NCBI GenBank assembly: GCA_008632985.1
Contig: QPGO01000130.1
Span: forward strand, 124,001-188,000
DNA from: Psammoneis japonica
Lineage: Eukaryota
Direction of reading: 5' to 3'
Length of the DNA: 64,000 nt
Shown here: one piece after another, positions 1 through 64,000 of the stretch
Position numbering within the stretch: position 1 is the stretch's first letter
Layout: the number at the start of each line of letters is the position of its first letter
The notes under the pieces: model-generated
Told to the model about the DNA's origin: nothing
Databases searched by the model: none
The model's input: the letters and a program-made list of their open reading frames with translations, nothing else
Program-made: the position numbers and the translations under genes

Positions 1-112
1 CCAAAAGCTTGGAAGCACCCTTTTTGGAAAAGGCACGGATTCCAGTACATTTTACAGTAAAACCAAAGCTAGAAGCACGCCGGATGGCGCTTGCAGCAAT
101 GGCACGAAACAT
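1..112 (-). CDS. 5' end of a second cold-shock-domain protein paralogue (runs off the window)
   Basis: Reverse complement from the ATG at 112 reads MFRAIAASAIRRASSFGFTVKCTGIRAFSKKGASKLL, which aligns at DNA and protein level with the N-terminus of the gene at 9013-9537 ([35 protein letters not shown]). Confidence 0.8.
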   Translation of the reverse strand, partial: MFRAIAASAIRRASSFGFTVKCTGIRAFSKKGASKLL

Positions 113-997
113 GGCACTGCACATGGTTTACATCTTACATGGTTGTTGTTGCTGATATGAATTTTTATTGGTTAGTGTCACCAAGTGTGTGCTGGCTCAT
201 AAAAAAAACACCCACCAGCCAAACAAGAGTGTGGTGGGGGGACAGGCAACCAACTCTGTGGGGGGGCATGCCAAGGGCACTTTTCAGATGACAAGGGTGT
301 GCCAGCAGGACAGCGCATGAGCCAGAAAGTTTGAAAATTTGACAAAGAGTCTCAAATGACAACAATGGCAGCAAAGGAGATTCAACAATGTGAGGAAAAA
401 GCTTGGTGGGAGAAAAAAAAGTGGTGGCTGGTGCAGCGTCGCACAGCCAACGCTCAAATGATGACTTTGACTCTAGCCTCAGTCTCTGACTTCTTGGCAC
501 CTCTCTTTTCCCAGCTGGCCCACCACTGTGAGCTTGTGTTGCACTGACATGTGAGACCAACGCACATCTGCCAGAGAGTGTCCTCCAAGACTCTCTTGGA
601 CTTGCTTCGTTGGCGAGAAAGTTGCGCGCGGCACCATGTTGTCAAGGAAACAAAAAGTGTGCAGACAGCCTGGGGGCACTGGCTGCAGGTGCTCCTGTGG
701 AGCTGCTGATGAGAAAACTCAAATCTCAAAGCCAGCTCAATGATGTGGACAACAGACATTTTGTCAAGCCCCAGCTGTTGTGTGTGGTCACCAGCTGGCC
801 CTGCCCCAGCAGTGCCACAGCCCAAATGTGCTGCTGGCACCGTGCCTTGTTGTTTTGTTTGGGTTGTTGCTCACTTTTCCTGCAACACACATTTTAGTCA
901 ACTCCAGGGGGGGGGATGCTGTGTTTGCCATCAGAGGGCATGACACCAAGGCATGACACACTGACATCATCCCTGGGTGTGGCAAACAAGTCACTGC

Positions 998-1376
998 TGC
1001 AACATGCGTTGTCATGTGCGCATTGTGTGTGTGTGTCCACACATCAAATAAAAGCACATTTCAATCGCACGTCAATCGTGGGTTCGTACGAAGTGCAGAT
1101 CAGTCACACAGAAGTGATCGGATGTCGAGAATCGCAAATGCGATCGTACGATGATGTTGACATCTTGTGTGTCAATGTCAATCGCACCCGGACAATCTGT
1201 CATCACGATCATATTCTCCGAAAGGCCTTTTGTCTGTGGGAGCAGTGCAAAAGGTTTAGGCTGTTGAGAACCCGTTCGGAGAAACCCAAAATGATTGCGT
1301 GGAAATAATTCTTGTAATTTTCACCTTTTGAACTTCGTTCTACTTTCGTTTGCACTCGTTCTTCGAGCATGGTGCA
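998..1376 (+). repeat. 5' LTR
   Basis: TGCAACATGCG...GAGCATGGTGCA, colinear with 5796-6174. Confidence 0.93.
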
Positions 1377-1412
1377 TTGTGTGTGCACACCACAGAAGGC
1401 AATGAGTTCAAG

Positions 1413-2567
1413 ATGAAGCTTTCACCTCATGTGGCCAACGCCAAAACTTCGTTGAGGCAGGAGAAAATCGTCCCTCAACCGCTGGAATCGAACTCCGAGC
1501 CGAAGAGCCTCAAACCGAGCCAGTGCCTCAAGATGGAGCAACGTTTTCATCCCGAGAAGAAGGGTGGCCACACCCACACCATCAATGTTGAGCACTGCAA
1601 GAAACAAGGTGTCCCCAAGCTCATCGAATTTCTCAAGAGCTACGATCAACTTCCAGTGGGCCAGAATGTCAGGAAGCAATCTGATGAGTTTCGTCTCATG
1701 CGCATGTTGCTCCAAGGAGACGCTCTACGTGCTTTCGAGAATGCGGCAGCAAACCTTGAAGACGAATCTGCGGAAGGAAGCTTCGAGAAATGCCTGCAAC
1801 ATCTCACGAGGCATGTGTTTCCCAAGAACGCACTTTCGGTGCAGAAACGTTATTTGCGTCGTGATCTCAAGAAGCCGGAGTCCATGAAAGTACGCGAAAT
1901 TGCTGCTTGGGTCCAGGAAGTCAACGAAGACCTCAAGTTCTATCCTCCCTTTGAGAAGGAACAGAAGATCGAGGACGACGAGCTCAAGGACATCCTCTTC
2001 AACCTTGCACCTCGAAAGTGGCAGCGTCAGTCGACCGTCCAGGGTTTCGAAATTTTGAAACACACCCATGACGAGTTGGTTGAGTTCTTGGAGCGCCTGG
2101 AGGTCGCAGAAGACACATTTGATGGCATTCATGCCAAGGCTGATGGCAGTGGCGGCACTGCATCAAAAGCCAAGAGTGGTTCCCAACGTGGTTCCAAAAA
2201 TGGTCACCAACATGGCACCGAAAAATCTCAGTCCGAGAAGTGGTGCATTTTGTGCGAGAAATCCACTCACAACACGGACAAGTGCTGGTCGATCAAAAGA
2301 CTTGCGAAAGAACGCCGTGGGAACCATGAACCCGACCCGAAACGGCGCCGTTCAAATGGCAATCACACGTGGTCTCGTCGCGATAACGACAACGCCGCTC
2401 GCAAAGAAGAGTTGAATGCCATGGCGATCCAAGCAGTTCAAAAAATGCTCAAAGCGAGTTCTTCGAACAATGATGAAAAACACAAGAGCAAAGATTGTGA
2501 TTCTGACACCCTTGACGAGGAAAATTGTCAGTTTGAAAAAATGACGCGCAGTGACTCTGAGGAATGA
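1413..2567 (+). CDS. gag: Gag of the Gypsy element
   Basis: Long ORF (first ATG at 1413) with the CCHC zinc knuckle CILCEKSTHNTDKC, directly after the 5' LTR. Confidence 0.85.
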   Translation: MKLSPHVANAKTSLRQEKIVPQPLESNSEPKSLKPSQCLKMEQRFHPEKKGGHTHTINVEHCKKQGVPKLIEFLKSYDQLPVGQNVRKQSDEFRLMRMLLQGDALRAFENAAANLEDESAEGSFEKCLQHLTRHVFPKNALSVQKRYLRRDLKKPESMKVREIAAWVQEVNEDLKFYPPFEKEQKIEDDELKDILFNLAPRKWQRQSTVQGFEILKHTHDELVEFLERLEVAEDTFDGIHAKADGSGGTASKAKSGSQRGSKNGHQHGTEKSQSEKWCILCEKSTHNTDKCWSIKRLAKERRGNHEPDPKRRRSNGNHTWSRRDNDNAARKEELNAMAIQAVQKMLKASSSNNDEKHKSKDCDSDTLDEENCQFEKMTRSDSEE

Positions 2568-5500
2568 CTTGCACTGCAAGAGGAGTCTTGCGCTCTGCTG
2601 GACATTAGGAAGCCCAGAAAAAGGGCCAAAGTAATTCACACTAGTCCAGCAGTCGTCGCCTGTATGAGTGCTTCATTGGGCAAGGCGAAAAATGAGCCTC
2701 TGCGCGTTCTCCTCGATGGCGGAACATCGTCAACCACAATTTTGCGCAAATTCACGCGGAAACTCAGAACAAAAGCATCCGCCACCAAACTCTGGGAAAC
2801 CAAAGGAGGGCTCTTCATGACTGACAGTCGATGTAAGATCCAATTCTCCTTGCCCAAATTTGACAAACACAAGATGATTGAAACAACGGCATGTGTTGAC
2901 AACTCCCCTTCTTCTTTGAGTCGTCATGACATGATCATGGGACGCGACTTAATGTCAAGTCTTGGGACAACATTGGACTTCTCGAATGAAGAGATTAAAT
3001 GGGAAGATGCAACTGCTCCTGTGAAGAATGTTGACACACTCTTCGATGCCAATGTTTTTAAGTTGATTGCCGATCACATTGAGGAATCTCATGCAGTGAT
3101 TGGTCTTAATGACAGGGTCAATCGGATCCTTGACTCAGACCATCACGCTGCAAACCTCAACAATGTGACCGCAGCAGCCACTCATCTAACTCCTGAAGAG
3201 CAGAAGCAGCTGAATTTCCTCTTAAAAAGATTTGAAAACCTTTTCGATGGTTCTCTGGGCAAATGGACCGGGAAACCGGTGGATTTAAAGTTGAAATCGG
3301 GCGTGAGTCCGCATCATGCCAAACCATTTCCCGCACCACAAGCCTTGGAGGCGACTGCTCGTAAGGAGGTTGAAAGACCATGCAAGTTGAAAGTCTTAAG
3401 AAAAATGAATTGTTCTGAATGGGCGGCTCCAACCTTCATTCAACCCAAGAAAAATGGTAGAGTTCGGCTCTCACCCGACTTTCGTGAGCCAAACAAGAGG
3501 TTAATTCGCACTCCGTTCCCTCTGCCCAACATTCAGGATGTGCTGCAGAAGCTCAAAGGCTTCATGCATGCAACGTCCCTAGATTTAAACATGGGACACT
3601 GTCATGTCGAATTGACGCCGCGTGCACGTCGCTTGTGCACGATCGTCATGCCTTGGGGCAAATGTGAGTGCTGTAGACTCCCGATGGGAATCTGTGGAGC
3701 TCCAGACATTTTCCAAGAGCACATGAGTGAGCTCATGGCAGGTCTGGAGTTCGTCAGAACTTGCATTGACGACACATTGTGTCTCACAAAAGGTGATTTT
3801 CAAGACCACCTCAAGAAGCTTGAAACGGTGTTCTTGCGCCTGGAACAAGCCGGATTGAAGGTCAACGCCGAGAAGTCCTTTTTCGCTAAACCCGAAGTAG
3901 ACCATCTAGGCTTTCATGTCACCCGCAAGGGCATCAGTCCGATTCCAAAAAAAAGTAGAAGCGATTCACGCGATCGCAACTCCTAAAACTCGCAAGGAAT
4001 TGCGACGCTTTGTCGGTGTGATCAACTGCTGTCGAGACATGTGGCCTCGACGATCTCATGTTTTAGCTCCTTTAGCCAAACTCACTTCTACCCAAGTAAA
4101 GTGGCAATGGACCGAAACAGAACAAAAAGCCTTCGAAAATGTGAAGCGCATCATCTCCAAAGACACACTGTCATCATGCCCGAATTTTAACATGCCCTTT
4201 GAGATGTGTGCCGATGCCAGCAATTCTCAATTGGGGGGCGGTTGTTGCTCAGAAAAACCGACCAATTGCCTTCTACAGCCACAAGCTGAATGGAGCGCAA
4301 ACGCATTGTGCTGCAACAGAAAAAGAACTGTTGTCCACAGTGGAGACGTTAAAAGAGTTCCGCAATGTGCTGTTTGGCCAACAGACAAACATGCACACGG
4401 ATCACAAAAATCTCACACACAAAAATTTCACAACGGACAGAGTCATGCGTTGGCGTCTAATGACAGAAGAACACAGTCCCAAAACAATGTACCTTGAGGG
4501 CAAGGCAAACATTGTCGCAGATGCGATCAGCCGACTTACCATGAAGAAAATAGAACCTGTGGAAACCCTCAGCACAGAAGAGCCAGCTGAAAAGGTCCCA
4601 CCAAAATCCTGCGACAATGTCTTTCCGTTAAATTACAAAGTTCTTGATCACGAACAAAAACGGGACAAAGACATTCTCTCCCAATTGTCAAATGAGACGT
4701 TTCACACGAAGACTTTTCGTGGAGGCGAGCGAGACCGGTTGCTCACATGTCACAAGGACAAAATTGTCGTCCCGAGGACGTTACAAAAGGCAGTGACAGA
4801 TTGGCATCATACGCACCTTCTTCACCCTGGCATAAATCGAACAGAAGAAACAATCTCACAACACCTGTGGTGGTCCACCTTGCGTGAAGACATACGAAAA
4901 TACGTGTCGAGATGTGAGACGTGCCAAAAATTCAAAAAGAAACACAAGAAATGTGGACATTTACCTCCCAAGCGCGCAGAATCCGTGCCATGGGAACGAC
5001 CATGTGTGGACCTCATTGGGCCATACAAAATACGTCGTAAGGGAAAGAAAAAAACCCCAGTCCTGAAATGTTTGACTATGATCGATCCAGCAACTGGATG
5101 GTTTGAAGTTGTGGAAATCCCAAACAAGGAGTCCACAACTGCAGCTGGACTGCTAGAATGAACATGGTCAAGTGGACATCCTTGGCCATCGTCAATTACA
5201 TGTGACCGTGGAAGTGAGTTCATCGGACACCAATTTAGAGAAATGGTGCAAGATGATTGTGGCATTAAAGTCAAGCCTGTGGCCACACGAAATCCACAAG
5301 CAAACGCAATTGTTGAACGCGCACATCAAGCACTGGGGAACATGCTCCGCACATTTGATTTGCAACATGCACCTCTAGACACTGAGGATCCTTTCGCTGG
5401 AATGCTGTCAGCGGTGGCGTTTGCGGCACGTTCTGCGTGTCATCCACTGCGCAAGCTGCGCCAGGACAATCAGTCTTCAACAGAGACATGACATTTGACG

Positions 5501-5769
5501 TCCAACATGTCGCAGACTGGAAATTAATCCAGCAGTGAAAACAAGAAATCATAAATAAAAATGACGCTCGAGAGAATGCTCGACGTGCTCCTTGCACGTG
5601 CAGAGTGGGAGAAAAGATGCCACTCGAGAAAGACTCGCAAAAATTAGAACAGCCCTGTGTTGGACCGCATGCAATGACAACGGCACATGCCAATGGCACA
5701 GCACAGATCAAACGCGGTAACGTCATTGACATTGTCAATGTTCGTTGAACAATGCCGTTTGACGACTGA
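2568..5769 (+). pseudogene. pol: Pol (protease, RT, RNase H, integrase), disrupted
   Basis: LLDGGTS protease motif. RT motifs WAAPTFIQPKK, SLDLNMGHCH, RLPMG and TCIDD (canonical YxDD). RNase H CADAS and EKELLS. Integrase HHTHLLHPG/CETC, VDLIGP and NPQANAIVER. Frameshifts near 3955 and 4237; internal TGA stops near 5159 and 5536. Confidence 0.93.
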
Positions 5770-5795
5770 CTCTAATGTGCAATTAGGGAGGCGAA

Positions 5796-6174
5796 TGCAA
5801 CATGCGTTGTCATGTGCGTGTTGTGCGCGCATGTCTGCACATTAAATGAAAGTGTGTTTCAATCGTGCGTCAATCGTGGGTTCGTACGAAGTACAGATCA
5901 GTCACACAGAAGTGATCGGATGTCGAGAATCGCAAATGCGATCGTACGATGATGTTGACATCTTATGTGTCAACATCAATCGCATCCGGACAATCTGTCA
6001 TCACGATCATGTTCTCCGAAAGGCCTTTTGTCTGCAGGAGCAGTGCAAAAGGTTTAGGCTGTTGAGAACCCGTTCGGAGAAACCCAAAATGATTGCGTGG
6101 AAATAATTCTTATAATTTTCACCTTTTGAACTTCGTTCTACTTTCGTTTACACTCGTTCTTCGAGCACAGTGCA
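5796..6174 (+). repeat. 3' LTR
   Basis: Colinear with 998-1376 and followed by the CTGC duplication. Confidence 0.93.
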
Positions 6175-6424
6175 CTGCTGCCCCACCGCAGCGCAGCGAG
6201 CGCGAGCGCACCGAAGGGAGGAGGGGGGACGGACAGTCCCGAATTTTGGGCGCGCCAAAAAATCAAAGGTGCGCCACTCCCTAGCGTTGAAAAGGTAACC
6301 AGGCTCTGACATTTTTGTAGAATCAAAGAGACGCACGTCATGATGAAACGCTTGGGAGTGGCATGCGAAGATCGCAGAATTTTTTGTCATCCACAAACCC
6401 AAAACACAAAAAAGAGCGTCCACC

Positions 6425-8242
6425 ATGGCCAGCACGACTCCTCCTGCCTCTGCTCGTGCACCTCTTGCTGTAGTCTCCGAGAACAGCAAGCGCAGTGCCA
6501 ATGATGATGATGATGCAAAGCCTGCGTCCAGCGGTGCTGCGACGACGACTCTTTCTCCATACAAGCAACGCATGAAGGAGCTCGAAGATTGCCTCACCGA
6601 TGGCAAGATTCTCATGTTTCTATCGGACGAGATTCTGGAAATTATTCCTGGTAAGCTCGAAGAACTGAACGTTGATGAGATTGAAGACTTGAAGGAAGAA
6701 GAAAAGGAGGCTGCCTACGATTCCATTACGCAACAAGAGGTGGACGAGTACCTGCAAGTGTTGGTGGTCGATCGCGCTCTAGCTGAAAATCAGCGTGAAT
6801 ACTACAAGAAAATCATGTTTGCCGATCCCCGCAACGATGAAGACGATTGTTTCGTCATGTTCAATACGCATTCCAGCTGGTGCATGTTCCTGTCATGCAG
6901 AAACTACTCACGGCAGCCACGAAAGAGATCAACAAGGCTAAAAAGACAATCGAATCATCAGCTGGTACCAACACGAGTAGTACTACTCAAGACGCGGCAA
7001 AAGAGGCATTCAACAAGGCCTTTGCTACGATTATGGCTTGTGATTCCATGGATCATTGGAGGCACGACACGGAATCTCCTGAAGATTGTGAGAAAATCGC
7101 CAAGAAAGTGGGCAAGGTGGCTTCGGATCTCCTTTGGTTTGAAGACTCGGAACTGGGCTTTGTCGACCCCTATTCTAGAAAGACTGTACTTGCGTTCTTG
7201 TCTCGTCTCACTCAAGACTGGTATGAGATTGGTGGAGTCAAGTACAAGAACAAAAAGAACGGTCAGGGACTCGGGCGTTCTCACGCGCCTCCTCCACCAC
7301 CCAAGAAGCAAAAGACTGGTCCAGCCGCAGTCGTTGCGACTTTACCCACCGCTGCTTCCGGCAGCAGCAATACCAACAGCGACGTCTTGGTGACGTTTCT
7401 GAACAACCTTCAAGACAAGAAGAAACTTCGTGAAAAGACCTGTGTTCAACTCAAGATTGCCAGCACGACCAAACCGGAGAAATCGGTACTCGTGGTCCTG
7501 TCGGGGGCGACCGACATGAAGAAAATCAATCAGCTTTGTGCTTATGTTACGGGTCATGCTCAAACCTACGAGTATCATTCTCAGCGTGGCACTGCATCAA
7601 GGGCTCTTATATGAACTTGAGTTGGAAGGAAGCAACATGTGGCTTGCCGCCAAGTCTCTTGCCAAACAGGCGGCAGCCGCAGGCGCAGCCCACGTCGAAG
7701 ACAAGACGGTCAAGATTGTTCAAGTCTTTCAAGGACTCGTAACGTCTCCTACATCCGCCCTCGTCTATGATTCAAATCAAGCTCGTCACATCAAGGCGTA
7801 CTGGGTGACACCACAGGGCGAGCGGTTCGAGATTACGTGTCAGGCCATTATTGGCAACAAGTGTCTGGGCAATCTACGCCCCATGCCTCGTCTTGTCAAG
7901 GACTTGGACGGGTACACGCCCAATGCTCGTACCGGCTTTGGAAAGGGTCTGTACGCGTCCAATCGTTACTTGCAAGGCGATCGTCAAGGACCGTCCTACA
8001 TTGTTGCTCGAGAAACTTCCCAGAGTGATTTGCGCAAGATGGACGACAATTGTCACTCCAGGCCTATTGCGATGAGGATGGAACCATTTCTCATCGAGAA
8101 GGATTTCTCCGTCGTTTCTATTGGGAGGCAGAGAACGTGGCGGCTGCAGGTCTACCGTCTTTGTAACGGTGGACTTTGTTTGCGACCGGTGGCGGCTATT
8201 TCCAATACTCATGGAACGTTTGTCGCCCATGCTCTTTTTTAG
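6425..8242 (+). CDS. Hypothetical protein, apparently one gene split by single-base frameshifts
   Basis: Overlapping ORFs 6425-7393, 6847-7614 and 7538-8242 each look coding in successive segments, with switches near 6890 and 7600. Normal dinucleotide content. No motif recognised, and the 3' end is uncertain. Confidence 0.6.
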
Positions 8243-9012
8243 TGATGTACGTATTCATTCCATGGTAGAACAAAATCGTGACTGTAGTGACGTGATTGGT
8301 TCTACATCGTTTATCCCTGCTTTGCGCTGCCGGTAAGCGAATAGTAGCCCTGTCCACTTAGACTAGTCTAATCCAAGAGAAACTTTCCCTAGCATCACGG
8401 ACATAATCTAGATCGACGCAAGACCGGCGTATTCTGCATTGGCTCTGCGCCAAATATTATATCATAGAACTTGAGTCCTTGGGCGTTGACACAATGAATT
8501 GTTCATTGGCAAGAGGCTCGTCTGCTTGTTTCCGATAATCCTATTCATTTCTTCTTGTGTCAGAGAAGAATTGCACAGAAACCAAGGTGCATCACGATTC
8601 GCCTGCAGGTAGTCATTGGCCCAATAATAGACTTTTCCATGCCGCAGTCTGTACGATAGTGGCACTCCCGGCTTGCGATAGTGGGGGTGTACACTCTCGA
8701 AATTTTCGCGTCACGGCATGAAAGTGGAGGATTTTTGCGCGCGGCTTGTCTTTAGAGCTTACCGACGACGTCGTTCCAGAATGAATGCAACATAAATAAT
8801 GATGTGCTAGAGCAAGTTCCACTTTGCATTGTCGGCCTACTTAGAACATTCGCACCTTCCAAGATGATGCGGATCAACACACATGTAAAACAATTTGTCG
8901 TCCATGCAAAATTTTAATAGGATCCCATGTTTCTTCTATACACAAGTAGAACTGTGGTAAAACCTTTCAAGACCACAAAACTATCTAAAGAGGCTTGCAT
9001 CGATCCGGCTTG

Positions 9013-9537
9013 CTAATATTTCGAACCACCAAAGAAATCGTCGCTGCCTCCATACCCGCCGCCGCCGCTGCCAAAATCTTGGTAAGTCCTCTGTGGGCGA
9101 CCCTGTACATAGGTTCCATCCGGTCCAGTCACATTGATGGCGCTTCTTCTGCCGTTTTCGTCCTCGAGAACCTCGTACTCGACGGGTTCACCGTCCTGAA
9201 CGCGAAAGAAAAAACACGAGTGTGTGAGATGAACATGCTGTAGCATAAAGAATGTCTATAGAAAATTGCATAATCACTCAAAACAAAACACATATGCCAC
9301 GCAATCACGCACCATGAGAGAACGGAATCCCTCAGCATGAATGTTGGAGTGGTGAACAAAGACATCTTCCGAACCGTCGTCAGGCACTAGGAAACCAAAG
9401 CCCTTTTTGGCATCAAACCACTTTACGGTGGCCGAAAGCTTGGCAGGTCCTTCTGTGGAAAAAGCACGGATTCCACTAAACTTTACAGTAAAAGTAGGAG
9501 CGCGCCGAATAGCGGTGGAAGCAAGAACACGAAACAT
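9013..9537 (-). CDS. Cold-shock domain protein with probable mitochondrial transit peptide and Gly-rich tail
   Basis: [13 protein letters not shown] and DVFVHHSNI (RNP1/RNP2). GT-AG intron 9196-9312 joins exons 9313-9537 and 9013-9195 in frame ([15 protein letters not shown]). Confidence 0.93.
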
Positions 9538-10006
9538 GGTTGTAGTCTAGTTGTTGGATCCGATGAGTGCTGTTGTTTGCTGTACCGTATTCCGGCTGCT
9601 GCTGGCTGAAGATTTTGTGGTGGGAATGATCCACGTAGAATATGTACTGCACGCTACGGTGTTTAGCTTGACCATCCATTTTCAATTTTTCAAATGCGGT
9701 GACGGCAAGACTGAACTATTCGCGCGAATATCAGCAGATCGCGCGATTTCAGAGAACAATAATATCTTCGCTTGTGAATATCCATATTACCATAAAGTTC
9801 CCATACAAAATTGAGCATGTAGAAAATGTATTGAAGGCTACGCATCATTCAAACGCACGCAAAAAGCACAAACAGCTGTTTTTGACGCGAACAAAAAGAA
9901 CCGCAACAAACAACAGCAACAGCACAAACAGCTGTTTGTCATTCCAGCATCGAAGCAATAATTCGTAACAGCAAAGCACACAAGCCCTTTCGAAAACATC
10001 ATCATA

Positions 10007-11736
10007 ATGGCGCCCGTCAAGAAAGGATTGCCAAGCGCAAGACCACCAAGGAGGAAGAGCAGCAGCAGCAACCAAAGCGTCGAACCAAGCGTATCAAGAC
10101 TGATTCAGAAGAAGAGCCCGCCGCAGAAGCTCCTGAACCCGCAGTTGCTTCTCCCGTCAAAGTTGATGATGATGCCGCCGAGCCAGAAGCCGTCGAGCCA
10201 GAAGCGCCGACCAGAACCCGTCGAGCAGAAGCCGGAGAGCCACAAGCCGCAGAGCCACAAGCCGCAGAGCCACAAGCCGCCGCTGGTCCCTCCAATCAAG
10301 ACGAAGCAAAGGAGGATGAAGTAGAGGTGGCAGAGGCAGCCAAGGAGGAAGAAGCAAAAGAGGGAGATGAGGAAGCAAAAGAGGGAGACGATGTTCTCCA
10401 AAGAAGAAGCAGAAGAAAAATAAGTCTGTTGCCAAAGGATCCGCCAGAGCCCCAAAGCTAAGCTGGCATCAGCGCCTCGAACAACTCAAGGAGTACAAGG
10501 AGCGAACAGGAAACACTTTGGTCCCAACCCGCTACAAGGAGAACAAGCAGTTGGGAAAATGGGTAAGTCGCATGGGATATACGTACAGTTTGCCATCGTG
10601 ATGATTCTTTCCTTACATTCATCCTTCCGTTTCTCTGCTTTTTTCATATTCAGGTTCATAACCAGCGAGAACAGTACAAGATGTACAAGAAGCTACTGGA
10701 TGAGCCGGGGACGAAGAAAAAATGCTCCATGACAGCCTTTCGTGTCAAGGAGCTCGAAGATATTGGATTTGTGTGGTCCACCGAGCGAGCCAAGAGGCAA
10801 GAAGAAGATTGGCAAGGACGCCTGGAGCAGCTCAAAGAATACAAGGCCAAGCACGGTGATTGCATGGTTCCTCACGGATTCTCCGAAGATCCAAGGTAAG
10901 AGGATAAAATCACGATGGCATACTGTATATAGCCCATGCGACTTACCAATTGTTTGTTTAAAAAAAGTTTGTATGAATGGGTCCATAGACAGCGTGTTCA
11001 GCATGCGGGTATCCTAAAGAGTGGCAAGGAGCCGGACGGGAAGTTCAAGGATCGCATGGCTCAGCTCGAAGCCATTGGTTTTAGCTTCAAGAAGCAGGAC
11101 GATGTGTGGAAGAAGCGTTATGAAGAGTTGAAGGCATACAAGGATGAGCATGGTAATTGCGAGGTTAGTAACTTGTGCAAGTCTCCTGAGAGATTGGTCC
11201 GCTTTGTTCTCTAACCTCTTCTTTTATTCTCTTTTGAATCAGGTGCCGACGCATTACTCTCCTAATCCTGTCCTCGGTCGCTGGGTGGTCAGTCAGAGAT
11301 ACGAAGCTCGCAAGCGCTCCAAGGGAAAGAAGGGTATCATTTCTCAGGAGCGCGTGGATCTTTGGACGCATTGGGATTCAATTGGGCGGTTGGCAAGGAA
11401 CGCGACCGAGTCACTTGGAAGAGCCGCTTTGACGAGCTGGTGGCGTTCAAGGCGGCGACTGGGCATTTTGATGTGTCCGCTGACGACAATCCTGCGCTCC
11501 ATCGCTGGTGCCGCGAGCAGAAGCAACGCCTCCGCCTTGTTCAGAAGAATGGGGAGGACAAGTCCAAGCGCATGGGAAACGATCGTATTCAAGCGTTTGT
11601 GACGATTGGTTTCATTGATCCTATTCCCATCCCTGCCGCCACGACTGTCGCGGCCGCCGAGGAAGATACCACTGCCGCCGAAGACGCCCCTGCCGAAGCG
11701 GATACTATTACCGCCGATGTTGAGGTCACCGTGTAA
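10007..11736 (+). CDS. Helicase-associated (HA) repeat protein with acidic low-complexity N-terminus
   Basis: Repeated W..R.E.L..YK..HG.C.VP......LG.WV..QR units. Introns about 10563-10653, 10896-10967 and 11164-11242. Short AGAGCCACAAGCCGC repeats near 10236-10280. Apparent single-base frameshifts in the 5' part and near 11360. Confidence 0.85.
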
Positions 11737-11884
11737 GGGACATTGATTAGTATTACAGTAGCGGGGGAAGCTACCAGTAATGTTTGTTCACAAATGAATT
11801 GATAGTCTCTAGGCTGAGGAGGTAACAAGTTGGTATATGTAGCAGGTATTTTGTTTGTTGAATAAGACAGCTTAGCAGTAGCAA

Positions 11885-13086
11885 TTAAGCAGAATCTACT
11901 TGAGGTCCTTTGCGAGGGGACTGCAAGGGAGAGCCATGATGAGACTCGGCAGACTCATCGATTCCTTCAAGCTGCACGTCGAGCATTTCAATGACTTTCA
12001 ACAAGGGCGGATTCCCTCCAAATGCTTCCACTTGCAACACAATTTCCTCCTTGAGACTCTTGCACTTTTCCCTCGTGTACCGTAGACTGCCCGATTCCTT
12101 CATTAATCCCTGAGCATACCGCTTCACATCAACATCTTCGGTTCGTTGCTTGAGAATGGACAAGAGCCTCGTATCGTCTGGATCCTGTCGTATGCAATGA
12201 ATGATTGGAAAGGAAAATTTTCCTTCGGTCAATCTTCGCAAAAACTTTTGGATTTCATGTATTCTTCGTCCGCCAGATTGATAAAATCATCACGAATCTG
12301 AAAGTACATTGCCAAATTGTTGACCAGAGACGTAAAGTCTTGGTCCTTTCGCGTTGTAGCAAAGCACTGCATGAGGCCAACCGCGAGTCGAAACAGTCCT
12401 CCCGTCTTGTCCTTGACCATGTTGCAGTACTCTTCTTCGGTTGGACAGTGTATATTGTCTCTCCACTAAAAATAAGTTAGACAGAGCATTGAGAGAACAA
12501 AGCACAAATTTCACGAACAAAAAATTCAAACAGCAATTGCTGTCTCATCACGCTTACCGAAATATCATATCCTTGACCTCTATGTAAGTTCAGAAGCTCC
12601 CCAACAAATACCTGTACAATAAAAACACAAGGACAAAAAGTCATGAGGTCAATTCTTCTCGAGATAAACACTATTTCTCCCGCTTTCCAAGAATAGCACG
12701 ACTCAACTCACCTGCATGGCCTCGGCGTTTCCCAGTGCTTGGCATTTTTCCAAGGCGATAAAGTAAACATAATTGGCACAATTAATCACGGCAGGCACTC
12801 CAAAGATCGAATGAGCGACTGGAACGCCGCGTCGAAGCTTGGAATTGTCTTCAATATCATCAATCAAAAGCGAAGCATTGTGAAGATCGCCAATGATTTC
12901 CTTGATTTCCACCAAAACATCGTCGGGCGCATTCAACCACAACTGAAAGCAATCGACGAGCTTGCTACGAACGTTCTTTCCTGGTACAGTGTTGATGTAA
13001 CGGTATGCTTCCAAGAGCGACGGGTCTTTTTGGTGGCGGGGTGGAGAGGAAGACGACATGGTGGGCTTTTTGCTTTGACGACTCAT
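11885..13086 (-). CDS. GGPS1: Geranylgeranyl diphosphate synthase (GGPS1/BTS1-type trans-prenyltransferase), two introns
   Basis: PGKNVR, LHNASLLIDDIEDNSKLRRG, LHRGQG, KTGGLFRL, FQIRDD and CED(L)TEGKFSFP. One base is missing near 12231. Confidence 0.93.
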
Positions 13087-13593
13087 TCAGCTTCGACTTC
13101 ATTTCCATACAGTAGGGCCCTACACTTCCAGAATGACATTGGCTGGGCTGGGGTCTTGGATGCCTTGTAACGGGCTTCTGTAGAGGGGGGGGGGAGTTTT
13201 TCTCCAGAGGTCTCCCCAATCTGTCACGTACAGGCACGTAGTGGCAGTGTGCTGCGTCCATACGGGGAAGCCGGTTTTTTACCGAGATCGCCCCGTCGTG
13301 TCCAAAGGCCTCTATCATTCTCTCTTCCGATTTCATCGGTCTTTAGACCTCGTCTATTTCAATAACAGTAATTGCAATAATTCACGAGCTAAAATCAATG
13401 GATTATACTTTACCGAGTCGAATCATCGTAAAACTCCAAAATCTTCAAAAAAAAAAGCGCGAAGCCAGCCCCCAGCCCCAGCACGGCGACAAACCAAAAA
13501 CTGAACAGCAAGCGACGGCGCTGCTGCTATTCCTCTCTCCCTACTCCTCGTCACTATAAAACCAGCACAACTCCCCCCTCTCTCTCAATCACA

Positions 13594-16500
13594 ATGGTGA
13601 CACTCCGCAATCCCAAATCATTTAAAGCTGGCCCAAAGAAAGCGACGGCAGATTCTTCTTCTGACGATGCAGGCACACAGAATCTGGAACGCATCATGGA
13701 GTTGGCTCGGTACGAGATTCACCATGACGCGTACCGCGGCATGCTGGCAAACCCACGACGGCCGGGTCCGTGGAAAAAGTCTTGTATGCGGAACTTTTGT
13801 GTCGATGTCCAAGACGAGGACGATCGAATCGATGAGCTCGTGCTTCGTGCCTGCTCGTGCCGGTGTCCCTCGCTGCTCTCGTGGACGCGACAAGAAAAAG
13901 AGTTGCGGCAGCGTCAAGCCAATCGGCGGAGTAAAAAGAAGAAAAAGAATAATATGATACCAGAGGACAGTGGGCACTTGACTCTTGGAAAAAGAAGGGA
14001 AGGTTCAACATATCGTTGTGCGTGCGATTACAATCCCGTAAGTGTAGTGCTCGCTTAGCACGTGCCTTTATCGCCAGTGTTCCCCGATCTTATGTGTGAA
14101 TTGATTCTTTTTTGCATTTGTAGTTTTGCCTTGAATCCTTGGGTGGTGCCATGGACGATATTTTAGCCAAAGCTTCGGCGCAATTAGATGGCAGCTCCGA
14201 CACCATATCCTTGCATAATCAAGAAGAAGAGGCGGCGACGTCTAGCACCGAAAAAGTTGCTGCAATAGCAGAGGCAGACAAGAAACCGAAGGCGGTGCGT
14301 ATAGAAATTCTGGAAAGCGATAACGATGATGACAGCCGAAAGAGCGACGAGAATTCAACAAAGCCATCCAGCAGCAATGCTGCACGAAAACGCAAACCAG
14401 AATCAGAAGGACCCGATGTTGAGATTATTGATGTTGACAACTTGACCGCAGGAGAAGCTGTGGGCGACAAGGATTCGGTATACAGCAAGGGAACACGGGA
14501 ACAGCTCGCGCAGATTCGAAAGTCGCTCTGGGTCAAGGAGACCGAGATTCGAAGTTTTGTGGAAAATTACGTTTGGCGAACGCTTCAGAGCGACAATAGT
14601 CGCGCAGCTGTCTCGGTGGACGATTACATGGCGAGACTGCGACAGTGGCACGACAACCTTACCTTCAAGAATGCTTCTGTCAAGCCTAATGATTCCGATC
14701 CATCTTCTATGTTGCTTTCCATTCCACCCGGGATCAAGAATCTGGGTGCCACGTGCTATCTCAACAGTCAGCTTCAATGTTTGGCGCAAAACATTACCTT
14801 CTTGAACGGACTCTTGTCGTGGAAGAAACCTGATAGCGGAAACCAGCGAATGCATTATGTGCTATCCACCATGCAACTCTTGTTTGCAAGAATGGCTCAT
14901 GGAGCCGAAAGCGTAATCACTACGGCCGAGTTTTCGGAAGCTTTGGGATTGGAAACGGGTGAAATGCAGGATCCAAACGAGTTTGCGCGCTTGCTCTTTG
15001 AGCGCATGCATGAATCCTTTCAACAAAGTTCGCGGGAGACCAATGGAAATAAGGATGCTGATCACGACCTGGCGACATTGCTTCCGCGAATCTTTGAGGG
15101 GGTCACTACCTATGAAACCACGTGTTTGACATGTAAGCAATCCTCGGAACGACACGAGAGCTTTATGGATCTGAACCTCCCAATTGTAAAAAGCAAGACA
15201 GAGAAAACTCAATTGGTCAAAGGAATGCCCACTATAAAGGAGGCATTTGTAAAGGGCAAAGGGGCCGACAGCGACGTGCAAGCATGTCTTGACCACTACA
15301 CGTGTGCGGAAATGCTTGAGGGAGATAACCAGTACTGGTGCAACTCGTGTGAGAGCAAGCAGAATGCGCAGCGAGTAGTGACCTTTCGAGATCTTCCCCC
15401 AGTGCTTAACATTCAGCTGTCGCGCTACGTGTTTGATCGAAAGACATTATCCAAGAAAAAGCTATCCGACAAGGTTCTGCTTCCACGAGTTCTTCATGTT
15501 CCGCATCGACCCACCAACGCGCGAGGGTCAAACGAAGCCTCGGCAACTTGTGACAGTGATCGTTGCACCAGAAATTCGCGGAGTTATCTGTTGTGTGCAG
15601 TGATGAACCACCAGGGAAATTCTGCCTATCGCGGTCACTACGTTGCGGAAGCCATGGACTGGCACACTGGAACGTGGTATGAGTTCAACGATGATGCTGT
15701 GAAAATTCTGAGTGGCGGCCCTTCTTGTAGCTACGAACCTCCGTCTTCTTGTGGCTGTGTGGACGACGGTGAATTGGAGGCTGACACCTCTAGCAACAAG
15801 GGACAGACTACTCCAAAGGGAAGCTCGAATGCGTACAACCTGTACTACGTCGACCCAATGTATCTGGCACAACGTGCAAACGATAGCATGCTTCTATCTA
15901 ACAATGGTGTTGACAGCTCGGAGACACTGGGCGGTGTTTGTAAAACAGTGTATCTGGAACGGACGGAACGATATGGAGTGCTGTCATCGTGAGTGTGAAC
16001 AATTATTGTCGCGTATTTGCTTGTGTCATCTTTTTGTTCGTAATTGGGGTTGATACAGATAGCGACCATGTGTTTTGAACTCACTATGTCGATGGTGTGC
16101 TGACTTCCCCTTGTTTGTTGGCTAACTTCAGCATGTGCCGAGTTGATGAGATGTTAACTGAGCGCCTGCAGTGGAGGCGCCAGGGGATCGTTAAAGATAT
16201 GTTTCGAAACTGGAACAGTGAAGTCTCGGACCAGACGGAATCAGACGGAAGGGAGTTTAAGACCTCGTCAGGAACTGATGGTGAACAGAGATCGCCCGTA
16301 TGGGTCGACGGATCTACGTTGCGAAGCTTCTTATCGTGCATAGATGGGACTTGTGTGACATTTGACGGAAGCTCACACATGTTGCGTCATAGACATCTTC
16401 TTTGTGAGCATGCTAAGAAAGGACTCCATCCTCGGGTTGCTCGACGAGGCAAACTATTGCCCCGTGGAGTTTATGACGGATTCGTGTCGTTGTTATTGGA

Positions 16501-19298
16501 TGAGCAAGATCGACTAAGGAAAGATCAAGGAATCGATCAAGAAACAAGAGAGAGCGGGCGGCTTTTGGAGGACGTCAATGACTGTGTCATTACTCCAGAG
16601 TGCAACTTGTTTTGTAAGGAGTGCCAACATTCTTATCAGCGAGAGTTGGAGCAAAAGTTGATCGTTCTTGAGGATGTTATGTATGTTTACGAAAGCCTTC
16701 ATCCAAAGACCGTTACTATTCAGAATGATGATATGATCGACGCAATAGCGGAAGGCGACGCATACTTTGTTATCTCGAAGAAGTTTTGCACTTCGTTTCG
16801 TGCTCACGTTAAGAAAGAGATTATCAAGAAGGCAGAATCATTTACTGGAGCTCAAAATCTGACTTCCTTGCTACAGAGTGAAGATCATAATGGCTTGACC
16901 GAATCCGTCTGTGAAGGACTGGATGCCATTGACCTATTCCCTTTTCTATCTGATGTTTCTTTTCGTGTCCGCGAAAGCGAACTGGACTGCAAGGTGAATG
17001 GAAATATAACTTGTAAGTGGCCTTTTATTTATTTGCGCCTTCCAGGTTCCGTCCTTTTTTCTCAAATTTGTCTGTCATCCAACTTCTGCAGGTGATCACG
17101 GGGAATGCGACTGCGTGAACAACAAGAGCAGAGTACGATACGTCCCAGAGAATGTGTGGCGAGCAATTGCGCGGGTTTTTCCGAGAGCGTACTGCCATAG
17201 GGTGAAACCGCAAATCAATGTTACTGCCCTGAGTGGGTGCGATTACTGCCAGGGCGACAAAGATCGCAAGGAAGGTGCATTGACGCGGTTGCAATCTTGG
17301 GTAACGACCACACTTTCCAGTCAAGATGGTGTGTTGCGGAAGTTGTCCAAACTCAGAAAAAGTCAGGTTCGCGACGAAAGTTTGAAAACTTTGAATGATT
17401 CGGAGGATGCACTTCCGCGTTATCTCGTTCATCGCAACGACATTGAAATGTGGCAAAAGGGCGTGACTCTCGCTAAAAGTGGCAAACGAAATGGGGATCT
17501 GAAGGACAGAATTTGCAGTCTTTTGTTTTTGCCTGACTCTTTTGAAGAGAACGAATCAGATGGTGATCGATTGTGTTTCAATTTTCGCGAGCTTGGGTGC
17601 AGCATTCATCCGCTTCACACCGATTCAAAAATTTTCCGCAAGTCGATGTCTACTTCGGATGAGCTTCGACACTTTGACGGACTCGAGGGACACGTTGCAC
17701 TTCTTTCAAAAACGGAATACCAGGCTTTCGTGGAGTCGTTAGTCGACTTATGCAAGATTGTATTCGACGAGGACACTGATGTAATCGACAAATCGAAGTT
17801 TGGGACAAAGGAATTAGAGAAATTACTGCTAAAGAAACATCACGTGACGATGTATTTCGTTGACTCTGAGGAATCCAAAGCAGGTTCAATTGATGGTTTG
17901 TCGTCCCCCGAATCTTACAGAATATTAGTGAACGGGAAATATAAGATGTTTCAGTTGAGCCCAGATGCATGCGAATGCCCTGCGTCGTCCAACGAGAGCG
18001 ACGAGGACAAGGAAAATGAAATGACTGGTATGGATTCACGCGAGAAGAAGTCGGCCGCTGACAACCCAGTCGAAGTCCCAGAGAAAGATCCACTTGCCAT
18101 TAGTCTTCGTGTAGTCGAGCTTGAGTCGGGCACCTCATTGGAAGCAGGAGTGTCCTTGCTGGTGTCGTGGCTTTCCAAGGCGTCAGAAGGAGCATCGAGT
18201 AGCTTGCGAAGATCTTCACGGAAGAGAAAGAAACCGCTACCCCCAGGTGTTGCTGAGGAAAGCGAAGTATCTTTGAGCGGAGACCATAATATTGCGTCAG
18301 CAAGGCTGCTTTTGTCCCAGCAATGTCCAGCTTTCCCTCTCGATCAAAATCTTTTGCTTGTCGTACCATCTAAAACAAAAAGTGGTAGAGGTCCAGAACC
18401 ACTTGCCACGGTTGAAGACGACTCAACCGGTGTCGACGAGCCATCCCCGCCACTCACCCTCGAGATACCCCATAAGTGGAATACTCGAACGATCAAAGAA
18501 ATATTTGAAATGGTGGGAAGGTCTCTCGATGTTTTCATTGAAAGCGAACCACAACCTTTTCTTGTGCGCTACTCAGATGATGAAGAGAAAAGGAACAGTC
18601 AGAAGGTGCAAGAGGCGCTAATGGATTCGCTTTTGGAAATGGCAAATTTTCCTGGTGAGGAACCTCGAGCTAGTATCGATTTGACAGGCGATGAAAAGAA
18701 ACCAAAGAAGTCGAGAACACAGGAACGAGGGTTCCAAGGAACGCTGCTGCACTCTGCCACACCCGAATGTTCGGAAGAGACAGCAAAAGAAACAAGTTCG
18801 GACGGTGTGGTGAACTCTGAGAAAACGAACAACAGCCAAGTCATTATAAACAAAGAGAAAGTGACGGAGACATTGGAGGGAGCATGTCCTATGCCGAACC
18901 CAGCTGCAATTGTCCTTGTCGACGAAGGGTCTGACTTGGAAGTTGAGTCTGATAATGCAGGCTCTCGAAATTGCCGTAATCAAGTCTCACGCAGCAGTGA
19001 ATCGAAAGTAGGCAACAGGGAGGCGGTGCTAACGCCACCTAAAGAATCAAGTCATACCAGAAAAGAATCTGCTACTCCTGCCAACCCATTGCCACGTAAA
19101 CCACAACGCAAAACAGAGGAAGATGTTTTAGCTGAGGAACTCCATATTTTGGTGTCACGGGATGGCAAGGTGTCACCCGAAGCCGGCTCAAACTGTCTTG
19201 ATGCGGTGCGCTGGGCAAGACGGGAAAACCCCTCCCAGTCAAAACGAGAAGTTCTTCTAGATGCAGCATACGCAAAGTATCTCGGGGATATGGCTTAA
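13594..19298 (+). CDS. Ubiquitin carboxyl-terminal hydrolase, peptidase C19 (USP48/UBP26-like)
   Basis: Cys box GIKNLGATCYLNSQLQ, QDPNEF, His box HQGNSAYRGHY and FNDD. N-terminal YNP|FCL motif. Introns about 14038-14123, 15989-16131 and 17013-17091. Confidence 0.92.
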
Positions 19299-22200
19299 AT
19301 GGTAAGCTAAGGAAGAAACAGTCTCGTAAATCTAGAGAATCTCAAAAGGATGTGCAGCGCATGCACTTATTTTACATAGCACTGCCCTTTCATTCCATCT
19401 TGCCTGTTCTCTTGTGTCCTGGAACTTCGATCTCAGTGCTTCTGCCGAGTCCAGTGTGCATGTGGCTCCTTCCTGCAAAATGCATGGGGAGGCGAGTGAG
19501 AGGAACGGATCTGGTGTGTCCTTTGTGCAGCAGTTCAGTTTCGCATGCAGTCTCGCGTGCTGTTGGTGTCGCGCGCACGTTCCCGCTTTGCAGTTTTGCT
19601 CTCGAGCCTCATCATGGCTCGCAAGAACAACAACGGTGCCGACCATCAACGACTTTCATTTGTCAGCACCTGCAATGGATCCTAACCCTTGAACTGCCTT
19701 GCCTTGCCTGCTGCTTAAGATGGCAGCAAGGTGCACTGTTTCTTTCCAGCGATCATGTCTCGTTGGGCTCACGGCGCGTTGATGAGAGGGTGCTTGCAGC
19801 CCTCTCTGCAAGACCCACAGAGTTCAAAGCCTTGAGTGCTTTTTCTCCCTGCTCTTGCTCCTTGGAGTAATTGGGAAACTGACACATGTGGCCTCTGCAA
19901 CAAGCATGTCATCCTTTGCCAAACCAACAAGGGGGCGGGGTGGCCCCAAAGCAAAACTATCAAGCAACATCCAAGTTCTTGAGCTTCCCAGGATTTGGAG
20001 CAATTCTGTGTGGCAAGTGCAACATGCTCTGCAATGAGATGTGATGGGACAATCACTTTGTCACTGGGTTGTTTCTTCAGTGCAGAGTGCAACAGCAGAG
20101 CTGCCACACATGCTGAAAGCCATGGCCTTGTTGCCCGCCAAACACCACGTTGCTTGGAAAGCACAACATGGAGTTGATTGAGCACTTTCACAAGGGTGCC
20201 CAAGACGACAAACAATGTGCAACACATGTGGTGAGATTTGCAAACATTGCATGTGTTTGTGAAAGATTGGCGTGGACATGAGAGCAATGTGGGCGGGCTG
20301 CTGCATCAAATCTTGGTGGGGGCACAAGCTTTGGGAGAGTGGCCTCAATGTCCTTGCAGTTGATGAATTGTGGCAACAGCTCCCTTTCCCCTCCACAATG
20401 AAGGGAAGACTCTGCAAATTCCTTGACAAAAAACAGCCAGAGTCCATCTGGTGCAGGTTGTTGATCCTTGCACAGCTTGTCTGACTGGCCCACTGCCAGG
20501 AAGCAGTTGCAAGCAATGTGAGGCGCTGCCAGCATCCCCTGCCATTGACAATGACAAGGTTTGAACAGGATTTTTGTAGTGCATGATTTGTCACATGCTG
20601 TGTTTGAGCTTTGCCAGTGACTTTTGTTGGTTTTTGCACTTTCAAAGGTTGCTCTGGCACACCTGTTGGCATTGACTTTACTTTGCTCACTCATGAAGAG
20701 CTCTGAGAGCATCATCTTGGTCCTGCATGGCATCACTTTCCAATGCCACCAGTTGCTCTGTCTTTGCCCCATGAGTCACATCACAATGCTGGTCACTTGA
20801 TCTGCACTCTGGTGGACCCATCCCATGTCATTGGCCTGGCCATCTGTGCCCCAACAGGAGGCCCATCTCCACCATGCTGTTGGCCGCTGTGTCCTCGCAC
20901 CCTCCACTGAAAATGGTGACAAACTCTTTGAGAATGGCCGCCATGCCTCCTGCTGCATTGATGTTCCCTCTCAAGGACTGTGACAGCCTTGTCCAGGTGC
21001 ACATCTTCCAAGGCATGGATGTGCAACCCACCCCTTGTGTTGCACTCTCAAGCCTCTGTCTGACCAACTTGTTTGGGGCATGCTGCCCAAGTCTTCGAAG
21101 GCTGTCATTCTTCTTGAGCCCAAAAGCCCCCAGCTGCTGGCTTCACTGGTCAGCCTCTGTCACCCTCCATGACCTCTGTCTGGGGGGTGATGGCAATGTC
21201 ACAGGTCCCAACACTCCACTTTGGTTCCTGGACCTCCTGTGGCTGACCTTGCTGCTCCCGCACCAACACTCTGGCATGACAACTTGCATCTCACACCTCC
21301 TGAGATGGGGGGTCTCCTTTGCCCACTGTCAAATCCTGCCATGGCATGCATTGTTCACTTTGCCAGAGGAGAGATCAAGATGTCCAAGCAGCTTCATCAT
21401 GTTGAGTCACATGAAGGTCAATCAAAGACTTGTGATCCAAGTTGGGAAGACTGAGCTGTGGTGTCAAGAATGGGGAGATCACAGCCAAGCTGTGCTCCTT
21501 GCTGCAAGCACATCTTTGGCAATCTCTGGGGAGATGCAGCAGACCTTGCAATGGAGTTGATGGAAAAGTGCTCCATGGCCCACCTTTTCAACAAGTTCCC
21601 AGTTTGTTGTTCTGTCAAGATTGCCACCTGTGCTTCCAAGTCTGTTCCTGTCAGTGCTCCAAGTTGTCAGCATGATGTCACCTTTTGTGCAAGCACTGCT
21701 CTGCCCTTTCATCCCATCATCTCTGCTCTTTTGTGCCCTGGAACTTCTGACTCAAGTGCTTTTGCTGAGTCTGATGTTGGTCTGTTCCTGTTGCTCCCTC
21801 TCAAAGGCAATGAGGAGGGGCAGAATTTGAGCAGGATCCAGTTGTTCTCAATTTGTTGCATTCTGCATTCACTTTGTTGCACACAGGTTTGTTGCACACA
21901 GGCATTTGTGCTCTTGGCTCCATGCATTGTTGTGTGATTGTGATGCAGTTTTGCTCTTGAGCCACAAAGCTCACAAAAACAATGACAGCAACACCAATTT
22001 TATGATGCCCGTCTTTTGGCTCCTGCAATGGCCTGCCTCTGCATGGAGACTCCAAGAAGTCATTGACATTTTTTTCATCAGAGAAATTGCAACTTGGCCT
22101 CAATGTTCCTCCAATGCAGCAGCATGCTGGAGGAGGAGCAAAGACACTTGGCCACATGAGGGAGGTTGCACATCTTCCACAGCAGCAAGGCATCAGCCAG

Positions 22201-25200
22201 CCCCTCATCCACCATGCCAACTGTGACAAGGAGAGTGGTGCCAAACCACTGTAGTGTGGCAACAAGTGAGGAATGAAAATGCCATGTCCCTGCCACATCC
22301 ACAGGAAACTTGCCATTTCACAAGCACTCCACTGACCTGCAAGTGTTGCAGTGGTTTCACAAACACTTTTTCTGGAGACATGCAAGCTGACTCATTGAAG
22401 TTGATGCTTGGTTGTTTTCCTTGTTGAGCGTGTGTGCAGAGGGGTGAAAAACATGTTGAGCAGTCTTGAGAATGCTGCTGGGAGATGTTCCAAGATCCAT
22501 GCTGATCACCATTCATTGTTGCAGTGGCAAGCGGGTGGTTGTTTCTATCTTGCTGGTGACAGAGCATGGCTTCTTGCATGCTGGTGGGGGCAAAGAAGCA
22601 GGCTGTGCTGTAGCAGTCATTGTCTGTGACAGAGCTGGATGTTCCGTTGACCACACCATGCCTGTCAGTGCCCTGACAATGAGCCCAACCCACGGTGGGG
22701 GTGGGAGAAAGTGCAAATGTGAAGGACACAACCCCAATGTGTTGGTTTGTTGGGCACCAGGTGTCAACAACTCAGATTTTTGCAGAGCATGGAATGGCTT
22801 TTTTGTTGACAAACAAAGGAAGCTTAAAGCAGAGAAGTCCCATTCTCAAAGTTCTTAAAAGCTGGCCAAATGGGTTGGTGATGCAACAAGTGGTAAAAGG
22901 GAGCCTTCAGTTGTCTCAAATTGCTCCCAATCACTCTGAAAGTTCTGTTTGAACTCTTTTCTCACATCATCTCAAACCCCCTTCATGCCAAGGATTGAAC
23001 ATTTTCTGTCATGTTCCTTGTGGCTCCAAATCAATCACATGTTGCTCTTTGCTCATTCCTCACCAACACAACATTTTGTCACAGCCATCCCCATTGGACT
23101 GTTGAAGCATGCACAAACCACACATTGGATCAACCATTTCTGACATTTTCTCCAATTCTGTCACATCTGTGGTGTTGCCACAGACCACCCACTTTTTGGC
23201 AAGTGCGTGGGGAGCCAGCACTTCTTGCGGGCCTTGTTCTCCAGTGCACAGATCTGTCAGTGGTTGCTTCTGGACCATTTCCCCCCTCCTTTTGTCATTT
23301 GACATTTGTGGCATGCTGTCTGTCAACAAAGTGCTTCAGCACACACTGATTGCCATTCCTTCTGATTGCACAACACACACAACCATGATGCTTGTGACCC
23401 AGTTCCTCTGCACATGCAGAAATTGAGGGGTCATGCTTCTTGAGCCATTGACAGCCACCCAAAGCATCATTTTTCTTCACAACATGGAGAAAATCACATT
23501 TGTGAGCAGGTCCACCATGACACATTGTTCTTGTTGTGCTTGCAGTGTGGAGACAGCAGGGCACAATCAGCTGGCATCCATGGCACATTGTCCTTGTTTT
23601 GCTTGGAGCCTGGGGAGAGCAGGGCAGATGGGGTTGATGCAAGGTTCACTTGATTGGTGGTGCTGTTCCTGCAAGCACTGCAATGCTCTCTCACACACTC
23701 TTTAAAATCTTTTCAAAAGCACTCAGTGTTTTCCTTGATGTTGATTTTGTGGACATGGAGTCAGACAACAGTCTTTGTCTTGGGGTTGTGAAACAGGGTG
23801 ATTGGCAGATCTGTGCCCTGAGTGCTTGCAGTTGGCATGCATGCCAGGCAGGGCCAATGGCAGCAACTGCAGATGGAGCATGCTGCTCAGATGAAGCCCT
23901 GCTTGGTGGTGCAAGTGCTCTTCAATGCCTCTTGAAGAAAAGGCATGTCTGTCCAGCGCAGTTCAACAACATGTGGTCTGGCCATGCTTGTGAAGCCATT
24001 GAGCTCCATTCTGTTGTAGACTTGGTCATCAAGGTTGTTCACAAAGGTGCACTCTCTGCAGCACAGAAAGACAGTCAGAGAATGCTGCAATGACAACATT
24101 GCAGTTGTCATGATGCCAGATGACTGCAAATGACATGATGGTGCCATGCAGATGAGTGGCAGCATGGGCACACTTTGGCAAGAGCCTTGCGCAGATCATC
24201 TAGAAAGTTTGGGGCAACAGCCTTGAATGCTGGGTTCAGAATGAATTTGCAGCCAGTGTTCACAATGAGCCCATCAATCTGAGCACCTTTGAAGGTGGTC
24301 AGCAAAATGGCTTCTGCAGGGTTGGTGAAATCCATGCTCTGCAGGTCAAATGGTCAGATGACAGCATCAGCACAATCTGTTGTGCAAATGAGTTGTCATG
24401 ATCTTCCACAGTGAAATCCTCAACACAATTGCTTGGTGCTTCAAAAGTGCATGCATTGACTGGATTGTCAGAAATGTCATTTTTTCTGTCCCAAACTGCA
24501 GAAATTCCGTGCACTTGATGCACGATGCTGGACTTGTGGTGGTCATGAACAAGACAGACATCAATGGCTGAACGTGCACATTCACATCACATTTTATGTG
24601 TTCATGTGTGTGTGTTTGAGAGTGATGCACATGCTGATGATCATGGACAGAATTTCACGCCGGCCGGCTGGGACAGAAAAATGACAGGACAGAAAACTGG
24701 TTGGATGGGATGGAAAAATAAATGGGAGGGCTTGATTGTTGGCAGCACTGACAAATGGTTGATCAATCATGGGGAGGTGCATGAAGAATGAAATGGCAGG
24801 GTTGGTGACTGACTTGTCAAGACCAGATGAGCCAACGCTCCCTTTCATCTTGATGCACATCACTTCACTTTGGCAACTGCTGCCAACGGGTCCATCTTCA
24901 AAAGGTTCTTTGATGACACCAGCAGCTTGGTGAGTGCAGTTGTTGAGAACAGTGTGACAGATGTTGTGATGTGACATGATGACAAAATTGGAAGGGTCAG
25001 GCAGCAGTGACTTGCCTGCATGCTTGTGCTTTGCAACCGATGTGTCAACAAGGCCAGCAGAGTTGTTGCACAGCATGGCCAGGCAATCTGACTTGGTGAG
25101 GCTGCATGAGTTGGGTTTGGTGCTCTTGTTGAACTGGAAAGCCAGGCATTGCTCAGCATTGCCAGTGTCAGGAGAAATGGCTGGGCACATGAACACAAAG

Positions 25201-26899
25201 CTGTGTCCTTGAGCACACAACACATCAGCGTGCTTCTTTGGGATGAAGGTCTTGGACAGAGGGCCAGCCAGGCATTTGTTTGACTGGTGCAAGATCTTGG
25301 GATTCTTTTGACAGCAGATCCACCAAGTCTCCATGTTCAACATGTGATGCATTTGTGACAGAGAAGGCTGAAGAAACACTGAAAAGCTGAGCACATGGCA
25401 AAAGCAAGTCTGCTGCTGTGGTGAGATGAAACAGTGGTGAGAAGAAGCAACCAAGAGTGGTTGGCAAGTGTCAACAGTCAATGGTGTCGGGATGACAATG
25501 TGCACAATGAATGTGATGAGCTCTCCACTTTTGCAACTTCCAGCCAGCACCCCTCTCTCTTTGCATGACACTGGCCAGTGCTTCTGGCATTGCCCCTGAT
25601 TGGGGGTGGGATTTTGCACTCCACTCAAATGAGTCTAGCTGGTCCAGTCTTCCAGTGGATGAAATGAGTTTAGAGCAGTGCAAAAAACAAGAACAATCAA
25701 CTCTTGTCATCACTGTGGCCACATTTGAGCCATGTGACCAGAACAAAGTGACACAGAGAGCAACCTCACAATGTCCCTTCAATTGGTGGCTGGCAGAGAT
25801 GATGCCCCTCCTTTTTGTTCACAAATTCATCAGGTGTGACGTGAGCATGAACAACATGACACAAAGGGACCTTCACAGCACCCAACTTTTCCAACAACAA
25901 GTCCAAGAATGCATCCCCATGTGAGTCATGACCCCAAGGTTTGAACTTTGCCAAATTGCCAGCTGTTGCAGTTGTGCTGTCCCTTTTTTTCTTAACATGC
26001 TCAAACAGACTAGCAACTGCAAAGCACCTGCAGTTGCATCAGCAGCTGCCAACTCACAACCATGTTGCTGCCAATCATGAATTCACCATGCCTGCACTTG
26101 ACATTGGCACAAGCTGCCAAATGCTTGACCATCTCCATGTTGTCTGTGTAAGATTTCACAACTCTGGCATCCTCAAGCATTTAAAAGCCTTCATTCAAAG
26201 GAATGCAAGTGTGCCAAACTGCCAAACTCACACCACATGATCCCTGCAAAACACATGTCAACATCAGGTGGCTCAGCTGCTGTTTGTGCTGCAACAAGCT
26301 TGTGTTCCATTCATGCAAGGGCAGCAGCCAGCATGTGTCCTGCATGCTCCTGCACTGTTCCACATGGAAAGGATGCTGCAAGAACAGGGTTGCAAGCCAA
26401 CTCACACTGTGAGCTGATTGGACTCTGTGTGGACATGGTCAGATGCACCAGAGCTGTGCATCCATTTTCATGCAGAGAGAACAATCATTTGCACATGAAT
26501 GCATGTGCCAGAGGCTGCATGAGCCCATGCCACACATGACATTTTCAGTGTTTGCATTTCTGTCACCCACTGCCCATGACCTTGCTCTTGTGCTCTCTCG
26601 ACATCGTTCACTGGCATTTCATGGATGGGCCACTTTTCCCCAACCTTGCCATCACAGCATGTGTCTTGGCTCTGACAAAGCAAGCAAATCTGGCTGGACT
26701 CTTGCCTTCCAGCAGATAAAAAAGCCCAGAACAGTGCAAAGCACAACCAATGGTTGTTGTCATGATTGCCAAATCTGAGCTGTGGTCAGATCAGAGACAC
26801 GGAGAAAAACCTCATGACATCTCTTTGCATTGCTGGACACAGGACAGGCTGCCTCTAAATTGCAGTTCTGAAGCAAGGTGCAGTTTGTTTCTTTTGGCT

Positions 26900-27495
26900 G
26901 CAAGGTGGTTTACAAGCCAGAAATCTGTGTCCCATTTGCCTCATTCATTGGCCAGTGCAACAATTTTTGTGCGACAAAGCAAGGAGAGGAACAAATGATG
27001 TGCCCTTGATTCTTGACAATTCATTGTACACTGAGCTTTTGGAATGTGCAAAAGCAAACACATTCATGTTGCTCTGTCAAAAGAGGAAACTTGTGCACTG
27101 TTCTTTGGCTCATTTGGGTTGTCCAACATGGCCAAATGACTTGTCATCTGCCCAGGGCCTGTGGCATGAGTGCTGTTGCAGTTCTCTGCTCAATTGTTTC
27201 TTTTGGCTGTGAGGTGGTTTACAAGCCAGAGACCTGTGCCTCATTTGCCTCATTCATTGGCCAGTGACACAATTTTTGCCTGACAACCCAAGGAGGAGCA
27301 AATGATGTGCCCTTGCTTCTTGACAATCTGCTGCACACCAAGCTTCTGGAAGAATGTAAAAAAGCAAACACATTTGTGTTGTTCTGTCAAAAGAGGAAAC
27401 TTGTGAGCTGTTCTTTGGCTCATTTGGGTTGTCCAATGCAATCAAATGACTTGCTGGCCACCCAGGGCCTGCTGCATGAGTGGCATTGCAGTGAG
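26900..27495 (+). repeat. Diverged tandem duplication, unit about 310 bp
   Basis: AGGTGGTTTACAAGCCAGA...CCCAGGGCCTG occurs near 26903 and again near 27212. Confidence 0.85.
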
Positions 27496-28624
27496 CTCTC
27501 CACTCGGCGGATCTCATTCTTGCACTCAATGCCAGTTAGATTGCCATGCTGTGCTGTTGCTGCATGTCACACAGCCTTCAGACAGACAGAATGCCATGAA
27601 GCACGCACCACACGCATTTGCAATTTCAGTGTTTGTTGGATCGAGACTGGCTGGATTGTGGATTGATCATGGATTGTGGCAAAAATGAGCACACCACGGC
27701 TTTTTGCAATCTCTTCTGAAAATCACAATGGGAAAAGTCAAAAAAGTGCACCTCGTGAGTGGCTGCATCAAGTGCACTTGGTGCACTCATGCACAATTCT
27801 GCACAACTCACACACGGCGTGCAAACCAACAGATTTGCATGAATTTGCCCTGTGAACCTGTGAACGGTTTTTGATGTTGGGTCAAGTTTAGTTGCATGCA
27901 ATGTGCAGGGATTTGTGCCAAGTTCTAGCAGGACTCAGTGTTGGACAACAACAACAATTGCCTCTGCACAGGGCCTCAGTGCAGTTTCACACAAAGTGTG
28001 CTTGATTTGATCAATCGCCACCTGCACAGAAATGTGCAGAACATGCACCAACAACCTTCCCACTCTGGTTTTTTGGGTACTTGGTTGCAATCTAAACAGT
28101 GCCAAAGACCAAAGCAATTGACCACAAAAGCTTTTACATCATGCAGCATTGCAAAACACACCATGGAATTTTGGGTGAAAAACAGGGTTGAAATTGATGG
28201 CTCTGCTGGTGTTTTTGATTGTAAAGCAAAGTGCAGTTACGTGGAAATGTGCAGAAAATGTGCTGACCTCCTAAATCTTCACTTTTTGGCTGCTCTGGTT
28301 GCAATCAAAATAGCACCAAAAGACCAAAGCCATTGATGCAAAACACTTTTACGGAAAATGGTAAATTGCATGACAGAACTTTGGGAGACAAAATGGTTGT
28401 AATTGATGGCCATGATTGAACTGATCAAATGGAACACAAAGTGCACTTAAATTGCCAAAAAAGTGCACTTGCAACTGAAAAGTGCACTTACAACTGAAAT
28501 TGCACACAGAAAGCTGTGCAGAGATCTGGCACACAAAAATGGGCACACTTGAGTGCACTTGTTTGTCTTTCCTCCATTGCAACTCTTGGCATTGACACTG
28601 AATCACAACTGCTGTTTCTTCATC

Positions 28625-29990
28625 ATGCCTGCCTGCATTGACAACAATGAGAAGAGGAAAAAGGCGGCATTGATGTTGGCAACAAAGAAAAAGTCGCTGT
28701 GGACACAAGAACTGCAATGGATCTGATGCATGCAAAGAGCTGATTGCAGGTCTCAAGCTCTTGTTGACTGTCACTTCCTCTCATGATGCCCCTGATCCAT
28801 TGACTCCATGTCAACCAATCAGCTCTGCAGATTGGACTGCAACCAATCTGCCATCCAAACATCAGATTCCTCTAGATCTCATGCTTTCATCAACCACCAC
28901 GTCCTCCACCGGCAGCTGTGCTCCTGCTCCAATGACTCCAGATCAGCCAATCAATGAAAAGGCAACAAAAGAACAACGTGCTAAATTGGCACGTGAATTT
29001 GTTGTAAAAAAAGAACTGGGCATCTCTTGCAATGGGCTGGATGATGCTGGCATGTTGCGGGCCAATCGTTTGATGTCAAAGGATTGTTCTTGGAGTCCCT
29101 GCCAGGATGAAGTGGATGGTCATGGGGAGACCACCTTTTGAGAGCAATTTGAGCTGCGCTGTGAAGAATGCCCTGATTGGGAAGATCTCTCTCAGTTCTT
29201 CTTTTAAGATGATGAGGATGGAATTGATGACTGTCTCATCATTCTCCAGCTGAGAGCAGGCTTCTGCTTTGTGCATGCAGTTGCAGTCTGTCAGCATCAT
29301 TTGCAATGCAAGCAAAATGCCAGTCAAGGAAAGAACCATGAAATGCTTGACCTTTTGTGGTGTGTTCATGAATGTTTCTCCAGAAAGAAGCTCAAGAAGT
29401 TCCTGCAGAATGGAGGTGGCAGATCAGCCACTGAGTTTCTTTGTGAGATCATGGGTGACAGCCTTGATGCCATTGCGGCTGACATGATTGCAATTCCAAT
29501 GAAATCAGGGTGGGAGCTCAGCTTCAATCTAACCATGGAGACAATTTGCAGCATTTTTGAGCATCAACGTGAACCAGCTCTTGTGTTGGGATTCAAAATT
29601 GAAGAAGACTTCAAGACGTCAAACAAATTCATGTGCAATGATGAGGTGGATGAGAATGCCTTTCTTGATTGTGGCAAAAAACAGCAAGGACGAGGGTGTT
29701 GTTGTGCTTCATTCGATGGTCCTGCCGGGGCTGCACAAGGATGAGAAAGCTGGCAAGGTTTGGTTTTTGCTGCAGAACTTTTGGGCAACAAAGCATTTGA
29801 CAGTTGTTTCTGGGGAGCATTTGGCCTCCTGTCATGCAAAGATTGCATTTTTGTCACTGGGATGCAATGTTTCTCTGGCAGAGGAAATGGAGGTAATTGA
29901 CGCTCACTGCTCTGAGACTGAAACCACAATGGAAGAGGAGCACAAACCCTTTCCAGATGAGACAGATGTGTGGCCAGCACCAGATTGGGT
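28625..29990 (+). pseudogene. Decayed papain-fold (peptidase C1-like) gene
   Basis: Fragments in changing frames: QLRAGFCFVHA (Gln/Cys region) and LHSMVLPGLHKD...WFLLQNFW (His/Asn region). Confidence 0.55.
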
Positions 29991-32900
29991 TGCAAGGGGA
30001 TCACAGTGTTTTCTGTCATGCTTGCTTTTTGTTGTGCCACTTCAATTGGTTTTGTCATGTCCAGTTGTCTGGTGCTGTTCATGAGGAGACCTGCCAGCAT
30101 TCGTGCATCTTCAAGCTTTTAGACTCCAGTGCTGGTGACAGCAAAATGCACATGCATCTAAAAATGATTTGCAGGTGCCATCCCGGTGACATGTGAGCAA
30201 AATTCAAGTGCCCATTTGAGACAGTCACACCCTTGCTGCCTGATGATTTGTTGGTTTGTGTCTCCCCCCCCCCTCCCACCCAGCAAGGACAACAAACAAC
30301 CATTCAAACCAAGGTTGCAGAACAAACATTCTTCCCAGATCACACACCACACATGGCAAGCCACATGAGAACTCATCAGACAATCTCATCAAATTTTCCC
30401 CATCTTCTGCAGTTTTGTGTGTGCAAACATCACATTTCTTCCATTGCACACATGGCTTTCATGCATTTGCCACAGGTTGGAAACTGGTGCATCTTGCAGG
30501 CATGTCTGGGCCACTCCTTCCTCATGAAGAAACTCAACAAGTGCCAGAAAAAATCATCCATCCCAGGGTCCTCCCCCACCCCACCCCCACAATTTCCTTC
30601 CACTGCACACATTTTTGGGGTTCCCCTGAGCTGCAATGGGCTGCAACAAATGAAAGAAAAAAGAAGGCCAATGAGCAGTGGCTCACACATGTCAACACTT
30701 CAAAGTGGCCCTGCCCAGGCTAGGACCGCAACCACAATGCAAGCCACTTTGAAAGTTGCTTTTGCCATTCCAGGGTCAACAAACATGGCCAAATGAAAAT
30801 GTGAAACGAGCCTTGCCTCTTGTTGAGCACAGCTCTGCACAAGAGCCATGTCCACTGCCGCCGTCAGAGGAGGAGCCCACAATTCCAGCCTGGACAACAG
30901 GAAACTCCAAAGGGGTGAATGTGGTGGAGAGTGCCACCCTGCAATGTCATGCCTCTTCTGGAGCCAATCTGCCGGGGAGAACAGGGTCTCCTCAGGCTTG
31001 CCAGAGCAGCTCCTCACCCGCTCTCCTGCACAGGAGCACTGGGGGTCTCTCTGCCCCCCCCCCCCCAAGGTGCAGGGGTGTGAAGGAGAGCAAGCATTTG
31101 CCCTCCATCACACCCTCTGTCAACACGCGTTCAACCTGGTAAATGGCAAGAAGCGTTCTGATGAGGAAACTGTTCTGTGCTGTGCAGCCAGCAGAGATGT
31201 CTTCAAAGAATCCTTCCGAATTCTTTGAAATTTCGGCATATGTCCGGTCACGTAGGTAGCTCCGAGTTTATGAAAAAAAGAAGAGGAAAAGGAGGAGGGA
31301 GGCGAGGAGAGGAGAGATGCACATTCTCCGTAGTGCTTGCAATGCGTTTAGCACGCACGACGCCCAGACGATTAGCGCTTCCGACGTGCGTAGCTAGTTA
31401 GCGCAGTCGCAGCTATCTACTCTACTCTAGCAAACACTGTAAAGAACAGCGACATGCCATGATCTATCTAAATACATTATCTACTGCTTCATTGCTCACG
31501 GAAAATTTACACCCCCACTGCTGACGCTACCGTTGAGATGCAACCGCACGATTAGCCAAAACTCCATCAAGTTCCTCTCTAGACCCGACTAGATTCGGAA
31601 AGTTCCAGAAACAGATTTCCCCAAAACAACAAATAGTATCAAAAGACTTATATCATGTAGAACATTGGCCCAGAAAGCCATTGTAAGCTTTAGCAGTCAA
31701 AGATATTCACACTGGAAAATGACAGGCAAAATGAAAATGTGACTGGAACAACGTACACAATAACAATCCATTGGGATCACACATCACAGTATACTCATTA
31801 GGGCACCTTTTAGAGGGAGAGCTGGGTCTCCTTCCCAATTTTTATGCTCCCAAGTACCACCAGCGGTTCGTGGGATCCTTGCATCCAAGAGGAGGCGATG
31901 AGCCCGCCAACACAAGCCTCAACCTCCCCATTTTACCCATTGCAAAGCCTGGACTAGTCGGCACACTACCAAGATCTCCCCACATAACCTGGATAATATT
32001 GTGTCTTAGATGATGAAGAGAATCGACTGTAGAATAGGAAAAAAGGCTCATCATAGACCAGACACCTGCACGCATGAACGAGACGCACAAAAAAAAGGCT
32101 CGTGAGGTATGCAAGTTTCGTCAAAACGAGTCCAACACTCAAACAATTAAACACACTCGTAGGATTACCTTTTTTGGACTATGATAAGACTGTCTGACAA
32201 TTTCCAACGTCGTAAGTGTCCTCCAGGCTCCATCGCGTCGTTTTGTTCCAACGGCATGCACTTTCCAAAAATTGTGACGGCCGAAACACGACATGCCGTG
32301 ATTATGTGCCGACCAAGCCCCCAAGAAGGATATCAAGCGCGTCACAAATCCACATTAATATACATAATAGGTACACCAAAGGATGTAGAGTGGGATGAAG
32401 CATAAAGATCCCAAACGGATGCGCTCTGGCGGCGCCAACGACTTGAAAAACATTCCAACATAATAGACACCATAATCGACCGTACGAGACGATCCATCCA
32501 CTTTTCAAGCTGTAACAAAAAACAACAATGGTCTTTAGCAAATATGAAAACGAAATAAAACGAGAAAATATAAAAAAACTTACCTCGGCGGCGTTGTCGA
32601 CCAGTCAGATGTTACCCGTACCGTGCCGTATTTGAGCTACGAGTCGAGGCACGCAACCGTTTATAGCATGTGCAGCAACCAAAGCACCCCAGGAGACCAA
32701 ACCAATGCATCAACCTCTTTATAACAACAATAGAAAGAGATCAACCACGGAAAATACGTCTACCCCACGATGCATGCCATGGCGAGATGCATCAAAGTGC
32801 AATGTGCATGGCCGTTTCTTACGGTGCGGTATGCCAAATCGAGAGCGTTTGAGTGGAATGAAGAAAATGAAGAGGATTCCTCCTCAGGCGTCCTTATCAA

Positions 32901-33258
32901 ATATCTACCAAAATGGACCGTGCATTTCTACTTGTCCTTATCAAAATGGAATTTCGAGGTTTCACGCGCTTTTGCGCGACCCGCACACGCGCCGAAAACC
33001 CCGCCTGCGCGTGCGTTGATGACCGGAGGTCGTGCCGAAGAAGAAAAAAACATCCACAAAATGACAACGGTGAAACGGGTGTTGTGTGTTCAACGTGTTC
33101 AATTGCATCGATAGCAAAAAGTGCTTGTTCATAGTGCTAAACAACATTTCGATAGCTCGAATAGAAGTTGAGTCTCTGGTGATTTCCACAAAAGCTGAAA
33201 GATTGAAAGAAATTGACGCGTAGCAAGCAGTGTCGATTCTTTTTGTTTTCCAGAAAAA

Positions 33259-34667
33259 ATGTCACGAACAAGCAATTCTCTGAATAGACGTCTCGAGTCT
33301 GAATTGTACGAGAGCATTCAAAACCAAGATTGGGATTACGCCGAAGAATTATTAGTGGAAGCTTCGGAGCTCCCCGTCATTCGACGAACCGGCGACAATA
33401 CTCTTTTGCACTTTGCCACCGAACAAGAAGGAGTACCACCCGACGTGATTCGAAAATTGTCGTCCGTCTTGAGCTGGCAACAGCAATATGCCACCAACAA
33501 GTGGGGTCTGACGCCTCTTCACCATGCCATTTTGTTCAAACAGAATCTAGAGGTAATTTCTGTTTTGCTGGAAATTCACTTGGTTGCAATCGACATGGCG
33601 GATCGTAGCGGGCGGACACCAATTGACTACTTTTTCGCGGTTGTTGGAACGTGAAGAAGAGGATGACGAACAGCCAGACGTGCTCACGGAAGATCTAGCT
33701 GACATGCTGCGACTTTTGACAAGAGCTTGGATGGAATATTACAAAACAAGGCTCGGAAAGACTTTCGACTCCGCTTCATCGAGCACTCCAATTTGCATCT
33801 TCCCACGAGGAGTTGCCATTGGCGGTATTAAATATTCTACTGGAAACAAGTCCGTCCATGGTGCAAGCACAAGACAGCAATGGGTGTACACCGCTCCACT
33901 TGGCTTCCAGACGCGATGATGCAAATGCAAATGAGCGACTGAAGCTCTTGCTGAACGCGACTCCCGCAGCCGTCTTGGAATCCCGGGATAAAAACGGTCG
34001 AACACCCCTTTCCAGCGCTGTCTTTTGGTTTGCCTCTCTGAAAATTTTCGAGACACTGGTTGCTGCAAATTCGGCCAGCATTTTCATTCCAGACAAGAGC
34101 AACAAGACACCGCTCGACCGTGTGAGTGGCTGGATTGCAAGCGAGAGCGCTGTATCCGAGTATAACCTGAATGTTGCTAAGACGCTCGTCATGGGCCGCC
34201 GCTGCAATTCCGACTCTGTATTACCGGTATTGCGCAAGTCTATTCTCCTTGAGAAATGTCCTGTCGAGTTGGTACGTGTGTTTCTCCGGACTTTTCCAGA
34301 ACAAGCTCTGTGCATGGACGAAAAGGGTAACCTTCCTCTCCACCTTGCAGCCACCATGACACCCAAACCACGGGAACGTGAGGCCTTTACGTCTCTGCTC
34401 AAAGAACTCATTCAAGCTTTTCCAGCAGGACCAAAGACAACCAATGGCGCGGGTCTCTTGCCGCTGGCGTCCTTTATTTGTGCCGAGCGCAAGTGGAACC
34501 AAGGACTCGGGACAATCTTGCAAGCTCATCCAGCAGCCGTCATGGATCAACACTTGCCTCCATGTGCCGTGACGCAGCTACTGTCCAAATTGGGCAAACG
34601 CTCAGAAAATCTAACCGTTCTCTATCAATTGCTACAAGACGCTCCGTCTTTGGTCAGTCGAGTGTAG
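33259..34667 (+). CDS. Ankyrin-repeat protein (two apparent frameshifts)
   Basis: DNTLLHFA, GLTPLHHA, GRTPID, GCTPLHLA, GRTPLSSA and GNLPLHLA repeats across ORFs 33259-33654, 33584-33919 and 33813-34667. Confidence 0.85.
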
Positions 34668-34761
34668 AATAAGCATAATCTAAAGTAGAGTCAAAAGCTG
34701 GCTACAATAGTTTTCAATACATAATGTGTGTGTAGAATCCACTTTTCTTTTATTTCTTGAC

Positions 34762-34953
34762 TTAATTTTTCATGGCAAAGCTTTGCGTAAGTTCTCTTGC
34801 ACGCTTGAGTGCTTCGGCTTCATTTTTTTTCCAAACCTCCGCCACGGCATCGTCGAGCGGATCATCGGGATTGGGCGCACTCGGCAGGACTTGAATCGAA
34901 AGCAACACGGTTCGAATCTGCAACGCCGGGTTATTCCAACACTTGTCCTTGAG
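34762..34953 (-). pseudogene. C-terminal fragment of a UBC13/UBE2N-like ubiquitin-conjugating enzyme
   Basis: [48 protein letters not shown] resembles Ubc13 [31 protein letters not shown]. The HPN motif and catalytic Cys are absent. Confidence 0.85.
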
Positions 34954-36300
34954 TGGCGGTGAAGAAGGCAGGGCCTGTGGTGCGGACAGATGGGTGGGGA
35001 GAGGAGGCAATCGAAGGGTGGCAGAAAGAAAGGATTTGCAGGCAGAAAGATGGTTGGAGAGAGCTAATCCAACGTTGAGGCCAGGAGTTGGGCAGCCCAG
35101 ATTGGCAGGTGAAGCAAAAGCATGAGGAGCTGAAACGGTTGGGGGACGGTTGTTTCCAGGCTGCACTTGCATGGCAAAGCAGATTGCTGGGGGTGAGGAG
35201 CAACGATTGGAAAGAGGCAGAGCAGGAGACTTGGGTGGGAGTTGGAGAAATTGGCAGGAGAATTCCAAGGTGGTTTTGGCAGAGAAGCAGCATGGGAGTG
35301 GCCGCAAAGGAAGGTGTGGAAGTGGCGCCCAATGCCACACAGGTCACCAAGGGTGAGTGGAGGGAGGAAAATGCCAGCTTGGTTGATGGAAGAGACAATG
35401 GAGGAGCCATGAAAGGAAGGAGTGTCACAACCAAGTGGCTTGGCTTGAGCACTGCTGAGGTGCGCCTTGGACAAGAGGTTGGCGGGGGGCGGGCAAACCA
35501 GGTGCAGGCCATGGGGGAGCTGGGGGCTCAGGTTCTGCGACACTCAACAGTGACAAAAGTGTGTGCAGACACTGGGGAGAGAGGTTGAGTCAGTGGCAAG
35601 TTGGGTGTCAACATCTGTGTGCTGTTTCAATGGGAAATCAGGGAGGAGGCCAATGTGCTTGAGGAAGACATGCTGTGCAGAGCAGCAGAGGCCAGGTGCC
35701 AAGGGTTTCAACAATGGCGCAGATGGCATTGTGCATTTGACTGGGAAAAGGGCCTTTGAGCATCTTGGAGCAGGGGGAAGCATGGTCACCGCAGAGGTCA
35801 AGGGTGCAGAAACCACCAGCAACCATGTGGACAGGACAGCTGGCAAAGATTGGGAGGGAAAACAAGGAGGCAGAGTTTGCAGTGTGGGAGGAAGAGGAGG
35901 AGGAGGGTGAAGTGAGCAGAAGAGAGGTGATTGGGTGGGTTTGAGGTGGAGAGGGAGTGCAAGCAAAGACTTGCAAGGGGGGAGAGAGGAAAGGGGGGGC
36001 ATGACAAAGGCTCAGGTTGCTCAGGAGGAGCAAGAAAGTCTCGTGTTGGTGGCAGTGTGGGGGACAGGGGTGCTGGGAGGGAGAAAAGGGTCAGGGCAAA
36101 ACGGCGCAAGATGTTGCAGAGGTGCAGGTGGAGCATGGGCCACACCACAAAAAGAGCACAGAGCAGAGCAGTTGGATGGAGGGTGGGGTGGCTGGAGGAG
36201 GGAGTTGTGGTTGTGGTTGATGCAGATGGTCTTTTGTGCCAAAGAGCTCCACCCATCAGTGTGGGAGGGTGTGCACAGTGTTGCACCCAAGAGGTGAAAG
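34954..36300 (-). mobile_element. Degenerate 3' part of a non-LTR retrotransposon with restriction-like endonuclease (CRE-like)
   Basis: C...LDLCGDHASPC...HNAI zinc-knuckle-like motif, GLLPDFPLKQHTDV (like RPAD) and [16 protein letters not shown] appear in the expected order. Heavily mutated. Confidence 0.5.
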
Positions 36301-37340
36301 TGATGATTGCATGGCAATTGAGTCACTCATTGTGGAAATCTTGCATGCAAAATGCCTTGTCATTGGTGCATGTGATGTGTGAATCAGCTCCACACCACAC
36401 TTTCATGCAACCATGACCATGGGCAATGAGCTTGCACTGCAGGCTCCAATTCTTGATGACTCCAACAGCCTTTTGAACAAAGTGTTCTTTCTGTCATTGC
36501 AAGGTTCTTGTTTGCAACAAGCGCTGAGACAACATGAGCTGTGCAAACATCACACATTTTCTTTGGGATTCCATCAAACTTTAATCAGATTCTGAAGTCA
36601 TTGTGTTCACATCTTTTTGCATTTTTTCTTTTTCAAAACATGCCACCCCTTTTGTCACTGCCTGTTGGACAGCAATCTTGATCACCCTGGGCAGGATTGC
36701 TCACATGGGTTGGCCAATCAGTTGTTTTCTCTTTCTAAAATTTGGAACTGATGCCCAGCTTGATGAAGTGAATCCTGGTTTTTGGGCAGGTGCAATTGGT
36801 GAATTCTTTTGTGACATGTTGCTGGATTGAACACCTGTCACAGCTGGAGTTCTCTTGTGTTGTCAATGCCATTCCTGGCCTTGTTTTGGACCAACAGGAG
36901 GTGCACTCATCTGCACTTTGGTGTTCAAGGCATCTGTCAACAAGCCTTGGTCAGGAAATGAGGAGTGGCACATTGAGGCACAGATTACATTGTTTTTGCA
37001 ACAGTCTTGTGCACAACATTGTGGACAGTGGTTGCATCAACTGCAATTGCTCTGGCTGTTTGAAGACTGGAGCATGTTTGAGGACAGTGCAAACCAGCCC
37101 AACAGGAGCACAGCAGCTTGCTTTGGCACTTTTCTGTGATGGCTGCAACTCCTGCAAAAAGGTTGGATCAAAACTCTTGTTTCTTTTTGTTCCCAACCAA
37201 GCATGCATTCAACCTCTGGCAAATGGCAAGAAGCACTCTGATGAGGAAATTGTTTGGTGCAGCACTGTGGCCTCAGCCACTGGAGCAGAGACATTTTCAA
37301 AGATTTCCAAATCTTTGAATTTTGTGGGGGCAGTGCACAA

Positions 37341-37523
37341 GCAACCATTTCCTGCACTTTTTGCTGTCCTCACAACCTGTGAGCACTGGGCCCCACAGTG
37401 GAACCCCATGTGAAAATGTGGCAAGCAAAGGGCAACCATTTCCTGCATTTTTTGCTGTTTTCACAATGTGTGAGCACTGGGCCCCACAGTGGAACCCCAT
37501 GTGAAAACATGGCAAGCAACGGG
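37341..37523 (+). repeat. Tandem repeat, 2 x 91 bp
   Basis: GCAACCATTTCCTGCA...GAGCACTGGGCCCCACAGTGGAACCCCATGTGAAAA...GGCAAGCAA at 37341 and 37432. Confidence 0.9.
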
Positions 37524-37599
37524 CTCACTGCCCTTTGGTCAATGACTCATCCATGTGGCCTCTAATTGAACCAAGAGTGACTGTTCTCAACAACACCAT

Positions 37600-40500
37600 C
37601 AGCACTCTCATTTCTTGAAGAGAGCAATGGAGACAATGACAGATGGCTTTGATCACTGTCACACTTTGCTTGGATGCCAAGCAATCTTGTTGACATGTTG
37701 CATTTCACAGAGAATCAAATGCTGTGGACCCATCCCACCTGCTTGGCAAGCACCACCCCATCAAGTGGCTGCACAAGCTCAACCAGGTGGCCAAGCACCA
37801 CAAGCACCACCTGCCCCTCAAGTGCAGATGCCACCCCCATGCCTCCTGCACAAGCACCACAAGAGGAGGTGCACCAAGGCTCTGGTGCACCCTGGGCCAC
37901 AACAGAACCCATCAGCACAGCAGCCAGGTGGAGTGCCACCTGCAGCTCCAGCCACGCGCCACCAGTTGCACCACCAGCACACCCTCCACCACCCAACCCA
38001 TCTGTGCGCACCCAGATTGCTGCAGCATTGCAAGCAAGAACCCATGCCATGGTGACTGCACCAAAGCATGCCTTGACTTTGCCACCACCACAGTCAGTGC
38101 ATCATGACATGCACCTCAACTGCTTGCAGCATGTGCTCTTGTGGCCTCAGGACACAACATGCCTGTGGCACAATTCAAGCTCATTGCTGATGCCACCAAC
38201 CCAGACAACCCAGGTGTCACCCATGTGTTCCACCAAATCACAACATGCCCCCCCCCCCCCCCCAAACGGTTGTGGGAGCTGCCTTGCCATGGGATGGCAA
38301 CACTTGCACCATCCACAGCAACATTGCCAGAGGACAACATCACATTGTCCCCCCGGGAGGTGGCAAACCATCATCTGGTGGCCACAGGCACATGGGTGTT
38401 TGCCAACACAGAAATGGAAAACCACCTGGTGCAACACCCCAAAGGACTGATTGGTGCAACACAGCCAAACAATGCCAGAGCAGTGGAAGTCAGGACCTCC
38501 ATCACCACCCTGCTCCTGCTCAATTGTGTGAGTTTGCTGTTTCTGGTTGCTTTCACACCAAAAGAAAAGCATTTGGACACACACACAGGGCAAACTCAGA
38601 CCAACAACCAAGTGCAGCAATTTTGGCCTTTGTCAGACTGCCTCAAGATTGCCTCCAGGAGATGAGGAGCACAACAGGCCACCATTGTGGTGCAGCCATT
38701 GCCCGAACTGCCACAACCACCCAACAAAGCACTGCACCAATTCTTGAACTGCTTGGTGGATGTGGACCTCCCAGGCAAATCAGGAGGTGTGTGGTGCTTG
38801 TGCTGCCACAAGTGCTGCCAGTGGCAAATGCACTTGACAACCTGGCTGCCAAACAATGTCAGACAAGACTGGATGGATGCCCAAGCATGAGCACAGGCCC
38901 ATGGCAAGACCCTCACTCAAGTCTTTGGAACACACAGCATTCTGAAGATCATGAGACTCTTGCACGCACTGTGCAAAGCCCACCTCTTGCCCATGTGGCC
39001 AGATCTTGTAACTGCACCCAAGATCACCCACATCACTGTTGTGCAAAATTCATTCAATGCCACAAAGAGTGTGCTTGGAATGCACTTCCTGACACACACC
39101 ATGGCACCTCTGACATCCAAGCTTGTGAACTTAGCTTTTGCTGCCATGAATGTTGATGACCCATTGCAAGAAATCAATCCATTCCTCTTTGGGTTGATGA
39201 CACCAGAACAAGCAGAGCAGATTGAGGGCCAAGTCAACATGTGCCATCACATTCATGGTGGTGCAGGTGTCCCATCCCTGGAAGACACCAGCACACTAGA
39301 AACACCCAATGACATCAAGGTTGCCACAAACTTGCAAGCCCTCTTGCATTCTCTTGATGGAGACATGCACCATCATCACCATGCCACTTGGTCAGAACCA
39401 TCCAGCCATGGAGTGTCTTGCCACCCAGTGCCGGGCCTTGGACAAAAATGCAAGTTTGCTGCATGTCAAGGCCACACACAATCTGACCCTTTGTGTTGAC
39501 ATTCAATGCTGCATCCAAGTGCAACTCAACCATTGGTTCCCAGCACAAGAACAATCAAACACACCATGGTGCCATTTCCCACACAAGATGTTGTCCAAGA
39601 AGCCATGTGCAGTGCCACCTGTTGGACGTGCCAATTGCCATCAAGCATGATCAAGCAAGTGCATCAACCATCACCTGCAGCTCCCATGGCACTGACACTT
39701 TCTGCATCAAGTGTGGCTGCTGGTGCCCCACGCATCACAGCTTTGTGCAGGCCAGAACAGCATTGTCAGCAATGGCAAAGTCAAGCCCAGATTTGCCCCC
39801 CTTGCACCACCGCAATGCATCAGAGTGCATTTGCGTGCAGTCAAAGAACAGCGCCAAGTGAGCAAACAGCACTCCCAGTTGATGATGCTGGTGCTGCCTG
39901 CCCTGGAGCCACAAGGGAGAGTGCAGTGATGACAACTGTGGCAGTGCGCACAACCACCACAACTGCCACACAGATGCTGAACAGCAGCGCTTGCTCCATT
40001 GGGGGCTTGATCATTGGAAGTCCAAGAACAGGATGTTGGCAATCAAGTGCAAGGACTTGACTCCAACAGCCACCCAACAACCCTTTGCAGGAGAGCATTG
40101 GCATGTGCCTGTGCTTGAGCTGCAGCACTCAAGTGGCAGTGCAACAGTCTGACAAACTGGGTGAGTTTGTTTCAAGAGACACCAGTGCAATGCTGTCCCA
40201 TGGTCTCAGTCATCTGCTGAAACATCATCATACCCAAGGTGACCTGGGAACATTGCAGGCCTTTCAATGTCACCCAGCCACCGCATGCTGTGCCACCACC
40301 ATCACCATGGAGTGCCCATCACACCAGCTGATGCACCGGCGTGGGCCAACAATGAATTGACAACAAGTCTCATCCAAGGACCACACAAGTCTGCACATGA
40401 GTTCTTTGACATGGTGGAGAAAAACATCTGGGTCATCCCACACTGCAATGCCACCAAGACCTCAGCCCTGTTGGCACAGTTCCACAGAAGGCCAGAAGGC

Positions 40501-40830
40501 CACATCCCATCACAGACTGTGCCCACTGCAGAGTCAATGATGTGATGCAGCCCAACGTCCCTGTCCAGGGGATGCAATTCAGTCACGCCTTAGACTGGCT
40601 GCTTTGGTGCACACCCCTTGCCAACCCCAAGCATGGAAAGGTCTGCCCCATCAAGGCAGACCCATCAGATGGCTTTTGCTGTGTGAATCTTGAATCACGC
40701 TCCATTCCAAAACTGGGGCAACATTCCCAAGCCTCCCACATGAGCCCCCACTCATTGCCTTGCCACTCAAACCACCTGTGGGATGGCACAATTCACCCCC
40801 AGCCTTCTGCACCACCACCACCAAAACCAC
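37600..40830 (+). mobile_element. Degenerate tyrosine-recombinase-type (DIRS/Ngaro-like) retrotransposon: gag-like region plus RT N-terminus
   Basis: QGPHKSAHEF..DMVEKNIW and MQFSHALDWLL...ANPKHGKVCPIKADPSDGFCCVNL...IPKLG resemble the RT consensus MQFGRAL.R.L...A.P..G.VYL.K.D.SDGFYR..L....IPKLG. The upstream boundary is approximate and no recombinase domain was seen. Confidence 0.6.
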
Positions 40831-43364
40831 AGCCTTTCCTCACCTCACCTCATCCCCTCTTGGTGTCCTCTTTTGTGCAGATCTTTGGCGCACTTTTCCA
40901 CTTGCAGAGACTTGGGTTGGTCCATTGGAAAGTCTTTGAGATCTTGATGGATGTGTGGCACACCAGAGCTGCCAGTGGGGACAATCTTGTGCTTGAGTTG
41001 GAGCAGGCATGGCGCTTGCTGGGTGGCTCATTTCTCAGCTGCCGTGCATCAATTTGACAGCATGTCTCCCCAATGGTGAGGATGCCACCATGGCAACTGA
41101 CAAGGCTCTCAAATGTCTTGACAGCAGGCTTTTCCTGTCAACTTCAATGGCAGAGAATGAACAGGGGCTTCTCTGATTGCTTGGTTGTTGGAAGATCCAT
41201 GGTGGACTTGTGAAGATCAGCGTTGGCTGCCTTTCTTGCCAGCATTGGTTTTGTTGTGTGTGTGTCTGTGTCTCCCCCCTGCCCTGACCCCAGCTGGGCT
41301 GGAGACAAATGGGCAAGATGAAGTCAGGGTGAAGTCAGGGTTTGGGGTTGACCACTTTCAAAATTCATTGCATGCAAAACAGAATCAAATGGCTTTCAAA
41401 GGCTTTGGGACTTCACAAAAATCACTCTGCAAACAAATGTGAAATGTGCCAAATTTTGCACTGCCTTGGTCATTTTTGGGTTGGGATGCCATTGACTCCT
41501 GGCCAACCAATTGGCTGTTTTTCTGTTTTGATGTCATCAACAACAAATGTTTGAATGTCAGTTGCTTTTGTCTTTTGTTTCACCTCCATCTGTGTGACAT
41601 GGCACTTTTTTCCATTGAGATGATGGACTTTTACATTTTGTGCTTTTTTGCACATGTTCACTTCAAAATCAGGGGTTGTCACAAACAACTCAACCCCTTG
41701 TTTCTGTGCCTGACAAGGACAATCACATGATGCAAGCCCAGATTGTTGCCACATTGTTGAAAATTGTTGTCTGATGACTGCAACCTTTGATTGCAATGCC
41801 TTGCACTGTCATTTGCAGCAGGAGCCTGAGAGCCTTCTTGGAGCCCTCTTGTGCTCCTGAAGTGACCTAGGAGCTTGCTCAACACCAGCAACATGCCCCT
41901 CATTTTCCTGCCATCAAGCTTTTTCCCAAGACAAAGTCCCTTTCTTGTTGTCGTGGCTTTTTTTTTGTTTGACACAGAGGCCACTTTTCTCTTCCTTGTG
42001 CCTTCTTGGGGCTTGGCTTCTTCTTGAGTGTCTTGGAATGTTGCTTGTTCTTGATGGCTTTTTTGGCAGCCATGGTGCTGGCAAGGACAAGAACCACATC
42101 ACAAAAATCACATGTTCAAGGCAGGGGGGCACTGCTTCACACAGCTCCAAGGACAAAAACATGTGTTGTCAACTTTCCTGTCCCTGTGCTGATGGGTTTC
42201 ATTGACAAGAGAATTCCAAGAATCAGTCAGAGATGCAAATGACCCAGCTCCCAGTTTTGTGCAACAATGCAACAACTGTGCATGAGCTCCAGGGAGAACA
42301 ATTTAGAGCCTGGTTGTCAACAACTTTGACCACAGAGACAGCTGGGTTTGTGTGGTTCTGTCCAGTCTTTGTTGTGTTCAAACAACTGGCACTTCAGCAG
42401 ATGACATTGTTCAGGTTGCAGCTGTGGGCAGGGAGAACAAGGCCCAATTCTCTGGGCACTTGTGAGCAGGGATGTGAGGAATGGATTGCTGGCATGCCAA
42501 GGTTTTCAATTTTGCAGATGTTGCTGCAACAAGAGCCAGTTTCAACAATGACAAAGATCCAAAGGAGAGTGGCTGGCCTGCCACAGGACTCATCCGACAA
42601 TCATGATGAGTGAAAACCCTGCCCAGCCATGTCTGCAACTTCGTCAGCTTGTCAAGAGTTGTTGGGCAACAAAACACAAAGACACTGCATGCAAGCCAGA
42701 CAGATCATGTTGCTGATGATGACAAGTCATGCAATGTTGTGCACTCTCTGCCTGTTGCACCTGGCCACTTGTGGGCTGTGCCAGCACCATTGTCAAGTTG
42801 ATTGGAGTGACGTGCTGCAAAGACAGTGCTGATGAGACATTTTGCCAAACCAGCAAAGATGTTGCCAAGCCCCAGTTTGTGGGTGATGAGGGTCCAAACA
42901 AAGCCCAAGAGCACTGCGGATGTCCTTCTTCTCCCTGGCCCCTGACGTTGTTGTTCATTGAAGCATCAAGATGCAGCCGCCAAGCATCCTGTCGTTGTTG
43001 GCTTCACCTTGTCTCACACGACACGACCCCCCAGCCAGTGCCACCCCTGACCAGGGGTGGGATTTCTTGTGCGATTTTGAAGTTTCAATTTGGGTGTCGC
43101 CACTTGCAAGGAGATGGAATTGCAGTGCGCACATTTTGTGCTTTTGTCTGCCCCCCCCTCCAATTGGAGTCGGGTTGGTCGGGTTCAAGCTGGAGGTGGT
43201 GCTGCAAGAGCGGACGAAAGAACAAAACATTTGTGCCAGCAGATGCTCTCTAGAGAGTGTCGCACAGACAGACCGCTGCTGCAAGTCTGCAGCACTGCAC
43301 TGCTCCATCTCCATGCTTGCAAGTTCAAAGTTGGGGGGAGTCTCCAGCCAGCTGCTGGCTGAAG

Positions 43365-43512
43365 AATCTTGTGTGGAATTTGCGCTGAAAAAGTCTGTCA
43401 ATCTGTGCATCAGGGGGTTTGGCAAGCGCTGGACAGACTCGACGTCTTTTGTGCACATGAAAATTGCACTGGCAAAGACCCCCAAACACACTGATGAGCA
43501 GATTTTTTCAGC
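43365..43512 (+). repeat. Dispersed repeat, homologous to about 57786-57987
   Basis: AAAAAGTCTGTCAATCTGTGC...GGACAGACTC.ACGTCTTTTG...CCCCAAAC.CACTGA.GAGCAGA shared by both loci. Confidence 0.85.
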
Positions 43513-43987
43513 AATGAATGTGTCGATTGCCGTCTGTCGCTCGCTGACTCTGCTTTCTCTCGTGTCTGTGACGCGCTCTCAGTCGAAGCACCAGACCTCG
43601 AGCTGGAGCTCCCATTCCGGGGACCCAGAATTGGAACTCTAGCTGGAGAGCCGCAAAGGGTGGGCGGCGTGGGCTGCAAGCAAAACTCGCTCTCTCGTCT
43701 CGTCAACGTGCAGCGCAACGTTGATGAAGAAAAAGAGCAAGCTTGCTGCGGCTCTTCTACCGTACGACGCGGAGCGCGTCGTCGAAGCAAGCAGATCGCG
43801 AAAACAACCCCCCACTCGCGCAGGGGGGAGGCACAGACCACTATCCACTATCTCTCATTGGTCTCCGATTTTTGGCGATGGCGCTACGGGCGACGACCTC
43901 CTCCTCTGAAAAACAAAAAGCAAAAGGAGTTCACATTACTGTATTTTGTGTGATGAAACCCTCGTTTCTTTTGTTCGCATTGAGAAA

Positions 43988-45091
43988 ATGCCAAGAGCTG
44001 TCTCCACGTTTTTGCTGGGGACATTCGTCGTGATTCTTTTGCTCTACCTTGATTTTTTGCCTCTGGGTGCTCTCGTGAAACGTCATGGAGAGAACGCCGT
44101 GTCAACCCACAAGTTGCAACGTGATGCGTGCTCCCAGCTCGAGCGATTTGAAAAAGCGACATTCTCTGAAATCTCCTCGACGAATGCTGAGCTTACTCCT
44201 ATTCGTCTTCCGAAAAATGACTTCACGCTTCTGCACATTGGAAAGGCTGGAGGCGGAACTTTCAAGAACCGATTGGGAAGCATGTGGAACATTCGTCACG
44301 TTCAATGTCACCCAACGCCGTGTCGGGAACGATTGCAGGAAAAAGACCAAGAGACTGTGTTTGTCATTACCCTTCGTGATCCAATTGATCGTTTTGTGTC
44401 TGCCTTTTATTGGAGATCCATTGTGTTGTGCCATCCCGACGGAGATGATCGCAAAACAAACGGAAAAGCCTTTTTGAATCCCAACAAGTATTGTGAGGCT
44501 CGCGATCGACAAATCGAAACGGACGTTATTTTTCATAAGTACAAGCGCAATGTCAGTTTGTTGGCGGAAGCAATGTGTCGCAATCCACAAGGCGCTCGTT
44601 TGGATGCTGAAAGCATCCGACACGCACGGTTTTCTATTGAAGATTGGTTGGGACATGGCTGGAGAAATGTGACAGACGTTTTGTTTCCAGTGGTGTTGGA
44701 AAACGAGTTTGACTACAATTTGCAAATCGACAATGCTGTTCATTGGGTCAATGATCGTCTTGATTTTGCCAATGCGTCCGACATGGCTCTCCGACAAGCA
44801 CACGTGAATAGGATTGATTGCCAACTGCTGAAACAGCAAACCGACACTAGTGCGGATTTGTCTCGAGAAGTCACTGTCTCTCGACATTCCTCCTCCTTGT
44901 CAAGTAGAGACTTTGCTTTGCTCTCATCCTTGAGTGAATCCTGTCTTGCTCTTTATTATAAGCGAGATTATGACATTCTTCGAGAATTGAAGGAATTTGC
45001 TTGCAAGACAACCTTGTGCCGTGACGCGATTCAATCCATACTGGACCGACGTGCACCCTTATTACGTCGTACAGGCAAAGACACGGATTAA
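43988..45091 (+). CDS. Sulfotransferase family protein (type II membrane, Golgi-like)
   Basis: N-terminal hydrophobic anchor; PAPS-binding motifs LLHIGKAGGGT and LRDPIDRFVSAFYW. Confidence 0.8.
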   Translation: MPRAVSTFLLGTFVVILLLYLDFLPLGALVKRHGENAVSTHKLQRDACSQLERFEKATFSEISSTNAELTPIRLPKNDFTLLHIGKAGGGTFKNRLGSMWNIRHVQCHPTPCRERLQEKDQETVFVITLRDPIDRFVSAFYWRSIVLCHPDGDDRKTNGKAFLNPNKYCEARDRQIETDVIFHKYKRNVSLLAEAMCRNPQGARLDAESIRHARFSIEDWLGHGWRNVTDVLFPVVLENEFDYNLQIDNAVHWVNDRLDFANASDMALRQAHVNRIDCQLLKQQTDTSADLSREVTVSRHSSSLSSRDFALLSSLSESCLALYYKRDYDILRELKEFACKTTLCRDAIQSILDRRAPLLRRTGKDTD

Positions 45092-45340
45092 AACAGAGAC
45101 ATGATGAGATTTATTTCTTGCGAGAAAGGAAGGAGAGCCACATGCATTGCATTTCGTGTGTTTGCTGAGTTGAAGCCCGAAACATGTTTTGCACCGAGAT
45201 GGTCACTGGTATGGCTGGATAGTTGTTTGGATCTCTGTACTGGCAAGAGAATATCACCAAGACAATCTAAAAGCTTGCCTGTCGCATCACGACATTATGA
45301 TACAAGGGTTTGAAATTGAACAAAACGTATTTTTCAGACT

Positions 45341-45865
45341 TTATGCATTAGGGTCCAATGGATTTCCTTCTTTGTCCAACAGCACCGCCTCAAAGGAGTC
45401 GTCGGCGTTGAATTCCACATCCAATGTACATCCCAATACCTTGAGGAGTGCATTGGGGTGCACGGCCAACAAAGATGCTCCCTTTTTGTCTTGGCAATTT
45501 AATTCCACCACTTCGTGTCGTTTGGTGATGTTGTCGGTGGACATGAAATCAAAGGAAAACACCATGCGAGGCACACCGGTGTTGGATTGTATGTACTGCA
45601 ATTGGATTGTTTTTTTTTCATTGTCAAGCAAGGAACAAAACAGGGTATTGGCCTTGGGAGTAACTTGTAAGGGAGGTATTTTTTCAAGCCGACGACGGGT
45701 CTTTTCTTTGTTACGAGTACCATTGGAAGAAAGGAATCGAATTGGGTTGGAAATCATTTGTGTTGCCCCGCCATTCCAGAATACAGGAGTGTCACGGATG
45801 CGAGAGACTCCAACGCAACATTGTCTTGAGAATTCCAAAGCAAAGCTCCTCTGTTTCATCATCAT
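45341..45865 (-). CDS. Hypothetical protein, weak IscA/HesB-like resemblance, possible mitochondrial targeting
   Basis: Intact 174-aa ORF. PLQVTPKA...FSFDF...LAVHPNALLKVLGCTLDV pattern, but the C-terminal CxCG motif is absent. Confidence 0.6.
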   Translation of the reverse strand: MMMKQRSFALEFSRQCCVGVSRIRDTPVFWNGGATQMISNPIRFLSSNGTRNKEKTRRRLEKIPPLQVTPKANTLFCSLLDNEKKTIQLQYIQSNTGVPRMVFSFDFMSTDNITKRHEVVELNCQDKKGASLLAVHPNALLKVLGCTLDVEFNADDSFEAVLLDKEGNPLDPNA

Positions 45866-46009
45866 CAGGCCTCGTTGACATGGGATAACGTCGGCTTGTG
45901 CTGCCGGGGTGCAGTAGTTAGTCGCGTCGCGACGTGCGTCGCGTCGTCAGTCGTCATGGTTCTTGACCGCCCGACCGCCGACCGACGGTAACCTTACCAT
46001 CCGGCGAGC

Positions 46010-46215
46010 ACTCTCTACTCTACGTACTCTCTCTAGAGAGAGTACCGTAGCTACTACTAGAGTAGCGCTCTACTCTAACTAGAGAGTAGAGAGTAGCGCT
46101 CTACTCTAACTAGAGAGTAGAGAGTAGCGCTCTACTCTAACTAGAGAGTAGACAGTAGCTACTCTCTACTAGAGCTAGAGTAGAGAGTAGAGCTAGTAGC
46201 TAGCTAGAGAGAGAA
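46010..46215. repeat. TAG/CTA-rich low-complexity tract with three copies of a 31-bp unit
   Basis: AGAGTAGCGCTCTACTCTAACTAGAGAGTAG at about 46059, 46090 and 46121. Confidence 0.9.
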
Positions 46216-46418
46216 GTAATAAGACAACTTGAAACTACATTTGATGCATCTTTCGCTGCTGCTACTTTCGCTTATCCCCTTGATGTGCCCAAACTGCAGA
46301 GAGTACTACGTAAACCAATAAAATACAGACGACTGCATCAGCAAATGCAAAGGGGACAGCTCTCTACAGCGAGAGGTAGCAAGCCCTACAGACAATCGAC
46401 TTGAATGACTTTGCACAG

Positions 46419-47906
46419 TTAGTGGGGCCTTGGCCTTGGTATGTAATCCTTCGTTGCTCTCCGGTGTAACTTATCAACGAGCATGGTGTATCTGGTATCG
46501 TTGGCAAGGTTGAATTCTTCCGCCTGATCATGCACCATATTGAATAGCTGCACTTTTCCATCATCGTACCAGCAATACTTCCAGGATCGCCATCGGATCA
46601 TTCGTCCACCCCCACCTATATATGTTTCGCAAAGGGCCTGCCGATTCATCCCATTCTCGTTTCCATCAATAAGTGGCAATAATGATGCTCCATCAAGTCC
46701 TTCCGGAATCTGAATGCCGCACATCTGGTACATTGTTGGAACAATGTCAATGAGTTGAACCGGCCACCACACCTTCTCTTCGGAAGGAAGGGAGGAAGGG
46801 TGTGAAAGTATCAGTGGAACCTTAACTGAATCCTCATAAAAACTGGTCTTGTACCAAAGGCCATGCTCTCCTGCCTGCTCGCCGTGATCTGAAGCGTACA
46901 CGATTATGGTATCATCACGCAGCCCTTTCTCTTCGAGTTTCTCCACGACACGCCCTAACAGGCGATCCGTAAAGGTGACCTGACCAAAGTATATCGCTCT
47001 TGCCTTTTTGATTTGCCAATCTTCCATGCTTTCAAATCCGTACTGTCTTCGATGTTCGGCGTTTATCCTTGGCAAGTCTTGCAACATTTCCTCTGAGACT
47101 CTTGGAAGATCAATAATGTCCTTGTACATTTCGTAGTACTCATCATCAACAATGAATGGGAAGTGCGGATTTTTTAAAGAGACGCCAAGAAAGAATGGCT
47201 TCGTGCCATTGTACTTGTCAAGCCAGGCGATTGCTTCGTTTGTGAAAATCACGTCCCCTTGATGAGTTATATTGCTTGGAATAGTTTGGGCTCGTTGTGG
47301 AAGGCGCCCTACTGATGTGTGGAAAGCATTGTAATCACGGAGAAGCTTATAATATTTGTTTCGGATAGCCTGGTTGTTGGCTCCATCAAAACCCAGGCCC
47401 TCGTTATCAGTGCCCCAGTGTTCTTTCCCGAACCACATGGCCAGATATCCAGCTTCTGCAAAGACGCGTGGGAGCGTCAATGGTGCATCCCTCAACACGT
47501 CGTCCTTGTGGGCCCAGTTTCCAAACACGCCAACTTTGGATGCCATCTTCCCCGTCGCCAACGAGGCACGAGACGGTACGCAACTGCGAGAGAAGTTAGA
47601 GCATGAACAACATTAGCAAAATGCCATCAACAAAAACTTATGTAACAATTATGACAAACGCGACGGTACGCACATTGGATTCTGACAATAAGCATTTTGA
47701 AATAGAACCCCCTTTCTAGCTAGCGCGTCCAAGTTTGGGGTTTGGATAATAGGATGGCCGGCTGCACCAAGCAATCGCCCAGAGTGTTCGTCCGACATAA
47801 GAAAGAGTACGTTTTTCTTTCGTGTTTCCTCGTTCACTTCAGCACATTCTGCCGTCCAAACGAAGAGGAAGACGAGAATGATGTATAGATGGCTTTTCTG
47901 GCGCAT
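46419..47906 (-). CDS. Formylglycine-dependent (S1) sulfatase, choline-sulfatase-like, with signal peptide
   Basis: NVLFLMSDEH, CVPSRASLATG, GKEH, NPHFP and SDHGEQAGEHG. Exon 1 47674-47906, GT-AG intron 47584-47673, exon 2 46419-47583, in frame. Confidence 0.93.
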
Positions 47907-48859
47907 ATTTTTAGATATCGTTTGATGCCGGGGGAAGAACACAGCAAAGAGATACGGATTGTGCACTTTGCGGTTTGCACCAAAATGAAATCAATTTCAA
48001 TTTAGCCCAACAGATTTGCGAACTCCGACACGATCTATGAAGGCCGGAACATTTATTTGCGATTTACTTAAGTCTCAAATAAATACAACGATGACACCTT
48101 TCTTCTCACTTATAACGAAATTTCAATAAATGTTTGGGCCTGACATGCAAATACGACGAACTTGAGAACACTATTATAATACAGTAGATTTCTAAGGAAC
48201 ATTCATGTAGTACTGTATGACCTACCGTACAGTGCCGAAGGTCATGGATTTTCGTCTGCCCGTGTGTCTTCGCTTTTACCCCAAACAAATCAAAAAAATC
48301 CTCAATCGCAAAAATGCGCATCATTGACAATGACCCTCTTCCCGCCATCACCATTTGTGTTGCACGGCAATTTGGTCAATGCCATCTTGTCAATCACAGA
48401 CCAACACACCTCATGATGCATTTGTTCATTGCTGATGTGGCGGGTGTGGCGTCGTCTGTCGCCGATCTTTGCAACAGAGACGATGAGCCGGGATTTTGTT
48501 TTGACACAAAACAATCATGGATGTCTGCAGGGCATCATTTTGTTGTGACAAGTGCACTTTCGATTTGAGCATCAAGATTGCCGCTGATCTTGTGCACTGT
48601 TTTTAAACATGGGGGTGTTGTCCAGCTGGCAAGATGCGTCGATTCATGCCTTTGTTTTGCAGCACATCAAACTGTGTGGGCAATGTGAGGAGGTGTTTCT
48701 GTCACCATGGCATTGTTGTTTTTTGCATCAACATTTTGGTGAGGGTCATTTTCATTTTGTGTGAGCATCACATCCGTTGAATGTCATGCACTGCATCCAC
48801 CAGGGCTTCAGATTGTCATTGTCGTCACACATGCACTCTCCTTGCTGGGCCGCAGGGTG

Positions 48860-49185
48860 GAGGGGGGGGACTCTTCTGTGGCATCCAACTCAAATGCATC
48901 TCTTGGAGGAACATGGTCCTGCCAACTTTCTCATGGTGGTTCCCATCTGATGCTGCTGTGCTGCAAACTTCCAATGTCTGCATCTGGGTGAGGGGGGGGG
49001 GGGGTGCAAACTTCCTGCTGCAGGTGGTGGAGCTCCCTTGCCATCCCTGCAGGGCAGGTGCAGCTGCTGGTGCAAACATCCAGCATCCATTCATGGACAA
49101 ATTTTCAGTGTGTGTTCTTCACACACAAGGATTGCCAGACACTCATGCACTGCACACAAGGTTGTGCACTTCTGCAGGAGATTCC
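48860..49185 (-). repeat. Dispersed repeat, inverted relative to about 58015-58350
   Basis: GTGTGTTCTTCACACAC.AGGAT, CATCCCTGCAGGGC and GCTGTGCTGCAAACTTC match the reverse complement of the 58.0-58.3 kb segment in order. Confidence 0.8.
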
Positions 49186-52100
49186 ATGAATTGCAGCGTT
49201 CATTTTTTTGTGAATGATGTTGGCTGTGATGTCACATGTTGTGTTGCCCACCATTCATTGCTTTTCTTTTCATGTGTGGACAAGAGAGTTAACACAACAT
49301 CTTGTGTGATTCCATCACAACAACACACAATTGTTTTGTGTTGCATGTGAGAGAAGGAGAAGATGATGTTGTCAAAGGACAGTTCAAACGATCTGAGTTT
49401 TGAGCTTGCAACTGTCCATGATGTGTCAAAGGTGCCAGTGCTTTGTCTCAGTGTTGTTGAGAAAAATTCAAGGAAAGTCATTCTTGGCTCTGATTCCAAC
49501 TGAACTCACCTGTTTGACCAGAAGATGGAGCCCAGCCATGAGAACAGTGCAGCAAAGACATTGTTTGCAAGCAAAAGGCAGTTGGGCATGCCAGCACAAT
49601 GGCGCCAAGAAGCATGCACAGTTGGAGCAGTTTTGAATGGCACCCATGCAAAAGCCTTCAGTTTGATGCTCCTGCAATGGGCACAGCTGAGCATTTGATC
49701 AGATTCATGGAAAAAGCAAGGACGTTGATCCAAGAGAAAAATCCTGCTGGGAAAGATTGTCGCAGCTGTTGACAAAGGAGTTGTTGTTTTGGGTTGGCAC
49801 ACTGTTGGGTGCTGATCTTCTGGTTTCTGCATGCTGTTTTGTTGCTGCTCTTGCTGAGATGATTTTTTGTTGACATCAACAACTTTTTGGAAAAAAGTGG
49901 GTGCTTTTCTGCTGAAGCCAATTGCAAGAATGAGTGGAATTTTTGCATTTTGGGTTGGTTTGTGTTGTTTGTGCTTCTGACTTGACATGCATGGCAGCAA
50001 GCAAGACAAGTTGAAGTGGTTTCAGTGAGTTGTCAGTGCTGTGAAAGGTTGCATCAATTTTTAAATTTATGACATCATCAAAGTGTTGTGCTTGTAAGGC
50101 ATTCAAACAACTTGGATCAGATGAGCACACCTTGGCAATGCTTCAGTCCATTCCAGAATTGAAGAACAAGGAGTGACATTGGTTCAGAGTCATTGGACAT
50201 GTTGTTCAAACAAGGAGTGTTTCTAGAATCAAAGTCAAATTGTGTTGGAGCCAAGCAGTGTTTCATGTTTCCAATGCAGTTTTCTTTTTGTTGCGTTGCA
50301 TGATGACTTGTTGTCATGTTGATTTCTTGCATTGTTCTCTTGAGTTGAGTGATGGCATGAGTCTCAGTTTGTGCCCAAATTTGCAGAAGCACTTTGACAA
50401 GTTGGGAGCACATTTGCAGAAACAAGAAGCTCACATTTCCAAAGGAAAAGCAGCAGCAAAGGAGCAAGTTGCAGAGCTGACAGATTTCACGAAGTTCTTG
50501 TGGTGCAAGAACCAGCGATGTGTCACAAAGACTGTGATCACAAGTTCAAGAAGGTTGAAAAACTTCATGAGGACATGTGTTCAAAGACAAAAAAGTTTGT
50601 TGATGTGTGGAGTGCAGCTCCAAAAGATCTCACACAGGATGAGAAGCGCAGCTGGCAATGTTTGCAATGGTGTGTTTCAAGATGATGCTGGCAAGAGGAG
50701 TGGGAAAACCTGCAATTGATCAATGACGGCAAGCACTTGGAAATGTGGGATGTGATGTCATGTCATTGGTTGGAAGCATCACTCATTGGTGGCATTTGAT
50801 GTGTTTTGCTGGAAACTGGTGTTAAATGAGGTGACACAGATTCTTTTTTTAGCAAGGCATTGGGGTGATGGACCAAAAACAGGGCATTCTGTTGAGCTCT
50901 TTTTTGTTCTGTGCTGCCATGTGGCCTTCTGTTTGGAATTGCCATCAATGGGTCCATTGACAAAGAAGTTTGCATTCTCAAGCATCAAAGTGGCAAGGTC
51001 TTGCATTTTCTTCTGTCGTGAATGGAGACCTTCCTGCATGTTGCTTGGATTTGTTGAAGTGGCATTTTCTGCATCATGTGTGTTTGAAGCAAAGGACAAA
51101 TGCAGTCTAAAATGGATTTGTTCTAAGCTCAGCAATGACAACAAAATGGAAGAGCTGATGGTCAAGTGGGTCGAGGCTGAGTTGGTTGACACTCCCACTG
51201 GGGTTGGCTTCCATTTCAAAAGGCTGTCAAAAAGCATTGTGGCGCACATGTGTTGTCTGTGATGATGAAAGGGAAGACCCTTGCATGTCACTCTGTGTTG
51301 GAGCTCATCCTGAAGGGCAAGATTGATCATCTCCAATGTTCAAAGTTGAAGTTTTGGGTGCGTGATCAGAACATGTTCCAAAACAACTTTTTTGAATTGT
51401 GCAAGTGGGTGTTTTTAAAAGACACAGATGAGAATTTGCATCACAGCAATCTGGAGGCAGTGGCAGCCTGTGAAAGGAGAGTTGCTCAATGAAAATTTGC
51501 TTGAGGAATCACCTGTGAAGGTTTTTGGATTTCTGCAAGACAAACATTTTGATCATGGGTCCCTTTTGTGTGCCAAGGCAAAACTCATGGAGTTGCAAGC
51601 AGACAACCTTGAGATTGTTTGCATGTGGCATTTCAAGGAACAACAAATCAAGGGGGCATGAACTGCATGGTCAGGGTGCGACATTTGGGTTGTTCATTTC
51701 ATGTGCTGGATTTTAATTTGTTGAAGAAAAAATTGGCAGCACATTGTTGAAGTCAACTGGTTTCATGCTCTGGTGACTGGACTTCAAAGGAGAAAAAAGA
51801 GGCTGTCCAACACAATCTCAAACCAATGATCAATTTTGTTGAGACAGGCAAATTAACTGAAAATGAGGCAAAGTTGCTTGTGGTGCATGACAAGTTTTCA
51901 AAGATGTTTGCTCATGCACAGTTTGATGCATTTTCACTCACGTGGCCAAAGCAGAACAAAGGTTGTCAATGCAGTTGGAGTTCAGTCCTGTTGTGGAAGA
52001 AAAGCAGGATGTTGCAGAAAGTGGGGCTGTCATGAAGCAGCCAGAGCACAGTGCATGGACAGGTGGCAACTCTGAAGAGACGAAAAGTTCTGCCAGCTTA

Positions 52101-52399
52101 GAAAAGACTTTGTCTGGTCTGAAAAGAAGGGAGTTCGGTTGGCTCTGAAAAGATTGTGTCCATGTCATGTGTCCTGCTCAAAGTGCAAGCTCCACAAATG
52201 GATTGGATGCCATCACACTGCCTGGTGGTTGCCAGCAAGCCTCTTTGCCATCTTGCTTGCTCAGTGGGCAGGATGTGACATGGTGTGACCATTTCAATGT
52301 GTTTGACTTGCTTGTTGTCAAGTGCACTGCATGCAGCACACAGTGAATGAAAACAACACAACAACTGTGGTGTGAAAGTGTGGTGGAAGACTTGACCAG

Positions 52400-53950
52400 A
52401 AGAAGATGAAAAGATGACCAATGTGGAGTGCAATCAGCACACAATGTGCTCATTGCACATGGTAAAATCTACTTCAACTGGAACAAGCAGAGTGGTCAAG
52501 AACAATGCAAACACTGCAATGTGAGCATGGTCTTGAAACAGTTGATTTGCAAGGGGCAACAACAGATGACCACATGGCATGTGCTGAATGAGCATTTCTC
52601 CATTTCCACAACTTGTCAAATTGCAACAACAATGTTCAACTCAACAAGCAGCAAATGAGAACAGCTTGAGAGTTGCATGGTCAACGTGATCTTGAAATGG
52701 CCAATTTGGAGTGTGCAATGATGTGGGGCCAATCTGGTCTGCAAACGGCCATCATTTTTCTCCATTTGCACAACTTGTCAAATTTGATGCTCTCTCAAAA
52801 AAGGGGCTTGTTGTGCATGATTGGTGCAAAAACCACAAAAACTAGAACAAGCAGCAAGCAAGAACATGACATGAGTTGCAATTTTGACATGGTCTGCAAA
52901 TGGCTAATTTGGAATGTGCAATGGCAGATGACCAATGTGGTGTGCTGTTGGCCATTTTTCCATTTGTGTGGCTTGTCAAATTCATTGGTCTCCTGTGCAA
53001 TGTGCTTGTCACAACAACCAGAACAAGCAATGGACAAGAAAATGATGTGAAAGCTGCAAGCAACATCAACATGGTCTTGAAACGGCCAACTTTGAAGGGG
53101 CAATGACAGACAACCAGTGTGGTCTGCCAATGGCCACATTTCCATGTTTGTGCAACTTGTCAAATTTAATGCTCTCCTGTGCAACGCACTTTTTGCATGT
53201 TGCAACAACAAGTCCCAACAAGCAGCAAAAGAGAATGAAATGAGAGTTGCAATGTCAACATGGTCTTGAAAGGGCTGATTTAGAGTGTGCAATGACAGAC
53301 AACCAATGTGGTCTGCAAATGGCCATTTCCATTTGTGCAAAGAATTGAACTCATCGCTCACCTGCAAAATGTTCTTGTTGTGCATCGCACAAAATTGCAA
53401 TGACTGGAACAAGTGGAAAATGGGAATGACACAAAAGCTGCAATGTTGTGCAGTCATGAAATGGACAACTTGGCATGTGCAATGACAGATGACTGGTGTG
53501 GTCTTGAAAAAACCCATTTGAAGGGGCAATGACAGATGATTTGTGTGGTTTGCAATCAGCAATTTTTCCATTTGCGCAACTTGTCAAATTTGTTGCTCTC
53601 CTGTGCAATGTGCTTCTTGCATGTTGGAAAAATGACAACAACCAGAACATGCAGCAGACAAGAATGATGCAAAAGTTGTGATGTTTTGACATGGTCTTGA
53701 AATGGCTGATTCTGAAGAGATTGCAACAGATGACTGACTTGGTCTGCAGTTGGCCATTCATCTGTTTTTGCAAATTGTCAAGTTGGTTTCTCTCTTGCAC
53801 AATGTGTTTTTTGTGCACCACAAGAAAGACAATTGCCAGAACAAGCAGCACATGAGAACAGTGCACAAGTTGTGACGTTGGTGTCTCCATTTGTGCAACT
53901 TGTCAAATTTTGTTTCTCTCCTGTGCAACACACTTTTTGTGCACTGCTGC
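52400..53950. repeat. Diverged satellite-like tandem array, about 8 units of 130-240 bp
   Basis: Core TCCATTTGTGCAACTTGTCAAATTT or a variant near 52599, 52761, 52959, 53140, 53328, 53567, 53758 and 53886, usually with ATGGTCTTGAAA upstream. Confidence 0.8.
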
Positions 53951-55310
53951 CCTGCAGACATCTTCACTGGGTCCACTGCACAAACTGGACATTGCCTTTG
54001 TAACATGCGTGCATGGGGATGTCCAGTGTGTGTTCTGGACTGTGCACTTCATTCAACTGGGAAAGAAATTGCCCCATTGGCAACCACGCTCCTGCTGAGG
54101 TCTCTTCCTCTGTTCGAGTCACACCCCACTCCAGTGAGGTGCCCCCAGTCCTCAACCTGCAGACTGGCAGCATGACTCCCCAGTGTTCCATTGTCTTTGA
54201 GACAATTGTTCACTGCCACATCATCAATTGCAGGGGAGAGTGACCTGGCAACAAGCCACTGGGAAGAACTGCATCTGGTGCAATCTTTTCAGATTCCCAT
54301 GGAAAAAACCAGCTGGTCCATCTCAATGACAGCTGGCTGACTCTAGACAAACTGCAGCAATGCAAACAGAGGGAGCGTCACACCCCACTCCAGTGAGGTG
54401 CCCCCAGTCCTCAACCTGCAGACTGGCAGCATGACTCCCCAGTGTTCCATTGTCTTTGAGACAATTGTTCACTGCCACATCATCAATTGCAGGGGAGAGT
54501 GACCTGGCAACAAGCCACTGGGAAGAACTGCATCTGGTGCAATCTTTTCAGATTCCCATGGAAAAAAACCAGCTGGTCCATCTCAATGACAGCTGGCTGA
54601 CTCTAGACAAACTGCAGCAATGCAAACAGAGGGAGCATGCACAAGGTGCTTGTGCCCACATGCTGGGTTTGAACCACCTGCCCCAGACACATTGGCATTG
54701 AAGCAACCAAGGGCTCTTGAGTCACACTGGATCTGCCACAACTGCTGCCTTCTGAGTCCCATCTGCCACACCTGCTGCTGCCTCTGAGTCTCTGCTGAGT
54801 CTCTGCTGCTGGCTCCTTTTCTGCAATTTTGATGACACCAGAACCTCTCCCAACTGCTGTTCCAGAGGGAGCTCCCTCACTGCACCAGTCAAGTTGATTG
54901 GCCAAGAGGGGCAGAGATGGTCTGCAATGCTTGTGGATGAAGCTTTTTTTGTTCCAGTCAACTTACAAGATGAGCTTCATGGAACTGCAGCACAGTTGGC
55001 ACATCTGGCAACTCTGGACACCTGCTTTGACATGGAAACATGCAGCATCAATGATCCCATTGTTTGTGCAACTGCTGAAAAGCACAAAGACCCTGACACA
55101 CACCACATTTGTGTGAAGCTGTGTCAGTCATGTGAAGCTGCTGACAAATGAGTCAAGGTGATAAAAATTGAGATCAACATGCTGCTCCACCATTGTGCAC
55201 GGGATGTGGTGCCAAGAACCTCTGACATGAATGCATTGCCAGGTGCGTGGGCTTTCAAGCCCAAACAACTCCCTGACAGTGCACTTTTGAAGTGTGAAGC
55301 TCCCCACCAG
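53950..55310 (+). mobile_element. Degenerate Ty1/Copia (CoDi-like) fragment: post-integrase region to RT start
   Basis: WGCPVCVLD (for WGCPVYVLD), GKKLPHWQPRS, HSSEVPPVLNLQTGSMTPQCSIVF, DPDT and MNALPGAWAFKPKQLPD. Confidence 0.85.
54118..54636 (+). repeat. Near-perfect tandem duplication of 259 bp
   Basis: Units 54118-54376 and 54377-54636; the only difference seen is one A in a homopolymer run. Confidence 0.93.
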
Positions 55311-55329
55311 TTCACCAAGCAACCACTCA

Positions 55330-56207
55330 GTGTTGAAAGATGAAAGTTCAACTCAGGCTGAAAGCCCTTCTTGGTGTTGGTCTTTTGCTTTGCATTGGAA
55401 GACCTGCGACTCTTGCCACCTCTTCCACAGCCACAACTTTGGCCTTGGTTCTTGCCACCTCCTCTGTTGCTCACAGTGCATGATCTCAGCATTCAATTGG
55501 CTGTGTGTGGGTTGGCATTTTGCTCCAAGCACTCAGTGCTGTGCTTGTGACTCTTTGGAGTGAATGTTGAACCAGCAAGTCAATGTCGCCAAACGGGAAT
55601 CCTCTGAGATCTCCTGTGATGCTTGTTGCACTTGCCTTGGTGGTCTGCAGTGGCCACAGGTTACCTGCAGTGTCAGTGGCCTGGAAGACATGCCAAGAAT
55701 GGCGGTGGCCTTTCTGTGCTTTGAGTCTGGAAGGAATTTCTCTGTTGCATCTTTCATGAATTTCAGTCCGCCGAAGAAACATTCAGAGCAATTGAGACAA
55801 AGTTTGCCTTTGTCAACATTCAGGCATTTGCGTTTTACTGTTGTGGTCTTACTCTGTTCTACTTGGCGTGGCACTGCAGTGGCAGACAAAGATGCAAGAG
55901 AGTGCAAAAGGTGCACCAACTGCTGGTTCAGCTGCAAAAGGCAGCAAGGTTCAATCCGTTTCTGATGCATCGCATCTTCACACTGGAAGCGTTCCTGATC
56001 TTGAACAAGGGGCAATTGGAACCAGCCTTGGCAAAGTTTGATGCTGCAATTGAATGGGCGCGAGAGTTCAAGAGTCCCTGCGACAAGGCCGTTGCCTGTG
56101 AGCACGCCGCGATTTCACTAAAAACGAAATTGACCGCGGTTAACCTGTTTGATCGTTGGGGAGTCGCAGCAAAAGTCGAACAACTGCGGCGCAAGTATAG
56201 TCTTTGA
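55330..56207 (+). pseudogene. Decayed 3' part of an AAA-ATPase/TPR-like 'transcriptional regulator' family gene
   Basis: C-terminus FDAAIEWAREF....KAVACEHAA...FDRWGVAAKVEQL resembles the Y..WGA.AKV tail of that family. The upstream part is frameshifted and TG/CA-rich. Confidence 0.55.
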
Positions 56208-56337
56208 TCGTGAACGCAAACGATGGAGAAAGAAGCGGAAACACGGAAAACACAACCCAATCGAATGTTTAATGGGTGCGTAGTATGCTTTCAATGGCAT
56301 GAGCACTATCATTGTTCATAAATACAACTATGTAAAA

Positions 56338-57660
56338 CTACGCGTACTCGCGGACACCCTTGCTCTTGGCGTATTCGTCCACCGCCACACATCCAGCCTG
56401 GTCCTTCCACACCGCATTGTTCCGACGCAGACAGGTGCGAATGTTCATGCCCGTGGTATCACGCTCCATAATGTCGTGTCCACACTCCTCCACCAGAAAC
56501 TTGACGGCGAGCAAGCTTCCATTCTCGGCCGCCAAGTGGGTGGGAGGTTTCTTGCCAAACACAACGTCGGTGGTGGCATGGGAGTTGGCCCCGTTCTTTA
56601 CGAGCATTCGAGCAAGTTCGACTTGGTTGGTGTAGCACGCCCACGCAACGGGGGCACTGTCGGCTCGGGTGACCATTACCAGGGTCCGTGGATCCGTCGC
56701 CAACCACTCCGCAATCTCGAAATTCCCACGACGTGCCGCCCACTCCAGGGCATTTAGGCCGTATCCACGGACAGTAATGTCGGTAATGTCCGCGATGCTT
56801 CCGTCCGGCTTTGGGCCCGAAATACTAATAACGTGCAAGACCAGCGGTAGGATCTCCTTGGCGAGCTCTATATCATTCAAGGTGCCGCAGGCCAACAAGA
56901 ACTGATTCGTCGGGTGCAACTCCTTGACGTCCGAAAAATACTCGGTGCGTTGAAAGGTTCCGCGCTTCCCGGCGCTGTCTTGTGCCATGGTTCTCTGGAG
57001 CATGGCAAATTTTTGGTCGCCAAACGCTCGACGCAAGTTTTGCTCCGCCGCCGGGGAGGCAAAAAAGGTACCGGGCTGTTCGTTTCCGCGCAATTCTCCG
57101 TTGGTGGAAAAGAAAGTCAGATTGTGGGCTTCTGGATGGTAGCTGTACGAATAGTTCCCGACCCCAGAAGCTTCTGTACATGCGCTGCCCGACTTGGCTC
57201 GTTGCTTCCGCTCCTTCTTGGTGCTTCTGCGGTCGTGCTTGAGCTGTCTGCAAACGAGCTTATGCTCTGGCCAGGCAGCCTTTTGACAGGCCTTGGAGCA
57301 GTACTCAATATTTTTACAGGAGAGGCACTGCTTCAACTCTTCTGTTTCTTCGGCTTTGCCGCACCAACTGCAAAAGGTGCCAGCGGCTTGCATCACGATT
57401 TGGGAGTCGGGATCGGTGCGTTTGTGCAACCCCTCGTGGGCTGCCGCGCGGACCGGTTTGGCCTTTTTCTTCTTGGTATTTCGTTCGTTGGTTGCCGGCA
57501 CAATAGACCGATTGATTTCCTTGCCGGCCTCCACGCAGTCCTTGCATCGCCTCTCGCGGCGGCACATCCATTGCTTCTTGGAAAAGGCGGCTTTCGGCAG
57601 ATGTTCTCCGCACGCACCGCAGAGCTTTTCTTCTTCTCCTTGGCCGTTTTCGGAATTCAT
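56338..57660 (-). CDS. MYND zinc finger plus ankyrin-repeat protein with an N-terminal CxxC domain
   Basis: CSWC...CLSCKNIEYCSKACQKAAWPEHKLVC; ankyrin-like ALEWAARRG and PTHLAAENG; intact 440-aa ORF. Confidence 0.9.
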   Translation of the reverse strand: MNSENGQGEEEKLCGACGEHLPKAAFSKKQWMCRRERRCKDCVEAGKEINRSIVPATNERNTKKKKAKPVRAAAHEGLHKRTDPDSQIVMQAAGTFCSWCGKAEETEELKQCLSCKNIEYCSKACQKAAWPEHKLVCRQLKHDRRSTKKERKQRAKSGSACTEASGVGNYSYSYHPEAHNLTFFSTNGELRGNEQPGTFFASPAAEQNLRRAFGDQKFAMLQRTMAQDSAGKRGTFQRTEYFSDVKELHPTNQFLLACGTLNDIELAKEILPLVLHVISISGPKPDGSIADITDITVRGYGLNALEWAARRGNFEIAEWLATDPRTLVMVTRADSAPVAWACYTNQVELARMLVKNGANSHATTDVVFGKKPPTHLAAENGSLLAVKFLVEECGHDIMERDTTGMNIRTCLRRNNAVWKDQAGCVAVDEYAKSKGVREYA

Positions 57661-59854
57661 AGTAATACGGTCGTCGCTATTCTGTGTTTAACTTTTGATG
57701 TTTCGATCTGTTTTGTAGGTGTAGTAGGCGGCATCCTCAAGTCAAATAAAAAGATACCATGGCAGAACCAATTTTTTCGGACAGGCGGCTGAATGAAGAA
57801 CATTGTACTGTTGTGTAGAATTTGTACAGACCGACAGTACCGTACTAAAAAAGTCTGTCAATCTGTGCGTTATGGGTTTTGGTGAACGCAGGACAGACTC
57901 AACGTCTTTTGCTGTACCATGCGCGTAAAAATTTGGAATGGCACTGACAAAACCCCCAAACCCACTGACGAGCAGACTTTTTTCAGCCACGTCCCCACCC
58001 CAACACTGGATGTTCCATCTCCTGCGGAAGTGCATGACCTCGCATCATGCAGGACATGAGTGTTTGGTGATCCTCGTGTGTGAAGAACACACCGTGTTGA
58101 ACGTTTGTTGGTGCACCAATGCTGGAACATTCACACTGCACCAGCCAGCAGTCGCCCCGGCCGCCCTGCAGGGATGGGTGAGGAGGCGGGAGCTCAGCCG
58201 CCCACTGCACCAACAGAAAGTTTGCATCCCTCCACCCTGCCCCACATGCAGACTCAAGAAGTTTGCAGCACAGCGGTGCCAGACAGGAACCATGGGAGCA
58301 AGAAAATTGGCACTTGGGCCGCGCCCCCATGAGGATGCAACTTGCACACCTCACTGCAGTTCAGCAGGAGCCCATGCAAGAAATGTTGAGCCACCCAGGA
58401 ATCCCAGCATCAAAGTTTGCATCCCCCCAGGAACACAAGGGTGACAAGTGCATGTGGTCAGAGGAACAACAACTGCAAAAAAGTCTGCACCCCCCTGGAA
58501 CCCCCACAAAAAGTTTGCATTCCTTTTTGTGGTGCTCCCTGCACGCCCCACAAGAAAGTTTGCAGCCTTCCACAAATGCAAGTGTGAGAAGGCAAAAAAA
58601 ATGGACAAGTCTCCCCCCTCCATGGCCCAGCCAGGAGGGTGTGACAACAATGACATTCTGCACAAGCGGCAATTGCAAATGAGACATGTTCACCTTTCTG
58701 CAGCTCACAGTCATTGGGTTCACAGGCAGATGGCCTGACTCTCCAAATTCTTTGCAAAAGAAGTGAGAAACAAGATGAAAAGAGGCTGGCTCTGCACCCT
58801 TGGTCTTGCCACAAGACAGTTTCTTGACATCAGCTGAAGTGAGACTGAGCAGACTCCTCAGTCTCACAGCAGCATCAGATGCAAATCTGTCCACTGAACC
58901 GGCTCTTTGTGATTTGATCAATGACAGGAGATGCAAGGGGCTCAGCAGTGTGGTGCCTTCAGAAAACAATTGTGAAGATCACCTTCTCAGACTCTGAAGC
59001 AACAGTTGTTGCACCAGGCTTGTGAAGCAAAAGCGTGCTCTTGAGTTGCTCCAACCATGGTTTTCTCTCTTCAATTAAATCTGCCTGCCATCCCAAATGT
59101 TCTCTCAACAAACACTCTGTGCTGCAGTCAATTTTGCTTCCCAGTTCTTGCCATGCACCAAAAAACCAAAGCAGCAGTTGCTGAAATGCAAGCAAAGAGA
59201 GTCAGCTGTTTGCAGACCTTCACAGGACAAATTCTGAGGAGTGGAGGGACAATCCAACCAACCATCTTTGACCCAGTTGATGGGTTTCAAAATCAAATTG
59301 TGGGTTTCTTTGTCAGCTTGATTCCATTTTTGTGTCTTTGATGATTCAATCAGGTGGTCACATTTTTGAGAACATTTTCTGTTTGGCAACTGCAACAGTT
59401 TCCAGCCACTCCAGTGCTGATTGAAGTCATTTTTTCTGGCTCCAATGTCATCCCCAGAGTGATGCTGCGAGTCATGTGACAACTCAAATTGGGATTGTGA
59501 CCACCTTTTGAATTGCTCTGCATTTGGTTGCAAAGCCCTCTCACATGGGTTGGTGACTTCCACTTCTCTTTTCAGTTGAGAGGAAGAGTGATGAGCATCT
59601 GACATTCACAGATGACTGTTGCCCCGTGCATCATGGATTTGTTGCCATTGAGTCTTCCAGTGATGGCAACCAGAGTTGCATTTCTCAACCACTGGCTCAA
59701 TTTTTCTCCATGATCCTTTGAGAAATCTTCTCACAATTTGCATCTTTGGAGCATCTTGTTGTCCCCTTGCCACATCTGTCACATCCTCTGTGTTGCACTG
59801 TGCAGCCTCAAGAGAGGTCACTGTAATTGCATTGAATTGTTGCACCCCATTTGT

Positions 59855-60175
59855 TGAATTTTTTTCATTGGGGCTGCCAAAACAGGGCATTGGTCTTTGG
59901 AGCAACTTGCAAGGGAGGCAGTTTTTCATGCTGACAATGGGAAGTCTTTCTTGTGCTTTGTTGTCAGTGCCACTAAAAAAAAAAAAGAACTGCTGGTTGG
60001 TTCTTTGAAAATCATCACCATTTGTGTTGCCCTGCCACTCCAGAACACAGAGGGTTGTCATGGGTGCAAGTCTAGAGAATTCCAAAGCAAACCTTCTTTG
60101 TTTCATTGTGTCAGGCTTCATTGGTGTGGGACAACAATGGCTTGTGCTGCCAAGGTCATCATGGTTCTTGACCTC
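59855..60175 (-). pseudogene. Decayed partial copy 1 of the 45341-45865 gene (5' half and upstream sequence)
   Basis: GAGAATTCCAAAGCAAA, AAAACAGGG.ATTGG, GGCTTGTGCTGCC and CATGGTTCTTGACC are shared; MKQRRFALEFSR versus MKQRSFALEFSR. Confidence 0.88.
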
Positions 60176-61244
60176 TCAGCTTTCATTGGTGGATGCAATG
60201 CTGCCAGCAAGCCAAGAAAACAAGAGGCCAAACACAATGAGAGAAATCTCTTGTGGGGGTGGCCAAGCTCTTGCCAGAGTTGCAATCTTGCATGCACGCA
60301 CAAGCAACAGCAGACAGCAGTGCAGATGTGGAAGATGGACAGACAGTGGACAAAACAAGACAAGGCGGGCCAACCCAAGCACCCCCCCTTGCTCTTGGCA
60401 AGCAGTTGGCAACATGGGGTCATTTGCAACAAGCCAGAAATGGTGCCCCACACTGAACCCAGCCCTCTGTTCGTGCAGTGGCAGGGAACAACTCCTTTTC
60501 TTGGGTGTGTGTGAGGCACTCTAGAGAGCCATGGACAGGACCCACTTGTTCACCTTGCCAGCCACAGTTGCTGAAATGCAGGCAAAGAGAGTCAACTGTT
60601 TGCAGACCTTCACAGGACAAATTCTGAGGAGTGGAGGGACAATCCAACCAACCATCTTTGACCCAGTTGATGGGTTTCAAAATCAAATTGTGGGTTTCTT
60701 TGTCAGCTTGATTCCATTTTTGTGTCTTTGATGATTCAATCAGGTTGTCACATTTTTGAGAATTTTTTCTGTTTGGCAACTGCAACAGTTTCCAGCCACT
60801 CCAGTGCTGATTGAAGTCATTTTTTCTGGCTCCAATGTCATCCCCAGAGTGACGCTGCGAGTCATGTGACAACTCAAATTGGGACTGTGACCACCTTTTG
60901 AATTGCTCTGCATTTGGTTGCAAAGCCCTCTCACATGGGTTGGTGACTTCCACTTCTCTTTTCAGTTGAGAGGAAGAGTGATGAGCATCTGACATTCACA
61001 GATGACTGTTGCCCCATGCATCATGAATTTGTCACCATTGAGTCTTCCAGTGATGGCAATCAGAGTTGCATTTCTCAACCACTGGCTCAATTTGTCTCCA
61101 TGATCCTTTGAGAAATCTTCTCACAATTTGCATCTTTGGAGCATCTTGTTGTCCCCTTGCCACATCCATCACATCCTCTGTGTTGCACTGTGCAGCCTCG
61201 AGAGAGGTCACTGCAATTGCATTGAATTGTTGCACCCCGAGTGT

Positions 61245-61563
61245 TGAATTTTTTTCATTGGGGCTGCCAAAACAGGGCATTGGTCTTTGGAGCAACTTGC
61301 AAGGGAGGCAGTTTTTCATGCTGACAACAGGAAGTCTTTCTTGTGCTTTGTTGTCAGTGCTGCTAAAAAAAAAAGAACTGCTGGTTGGTTCTTTGAAAAT
61401 CATCACCATTTGTGTTGCCCTGCCACTCCAGAACACAGGGGGTTGCCATGGGTGCAAGTCCAGAGAATTCCAAAGCAAACCTTCTTTGTTTCATTGTGTC
61501 AGGCTTCATTGGTGTGGGACAACAATGGCTTGTGCTGCCAAGGTCATCATGGTTCTTGACCTC
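61245..61563 (-). pseudogene. Decayed partial copy 2 of the 45341-45865 gene
   Basis: Same segment in the second unit of the 1390-bp duplication. Confidence 0.88.
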
Positions 61564-64000
61564 TCAGCTTTCATTGGTGGATGCAATGTTGCCAGCAAGC
61601 CAAGAAAACAAGAGACCAAACACAATGAGAGAAATCTCTTGTGGGGGTGGCCAAGCTCTTGCCAGAGTTGCAATCTTGCATGCACACACAAGCAACAGCA
61701 GACAGCAGTGCAGATGTGGAAGATGGACAGACAGTGGACAAAACAAGACAAGGCGGGCCAACCCAAGCACCCCCCCTTGCTCTTGGCAAGCAGTTGGCAA
61801 CATGGGGTCATTTGCAACAAGCCAGAAATGGTGCCCCACACTGAACCCAGCCCTCTGTTCATGCAGTGGCAGGGAACAACTCCTTTTCTTGGGTGTGTGT
61901 GAGGCACTCCAGAGAGCCATGGACAGGACCCACTTGCTCACCTTGCCAGCCACTGTCTGAGCAGCAGCAGCAGCAGCACATGAGACATTGCTTGGATCTG
62001 TCTGCACATGCTGTGTGCACACAAAAGTCATGTTTGTGCATCCACAAACTTGCAGCCATTGAGGTGCAGCAACATGACTTGCATGTCTGTTTGCACATGT
62101 GCCATGTGTGCTCACAGATTGCACTCATGTGTCTACAGACTTGAAGCAATCAAGGTGCAGCAACATGACTGTGTGATGTGTCATTGAGATGCAGCCCAGC
62201 CATGGTGGTGATAAAGAATCTCTAATTCCTGGGGTGCATGGGGATGGCCAATTTTGATCCTCAGATTGTTGCTCACACATGCCACATTGTGCACTTTGTC
62301 AGGGGAGTGAAGTGTTCCCAAGACATCAAAAAGAGAAGAAATGGGCAAAAACCTCTGTTTTGCATGAGCAATGTGGTGGTGACTCCATGTCCATGCTGTG
62401 ACTGGGCCACCAAGAGGTGTGCTGAAACATCTGACACCATGGTCTCCCTTCATTGCAAGCTTGAACAAGCCAGAAAGGTTCTTGAAAGCACACACACCCA
62501 AGTGAGTGACAATCACAAGCACCATGGGGTCTGCCTTGGTGGCAGCAGAATTCTTGCAGCATGCAGACTGCAAAGAATGGGCTTGAAGGTTTTCTGGCCC
62601 TGACAACCATCTTCTCCTCTACACTGGTGGTGGGGGTGACAGCAGCAAAATTGTGATGGAGCCATGATTGCACATTGGCTCACAGCAAATGGAAAACAAC
62701 ATTGGCCACAAGCTTGTCCTTTAACTTGCAAAGTGAGTGGGTGAGAGGAGAAAAGCAAAAAAGGCATTGTGAGAAGAAGATGTTGAGTGCATGAGTGTTT
62801 GTCTTTTTCTTCTTGTGTCACAATCTTGGTCCTCTGTTGACACAAGTGGAAGCCAGCTTCACCCCTCAGCTTGCACAGCTGAGTGCAAAATGTGGAGAAA
62901 GTGGGCAACTCAAAAACTCTGCCTGCATCACCAGCTGGGGGATCAATTGCAAAAGATTTGAGCAGGGTTTGAGTCAGTGCAGCCAAGCACTGGCTTGCTC
63001 CTGGTGGTGTTCATTTTTGTCATTGTGCAGATGTTTTCTTGTGCCATTCTCCTTTTGTTGCAGTGCAGCACAGAATGAGTGCAAAAGTCACAAAACACCC
63101 TGCCAAGCTGCTGGACATTTTAGCATCTGCCAGGTGCAAGCAGTGCCACACAAGCAGAGTGGCAGGCAGTCAGCACATCTCATGCAAGTTGAGGGAAAAG
63201 TGTTTTAGAAAATGACTTTTGTTTGACTGGGCCAAAGTGGCTTGCAGAGTTGTTGCCAACACAAGCAGTCTCATGCCCCACAGTGCAAAGCTGTGCAGAT
63301 GTGCATCATGCTCAATTTCAACATTTGGGGCTTTGCCACTGGCCCACCCACCCACCCAAAATCAACTGCCCTCCAACTGCATGGCAAAGCTTTGGGCATG
63401 CTTTTCCAATGTGTGAAAACTCAAAATTCATCAATGGCAAAAATGGTGCTCATCTCTGCAATGCTTGCCTCAAAGCCATCCTGCCAACAACCCCCATCCC
63501 ATGACTGACATGCACATCCCATGGTGTTGTGACAAAAAAAACTTCTTCAGTCTGCATTGTGCACTGTCAGGTGACAAATGCAGCTGGTTGTTGCAGGTTG
63601 CATTGTGGAAATTGTGAGACTGGTTTGTCTCCATGAGAAATGGAGTTGAGTGAGCAGGGGTTGTGCAAATTCTTCTGTTGGCTCACATTTTGAATCACTT
63701 CTCTGATCCTGTTTGCACATGAAATCATGACACACACATGCACATGCTGCTTCATGTGTCAACAGCATGGGGGAGAGTTGCACATGCTGTGCTGTTCATC
63801 CTGAACATCAAGAAGAGTTGCATGCTGGATGATGGTGCAAGGACTTGCAAGTCTGTCAGGATGTGCAAGCTGCATGGTTGTTTGCTGTTGTGGTTGTGCA
63901 TTTGGTTCACTTGGCAATGCATTCTTGCAGCTGGGACTGGGAATGATCAACCCCTCAAATCTCATGCTCATTGCTGGTTGTCATGCTGGAGAGCCACTTT

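Follow-up and report, generated by a model that had tools for sequence, protein, structure and literature searches.

A regional TpA>TpG/CpA signature beside normal genes suggests targeted hypermutation in a probable diatom genome

What could remove nearly all TA and CG from long tracts of a genome, when the genes between those tracts keep a normal composition? The stretch of DNA analysed here (the window, 64,000 bp) has observed/expected (o/e) ratios of 0.25 for TA, 0.52 for CG, 1.58 for TG and 1.54 for CA. Loss of nearly all TA and CG to TG and CA affects more than half of it: five TpA-poor blocks make up 34,097 of the 64,000 bp, with o/e ratios of 0.05 for TpA (121 TA, 0.35% of dinucleotides), 0.12 for CpG (231 CG, 0.68%) and ~1.9 for TpG/CpA (TG 11.85%, CA 11.47%). 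The pooled genic intervals (24,723 bp) contain 878 TA (3.55%) and 1,420 CG (5.74%), with TG at 7.14% and CA at 7.32%. Conversion of TA and CG into TG and CA predicts an equal YpR sum (TA+CG+TG+CA) in blocks and genes, as measured (24.35% vs 23.75%). Block GC content is 0.45–0.51, unchanged overall (0.48), and TAA+TAG drop from 16.2 to 2.7 per kb in the blocks. An earlier reading made from the sequence alone (the sequence-only reading) had claimed regional loss of TpA and CpG with gain of TG and CA beside normal genes, and the o/e ratios and the YpR balance bear this out.

The blocks are discrete regions with edges that are sharp on a scale of tens to hundreds of bp. Block B0 (1–997; o/e for TA 0.20, CG 0.25, TG 1.79, CA 1.72) adjoins the insertion site of a Gypsy retrotransposon. 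Block B1 (19378–31139) is TpA-poor from 19378 and CpG-poor from ~19778, and its right edge is sharp for both dinucleotides (~31120–31140); from 19701 to 31000, o/e is 0.07 for TA, 0.12 for CG, 1.88 for TG and 1.86 for CA. Block B2 (34789–43639; TA o/e 0.03, CG 0.12 at 35001–43400) is TpA-poor throughout, with a CpG-poor core at ~35540–42810 and intermediate CpG in the margins on both sides. Block B3 (48278–56118; TA o/e 0.05, CG 0.12 at 48501–55900) is TpA-poor from 48278 and CpG-poor from ~48490–48640 to ~55590, and includes a diverged tandem array of ~200-bp units at 52.4–53.9 kb. Block B4 (57927–64000; TA o/e 0.03, CG 0.08) is TpA-poor from 57927 and CpG-poor from ~58323, and runs off the window. 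The TpA-poor zone extends 0.2–0.9 kb past the CpG-poor zone. The genic control interval at 6179–19377, which includes a USP-type ubiquitin hydrolase, HA-domain ORFs and other genes, has normal composition, and the further genic intervals (31141–34788, 43760–48277 and 56119–57926) are similar, with TA o/e of 0.51–0.57 and CG of 0.97–1.04 across genic intervals and Pfam matches to UCH, HA, Ank, MYND and Sulfatase.

As an empirical control, 79 related environmental Gypsy loci supplied 1,175 windows of one kb. These windows have a median TA o/e of 0.76, a 1st percentile of 0.40 and a minimum of 0.26; one-kb windows score 0.00–0.18 in the blocks and 0.10–0.31 in the window's own Gypsy element. Comparable TpA depletion is absent from all 79 loci, for which the lowest TA o/e is 0.43. 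Hence, the TpA process is not a general one.

The Ty3/Gypsy LTR retrotransposon (998–6174, plus strand) has lost TpA only. It matches Pfam RVT_1, RT_RNaseH and Integrase_H2C2, with plus-strand ORFs at 1332–2564, 2568–3983 (RT, which aligns with Ty3 RT 4ol8, E 3e-30), and 3910–4494 and 4145–5158 (RNase H, integrase zinc domain). TpA is down by about two thirds in the element and CpG is kept (TA o/e 0.24, CG o/e 0.93). TpA loss is therefore separate from CpG decay, as the sequence-only reading had held in distinguishing it from deamination of 5mCpG.

The two LTRs of this element (998–1376 and 5796–6174, plus strand) show when the change occurred. They differ at 28 of 379 aligned positions. All 28 differences are transitions, 27 of them lie within YpR dinucleotides, and identity is 100% once the LTRs are recoded as purine/pyrimidine. 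By origin, 25 differences are TA-derived, two are CpG and one is elsewhere. The paired YpR sites are TA/TA (6), TA/TG (6), TA/CA (1), CA/TG (9), CG/CG (24) and CG/TG (2); each of the nine CA/TG doublets requires two separate hits on an ancestral TA, one per LTR and on opposite strands. Of 44 TA copies, at least 25 have changed, compared with 2 of 52 CpG copies and one other position, and both LTRs keep 24 of 26 aligned CpG sites intact. TpA change thus outpaces CpG decay by a factor of roughly 20. The 4-bp target-site duplication (CTGC, 994–997 and 6175–6178) is intact. Together with the losses of Tyr codons described below, the LTR differences and the intact duplication place the change on DNA, after insertion and on both strands.

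These data bear on the idea that editing preceded integration, through ADAR-like A>I conversion of retrotransposon RNA, or through editing of cDNA, copied into the genome with every retrotransposition cycle. A retrotransposon is indeed the window's clearest case, and ADARs prefer a 5ʹ U, according to the Discussion in the available text of a recent preprint (bioRxiv 10.64898/2026.01.13.699255). However, LTRs share one template, yet this pair carries 25 TA-derived differences with nine opposite-strand doublets, a comparison that contradicts such editing. Moreover, TpA loss enters flanks that are not part of any element, and a block segment that appears non-coding is converted. We consider editing before integration very improbable.

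The direction of change can be read from conserved residues and from duplicates. In the 12 columns in which at least 60% of 120 homologues have Tyr, the Gypsy element has His in six, Cys in four, Phe in two and Tyr in none; the median Tyr retention among homologues is 0.93. Other conserved residues are retained (Pro in 17/17 columns, Gly in 16/17, Arg in 12/14). There is no Tyr in the 472 aa of the RT ORF, and the YxDD box reads CIDD, from YLDD in the alignment with Ty3 RT. Since His (6) and Cys (4) have replaced Tyr at similar frequencies, both strands have been affected about equally, which also counts against editing before integration. At least one other public Gypsy RT protein, P0270, has the same pattern, with 2 of 14 conserved Tyr kept and 10 of 14 replaced by Cys or His. 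A second line of evidence comes from an unconverted paralogue at 45582–45910 (plus strand), which matches block B4 at 59832–60156 and 61222–61544 and so polarises the differences. Opposite the nine TA of the normal copy, the block copy has CA seven times and TG twice, and 10 of the 12 CG in the normal copy align with TG/CA. This segment, intact at 45.6 kb and converted at 59.8 and 61.2 kb, looks non-coding. Furthermore, the great majority of the differences that separate internal duplicates are transitions, with identities rising from 82.7 to 94.7%, 97.4 to 99.5% and 92.4 to 100% after purine/pyrimidine recoding; the second of these is the tandem duplication in B4 (59175–60568 and 60565–61956). 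The sequence-only reading had proposed change from A:T to G:C, opposite to fungal RIP, by a second, locus-restricted process acting on both strands; the converted Tyr columns (10/12), the TA>CA/TG sites (9/9) and the LTRs uphold both points.

An alternative explanation is that no mutator has acted: the blocks may always have been foreign or specialised DNA low in TA and CG, or these dinucleotides may have been removed by selection or by GC-biased gene conversion. In favour of this explanation, the blocks have no identifiable homologues from which an ancestral composition could be read. For the Gypsy element and the B4 paralogue, however, it is contradicted, since relatives of the element have TA o/e of 0.43–1.06, conserved Tyr codons have been converted, and the paralogue pairs directly show TA>CA/TG. 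The bias of the internal duplicates towards transitions is also unfavourable, gene conversion lacks dinucleotide specificity, and selection would be unable to strip 95% of TA where no coding function is recognisable. We therefore give this explanation hardly any credence.

Could the signature be an artefact, with modified heterochromatin bases miscalled and the real DNA retaining TA and CG? Strand-dependent miscalls would also yield a random choice of TG or CA per site, as seen in the LTR doublets, and no library type is recorded for the only supporting runs. We compared the window with contigs from a separate public run (X1), whose platform is likewise unrecorded and which may come from the assembly's own sample. 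In the blocks, four contigs (6,739, 1,229, 1,252 and 1,723 bp) align at a k-mer depth of 64–97 (61–70 for genes), with 0–12 differences each. X1 contigs differ from the window at 0.2–0.8% of positions, mostly by transitions, and so are no copy of the assembly. Among the 17 variant sites listed for B1, eight are CG vs TG/CA, three are CA/TG doublets, one is TA/CA, four are other transitions and one is a transversion. Reproduction of the low-TA blocks over kilobases at single-copy, gene-like depth makes a basecalling artefact, which the sequence-only reading had named as a possible refutation, unlikely; in our judgement, noisy 2019 long reads are unlikely to give contigs so long and deep. In addition, the public P0270 protein shares the Tyr>Cys/His pattern, and a matching signature in the alga Bigelowiella natans came from Illumina NovaSeq data, according to the available preprint text. 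Taken together, these observations leave an artefact extremely improbable.

What do the blocks contain? We searched all stop-to-stop ORFs of at least 60 aa in the blocks, namely the block members of a 124-ORF set and 280 more. Pfam found no transposon or viral domain among them; the hits it did give were two GUN4-like ones, a UQ_con at the edge of a block and a single weak CBL. No Gypsy relic was found inside the blocks by tblastn, and the blocks are mostly single-copy at an identity of at least 85% in X1 contigs. One target is a Gypsy retrotransposon; in none of the four large blocks can a viral or transposable element (TE) domain be recognised. The description of the blocks as repeats is not borne out, nor is the claim that Gypsy, Copia and YR elements are hit alike: a single Gypsy element is identifiable, and Pfam revealed no Copia or YR domain. 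The claim that copies of host genes are hit fares better, given the tandem GUN4-like ORFs on the minus strand of the B4 duplication (E 3.8e-8 and 3.3e-5, scoring 34.0 and 24.5 bits, on either side of Pfam's cutoff of 29.2) and the converted paralogue, but the paralogous segment itself does not look coding. Conversely, high-copy sequence at 31675–33008, adjoining B1, has TA o/e of 0.54–0.72 and CG of 0.91–1.21; its X1 summed word depth is 2,294–2,745 vs about 60–150 elsewhere, and as many as 19 contigs pile up at one place. Mutation of all repeats, as an idea, meets a counter-example in this sequence.

TpA loss depends on flanking bases. Relative to the 79 environmental loci, TA survival ranges from 0.04 for ATAT, the most mutable context, through 0.08 for ATAG and 0.15 for ATAC, to 0.59 for TTAA, the least mutable. 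RTAY is sensitive and YTAR resistant, which is a palindromic preference. The bias is significant for blocks vs genes (chi2 142.7, p 3e-26) and for the Gypsy element vs the environmental loci (p 0.004). Among the 25 LTR events, the base 3ʹ of the changed A is T in 11, C in 9, G in 3 and A in 2, so that 20 of 25 have a pyrimidine. ADARs have a 3ʹ-G preference, and the order T>C>G>A is a further argument against editing before integration. A processive deaminase of single-stranded DNA is expected to give strand-coordinated clusters; such clustering is not significant in pol (runs z -1.18, 26 inferred events), and changes are no more clustered in blocks than in genes.

Two chemistries could account for this pattern. 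ADAT/TadA enzymes deaminate A34, which is always preceded by U33, and a natural 5ʹ-TA preference would follow. Our favoured candidate, at somewhat below even odds, is A>I deamination, with inosine being read as G, in which silent chromatin would recruit a TadA/ADAT2-like enzyme. Pfam matches within the window include no deaminase or other candidate enzyme, as the sequence-only reading had noted. Alternatively, the thymine of TpA may be modified in silent chromatin by a TET/JBP-type enzyme to 5hmU or 5-formyl-U, and then mispair with G or undergo error-prone repair, giving T>C. In sequence, A>G on one strand is indistinguishable from T>C on the other. Furthermore, an enzyme reading double-stranded DNA would fit the palindromic preference, and the events show no clear coordination by strand. 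In dinoflagellates, 5hmU is concentrated at TpA, and 5-formyluracil is misread as C. Against this, neither 5hmU nor base J has to our knowledge been reported from diatoms, Pfam detected no TET/JBP gene within the window, and the sole published proposal for the signature, in the available text of the source, is adenine deamination. Overall, we regard thymine modification as unlikely, and less so than the explanations rejected above.

How does this signature compare with known systems? Like the RIP of ascomycete fungi, it consists of regional, dinucleotide-biased transitions on DNA in situ, with riddled transposons and sharp blocks beside normal genes. RIP, however, converts CpA/TpG to TpA and yields AT-rich, stop-rich DNA, whereas here TpA is destroyed, GC is unchanged at 0.48 and no stops are created. 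RIP also mutates both members of a duplicate, whereas the 45.6-kb paralogue keeps 9 TA and 12 CG and the block copies are converted; nor does duplication appear to be the trigger, since the high-copy sequence at 31.7–33.0 kb is normal, albeit in small samples. Deamination of 5mCpG would explain the CpG loss of the blocks and part of the TpG/CpA gain, and the block CG o/e of 0.12 and the CG>TG/CA sites of the paralogue are consistent with such decay, but it cannot remove TpA. ADAR and APOBEC enzymes likewise produce clusters of deaminase-type transitions in animal retroelements. They act on one strand, of RNA or pre-integration cDNA, whereas change here is post-integration and on both strands, and APOBEC change (G>A/C>T) runs in the opposite direction.

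The closest match is a process already described, contrary to the suggestion that the system is undescribed. Mettrop et al. (bioRxiv 10.64898/2026.01.13.699255; available text here and below) measured TpA>TpG/CpA hypermutation in mutation-accumulation lines of B. natans. In two viral regions, 230 of 231 de novo single-nucleotide mutations changed A to G or T to C, each of the 230 at a TpA, at a rate ~1000 times background and in some lines only; RT and DDE domains were over-represented among low-TpA CDS, and an ADAT2-like deaminase was proposed (same preprint). The likenesses are an almost pure A>G/T>C spectrum, restriction to TpA (25 of 28 LTR differences here), discrete regions beside genes of normal spectrum (here, normal composition), and a rate far above background, for which we have only the relative LTR estimate. 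There are also differences. Named homologues here are from diatoms, whereas B. natans is a rhizarian, on a different supergroup branch. The signature here is fixed and near-saturated across more than half of the 64 kb with no recognisable viral genes, whereas that in B. natans is de novo in two viral insertions that still have 3.3% and 9.2% TpA among dinucleotides. CpG depletion is strong here, and flanking-base preference and LTR timing can be followed; the available text of the preprint contains the terms "CpG", "flanking" and "trinucleotide" 0 times. All change in our data is inferred from fixed differences, and de novo mutations are not part of them.

We propose, with a probability of about 0.8, that two separate transition processes act on genomic domains, and that the TpA process is targeted hypermutation of the B. 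natans kind. The first would be a fast, TpA-specific A:T>G:C hypermutation that acts in situ once DNA is in place and hits both strands about equally, TpA turning into TpG if the plus-strand A is altered and into CpA if the minus-strand A is. It would be limited to silenced-looking, gene-free domains and the Gypsy retrotransposon, reach a few hundred bp past the CpG-poor core, prefer ATA/TAT, spare TTAA, CTAG and TAA/TTA contexts, and disable genes by missense (Tyr>His/Cys and others), with no new stop codons. The second would be slower, ordinary decay of methylated CpG to TpG/CpA. The data above show the depletion, the way in which the bases changed, that this followed insertion and touched both strands, the order of the rates and the context bias. 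The block domains are presumably heterochromatin, and the TpA process may serve defence; for the blocks, however, "foreign DNA" and "defence" are assumptions because the blocks have no TE or viral domain and are mostly single-copy.

What is the significance of this locus? We take it to be the second known instance of B. natans-type targeted hypermutation, and one on a far larger scale. To date, the targeted TpA process has been reported only from that unrelated alga, in the 2026 preprint, and our analysis suggests that a process of this type also shapes the present genome, probably that of a diatom. The flanking-base dependence, the reach of the TpA-poor zone beyond the CpG-poor zone and the probable diatom lineage each appear to be new points. 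We tentatively suggest that diatoms and chlorarachniophytes might share an ancient TpA adenine deamination (or thymine modification), guided by silent chromatin and preferring RTAY/ATA, that is the mirror image of RIP. If so, this shared system would kill transposons and integrated viruses by missense, without stop codons, the same enzyme, as a dual A/C deaminase, may also speed CpG loss, and the process would be a major unrecognised force on the composition of repeat-rich protist genomes.

Dinucleotide composition is strongly skewed in the window as a whole (observed/expected [o/e] 0.25 for TA, 0.52 for CG, 1.58 for TG and 1.54 for CA), and binned counts confirmed the proposal of the sequence-only reading that TpA and CpG are lost regionally, with an excess of TG and CA, while genes are normal. 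The depleted regions form five blocks, B0 (1–997), B1 (about 19.4–31.1 kb), B2 (34.8–43.6 kb), B3 (48.3–56.1 kb) and B4 (57.9–64.0 kb, the window end), in which many 500-bp bins contain 0–3 TA and 0–5 CG, as compared with 10–27 TA and 20–45 CG in the gene intervals. The pooled blocks (34,097 bp) contain 121 TA (0.35% of dinucleotides; o/e 0.05) and 231 CG (0.68%; o/e 0.12), with TG at 11.85% and CA at 11.47%. The pooled gene intervals (24,723 bp) contain 878 TA (3.55%) and 1,420 CG (5.74%), with TG at 7.14% and CA at 7.32%. The YpR total (TA, CG, TG and CA) is 24.35% in blocks versus 23.75% in genes, and GC content is unchanged at ~0.48. Thus, TA and CG in the blocks are swapped for TG and CA, with no other exchange. 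As an outside baseline we used 79 environmental loci encoding relatives of the reverse transcriptase (RT) of a Gypsy element in the window. TA o/e at these loci is 0.43–1.06 per locus, with a median of 0.76, a first percentile of 0.40 and a minimum of 0.26 across 1,175 one-kb windows; we found no further hypermutated copies among them. The blocks, at 0.00–0.18, lie below this minimum.

The direction and timing of the change are recorded in this element, a Ty3/Gypsy LTR retrotransposon on the + strand (998–6174) with Pfam RVT_1, RNase H and integrase zinc domains and a Ty3 RT match (E 3e-30). Its LTRs are 379 bp long (998–1376 and 5796–6174), and its 4-bp target duplication, CTGC, is intact at 994–997 and 6175–6178. 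To its left lies an old block poor in TpA and CpG, and CpG in the right flank is normal, indicating that integration took place at the edge of a block. TA o/e within the element is 0.24 and CG o/e 0.93; hence, TpA loss occurs without CpG loss, and the process that removes TpA is separate from 5mCpG decay, as had been suggested. Such decay accounts for the CpG half of the signature only.

The two LTRs of one element are identical when it integrates. In this element 28 positions differ between them, every one a transition and 27 of them within YpR dinucleotides, and recoding as purines and pyrimidines restores 100% identity. The aligned YpR dinucleotides are TA/TA (6), TA/TG (6), TA/CA (1), CA/TG (9), CG/CG (24) and CG/TG (2). 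Each CA-versus-TG doublet would need an ancestral TA hit independently in both LTRs, once on each strand; a CpG ancestry is negligible, since CpG copies changed in only 2 of 52 cases. Changes affect at least 25 of 44 TA copies, a lower bound because double hits in the same direction are invisible, and one other position. The rate of TA to TG/CA is therefore above that of other transitions, in line with the earlier proposal, and TA would have changed at roughly 20 times the rate of CpG and hundreds of times that of other sites, the counts for CpG and other sites being very small. Editing of the ADAR or APOBEC type before integration is contradicted by the differences between the two LTRs.

The same process has left its mark on the protein. 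A TpA transition at a Tyr codon converts TAY to CAY or TGY, and both products are possible. The RT ORF has no Tyr among 472 residues; in 120 homologues the median Tyr content is 3.7%. At the 12 columns where at least 60% of these homologues have Tyr, the element has His (6), Cys (4) or Phe (2) and never Tyr, as compared with a median Tyr retention of 0.93 in the homologues themselves; the YxDD catalytic box has become CIDD. Other conserved columns retain Pro (17/17), Gly (16/17) and Arg (12/14), and the element is identical at 188 of 257 conserved columns. Two other Gypsy RT proteins from public assemblies, P0270 (Tyr at 2 of 14 conserved columns, Cys or His at 10) and P0318 (Tyr at 6 of 12, Cys or His at 4), indicate that the signature is present in other public sequences too.

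Survival of TA depends on the flanking bases. In the Gypsy element, measured against the environmental baseline of 79 loci, survival is 0.04 for ATAT, 0.08 for ATAG/CTAT, 0.15 for ATAC/GTAT, 0.26 for ATAA/TTAT, 0.27 for CTAC/GTAG, 0.33 for GTAC, 0.35 for CTAA/TTAG, 0.36 for CTAG, 0.37 for GTAA/TTAC and 0.59 for TTAA (p 0.004). In the blocks, measured against genes, it runs from 0.006 (ATAC/GTAT) to 0.54 (TTAA), in a broadly similar order (chi2 142.7, p 3e-26). In both comparisons survival is poorest in contexts with ATA and best in TTAA, although GTAC falls further down the order in the blocks (0.026). The base 3ʹ to the altered A in the 25 LTR events is T in 11, C in 9, G in 3 and A in 2. What chemistry could produce this pattern? 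We propose that it would be adenine deamination. A route through modification of thymine instead fits the sequence data equally well, and the RTAY preference is palindromic, which suits an enzyme reading double-stranded DNA; we nonetheless consider this route unlikely.

Both strands are affected at approximately equal frequency, and there is no significant strand-coordinated (kataegis-like) clustering: runs tests on TG/CA order yielded z values between −2.2 and +1.5 in the blocks, similar to genes, and the 26 events inferred from pol codons yielded z −1.18, with no significant clustering. The order of events in RT, HHHHH-CCCC-H, is suggestive only. From genes to blocks, TAA and TAG together drop from 16.2 to 2.7 per kb, and TGA rises from 16.4 to 24.6. 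A TpA transition cannot yield a new stop codon, so frames remain open and the protein is ruined by missense changes.

The TpA-poor zone extends beyond the CpG-poor zone by 0.2–0.9 kb at six of the seven visible edges; at the seventh, near 31.12 kb, both boundaries are sharp. A run of ~14 C lies at 31053–31066, ~55 bp within this right edge of B1. The widest TpA-only margin, at 43500–44500 to the right of B2, has normal or high CpG (31–40 per 500 bp) and few TA (6–8 per 500 bp), and overlaps an ORF at 43910–45088.

Repeat-induced point mutation (RIP) provides the nearest classical parallel, but its direction is opposite and it depends on duplication. The process described here is not driven by copy number. 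A segment of normal composition at 45582–45910 has copies within B4, and is untouched while those copies are converted: all nine of its TA are CA (7) or TG (2) in the B4 copy, and 10 of its 12 CG are TG or CA. Its coding match to the block copy is poor (one frame is only 35% identical across 78 aa and the other is unconvincing), and we therefore treat it as non-coding. In X1, a public sequencing run matched to the window, the blocks are mostly single-copy at ≥85% identity. High-copy sequence at 31675–33008, directly adjoining B1, has normal TpA and CpG; its summed X1 depth is 2,294–2,745, with up to 19 contigs at one spot and many indel variants. This sequence has no Pfam match; it may represent an element that is young or active, or else a non-coding multicopy family that evades the process.

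Divergence between duplicates inside blocks is also mainly transitional, with identity rising from 82.7 to 94.7% and from 97.4 to 99.5% upon purine/pyrimidine recoding. In B4, a 1.39-kb unit with one GUN4-like ORF per copy is tandemly duplicated at 59175–61956. The 34 differences between its copies include 4 CA/TG doublets, 6 CG versus TG/CA and 3 TA versus CA, which indicates that the duplication predates completion of conversion. Homology between blocks after recoding is limited to tandem duplications of local extent and a handful of short pairs; since BLAST E-values are uncalibrated for a two-letter alphabet, we disregarded short recoded matches.

The blocks had been read as repeats, including Copia and YR elements, an assignment for which we found no support: no block ORF of ≥60 aa has a transposon or viral Pfam domain. 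Pfam matches in the blocks are the two GUN4-like ORFs (34.0 bits, above the cutoff of 29.2, and 24.5 bits, below it), the terminal part of a UQ_con gene at the edge of B2 and one weak CBL. Similarly, ten Gypsy pol homologues gave 31 tblastn matches in the window, all within the Gypsy element and none in the blocks. This is unsurprising, since codons that contain TA or CG, among them those for Tyr and the CGN codons for Arg, have been lost. Scanning the window for Rfam families and tRNAs gave no matches, and we found no candidate gene for a mutator enzyme there, in agreement with the sequence-only reading.

Among the 120 homologues listed for a ubiquitin-hydrolase ORF, the three named ones are from diatoms (Attheya, a Bacillariaceae MAG and Nitzschia; 39–46% identity). 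HA domains are linked to diatoms, and the HA-domain and GUN4-like ORFs are consistent with a photosynthetic stramenopile. We accordingly regard the window as diatom-like, with moderate confidence, and not as Bigelowiella DNA. The named homologues of a sulfatase ORF on the minus strand (46422–47612) are all bacterial MAGs (Bryobacterales, Verrucomicrobiota and Gemmataceae; 39–49% identity), the best match overall being unnamed (55% identity); they were uninformative about the lineage of the window, and this gene may be of bacterial origin. Beside it, in a normal interval, is a 31-bp tandem repeat (46059–46159; 3.3 copies, 98% matches), and the 500-bp bin with this repeat contains 55 TA.

Could the signature be an artefact, as the sequence-only reading had considered? 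Run X1 contains 92% of the sampled 31-mers of 14001–24000. Its contigs spanning blocks (6,739, 1,229, 1,252 and 1,723 bp) reproduce them with 0–12 differences each, at k-mer depths of 64–97 versus 61–70 for contigs of adjacent genes, and are not a copy of the assembly. The 17 variant sites listed in B1 comprise 8 CG versus TG/CA, 3 CA/TG doublets, 1 TA/CA, 4 other transitions and 1 transversion, as would be expected of a second haplotype or strain of a still-decaying region. X1 possibly derives from the very sample that was assembled, which makes this agreement support rather than proof; as far as can be tested with X1, whose library type is not on record, the signature is not an assembly artefact. 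A second run, X2, has depth in only 11 of 30 bins, every one outside the blocks. Over 17001–37000 its contigs are confined to the gene intervals, and it may be an RNA library. X2 and X1 share a GT..AG-flanked joint from 18530 to 18995 with 13 unmatched letters between, which is not a clean splice.

The system had been put forward as a candidate undescribed one, but the same signature, TpA-specific A:T>G:C change, appears in the accessible part of a recent preprint on the chlorarachniophyte Bigelowiella natans (Mettrop et al., bioRxiv 10.64898/2026.01.13.699255). In 15 mutation-accumulation lines, 231 of 302 nuclear single-nucleotide mutations fell in one NCLDV and one virophage insertion; 230 of these 231 were A>G or T>C, all on TpA, at a rate of ~6e-7 in insertions versus 3.5e-10 elsewhere, and in some lines only. 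RT and DDE domains were over-represented in coding sequences low in TpA, and the enzyme proposed was an ADAT2 homologue. That part of the preprint has no mention of diatoms, CpG or flanking context. It was the only report found in our literature search for TpA>TpG/CpA hypermutation, which returned none on diatoms; in the accessible text of PMC4504042, TA figures only as a nucleosome-excluding dinucleotide.

Our data show a TpA-specific transition process that acts on DNA after insertion, is restricted to domains, has a flanking-base preference and overlies slower CpG decay. The depleted domains would correspond to silent chromatin, and the process may serve as defence. The natural substrate of TadA/ADAT2, A34, is always preceded by U33. 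For this reason, and because it is already the published proposal, we favor a TadA/ADAT2-like deaminase as the enzyme, with a probability of about 0.4.

The finding is real and striking, and joins a very recently described kind rather than being a categorically new system. From one 64-kb window, it extends this kind to a second lineage and a far larger scale, and contributes a dated retrotransposon case together with several measurable properties. Those open to testing are a rate ~20 times that of CpG decay, loss at ATAT far above that at TTAA, reach past the CpG-poor core, and independence of copy number. There is also a warning for annotation: affected elements retain long open reading frames yet lack Tyr, and older blocks are missed by Pfam and BLAST, so that repeat content will be underestimated. 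Some diatoms are amenable to genetic manipulation, and diatom genetics could ease the search for the responsible enzyme. If the signature is present in a probable diatom, near saturation over half of 64 kb, it would not be a curiosity of one species; if true, a mutator serving genome defence or linked to heterochromatin could be widespread across SAR lineages.

Follow-up and report, generated by a model that had tools for sequence, protein, structure and literature searches.

Two long terminal repeats (LTRs) of a retroelement in the 64-kb window (the whole stretch of DNA that was analysed) differ repeatedly at sites where one copy reads TG and the other CA. This raises the question of which dinucleotide was ancestral at these sites, and whether the changes arose before or after integration. 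We consider that post-integration TpA to TpG/CpA hypermutation of a singly inserted Ty3/gypsy element probably explains the LTR pattern.

The element and the differences between its LTRs

The direct repeat at the element ends aligned as an LTR pair over 379 columns without gaps (Table 1). The element was a single insertion, because its LTRs have TG...CA ends, the 4-bp duplication CTGC lies on both sides and a purine tract precedes the 3' LTR. The duplication on both sides also means that the LTR differences are younger than LTR synthesis. With TG...CA LTRs, a target duplication, a polypurine tract and the order reverse transcriptase, RNase H and integrase, the element belongs to Ty3/gypsy, and its nearest relatives were gypsy-type pol proteins (best identity 61%). 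It is a dead LTR retrotransposon. The presumed gag frame closes with an in-frame TGA (2565-2567) immediately 5' of the pol frame. The RNase H/integrase part is split over two overlapping frames (3910-4497 and 4145-5161) and is therefore frameshifted, and an in-frame stop precedes the integrase core remnant. Neither a gag domain (Pfam) nor a primer-binding site was recognised in the element.

Table 1. Positions of the element's parts and of the TA/CG-poor blocks in the window
Feature	Position	Strand	Evidence
Target-site duplication CTGC, left copy	994..997	+	same 4-mer flanks both element ends
5' LTR, 379 nt, TG...CA ends	998..1376	+	direct repeat
Densest LTR differences	1021..1069	+	16/28 differences, site contexts
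Presumed gag frame, 411 codons	1332..2567	+	no Pfam match
pol frame with reverse transcriptase	2568..3986	+	Pfam RVT_1 E=4.5e-15
RNase H and integrase zinc-binding domain	3910..5161	+	Pfam RT_RNaseH, RT_RNaseH_2, Integrase_H2C2
Integrase core remnant	5162..5491	+	weak rve match E=0.006, under Pfam cut-off
Polypurine tract AGGGAGGCGAA	5785..5795	+	read from sequence, immediately 5' of 3' LTR
3' LTR, 379 nt	5796..6174	+	direct repeat
Target-site duplication CTGC, right copy	6175..6178	+	same 4-mer flanks both element ends
Block nearly without TA and CG	20001..31000		TA o/e 0.00-0.18, CG o/e 0.03-0.19
Similar TA/CG-poor blocks	1-997, 35001-43000, 49001-56000, 58001-64000		composition

Classification of every mismatch, a check that the original prediction had suggested, gave 28 differences in the 379 columns, all of them transitions and none a transversion. 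Nine steps were reciprocal, with TG in one LTR and CA in the other (starting at 1021, 1032, 1038, 1055, 1057, 1068, 1176, 1237 and 1370). Six further steps were TA/TG, one was TA/CA, two were CG/TG (1028 and 1030), and a C/T difference at 1187 fell outside these classes. The TA-derived classes accommodated 25 of the 28 differences, which bears out the claim that nearly all of them are TA/TG, TA/CA or reciprocal TG-versus-CA pairs, and each of the nine word pairs quoted with that claim was found in its place. Differences at 1021-1039, 1068-69, 1176-77, 1187 and 1237-38 were absent from that earlier list.

Pyrimidine-purine steps, covering 208 LTR positions, carried 27 of the 28 differences, and the remaining 171 positions carried one. 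The unchanged steps comprised 24 CG/CG, 6 TA/TA, 28 TG/TG and 28 CA/CA. When 28 random transitions were placed on the LTR in 20,000 simulations, reciprocal TG/CA steps averaged 0.38 and reached at most 4, against nine observed. For rough comparison, the terminal repeats of related gypsy contigs from metagenomes (28 pairs) showed 289 mismatches (184 transitions and 105 transversions), with two reciprocal steps. The probable ancestral TA steps in the densest segment include TATA at 1055-1058, and this segment may be a TATA-like promoter region.

Direction and rate of change

The Tyr codons of the coding part gave the TA to CA/TG polarity independently of the LTRs. Of the 16 Tyr codons (TAY) in pol that are conserved among relatives, 14 now read CAY (His) or TGY (Cys), with no other outcome, and two were kept, while conserved Arg was retained at 20 of 22 positions. 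The pol frame with the reverse transcriptase contained no Tyr among 472 residues, whereas the median Tyr content of 120 relatives was 3.7%. Every conserved Tyr in this frame had become His or Cys, that of YxDD (codon 399) among them, and so had 5 of 7 in the RNase H/integrase part. At the Tyr192 codon (3141-3142), the element has CA and the family majority TG. Going by the codon, this is a reciprocal difference at a provably TA-derived site.

A likelihood model of the LTR steps also favoured TA. With TA as the ancestor of the reciprocal steps, the fitted rates were q_TA 0.66 per copy and q_CG 0.039, and logL was -33.94; with CG as the ancestor it was -54.84, so that the TA model was better by 20.9 log-likelihood units. 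The homogeneous TA model expected 3.2, 12.6 and 6.2 intact, single-hit and discordant sites, whereas 6, 7 and 9 were observed (chi2 6.2). This imperfect fit means that site-rate differences or coupled hits are needed. The two LTRs together kept 24 CpGs intact, with two single-hit CpGs, so CpG decay cannot supply nine double hits. Under this model, which polarises them indirectly, the nine reciprocal steps would all derive from TA.

The family, with 5,032 contig pieces matched to the element, provided further states, which were taken from the best 40 of 1,120 variant rows (family contig pieces over the element). In these best 40 rows, the family majority at 1045 was T (866 of depth 995), and therefore TA stood there. 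The family showed C at 6111, also in the best 40 rows, so that TA, TG and CA all occur at one site. Family-wide, the variable places comprised 970 transitions and 149 transversions. The best-supported private differences between the element and its family (best 40 of 1,120 rows) were CG-derived in 12 cases and TA-derived in three, an excess that is expected if most copies lost their TAs independently and is no proof. At 1201-2/5999-6000, both LTRs have CA and almost the whole family has TG, so some TG/CA flips are older than the insertion. Where family states were visible in the best 40 of 1,120 rows, family CG at the reciprocal sites and ancestral TG at the TA/TG sites, the pattern named in advance as contrary to TA ancestry, was absent. 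The original prediction that TA was ancestral is therefore supported by the Tyr losses (14/16), the intact CpGs, the likelihoods and the family states at 1045 and Tyr192.

Set against the single difference in 171 positions outside pyrimidine-purine steps, the fitted values of q_TA and q_CG place the TpA per-site rate hundreds of times above background and more than 10 times above CpG decay, in relative and not absolute terms. A high per-site rate acting on integrated DNA had been claimed, and the values of q_TA and background, together with the single insertion, agree with it. If TA ancestry is assumed, the 5' LTR hits read CA, TG, CA, CA, CA, CA, CA up to 1068 and TG seven times from 1095. 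Both polarities thus occurred within one LTR (6 CA, 8 TG), in four runs among 14 hits (runs test P=0.028), and the 15 mutated Tyr codons formed five polarity runs (P=0.051). The hits tended to fall in strand-coherent patches, with marginal statistics (P about 0.03 and 0.05).

Composition pointed the same way. TA o/e was 0.24 and CG o/e 0.93 in the whole element, and 0.22 and 0.87 in its interior, whereas 78 related metagenome elements had a minimum TA o/e of 0.59 (median 0.77) and a median CG o/e of 0.985. An apparently intact host ORF had a TA o/e of 0.29, and therefore low TA by itself is not diagnostic in the window.

Proposed process and competing explanations

We propose that the element inserted once, and that after integration TpA was converted to TpG or CpA by A:T to G:C transitions. 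The step TA is palindromic, so TG results when one strand is hit and CA when the other is. Opposite-strand hits at one ancestral TA, one in each LTR, would give a reciprocal TG versus CA, and a TA hit in one LTR alone would leave a TA/TG or TA/CA difference. The strand-coherent patches would fit an enzyme acting in episodes on one exposed DNA strand. The likeliest agent may be a DNA adenine deaminase preferring a 5' T, with inosine then pairing with C; alternatively, a modified thymine might mispair with G. Slower CpG decay works on the same DNA, so old targets would end without TA and CG, as in half of the window.

Methyl-CpG deamination also acts on a self-complementary dinucleotide, turning it into TG or CA depending on the strand, and independent copies can likewise differ reciprocally. 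The reciprocal sites could then have been CpG, with methylated cytosine deaminated on opposite strands and the TA/TG sites a minor second step. Such decay is active in the window. It was seen at the two CG/TG sites of the LTRs and at 12 interior sites with family CG, now TG or CA, and it fits as the depleting process of the old blocks (CG o/e 0.0-0.25). CG written into the reciprocal sites makes 1021-1069 plausibly CpG-rich, and site 1032-33, which adjoins both CG/TG sites in a run reading CGCGCA in the 3' LTR, may itself be CG-derived. However, a CpG hit rate near 0.04 per copy predicts about 0.03 discordant double hits against the nine observed, and CG ancestry needs extra steps for the seven TA/TG or TA/CA single differences in addition to its poorer likelihood. 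At 1066-1071 it would require three adjacent CpGs of which the central one was hit in both LTRs and the outer two in neither. The interior kept its CG and lost its TA, and the Tyr codons prove TA to CA/TG change within the element. Methyl-CpG decay covers at most two or three of the 28 LTR differences. We rejected it as their cause, given the 24 intact and two single-hit CpGs and the likelihood deficit, and regard CG ancestry as unlikely.

Slightly less probable again is an explanation without targeting, in which a context-dependent mutation bias made TA and CG drift to TG/CA genome-wide, with selection keeping TA and CG in genes alone, or two copies were joined by chimeric assembly or recombination. 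The stripped half of the window does include DNA without a recognisable mobile-element domain, and the great abundance of the family makes misassembly possible. Genic bins, in contrast, kept a CG o/e of about 1.0 and a TA o/e of 0.4-1.1, silent sites included, with sharp block borders, and this favours regional targeting over a uniform pressure. If a uniform bias were to give a q_TA of 0.66 at a background of 1/171, it would also strip the silent sites of genes. The matching 4-bp target duplication (chance match 1 in 256) favours one intact insertion, and TA-specific transitions are not a product of sequencing errors.

Knisbacher and Levanon reportedly described in 2015 the traces of APOBEC3/ADAR hyperediting that endogenous retroviruses and retrotransposons carry. 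These enzymes edit cDNA or RNA ahead of integration, with a strand bias, and their scars are common to both LTRs. The element shares with them clustered, strand-coherent, deaminase-type scars, but its own are not the same in the two LTRs and lie on both strands. Pre-integration editing of RNA (ADAR-like, with a 5'-U) or of single-stranded cDNA, leaving the LTRs unequal already at insertion, was the most improbable of the graded alternatives. LTRs are finished at different times in reverse transcription, and editing of late cDNA might in principle split them; some states shared across the family (most copies have TG at Tyr192, for example) indicate that hits can pass to copies. ADAR and TadA prefer A-to-G changes with a 5' T/U, as stated in the main text of a recent preprint (bioRxiv 10.64898/2026.01.13.699255). 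The same text describes Bigelowiella natans mutations that appear in resident single-copy DNA during culture, in some of the lines and not in others, which argues against a pre-integration origin (bioRxiv 10.64898/2026.01.13.699255). An edit in the RNA reaches both LTRs and cannot set them apart, and one-strand cDNA editing does not predict both polarities in each LTR. Having lost 14 of 16 conserved Tyr, that of YxDD included, this copy was unable to make its own cDNA, and non-retroelement DNA of the window, such as GUN4-like tandem pseudogenes, showed the same TA loss. We rejected pre-integration APOBEC/ADAR editing because the edits distinguish the LTRs and each LTR has both polarities, in line with the earlier claim that the RNA intermediate was not edited.

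Fungal RIP, a transition-only, dinucleotide-specific hypermutation of repeated or mobile DNA that is strand-coherent per event and kills coding capacity, resembles the present case in its transition-only, dinucleotide-specific hits on mobile DNA, in strand coherence and in the lost coding capacity, but it was rejected because its chemistry is opposite: RIP turns C into T, chiefly at CpA, and so generates TpA, whereas here TpA was destroyed and G:C gained (TA o/e 0.24 for the element, 0.00-0.18 for old blocks), as the Tyr codons also show.

Depleted blocks, host genes and related hypermutation

Across the window, 33 of 64 1-kb bins had a TA o/e of at most 0.2 together with a CG o/e of at most 0.25. 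In the block at 20001-31000, TG plus CA was roughly doubled and sequence complexity was normal. The TA/CG-poor blocks read as old, saturated target DNA; they contain the GUN4-like tandem pseudogene pair. No mobile-element domain was found among the 48 ORFs in 19.2-63.0 kb (of 68 ORFs of at least 150 aa in all). The higher TA and CG of the genic bins extended across whole kilobases, and their borders with the stripped blocks were sharp at the 1-kb scale. Expressed host genes appeared to be spared, with conserved Tyr retained at 12 of 12 positions in the UCH gene and 2 of 2 in a sulfotransferase-like ORF. The best matches of the host-gene proteins were 43-57% identical, and all six named eukaryotic matches were diatoms.

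The element's signature matches TpA hypermutation of integrated DNA as in B. natans, on a new target. All 28 LTR differences were transitions, 25 of the 28 fitted TpA if the reciprocal steps derive from TA, and the rate was far above background. In mutation-accumulation lines of that alga, integrated viral DNA underwent TpA to TpG/CpA change at a rate near 6e-7 per site per generation, and TpA-depleted CDS were enriched for reverse transcriptase, according to the main text of the preprint (Mettrop et al., bioRxiv 10.64898/2026.01.13.699255, 2026). The system described there and the one seen here have in common that TpA to TpG/CpA transitions alone occur, orders of magnitude above background, that nuclear-resident DNA is their target, and that tracts poor in TpA and rich in TpG/CpA are left behind. 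The B. natans activity is described as episodic, and the patchy hits on the gypsy element fit this. The main text concerns an NCLDV or virophage insert and de novo mutations seen in culture, whereas here the target is a Ty3/gypsy LTR pair and the process was read from sequence scars alone. TpA depletion, at 33 of 64 kb in the window, is far more extensive than that text reports for B. natans. The TpA-poor blocks of the window also lack CpG, on which the main text is silent; the words "CpG", "LTR" and "retrotransposon" do not occur in it.

Literature searches for targeted A:T to G:C hypermutation at TpA found the B. natans preprint and nothing else, and a search aimed at diatoms found no report of TpA hypermutation. 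The same signature now appears on a retrotransposon, apparently in an algal lineage other than the chlorarachniophytes. With the LTR pair there is proof that the hits post-date integration, and their rate can be set against CpG decay and background in the same DNA. The end state is visible in the stripped half of the window, and it matters for annotation: with TAA and TAG gone, long spurious ORFs appear. If general, the process would be a second chemistry for eukaryotic genome defence by mutation and a hint of a natural DNA adenine-editing activity.

As a tentative extension, which we hold with clearly less confidence than the account of the LTRs, a stramenopile (diatom-like) alga may run TpA-directed genome-defence editing that mirrors fungal RIP. 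The editor would be a single-strand DNA adenine deaminase or an activity equivalent to it; it would target silenced mobile and duplicated DNA in strand-coherent episodes and drive complete TA loss. Tyr codons and TAA/TAG stops would then vanish from targets, and with CpG decay kilobase blocks having neither TA nor CG would result. If the host is unrelated to Bigelowiella, the system would be ancient or would have arisen more than once, and LTR pairs would serve as a genome-wide clock and strand map of TpA editing.

LTR differences within the element

At either end of the element stands one copy of a 379-nt direct repeat, and the two copies align gap-free. Each LTR starts with TG and ends with CA, an identical 4-base flank (CTGC) lies on both sides, and a purine tract stands just ahead of the 3' LTR. 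Between the LTRs, Pfam domains follow the order reverse transcriptase, RNase H and integrase zinc-binding, and then a weak integrase-core remnant. Judged from these sequence features, the element is a single insertion of a Ty3/gypsy-type LTR retrotransposon. In-frame stops and a frameshift disrupt the pol region. Between the frames of gag and pol, which share one phase, lies a lone TGA; it may be either a native read-through stop or the product of a hit (a mutated TA or CG step). The nearest proteins in searches of a large collection were gypsy-type pol sequences of at most 61% identity, and these protein searches yielded no close copy of the family. A degenerate LTR pattern had no match among metagenome contigs. 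In the contigs of one public run containing the element, the family was very abundant, with 5,032 aligned contig pieces varying by transition at 970 places and by transversion at 149.

The LTRs differed at 28 of 379 positions, and every difference was a transition. All nine LTR word pairs quoted in the original prediction were found, and alignment and classification of the mismatches confirmed the pattern it described: nine reciprocal steps, in which an ancestral dinucleotide is now TG in one LTR and CA in the other, and seven TA/TG or TA/CA differences. The 208 positions in pyrimidine-purine steps carried 27 of the differences, and the remaining 171 positions carried one. When 28 transitions were placed at random in 20,000 simulations, reciprocal steps had a mean of 0.38 and a maximum of 4, against the nine observed. 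In 28 of 78 related metagenomic gypsy contigs, terminal repeat pairs had 289 mismatches, made up of 184 transitions and 105 transversions, with 2 reciprocal steps; since assembly overlaps may account for some of these pairs, the contrast is a coarse one. The stretch 1021-1069 held 16 of the 28 differences; on the TA reading this stretch was once A+T-rich, and the TATA of the original prediction lies within it.

Features of the element and of the window, with step counts for the LTR pair
Feature	Position	Count or content
Element	998-6174
LTRs	998-1376 / 5796-6174
TG vs CA (reciprocal)	LTR pair	9 steps
TA vs TG	LTR pair	6 steps
TA vs CA	LTR pair	1 step
CG vs TG	LTR pair	2 steps
Outside the listed classes	LTR pair, 1187	1
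CG in both LTRs	LTR pair	24
TA in both LTRs	LTR pair	6
Lone TGA between gag and pol	2565-2567
Stripped blocks	1-997, 20001-31000, 35001-43000, 49001-56000, 58001-64000	TA 0-14 per kb, CG 0-16 per kb
Sulfotransferase-like ORF	43910-45091 (+)	TA o/e 0.29, CG o/e 1.12
Sulfatase gene	46419-47612 (-)
Tandem 260-nt units	54118-54636	2 units
GUN4-like frames	59105-59605 (-), 60420-60995 (-)
Repeat bearing the GUN4-like frames	59175-60568 / 60565-61956

Ancestral state of the mutated steps

The original prediction took TA as the ancestral state. TAY codons are the only codons for Tyr, so conserved Tyr positions polarise the changes from outside the element; no close family or host protein was found, and this polarisation therefore depends on distant relatives. 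Compared with 120 relatives, the pol frames kept 2 of 16 conserved Tyr residues (0/9, 0/3 and 2/4 by frame) and 20 of 22 conserved Arg residues. All 14 Tyr losses, including that of the YxDD motif, were to His (CAY) or Cys (TGY). The reverse transcriptase frame had no Tyr in 472 residues, against a median of 3.7% in the relatives, and a ubiquitin hydrolase gene of the host, elsewhere in the window, kept 12 of 12 conserved Tyr residues. The observed/expected ratios (o/e) of the element were 0.24 for TA and 0.93 for CG; in 78 related elements, the TA ratio was at least 0.59 (median 0.77) and the CG median was 0.985.

Alternatively, the nine reciprocal sites might once have been CG and have changed by ordinary methyl-CpG decay, which we regard as improbable. 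Twenty-four LTR CpGs were intact in both copies and two were mutated in one copy only. In models that assume independent hits, a TA ancestor of the nine sites gave a log-likelihood of -33.94, with per-copy hit rates of 0.66 at TA steps (q_TA) and 0.039 at CG steps (q_CG), and a CG ancestor gave -54.84. At 1066-1071, the CG reading requires the middle of three adjacent CpGs to have mutated in both LTRs while its neighbours survived in both; the TA reading gives CGTACG, a hexamer found intact twice elsewhere in the LTR. The site at 1032-33 is more favourable to CG, as it adjoins both CG/TG sites and may derive from CG. The TA model itself fitted imperfectly, with 3.2 intact, 12.6 single and 6.2 discordant sites expected against 6, 7 and 9 observed (chi-square 6.2), which implies colder TA sites or hits in the two LTRs that were not fully independent.

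Family states were taken from the best-supported 40 of 1,120 variant rows. Among these, 866 of 995 depth at 1045 supports T, which makes TA the state of the family there and the CA of the 5' LTR derived. At 3141-3142, in the codon of Tyr192, the same 40 rows give TG for the family and CA for the element copy; 119 of 120 relatives carry Tyr at this residue, and the site is provably a reciprocal difference of TA origin. At 6111 the family has C, with no well-supported change at 6112 among the rows listed, and we infer three states at this one site: CA for the family, TG for the 5' LTR and TA for the 3' LTR. The 40 rows also bear out CpG decay on the element, with 12 interior sites at which the family has CG and the element TG or CA. 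These are about 5% of the element's CpGs, in agreement with q_CG from the LTRs. Together, the Tyr codons, the composition, the CpG state and models of the LTRs and the family states support TA ancestry, indirectly so for the nine reciprocal LTR sites. The best explanation, and a probable one, is that TpA-directed A:T to G:C hypermutation struck the element after integration while ordinary CpG decay also went on.

Timing, strand pattern and known systems

Edits made in RNA pass into both LTRs, so RNA editing cannot explain differences between them. Hits of both polarities were present in each LTR, and a copy that had lost the catalytic Tyr could not reverse-transcribe itself. For these reasons the LTR differences must have arisen on integrated DNA, which bears out the predicted timing and supports the proposed high-rate process. 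APOBEC and ADAR scars in retroelements, by comparison, are made before integration. Some flips are older than the insertion, as indicated by CA in both LTRs at 1201-2 and 5999-6000 against TG in almost all of the family, and by TG in the 3' LTR at 6098-9 against CA in the family (best 40 of 1,120 rows for each). Hits were thus also inherited along the family tree.

With TA ancestry assumed, the 5' LTR shows in order CA, TG, five CA and then seven TG, so its 14 hits form four runs (permutation P=0.028). Fifteen mutated Tyr codons read five His, four Cys, one His, four Cys and one His (five runs, P=0.051). These marginal statistics suggest that hits may have occurred in strand-coherent patches. 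A transcription-coupled strand bias was considered because the polarity in the 5' LTR switches at 1068-1095, downstream of the inferred TATA, but was rejected, as the transcribed interior is patchy, with both polarities. Per copy, a TA step received about 1.1 hits, compared with one difference at 171 other positions over two copies; as a rough figure with one background event behind it, the TA rate was a few hundred-fold above that of other positions. Candidate agents are a DNA adenine deaminase and a thymine modification.

Literature searches on TpA-directed hypermutation yielded one relevant paper, a preprint of 2026 about Bigelowiella natans. It reports that two integrated viral regions in mutation-accumulation lines mutate about 1,000× faster than the remaining genome, almost exclusively by A-to-G or T-to-C changes that are always at TpA, and that the mutations are restricted to some lines; TpA-depleted predicted coding sequences are enriched in reverse-transcriptase and DDE domains, and an ADAT2-like deaminase is proposed (bioRxiv 10.64898/2026.01.13.699255). 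The signature in the window matches this description. However, the signature here lies on an LTR retrotransposon that carries an internal clock, its extent differs, and CpG is lost alongside; the text of the preprint (bioRxiv 10.64898/2026.01.13.699255) has no mention of CpG, LTR or retrotransposon. The host also seems to be different, since its genes were 43-57% identical at best although the B. natans proteome was expected in the collection. TpA hypermutation of the element would add to a kind so far described, in the literature searched, in that preprint alone. In function the closest analogue is fungal RIP, which works in the opposite direction and creates TpA by C to T change at CpA. In one of the 120 pol relatives, the environmental protein P0150, 8 of 11 conserved Tyr residues are now His or Cys and the Tyr content is 0.6%, so the TpA process may occur in other organisms or populations. 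None of the 78 related metagenome loci was TA-poor.

Composition of the window

Across the whole window, o/e was 0.25 for TA, 0.52 for CG and about 1.55 for TG and CA. The distribution was bimodal at the 1-kb scale: 33 of 64 bins had TA o/e of at most 0.2 and CG o/e of at most 0.25, with TG+CA about doubled. Depletion of TA and CG was correlated across bins (r=0.81). Genic bins had CG o/e of about 1 and TA o/e of 0.4-1.1, and genic DNA met the stripped blocks, which are nearly free of TA and CG, at sharp borders. The blocks are of normal sequence complexity. On our reading they are old targets that reached saturation, with the slower CpG decay catching up later. That they are old transposons is an assumption, and Pfam found no mobile-element domain in 48 ORFs of at least 150 aa at 19.2-63.0 kb (68 ORFs scanned in all). 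Two other repeats in the window had 4 reciprocal steps among 34 mismatches and 9 among 47.

The host genes scanned had long frames without interruption, and the named eukaryotic matches were diatoms in 6 of 6 cases, which also fits a host other than B. natans. Protein searches found no identical host protein, the best matches being 57% (partial length) and 43% (full length). The sulfotransferase-like ORF, whose named relatives are diatoms, kept 65 of 67 conserved residues and both of its conserved Tyr residues, so low TA alone was rejected as a mark of hits. A sulfatase gene neighbours this ORF.

One stripped block contains two decayed GUN4-like frames in tandem, borne by a 1.39-kb duplication with 97.4% identity. 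One frame kept 24 of its 46 conserved residues and the other 20 of its 35, and the substitution pattern was mixed and uninformative. The pair derives from the host, not from a retroelement, and has the same TA and CG depletion.

The window contained 288 TAA, 244 TAG and 1,392 TGA trinucleotides, and 92 open frames of at least 150 aa in six frames. Because TGA is nearly the sole stop left in stripped DNA, long frames stay open in all six frames there and form a trap for gene callers. Another stripped block carries two tandem 260-nt units that are 99.6% identical, a recent duplication without new hits.

Follow-up and report, generated by a model that had tools for sequence, protein, structure and literature searches.

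The closest described counterpart of the signature analyzed here comes from mutation-accumulation lines of Bigelowiella natans: of the 231 mutations that Illumina sequencing revealed in two viral regions integrated in the genome, 230 were A→G or T→C changes (Mettrop et al., 2026, bioRxiv 10.64898/2026.01.13.699255). The B. natans rate is 6e-7 per site. According to the available text of this preprint, the GC-biased mutations of these viral regions all fell on TpA, TpA-depleted coding sequences are enriched for reverse-transcriptase and DDE domains, and 124 clusters are present in the ~95-Mb genome; its discussion also mentions the 5' U preference of ADAR. The TpA hypermutation signature is thereby already in print for one other alga, and this 2026 preprint is the sole report in the literature that we searched. 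For diatoms, that literature yielded no account of such hypermutation, and the available text of Maumus et al. (2009; PMC2806351) does not mention it. A TpA-aimed A:T→G:C process is the mirror image of the classical repeat-directed mutators, namely RIP, CpG decay and APOBEC.

Here, we describe a 64,000-nt stretch of DNA (the window), probably from a diatom, that contains a Ty3/Gypsy retrotransposon stripped of most of its TpA steps. We hold with good confidence that this copy carries a TpA→TpG/CpA signature and acquired it after integration. As to the host, all named organisms among the 120 listed matches of its UCH gene are diatoms (Attheya, Nitzschia and a Bacillariaceae MAG; 39-46% identity), and an identical copy of the UCH protein was not found in the protein collection. 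The genes of the window take the form of long uninterrupted ORFs.

A Complete but Degraded Ty3/Gypsy Copy

The element is a complete Ty3/Gypsy LTR retrotransposon of 5.2 kb that occupies positions 998-6174 and is bounded by the target-site duplication CTGC. Its features are as follows:

994-997, no strand: target-site duplication CTGC, 5' copy; the same four bases abut both element ends
998-1376, plus strand: 5' LTR, 379 bp, with TG...CA termini; gap-free alignment to 5796-6174, 351 of 379 positions identical
1413-2567, plus strand: gag ORF, still open (ORF list and sequence), with a zinc knuckle near 2240-2290
2664-3959, plus strand: pol piece in frame 3, protease and reverse transcriptase (RVT_1 at ~3444-3920, Pfam E=3.8e-15; collinear with protein P0001 in tblastn)
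3250-4450, plus strand: stretch flagged by the original prediction, spanning the RT thumb through RNase H; its Tyr→His/Cys columns were counted against relatives
3961-4245, plus strand: pol piece in frame 1, RT-RNase H linker (tblastn frames; RT_RNaseH_2 match)
4247-5425, plus strand: pol piece in frame 2, RNase H, integrase H2C2 zinc domain at ~4769-4939 and integrase core (Pfam RT_RNaseH 3e-18, Integrase_H2C2 1.8e-17)
5428-5760, plus strand: pol piece in frame 1, C-terminal part of integrase, with in-frame TGA at 5536 and 5746
5796-6174, plus strand: 3' LTR, immediately preceded by the purine-rich tract AGGGAGGCGAA
6175-6178, no strand: target-site duplication CTGC, 3' copy, matching the 5' copy

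Direct reading of the gag ORF (1350-2567) reveals a CX2CX4HX4C (CCHC) zinc knuckle; a Pfam search with this ORF returned no match, and TA o/e in the dinucleotide table is 0.09 over the gag region (1340-2600). The pol domains follow the order protease-RT-RNase H-integrase, with matches to RVT_1, RT_RNaseH, RT_RNaseH_2 and Integrase_H2C2 and a weak one to rve, and tblastn places the pol region collinear with the 1013-aa protein P0001 across residues 3-1009. With P0001 as the query, the matches in the 64-kb window lay in this element alone.

The element is not intact. Frameshifts interrupt its pol region at three places, near 3960, 4246 and 5426, and in-frame TGA codons occur at another three, 5159, 5536 and 5746. 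The TGA at 5536 stands where 82% of relatives have Arg and corresponds to CGA→TGA, i.e., a CpG change. Two of the three frameshifts lie at homopolymers, an A8 run before the 3961-4245 piece and a G run after it, and may hint at residual errors of a long-read assembly. In addition, the protease motif D-S-G reads D-G-G. Over the whole element, TA o/e is 0.23 and CG o/e is 0.90 (dinucleotide table), and this disparity implies that the element was not killed by CpG decay.

Loss of Conserved Tyrosines in Pol

The original prediction held that tyrosines conserved in Gypsy Pol had been converted to Cys or His, and that this fixes the direction of mutation as loss of TA. Across the whole of Pol (2664-5760, read as four frame pieces with X at the breaks), 28 columns have Tyr in at least 60% of 80 intact relatives, and the window copy reads Y in 4 of them, H in 10, C in 11 and F in 3, whereas other conserved residues are kept in 424 of 569 columns (Fisher p=1.4e-10). 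The cells of the same 28 columns in the 80 relatives hold 1994 Y, 37 H and 31 C. In agreement with these counts, the 440-aa ORF at 2664-3986 contains no Tyr at all, and the composition of the window Pol (Y 0.5%, C 3.0%, H 4.0%) departs from the mean of 120 relatives (Y 3.8%, C 1.3%, H 2.8%) in the same direction. The five surviving Tyr codons are all TAC, none being TAT.

Within the flagged stretch, Tyr→His changes are found at 3312, 3567, 3597, 3903 and 4418 and Tyr→Cys changes at 3600, 3663, 3669, 3762, 4027, 4030, 4177 and 4307. Most of the motifs named beforehand are borne out by the Tyr of the relatives: CIDD for YIDD/YxDD (codon 3762, TGC; Y in 80/80 relatives), MGHCH (3597 CAC, Y in 78/80; 3600 TGT, Y in 80/80), KCEC (3663 TGT, Y in 68/80; 3669 TGC, Y in 60/80), NCCRD (4027 TGC and 4030 TGT, Y in 79/80 at each) and PHHA (3312 CAT, Y in 77/80). 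The remaining examples, counted as two of the six, are insecure: at CAD (4207) the relatives have H in 66 cases and Y in 13, and at HTD (4394) they have Y in 35, F in 24 and H in 20. The closest relatives, which share 61-69% identity in the RT stretch, have Y at 3312, 3597, 3600, 3663, 3669 and 3762; NCCRD falls outside the alignment with them. Thus, the direction is set by the Tyr of the relatives, and the LTR pair (see below) is independent evidence for changes after integration.

Over the conserved columns as a whole, 168 deviations were classified, of which 51 can be reached through TA→TG/CA alone, 11 through CG→TG/CA alone, and 106 represent ordinary divergence at ~50% identity. The TA-derivable set includes the anticipated Ile(ATA)→Met/Thr/Val and Leu(CTA/TTA)→Pro/Ser changes, recognized at the protein level, as well as first-position A→G changes following T. 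As counter-evidence, the copy has Cys in three columns where His is conserved (CAY→TGY) and His in place of one conserved Trp, which requires two steps or an unseen Tyr ancestor. No relative more than 61% identical over the whole ORF, or more than 64% identical over 60% of it, was found in protein searches and a metagenome scan; for want of such closer relatives for a codon-level alignment, the changes are polarized at the protein level. In the near-identical metagenome copies L001 and L002, 35 of 77 single-site transitions are TA-type, ~28% being expected by hand calculation; this weak, unpolarized enrichment concerns another organism.

The frames stay open because TA→TG/CA cannot create a new stop codon. 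The Tyr loss put forward as the means of inactivation is real, but it is not the whole cause of the damage, to which the frameshifts and the in-frame TGA codons also belong.

LTR Divergence and the Timing of Mutation

Comparison of the two 379-bp LTRs reveals 19 differing sites, comprising nine CA/TG doublets, seven TA versus TG/CA differences, two CG/TG differences and one other transition; 16 of the 19 are therefore of TA type. At the level of single bases, 27 of the 28 mismatches fall in YpR steps, and among the 171 positions outside YpR there is a single one. TA is kept in both LTRs at six sites, and a hand estimate from the nine doublets, the seven one-sided differences and the six kept sites puts the share of susceptible TpA that was changed in each LTR at ~84%. 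With two events for each doublet and one for each single difference, the pair implies ~25 independent TpA events. It follows from these differences at TpA that the change took place after integration and at the DNA level.

Sharp-Edged Blocks That Have Lost TpA and CpG

The Gypsy copy is not the only affected DNA, and about half of the 64-kb window consists of sharp-edged blocks without most TpA and CpG (o/e 0.0-0.2), in which CA/TG reach ~2 (up to 2.1). The segments concerned, none of them assigned to a strand, are as follows:

250-997: older flank adjoining the element, TpA and CpG both lost (TA o/e 0.21 and CG o/e 0.29 over 1-900; state map)
20000-31000: block 1, TpA and CpG lost (TA o/e 0.00-0.18, CG o/e 0.03-0.19, CA/TG 1.7-2.0)
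35500-42750: block 2, same state as block 1 (dinucleotide table, state map)
42750-43750: repeat-related 1-kb zone, TpA lost and CpG kept (TA counts of 0, 0, 1 and 1 per 250 bp)
48500-55750: block 3, same state as blocks 1 and 2 (dinucleotide table, state map)
58250-64000: block 4, same state as blocks 1 and 2 (dinucleotide table, state map)

In the genic DNA of the window, by comparison, TA o/e is ~0.5-0.57 (0.57 in the genic core). Pooled counts give a TA o/e of 0.08 within the first 250 bp outside the block edges and ~0.5 further out. Leakage of the process into the flanks, suggested by TA-only margins at all seven block edges in a 250-bp state map, was rejected, since the pooled counts end the depletion at ~250 bp. 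The location given in the original prediction (3250-4450) does show the effect, which extends over the whole element and much of the window; the process is regional and not peculiar to one element.

The less-mutated copy of the 45560-45980/59800-61600 repeat, located at 45560-45980, supplies a polarity within the window: all 10 of its TA steps and all 17 of its CG steps read CA/TG in two block copies, and the reverse is seen at only 1 of 42 steps in the comparison with the first block copy and at 1 of 40 in that with the second. Besides the element, the only zones that have lost TpA alone are 42750-43750 and 35000-35500. The first of these resembles 57845-57987 and contains an ORF (42962-43639) with no Tyr, 13 Cys and 7 His. 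Since the Gypsy copy and this 1-kb repeat lack TpA but retain CpG, TpA loss precedes CpG loss, and the window thus gives the order of events, TpA earlier and CpG afterwards.

Repeat pairs within the window are few, one of them being a 1.39-kb tandem duplication in block 4 (59175-60568 and 60565-61956), and it is from a few such internal repeats that the deeply mutated blocks are inferred to be transposons. Among their 107 long ORFs (at least 115 aa), four have a domain match, namely GUN4-like twice, the C-terminal exon of UQ_con and a weak Mrr_cat_2. As affected segments keep long ORFs with Cys/His for Tyr, gene callers and repeat annotation are likely to be misled, and with 103 of these 107 ORFs lacking a domain match, transposable element content is likely to be underestimated.

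Strand Behavior, Sequence Context and the Underlying Process

These observations show that the integrated element was mutated in the chromosome, almost solely at TpA, to TpG or CpA, i.e., by A:T→G:C transitions on one strand or the other. Targets are restricted to sharply bounded repeat-like segments, in which TpA is lost ahead of CpG, and the resulting Tyr(TAY)→Cys/His, Ile(ATA)→Met/Thr/Val and Leu(YTA)→Pro/Ser replacements ruin the motifs of protease, RT, RNase H and integrase. The process behind them would be a hypermutation of silenced repeats that is driven by an enzyme and resembles a genome defence, as observed de novo in B. natans. Nothing in the 64-kb window identifies such an enzyme. 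For the chemistry, the leading candidate is that adenine at TpA is deaminated to hypoxanthine within the DNA, to which we give somewhat less than an even chance. The later CpG loss of the older blocks, with its TCG/CGA preference, would most simply reflect 5-methylcytosine deamination.

The behavior of the two strands constrains such an enzyme. Among 53 inferred Pol events, 31 yielded TG and 22 CA, in 23 runs where 26.7 are expected (z=-1.07), and in the blocks and the element the order of TG and CA is that of independent sites (z -2.3 to +1.5, variance ratio 0.8-1.1). Strand-coordinated CA/TG tracts, as a processive single-strand deaminase would leave and as the LTR alignment had suggested, were rejected by these runs tests. 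The lack of strand runs is a poor fit to a processive single-strand deaminase and thus speaks against an APOBEC-like mode. Sequence context is a further constraint. With counts expressed relative to genic DNA, the element has 0.08 for ATAT, 0.23 for ATAC/GTAT and 0.43 for GTAC, and the blocks have 0, 0.006 and 0.02, respectively. For TTAA, CTAG and CTAA, the element has 2.9, 0.63 and 0.8, and the blocks have 0.53, 0.29 and 0.27. Depletion is thus strongest in RTAY and weakest in YTAR contexts, and this preference, together with the independent and symmetric behavior of the strands, narrows the choice of enzyme.

The same features could also be explained by a putative symmetric modification at TpA that raises miscoding in silenced chromatin, in parallel with 5-methylcytosine at CpG and with no dedicated deaminase, a possibility that we regard as real but on balance unlikely. 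Candidate marks would be oxidised thymine (5-hydroxymethyl- or 5-formyluracil) or N6-methyladenine. G is a possible pairing partner of oxidised thymines, which in some protists occur mainly at TpA. Equal strands and independent neighbors are what a symmetric mark acting site by site predicts, and CpG decay behaves likewise; moreover, the favored context RTAY is a palindrome, and the losses of the blocks are confined to TpA and CpG, the two YpR steps that are self-complementary. What argues against a passive mark is the extreme contrast in rate, with ~84% of TpA changed per LTR and one change in 171 non-YpR positions, and the fact that the B. natans process, as described in the available preprint text, is switched on in some lines only and looks regulated.

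Far less probable is that the element is really intact and that a long-read base-caller misread modified TpA and CpG. The two pol frameshifts at homopolymer runs do resemble residual long-read errors, and the proteins of the window are absent from a large protein collection, hence no independent copy is at hand. Yet strand-wise miscalls predict neighbors of like type, whereas in 12 of 26 pairs of Pol events at most 30 bp apart the two members differ in type, and TG and CA follow each other at random over 5-11 kb. Independent calls at the two positions would, for their part, leave TA and CG behind, and TA o/e falls to 0.00-0.1. CpG is kept in the Gypsy copy (CG o/e 0.90), context dependence is graded, and the same signature is documented by Illumina sequencing in another alga, as far as the preprint text goes.

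Lower still stands the idea that an RNA genome or cDNA was hyper-edited, by ADAR-like A-to-I conversion or by a deaminase that attacks the reverse-transcription intermediate, and then inserted. The target is a retroelement, and RNA editing enzymes are known to hyper-edit A to G and to prefer a 5' U. The LTR comparison largely refutes this idea, given that the two LTRs, which come from one template at integration, differ by ~25 independent TpA events; both strands are equally affected (TG 31, CA 22), unlike in single-strand editing, and the same signature is found in DNA that is not a retroelement, i.e., the 42750-43750 repeat, the duplicated GUN4-like fragment and the blocks. Finally, a natural trait of this Gypsy lineage, with active members carrying Cys/His or using low-TA codons, could draw on the lowish TA of host genes (o/e ~0.5-0.57) and on the few relatives with H or C at single Tyr columns, but is refuted, at the level of the 80 and 120 relative sequences compared, by Tyr in 80/80 relatives at YxDD and 3600 and in 79/80 at 4027 and 4030, by a maximum of 3 Cys+His among the 28 columns in any relative versus 21 here, and by a copy that has frameshifts and in-frame stops and whose LTRs diverged at TpA after insertion.

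Returning to enzyme-driven hypermutation, a broader and more speculative extension, which we think less likely than not, is that the diatom has a saturating two-stage eraser of repeats that removes self-complementary TpA (first, fast, in RTAY) and then CpG (in TCG), as part of an old, SAR-wide genome defence. The fast TpA stage would be a site-autonomous mutator of double-stranded DNA with RTAY preference; for the eraser as a whole, a single deaminase family may be active on T-A as well as T-C. The eraser would also silence duplicated fragments of host genes, such as the GUN4-like copy, without ever making stops. If this were true, TpA hypermutation would be no curiosity of one virus-targeting chlorarachniophyte, and its direction would be opposite to that of fungal RIP.

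Comparison With Known Systems

Several known systems share individual traits with the process described here. ADAR hyper-editing and APOBEC editing of cDNA likewise inactivate retroelements through deamination-type transitions, but they act before integration and on one strand, whereas here the LTRs diverged after integration and the strands are equal. CpG decay through 5-methylcytosine deamination resembles the state of the blocks in turning CpG into TpG/CpA on both strands, site by site, but leaves TpA untouched. RIP of ascomycetes is, as here, confined to repeats and transposons, limited to transitions, sharply bounded and inactivating. It runs the other way: in its published descriptions, RIP changes C→T mostly at CpA and makes TpA and stops, whereas here TpA is destroyed by A:T→G:C changes from which no stops are possible. 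Contrary to a RIP signature, the window shows a deficit of TpA and an excess of CpA/TpG that reaches o/e 2.1.

The closest likeness is to B. natans, for which the comparison draws on the available text of the preprint. In both cases the changes are A→G/T→C only and confined to TpA (near-exclusively so here), with TpG or CpA as the product depending on the strand; both effects are local, the contrast to the rest of the genome amounting to orders of magnitude in B. natans; and both leave behind TpA-poor segments rich in CpA and TpG. There are also differences. B. natans is a chlorarachniophyte, whereas the host here is probably a diatom, and its target is integrated viral DNA, whereas here it is a complete LTR retrotransposon whose LTRs serve as an internal clock. 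Loss is near saturation here and covers about half of 64 kb, as against 124 clusters in ~95 Mb. The older blocks have also lost CpG, a term with no occurrence in the preprint text; likewise, the preference for RTAY over YTAR and the independence of sites are described here and absent from that text, although its supplementary tables may contain flank data. In B. natans the mutations were caught de novo, whereas the present process is read from sequence comparison. With a second case, the host of which is probably a diatom, hypermutation at TpA would prove to be neither lineage-specific nor virus-specific.

Tyrosine loss in Pol of a Ty3/Gypsy element

The pol stretch in which conserved tyrosines had been predicted to have become Cys or His (3250-4450) sits within a complete LTR retrotransposon (998-6174), which is bordered on both sides by the same four bases, CTGC, and delimited by the following repeats:

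998-1376 and 5796-6174: LTRs, direct repeats of 379 bp each, aligning without gaps, starting with TG and ending with CA

Between the LTRs, the gag ORF is still open and carries a CX2CX4HX4C knuckle, and the Pfam matches along pol follow the order RVT_1, RT_RNaseH(_2), Integrase_H2C2 and rve (a weak match), i.e., the RT, RNase H and integrase order that identifies a Ty3/Gypsy element. A 1013-aa relative is collinear with pol across residues 3-1009. Three frameshifts, near 3960 (A8 run), 4246 (G run) and 5426, interrupt the pol frame, as do three TGA codons read in frame (5159, 5536 and 5746). Two of the three frameshifts fall at homopolymer sites (3945-3960 and 4225-4250); each may be a true indel or an error left in the assembly.

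For comparison, Pol was pieced together from four frames, each break being marked by X, and aligned to the first 80 ids of 120 listed intact relatives (47-57% identity); columns with Tyr in at least 60% of these 80 were taken as conserved. In the 28 columns so defined, the window reads Tyr in 4, His in 10, Cys in 11 and Phe in 3, whereas 424 of the 569 remaining conserved columns are retained (Fisher p=1.4e-10). The corresponding 28 x 80 cells of the relatives hold 1994 Y, 37 H and 31 C, and the highest Cys plus His count in any one relative is 3, against 21 in the window. The conversion of conserved Gypsy Pol tyrosines is thereby confirmed, and it is not a residue choice natural to these relatives. 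A 440-aa ORF (2664-3986) is devoid of Tyr; of the Tyr codons that survive, all five use TAC and none TAT. Among five relatives aligned over the flagged stretch (61-69% identity there), the motifs KPYHA, MGYYH, WGKYEY (KYKY in one) and YIDD/YLDD stand against SPHHA, MGHCH, WGKCEC and CIDD in the window. These Tyr-bearing motifs secure four of the six examples in the original prediction; the other two are insecure, the relatives having mostly His at 4207 and a mixture of Y, F and H at 4394. Additionally, at three columns where the relatives have His the window has Cys (CAY to TGY), and at another a conserved Trp is replaced by His (2892, 4207, 5593 and 3915); these CA/TG swaps need either two steps, via TA or CG, or a Tyr-bearing ancestor, unseen, in this lineage.

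The changes are not confined to Tyr. Conserved columns show 168 deviations in total. Starting from a codon for the consensus residue, TA->TG or TA->CA is sufficient by itself to explain 51 of them, and CG->TG/CA is sufficient by itself for 11. The former include the anticipated Ile(ATA) to Met/Thr/Val and Leu(CTA, TTA) to Pro/Ser changes, as well as Val(GTA) to Ala, and first-position A->G changes, each preceded by T (Thr to Ala, Ser to Gly, Asn to Asp, Lys to Glu and Arg to Gly), one of which turned the protease DSG into DGG. Overall, the interpretation as TA loss is supported, although it needs corrections.

Timing from the LTR pair

Both LTRs of an element are identical when it integrates. 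Here they differ at 28 bases, which reduce to 19 events: CA in one LTR and TG in the other at 9 sites (doublets), TA against TG/CA at 7, CG against TG at 2, and a different transition at 1. Pyrimidine-purine (YpR) steps hold 27 of the 28 mismatches, and the 171 non-YpR positions hold one. A CA/TG doublet arises when an ancestral TA is changed on opposite strands in the two LTRs; CG ancestry of the doublets is unlikely, since CG steps are well retained in the LTRs (24 and 26). With TA kept in both LTRs at 6 sites, a hand-derived estimate from these, the 9 doublets and the 7 one-sided sites puts the susceptible TpA sites altered per LTR at ~84%, a minority of sites being refractory. This pattern of divergence shows that the mutations arose after integration and in DNA, at a rate hundreds of times higher at TpA than at other positions; editing of the RNA or cDNA ahead of insertion is thereby excluded as the main cause.

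Depleted blocks surrounding the element

Over the whole window, observed/expected ratios (o/e) are 0.25 for TA and 0.52 for CG. Both steps are depleted in the following segments:

about 20000-31000, 35500-42750, 48500-55750 and 58250-64000, plus 250-997: doubly depleted by dinucleotide o/e

In these segments, of otherwise complex sequence, TA o/e is 0.00-0.18, CG o/e 0.00-0.23 and CA/TG o/e 1.7-2.2; genic stretches have about 0.57 for TA and about 1.0 for CG. Block edges are sharp, with TA o/e of 0.08 within the first 250 bp outside the called edges and about 0.5 farther out. A repeat with one genic copy (45560-45980) and two copies in the block at 58250-64000 gives the direction: wherever the genic copy has TA (10/10) or CG (17/17), CA or TG stands in the copies of the block, and only one step goes the other way in each comparison (1/42 and 1/40). 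CpG loss prefers TCG/CGA, as TCGA, CCGA/TCGG, ACGA/TCGT and GCGA/TCGC occur in blocks at 0.04-0.07 of genic density and other CpG contexts at 0.12-0.19. TpA is lost with CpG retained in the Gypsy copy (CG o/e 0.90) and in a 1-kb repeat-related zone (42750-43750), and the dinucleotide table of the window contains no segment with the converse; thus, TpA loss precedes CpG loss. Per 250 bp, this zone has 0, 0, 1 and 1 TA and 5, 9, 6 and 20 CG; its ORF 42962-43639, without domain match, encodes no Tyr, 13 Cys and 7 His, and part of the zone matches 57845-57987, at the edge of the 58250-64000 block, at 77% identity.

Domain matches were found for 4 of 107 long block ORFs, and we infer that the blocks are old transposons. 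Two degenerate GUN4-like copies (59108-59605 and 60423-60995, both minus strand; Pfam E=3.8e-8 and 3.3e-5) lie inside a 1.39-kb tandem duplication of the 58250-64000 block, nearly without TA or CG, and their hallmarks are altered with respect to 40 relatives (consensus LWV.YSNG.FGFSVQK to LCLHFSNCCFGFLVHG). Hypermutation thus seems to have reached a host-type gene fragment too, beyond mobile DNA. In the TA-poor margin adjoining the 35500-42750 block, an ORF (34765-35343, minus strand) matches the C-terminal part of the ubiquitin-conjugating enzyme domain UQ_con (E=1.4e-8, profile positions 86-138), its remainder being proline-rich and unmatched, so that the ORF represents a gene remnant or, alternatively, a last exon. 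Window positions 1-114 are 75% similar to 9432-9539, the 5' end of a cold-shock-domain gene (9274-9537, minus strand), and look like a small duplicated gene fragment adjoining the old depleted flank.

Independent action at each TpA

The 53 inferred Pol events (31 TG, 22 CA) form 23 runs where 26.7 would be expected (z=-1.07), and 12 of 26 neighbouring pairs at most 30 bp apart are of opposite type. Across the element and the four large blocks, TG/CA order fits independent sites (z from -2.3 to +1.5, variance ratio 0.8-1.1). Given this random order and the mixed neighbours, every TpA is struck independently, on either strand. Strand-coordinated tracts, suspected at first, are ruled out by the runs tests. 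In element and blocks alike, depletion relative to genic DNA is strongest for ATAT, ATAC/GTAT and GTAC and weakest for TTAA, CTAG and CTAA/TTAG.

That the CA and TG of element and blocks are not real, but a consensus artefact at modified bases, is very improbable. If the majority read strand decided the call, neighbours should have like outcomes, whereas no such agreement is seen; if both positions were called independently, many TA and CG should persist, whereas nearly none are left. Moreover, another alga, Bigelowiella natans, is described with the same signature in Illumina data (Mettrop et al., bioRxiv 10.64898/2026.01.13.699255).

Comparison with known systems

That preprint was the one match in the literature searched for the TpA signature. 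Its main text reports on mutation-accumulation lines of B. natans, in which two integrated viral regions received 231 of the 302 nuclear mutations; 230 of these 231 are A->G or T->C, all these GC-biased mutations being placed on TpA by the authors. The rate is about 6e-7 per site per generation, only some lines are affected, reverse-transcriptase and DDE domains are enriched among TpA-depleted CDS, and an ADAT2-like DNA adenine deaminase is proposed (bioRxiv 10.64898/2026.01.13.699255). The main text is silent on CpG, flank context, retrotransposons by name and diatoms.

As described there, the defining TpA signature is common to both cases, which differ in several respects. The target here is a complete LTR retrotransposon rather than integrated viral regions, depletion approaches saturation over ~half of the window, and CpG loss, without mention in the preprint text, accompanies that of TpA. 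The host probably differs too: its genes in the window are long uninterrupted ORFs, and the named matches of its ubiquitin hydrolase, among those listed, are diatoms only (39-46% identity), no identical protein being found in the collection searched. Two sediment metagenome contigs (L001 and L002) carry near-identical Gypsy copies of another, AT-rich organism, 57-59% identical to the window Pol. They differ from each other in Tyr/His/Cys (YIDD/HIDD, KPYHA/KPCHA and KPYPLP/KPCPLP), and TA-type sites make up 35 of their 77 single-site transitions, a mild and unpolarised enrichment. Fungal RIP is a functional analogue that runs in the opposite direction to the TpA loss seen here. The window adds an instance to a class of systems with one earlier description. 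It carries a very recent and unusual observation over to what is probably a second lineage, and further constrains the mechanism.

Follow-up and report, generated by a model that had tools for sequence, protein, structure and literature searches.

Within a gene island of Psammoneis japonica, a short sequence retains its CpG and TpA dinucleotides, whereas in two further copies in the same stretch of DNA nearly all of them have become CA or TG. What removed these dinucleotides from the copies, and why was the island sequence spared? An earlier note had described this as an intact gene and two decayed copies of it. We examined these sequences in the surrounding 64,000 nucleotides (GCA_008632985.1, QPGO01000130.1:124001–188000; hereafter the window) and confirmed the erasure of CpG and TpA in the decayed copies. 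The features discussed are listed in Table 1.

Table 1 Features of the window, in order of position.
Feature	Position	Strand	Remarks
Ty3/gypsy LTR retrotransposon	998..6177	+	382-bp LTRs, TG...CA ends; internal clock
Gene island with the island copy and the sulfotransferase-like and sulfatase genes	43300..48500	.	window composition scan and protein family matches
Sulfotransferase-like gene	43946–45091	+	in island 43300..48500
174-aa open frame (the 'intact gene' of the earlier note)	45341..45865	-	orphan without GUN4 domain
Island ('intact') paralogous segment	45575..45975	-	5' flank and first ~80–95 codons of the open frame; alignments
Two-exon sulfatase gene	46419–47561 and 47649–47966	-	in island 43300..48500
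CpG/TpA-erased domain with decayed copies	58000..64000	.	composition scan; open at window end
Pseudogene body, copy 1	59093..60121	-	338-codon frame, one TGA; GUN4-like relic
Tandem duplication	59175..61956	.	two ~1.39-kb units, 97.4% identity
Decayed copy 1, shared 5' segment	59878..60156	-	alignment
Putative GUN4-like relic, copy 2	60543..60995	-	ends early at tandem junction; 24.5 bits
Decayed copy 2, shared 5' segment	61268..61544	-	tandem duplicate of copy 1

Island segment and decayed copies

The strings reported for 45641–45698 and 59883–59940 were reproduced together with their coordinates: four TA>CA and three CG>TG/CA changes separate them. Over the stretch that is confidently homologous (45636–45907 in the island and 59878–60156 in copy 1), the alignment has 301 columns, comprising 202 matches, 48 mismatches (36 transitions and 12 transversions) and 51 gap columns. 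In copy 1, each of the 11 ungapped CpGs of the island copy is altered (to TG in five cases, CA in four and other dinucleotides in two), as are all eight of its TpAs (six to CA, two to TG). By contrast, 28 of its 32 CA/TG dinucleotides are retained, so that 19/19 CpG and TpA are altered against 4/32 CA/TG (Fisher p = 1.8e-10). In the 250 aligned bases, 17 of the 19 altered sites are now CA or TG; both signatures are visible, as had been claimed, and they are directional. Changes from GC to AT (19) and from AT to GC (17) are in balance. Over the segment, the CG and TA counts are 13 and 8 for the island sequence, 0 and 2 in copy 1, and 0 and 1 in copy 2. Two further pairs in the window behaved similarly, with 4/4 CG and 1/1 TA altered between 31124–31233 and 37202–37323, and 5/5 TA altered between 57.8 and 43.4 kb.

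The same TA→CA changes had been pointed out in the copy near 61273. They are present there, but this copy is not an independent witness: 18 of the 19 derived states are common to both decayed copies. What had been taken for two decayed copies of a gene is a single pseudogene that was later duplicated in tandem. Its two units (59175–60568 and 60565–61956) differ by four TG↔CA doubles, six CG↔TG/CA and three TA↔CA/TG changes, 11 other transitions and six transversions. Because the two decayed copies are not independent, the comparison between island and decayed sequence represents a single event.

The relationship of the decayed element to the island open reading frame (ORF) also differs from the one first proposed. 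Derivation of the decayed copies from the intact gene is not supported as proposed: homology is limited to about 45575–45975, approximately 330–400 bp of 5' sequence, and BLASTP aligned only residues 3–80 of the island ORF with the decayed frame (E = 5e-5). The decayed element continues into a GUN4-like domain with no counterpart at the island locus, so the alignments do not establish the island ORF as its source. The frame of the supposed functional source gene is indeed open, but it is an orphan, its function is an assumption and its role as source is unproven. For this 174-aa ORF we found no Pfam family, no relative at E ≤ 0.01 among 38 candidates of a word-based search and no usable match in an Atlas search (recognition 2216).

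The decayed element is a relic of a GUN4-like (PF05419) sequence, broken by in-frame TGAs and truncated. In copy 1, a profile match at 59108–59605 (-) scored 34.0 bits against the curated Pfam cut-off of 29.2, and the domain relic lies at about 59093–59401; the score of copy 2 falls under the cut-off. GUN4 matches by tblastn occur in the window only at 59.1–59.4 and 60.5–60.8 kb. An exhaustive phmmer search with the decayed frame returned 184 proteins at E ≤ 1e-3, and the best-scoring stretches of all 184 matches lie in query residues 159–334, the GUN4-like C-terminal half; a word-based search for relatives of the relic found none. The 338-codon frame (59108–60121) is followed by more in-frame TGAs downstream, and the pseudogene body of copy 1 contains zero Tyr codons. 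We rejected the length of this frame as a sign of coding constraint, as frames of at least 150 codons are common by chance in TA-free DNA.

The island segment retains 26 CpG and 12 TpA in 401 bp (o/e 1.13 and 0.46, respectively), and this TpA value is typical for islands. The view that the functional locus is untouched is borne out by its CpG, but the island lineage may itself have taken one or two hits, because two CA↔TG double differences separate the island copy from the decayed copy. The neighbouring sulfotransferase gene has a TpA o/e of only 0.28. Atlas taxa for its protein are mainly diatoms and green algae, and the best relative of the sulfatase is 54% identical.

Direction and pace of the changes

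Comparisons inside the window support a direction of change from CpG and TpA to CA and TG. Where an ancestral CG or TA decays separately in each of two copies, adjacent TG↔CA doubles are expected, and we counted nine of them in the LTR pair of the Ty3/gypsy element and nine in a 26.9-kb pair, in addition to the four of the tandem pair. Adjacent mismatches as a whole exceeded expectation in the LTR pair (10 versus 2.1), the tandem pair (7 versus 0.8) and the 26.9-kb pair (24 versus 7.1), and 0 of 5,000 permutations reached the observed value. At one three-way site (59938/9), all three sequences differ, with CG in the island, TG in copy 1 and CA in copy 2.

The GUN4-like relic allowed an outgroup test. 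In GUN4 columns conserved at 80% or more, 5 of 15 mismatches were restored by one CA/TG→CG/TA reversal (Y→C, L→S twice, R→W and S→L), and other transitions restored two. Relative to the opportunities in these columns (5/22 versus 2/23), this result is suggestive only (Fisher p = 0.19). A score-based test over all columns gave no excess (Mann–Whitney p = 0.82), because most CA/TG are original and reversal of Trp codons is penalised. Neither protein searches nor two degenerate 32-base patterns run against metagenome contigs (0 matches each) found an orthologue of the shared segment in other species, and polarity in that segment therefore rests on the internal comparisons.

The LTRs of an LTR retrotransposon are identical at insertion. 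Those of the Ty3/gypsy element now differ, beyond the nine TG↔CA doubles, by seven TA↔CA/TG changes, two CG↔TG/CA changes, two other transitions and no transversions, so that 16 of 20 events (nine doubles and seven singles) are TA-derived. We estimate that half or more of the ancestral TpA in the LTRs has been altered, against about 0.5% of other sites. The element as a whole has lost TpA (o/e 0.24) but kept CpG (o/e 0.93); thus there are two processes, of which the one acting on TpA is faster. TpA-free zones also extend 200–700 bp past CpG-free zones. Together with the element, these shifted borders provide a ready means to separate both processes and order them in time.

Contigs from a public sequencing run agree closely with the assembly: one matches 48998–54147 with four differing letters in 5,149 bases (depth 73), and a second, covering an island and both flanks, has four in 3,672 bases. 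The run may be the assembly's own sample, and it is judged to be short-read because its 31-mer contigs reach 315 kb. In depleted or shoulder DNA, the run contigs show eight clean differences from the window, of which seven are CG↔TG/CA (six) or TA↔TG (one), in support of an erasure that may still be active. The contigs also bear on whether the transitions are real. Some long-read base callers make systematic miscalls at methylated motifs, and modified bases in silenced DNA might in this way have been miscalled as transitions during sequencing or assembly. The near letter-identity of the run contigs in depleted DNA speaks against a modified-base artefact, which it excludes only if the run is short-read, and the decay of the copies also includes the indels and transversions typical of old pseudogenes. 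We consider such an artefact extremely improbable.

Domain mosaic and targeting

The decayed copies belong to one of a series of depleted domains. Across the whole window, 64 of 128 500-bp bins have at most 10 CG and at most 5 TA; in these domains, which make up half of the window, the TpA o/e is 0.02–0.1 and the CpG o/e about 0.1 or lower, and GC is 0.482 both within and outside the depleted bins. Positions 58401–64000 contain 14 CG, 13 TA and 1,303 CA+TG. Domain borders are step-like, with the last TA at 48277 and 57926 followed by kilobases that are nearly TA-free; to the right of the LTR element, TpA density rises gradually over about 2 kb. Rfam and tRNA scans of the whole window found nothing. 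Counts of CA and TG per kb differ mildly, and the sign of the difference varies between blocks; transcription-coupled or RNA-level editing is unsupported by a strand bias of this kind.

We think it likely that the decayed copies sit in an apparently silenced domain in which TpA and CpG transition processes run nearly to completion and halt at the island border. The first process converts TpA to CpA/TpG, that is, A to G at TpA on either strand, and the second CpG to TpG/CpA, the classical outcome of 5-methylcytosine deamination. Because both end in CA/TG, GC content stays constant. A gene fragment, consisting of a 5' segment paralogous to the 45.6–46.0 kb locus and a GUN4-like domain, may have ended up in such a domain and then been erased, with its tandem duplication occurring while the last CpG and TpA were still disappearing. 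Retention of CpG and TpA by the island paralogue would follow from this halt at the border, and not from want of a partner. The depleted domains presumably correspond to heterochromatin, and the chemistry would be compatible with an adenine deaminase and with cytosine methylation.

It is also conceivable that mutation pressure is uniform and that islands keep CpG and TpA through purifying selection on their genes. Recognisable genes do mark the islands (UCH, ankyrin, sulfatase, sulfotransferase-like and MYND-ankyrin), and TpA is lowish in these genes too (o/e 0.28–0.61). However, non-coding DNA between island genes keeps both dinucleotides (17 CG and 55 TA at 46001–46500), and the CG-rich 5' flank at 45866–45975 is likewise preserved; the borders are steps and not gradients that follow codon position; and uniform pressure would still remove synonymous CpG and TpA. 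This makes selection a quite improbable reason for the mosaic.

Targeting could alternatively depend on homology, through a process resembling fungal repeat-induced point mutation (RIP) that leaks into flanking DNA, the island copy having escaped because the shared stretch is too short or too diverged to pair. The clearest recent signatures do lie in repeats (the LTR retrotransposon and the tandem duplication), high-copy short repeats occur at the island edges (word depth up to 37,119), and the approximately 2-kb rise in TpA beside the LTR element resembles leakage. Yet contig depth marks the depleted stretches as single-copy at present (73 and 61, equal to islands), with a partner in the window for only about 5 of 32 kb; the unique interior of the LTR element was struck as hard as its LTRs; a TA-rich 31-bp × 3.3 tandem repeat inside the island is intact, though short; a hypermutated viral region in the alga Bigelowiella natans, described below, is single-copy; and the chemistry is opposite to that of RIP, with TpA destroyed and not created. 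We regard a homology-triggered process as unlikely. Targeting by domain, the suggestion of the earlier note, is favoured but not proven: it is consistent with the sharp single-copy domains, the intact island repeat and the single-copy B. natans region, but one short, old duplicate of 68% identity is no test of pairing.

A broader proposal, which we offer tentatively and with some doubt, is that a domain-targeted, homology-independent system acts on silenced DNA, where it turns CpG and TpA, both of the self-complementary pyrimidine–purine steps, into CA/TG to near completion without altering GC, in roughly half of the sequence. If it is true, gene islands stand in a CA/TG-only sea in which host gene copies that land are destroyed and their island paralogues left untouched. 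In its boldest form, one chromatin-guided machinery would make both changes; general chemistry suggests as candidates a deaminase acting on A and on C/5-methylcytosine, or oxidation of 5-methylpyrimidines (T at TpA and 5-methylcytosine at CpG).

Relation to known mutational systems

Fungal RIP, in Neurospora and others, converts CpA to TpA, lowers GC, makes stop codons, needs duplicated DNA and strikes both copies; its RID/DNMT-like machinery works before meiosis. The pattern in the window resembles it as a defence-like, context-specific transition mutagenesis of duplicated or mobile DNA that leaves a dinucleotide footprint. Here, by contrast, TpA is lost, GC is unchanged, TAA and TAG stops are removed and single-copy DNA is affected. 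The earlier note was also right that, unlike in RIP, one of the paired copies is spared: the island segment retains its 26 CpG and 12 TpA against 0–2 in the decayed copies, the shared stretch being short and old.

In vertebrates and plants, CpG in methylated transposons and heterochromatin decays by 5-methylcytosine deamination, and unmethylated gene islands are spared. CpG in the window likewise goes to TpG/CpA domain-wide with islands around genes spared, and this change is enriched there (9/11 island CpG, six tandem-copy differences and 6/8 clean run-contig differences). Judged from sequence alone, the difference is that CpG loss here is spatially coupled with an even stronger loss of TpA. 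Vertebrate CpG o/e is typically roughly 0.2, a less complete decay than the values of about 0.1 or lower found here. APOBEC (DNA) and ADAR (RNA) editing acts on single-stranded replication intermediates or on RNA before integration and produces strand-biased runs. Clustered transitions in mobile elements are common to both, whereas here the LTRs diverged after integration, CA and TG are near balanced and non-mobile DNA is included.

In the literature searched, the sole earlier description of eukaryotic nuclear TpA hypermutation is a 2026 preprint on viral insertions in a single alga (Mettrop et al., bioRxiv 10.64898/2026.01.13.699255). According to that text, two integrated viral regions acquired 231 mutations in B. 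natans mutation-accumulation lines, 230 of them A>G/T>C, the GC-biased ones all on TpA according to the authors. Hypermutation of the B. natans type is marked by a de novo rate about 1000 times background in living lines. The larger hypermutated region was confirmed as single-copy, TpA Rho in the viral region was 0.45, and 124 clusters were found in about 95 Mb. Adenine deamination was proposed for the TpA signature; ADAR-type enzymes, as cited there, favour a 5' U/T before the edited A.

Several features of the window match this account: TpA→TpG/CpA change on both strands, discrete regions and, in the long term, few TpA beside many CpA+TpG. Change from A:T to G:C is confined to TpA here as well (16/20 LTR events TA-derived; 8/8 island-copy TpA to CA/TG). 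On two further points the comparison is mixed. No copy-number dependence was seen in the one case tested in B. natans; the contig depth that makes the domains here single-copy concerns their present state and not the time of mutation. Transposon-type domains are enriched among targets there; the targets here include the Ty3/gypsy element but also a gene fragment of host type. In other respects the two differ. TpA depletion in B. natans is modest and rare as described, whereas here the o/e is 0.02–0.1 in half of the window; CpG has 0 occurrences in the preprint text, whereas here it is erased in the same domains, and joint near-complete erasure of CpG and TpA over large domains is not reported for B. 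natans in that text. The targets there are integrated viruses, whereas in this window they are the Ty3/gypsy element and also a host-type GUN4-like gene fragment.

The viral targets of B. natans raise the question of whether the depleted domains might be of foreign or otherwise distinct origin, for example integrated viruses, and avoid CG and TA by their own nature, so that no local mutation process is needed. In line with this, 96 of 99 open frames of at least 110 aa from depleted domains have no Pfam family. However, three observations show change after arrival (the TG↔CA doubles, the site with three different states and the divergence of the LTRs), what decayed was a host-type GUN4-like gene fragment that has a paralogue in the island, and both o/e values, at 0.02–0.1, lie far under the lowest TpA value that the preprint gives for its compared viral genomes (0.45). 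A foreign origin is thus very improbable as an account of the depletion. Change by local processes, the reading we prefer, suggests that TpA-directed mutation exists beyond B. natans and can reach completion. Combined with CpG decay, it would amount to a GC-neutral, stop-codon-removing erasure that shapes large parts of a genome and consumes host gene copies.

Decayed genes in such domains will be missed by similarity searches unless the decay is modelled. The stop fraction in TA-free DNA of the window is 0.024–0.030, and because stop codons are few there, gene callers will predict spurious long ORFs.

Substitutions between the island and decayed copies

An earlier note on this DNA, whose quoted strings we found in the window where it had placed them, described an intact gene with two decayed copies that had lost both CG and TA to CA or TG. 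We compared the copy in the gene island at 43300–48500 (the island copy) with its decayed counterpart, restricting the alignment to the confidently homologous stretch (45636–45907 versus 59878–60156). Of the 301 alignment columns, 202 match, 48 mismatch (36 transitions and 12 transversions) and 51 contain a gap. Each of the 11 island-copy CpG sites aligned without gaps was changed in the decayed copy (TG in 5, CA in 4, other in 2), as was each of the 8 TpA sites (CA in 6, TG in 2), whereas 28 of 32 CA or TG sites were the same (19/19 versus 4/32 changed; Fisher p = 1.8e-10). In the shared segment, the island copy keeps 13 CG and 8 TA, and the decayed copies hold 0 CG and 2 TA, and 0 CG and 1 TA. 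C>T and G>A changes (19) were nearly matched by T>C and A>G changes (17), indicating that the decay was GC-neutral. These results confirm what the earlier note observed and lend partial support to its interpretation; the pair clearly exemplifies local CpG and TpA erasure. In two other pairs of island-edge and erased sequence, CG and TA met the same fate.

The two decayed copies are not separate cases, as had been supposed, but one element duplicated in tandem: self-comparison of the window revealed a head-to-tail duplication of 59175–60568 and 60565–61956 with 97.4% identity. Because 18 of 19 derived states are identical in both units, most of the decay preceded the duplication, and unit 2 adds no independent support. 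Between the units, 34 positions are substituted: 4 adjacent TG<->CA doubles, 6 CG<->TG/CA, 3 TA<->CA/TG, 11 other transitions and 6 transversions. Such doubles are expected if a CG or TA survived to the duplication and then decayed independently in each unit on opposite strands. In a three-way comparison at 59938/9, the island copy reads CG, unit 1 TG and unit 2 CA, identifying CG as the ancestral state. These comparisons show that erasure continued after the tandem duplication.

On its minus strand, the decayed unit carries a 338-codon frame broken by one TGA, with more in-frame TGAs downstream. The C-terminal part of the frame scores above the cut-off for the GUN4 domain (Pfam PF05419; 34.0 bits, cut-off 29.2), and the second unit, at 24.5 bits, below it. 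An exhaustive profile-free search with the decayed frame returned 184 proteins (E ≤ 1e-3), all with their top-scoring stretches within query residues 159–334, the GUN4-like C-terminal half; tblastn with seven of them placed GUN4-like sequence at 59.1–59.4 and 60.5–60.8 kb and nowhere else in the window. The domain is absent from the island locus, whose 174-aa ORF had no Pfam family, sequence relative or Atlas hit; the alignment of this ORF with the decayed frame is limited to residues 3–80 (E = 5e-5). At the DNA level, similarity declines below about 45575 and ends around 45975, leaving a shared 5′ piece of only about 330–400 bp. Given this short piece and the lack of GUN4 in the island locus, the role of "source" that the earlier note gave that locus does not follow, and its ORF is a putative gene. 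We rejected the decayed copy's long open frame as a sign of constraint, as frames of at least 150 codons are common in TA-free DNA, where the stop fraction is 0.024–0.030. The island copy has in its 5′ flank a CG-rich 44-bp stretch (45908–45951) that lacks a counterpart in the decayed copies, reflecting either an insertion in the former or a deletion in the latter.

Neither a protein search with the island ORF nor degenerate patterns in metagenome contigs found an orthologue of the shared segment. An outgroup test on GUN4 used an alignment of 150 members of the family. In columns with conservation of at least 80%, the relic had 22 matches and 15 mismatches. A single CA/TG->CG/TA reversal restores 5 of the 15 (Tyr->Cys, Leu->Ser twice, Arg->Trp and Ser->Leu), and other transitions restore 2. 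Set against opportunities (5/22 versus 2/23, p = 0.19), the direction agrees in what was an under-powered test; a score-based test across all columns gave no excess of such reversals.

Erased blocks and islands

Half of the 500-bp bins of the window (64/128) contain no more than 10 CG and 5 TA each. Almost without either dinucleotide are four large blocks, here called erased, which total 30.6 kb and hold 159 CG and 99 TA versus 7217 CA+TG, and mean GC is 0.482 in erased and other bins alike. Recognisable genes lie in the islands, which keep both dinucleotides: a UCH protease, ankyrin proteins, a sulfatase (closest relative, 54% identity), a sulfotransferase-like gene and a MYND-ankyrin protein. 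Among 99 erased-DNA open frames of at least 110 aa, 3 had a Pfam match (two GUN4 relics and one sub-threshold). With TA gone, TGA is the sole possible stop, so that gene prediction is expected to over-call in erased DNA. The longer open frames of the erased domains overlap on both strands. A near-perfect tandem duplication and an old tandem array inside one erased domain indicate that duplication goes on in erased DNA.

Features of the window and their positions
Feature	Position	Strand	Remarks
Ty3/gypsy LTR retrotransposon	998–6177	+	382-bp LTRs, TG...CA ends; reverse transcriptase, RNase H, integrase zinc-finger domains; possible 4-bp target duplication CTGC
Large erased blocks, four	~20.0–30.9, 35.5–43.0, 48.9–55.5, 58.4–64.0 kb
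Shifted TpA/CpG borders	near 19.4/19.8, 34.8/35.0, 43.0/43.6, 48.3/48.5, 57.9/58.3 kb
Other borders	~31.1, 55.8 kb
Short repeat at edges of two islands	43330–43500, 57850–57990; also 55007–55673
Sulfotransferase-like gene	43946–45091	+	adjoins island border; TpA o/e 0.28, CpG o/e 1.13
Island ORF	45341–45865	−	174 aa
TA-rich tandem repeat	46059–46159		31 bp, 3.3 copies, 98% matches, TA kept; between island ORF and sulfatase gene
Old tandem array, erased domain	52600–53820		units 66–73% alike
Tandem duplication, erased domain	54118–54636		near-perfect, 259 bp, 99.6%
Open frames of erased domains, examples	24597–25634, 38191–39153, 61054–61899	−, +, +	260–350 codons, no family match

Contigs of a public sequencing run reproduce the erased DNA nearly exactly and at single-copy depth, which speaks against artefacts of assembly or base calling as well as against present-day repetitiveness. 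One matched erased DNA over 5149 bases with 4 other letters (depth 73), and a second (3672 bases, depth 61) covers one island and both flanks. Among the 40 differences from the window listed out of 98, 10 fall in erased or shoulder DNA; 2 of these match tandem-unit differences, may be cross-laid and were left out. The other 8 among those listed (6 CG<->TG/CA, 1 TA<->TG and 1 other) hint that erasure is still active, although they may be alleles or strain differences.

TpA and CpG loss as separable processes

The two LTRs of one retrotransposon are identical when inserted, and the Ty3/gypsy element thus provides an internal clock. Its LTRs differ by 9 TG<->CA doubles, 7 TA<->CA/TG, 2 CG<->TG/CA, 2 other transitions and 0 transversions, with 10 adjacent mismatches versus 2.1 expected (reached in 0 of 5000 permutations). 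Each LTR retains 24–26 CpG, so the doubles derive from TpA. Together with a TpA o/e of 0.24 and a CpG o/e of 0.93 across the element, this indicates two processes, the one acting on TpA being much faster; the element, in which 84 TpA are left, is 'half-processed' and separates both signatures. In agreement with the LTR evidence, TpA ends at 19377, 34788, 48277 and 57926, and dense CpG runs on to about 19777, 34983, 48489 and 58322. These comparisons establish the context, direction and locality of the changes and the separability of the two processes.

TpA-free zones extend 200–700 bp deeper into islands than CpG-free zones; the resulting shoulders are CpG-rich and TpA-free, and 18 of 128 bins are low in TA with CG kept. 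TpA o/e in the sulfotransferase-like gene is as low as in the retrotransposon, and the TpA process may be leaking into a working gene. The bin at 46001–46500, where the TA-rich tandem repeat lies, holds 55 TA. The island-edge short repeat reaches a summed word depth of up to 37119 in the run contigs versus 60–75 elsewhere. Where one copy lies in a TpA-free zone, every one of the 5 aligned TA that the other copy carries has been lost. The repeat is a candidate SINE/MITE or border element.

Mechanism, targeting and known systems

Our literature search found one directly relevant report, a 2026 preprint on Bigelowiella natans (bioRxiv 10.64898/2026.01.13.699255). In mutation-accumulation lines, two integrated viral regions, the larger of them single-copy, took 231 of 302 nuclear mutations, and 230 of the 231 were A>G/T>C; its authors place the GC-biased mutations all on TpA, with a rate roughly 1000-fold that of the background, and propose an ADAT2-like deaminase. 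Following that proposal, TpA loss here would be adenine deamination. CA and TG outcomes are near balanced, which fits a process working on both strands of duplex DNA rather than on RNA or a single strand. CpG loss would be deamination of methylated cytosine, and the erased blocks may be heterochromatin.

Targeting is probably by domain. The earlier note preferred chromatin domain to homology pairing on the ground that the intact copy was spared; 330–400 bp at 68% identity could never have tested pairing. Several observations nevertheless favour domain targeting: by depth the erased DNA is single-copy at present, its borders are step-like, the TA-rich repeat of the island is intact, and the target in the preprint was single-copy.

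In B. natans, TpA depletion is of modest degree (Rho 0.45) and occurs rarely (124 clusters), whereas TpA o/e here is 0.02–0.1 across half of the window. CpG is erased along with TpA here; a term search of the preprint text returned no mention of CpG. With 54% identity for the best relative of the island sulfatase, the organism here is probably distinct from the sequenced B. natans, whose proteome is public. Fungal repeat-induced point mutation has the opposite chemistry: it makes TpA, which is destroyed here, and it creates TAA and TAG, which are removed here; GC in this DNA is unchanged.
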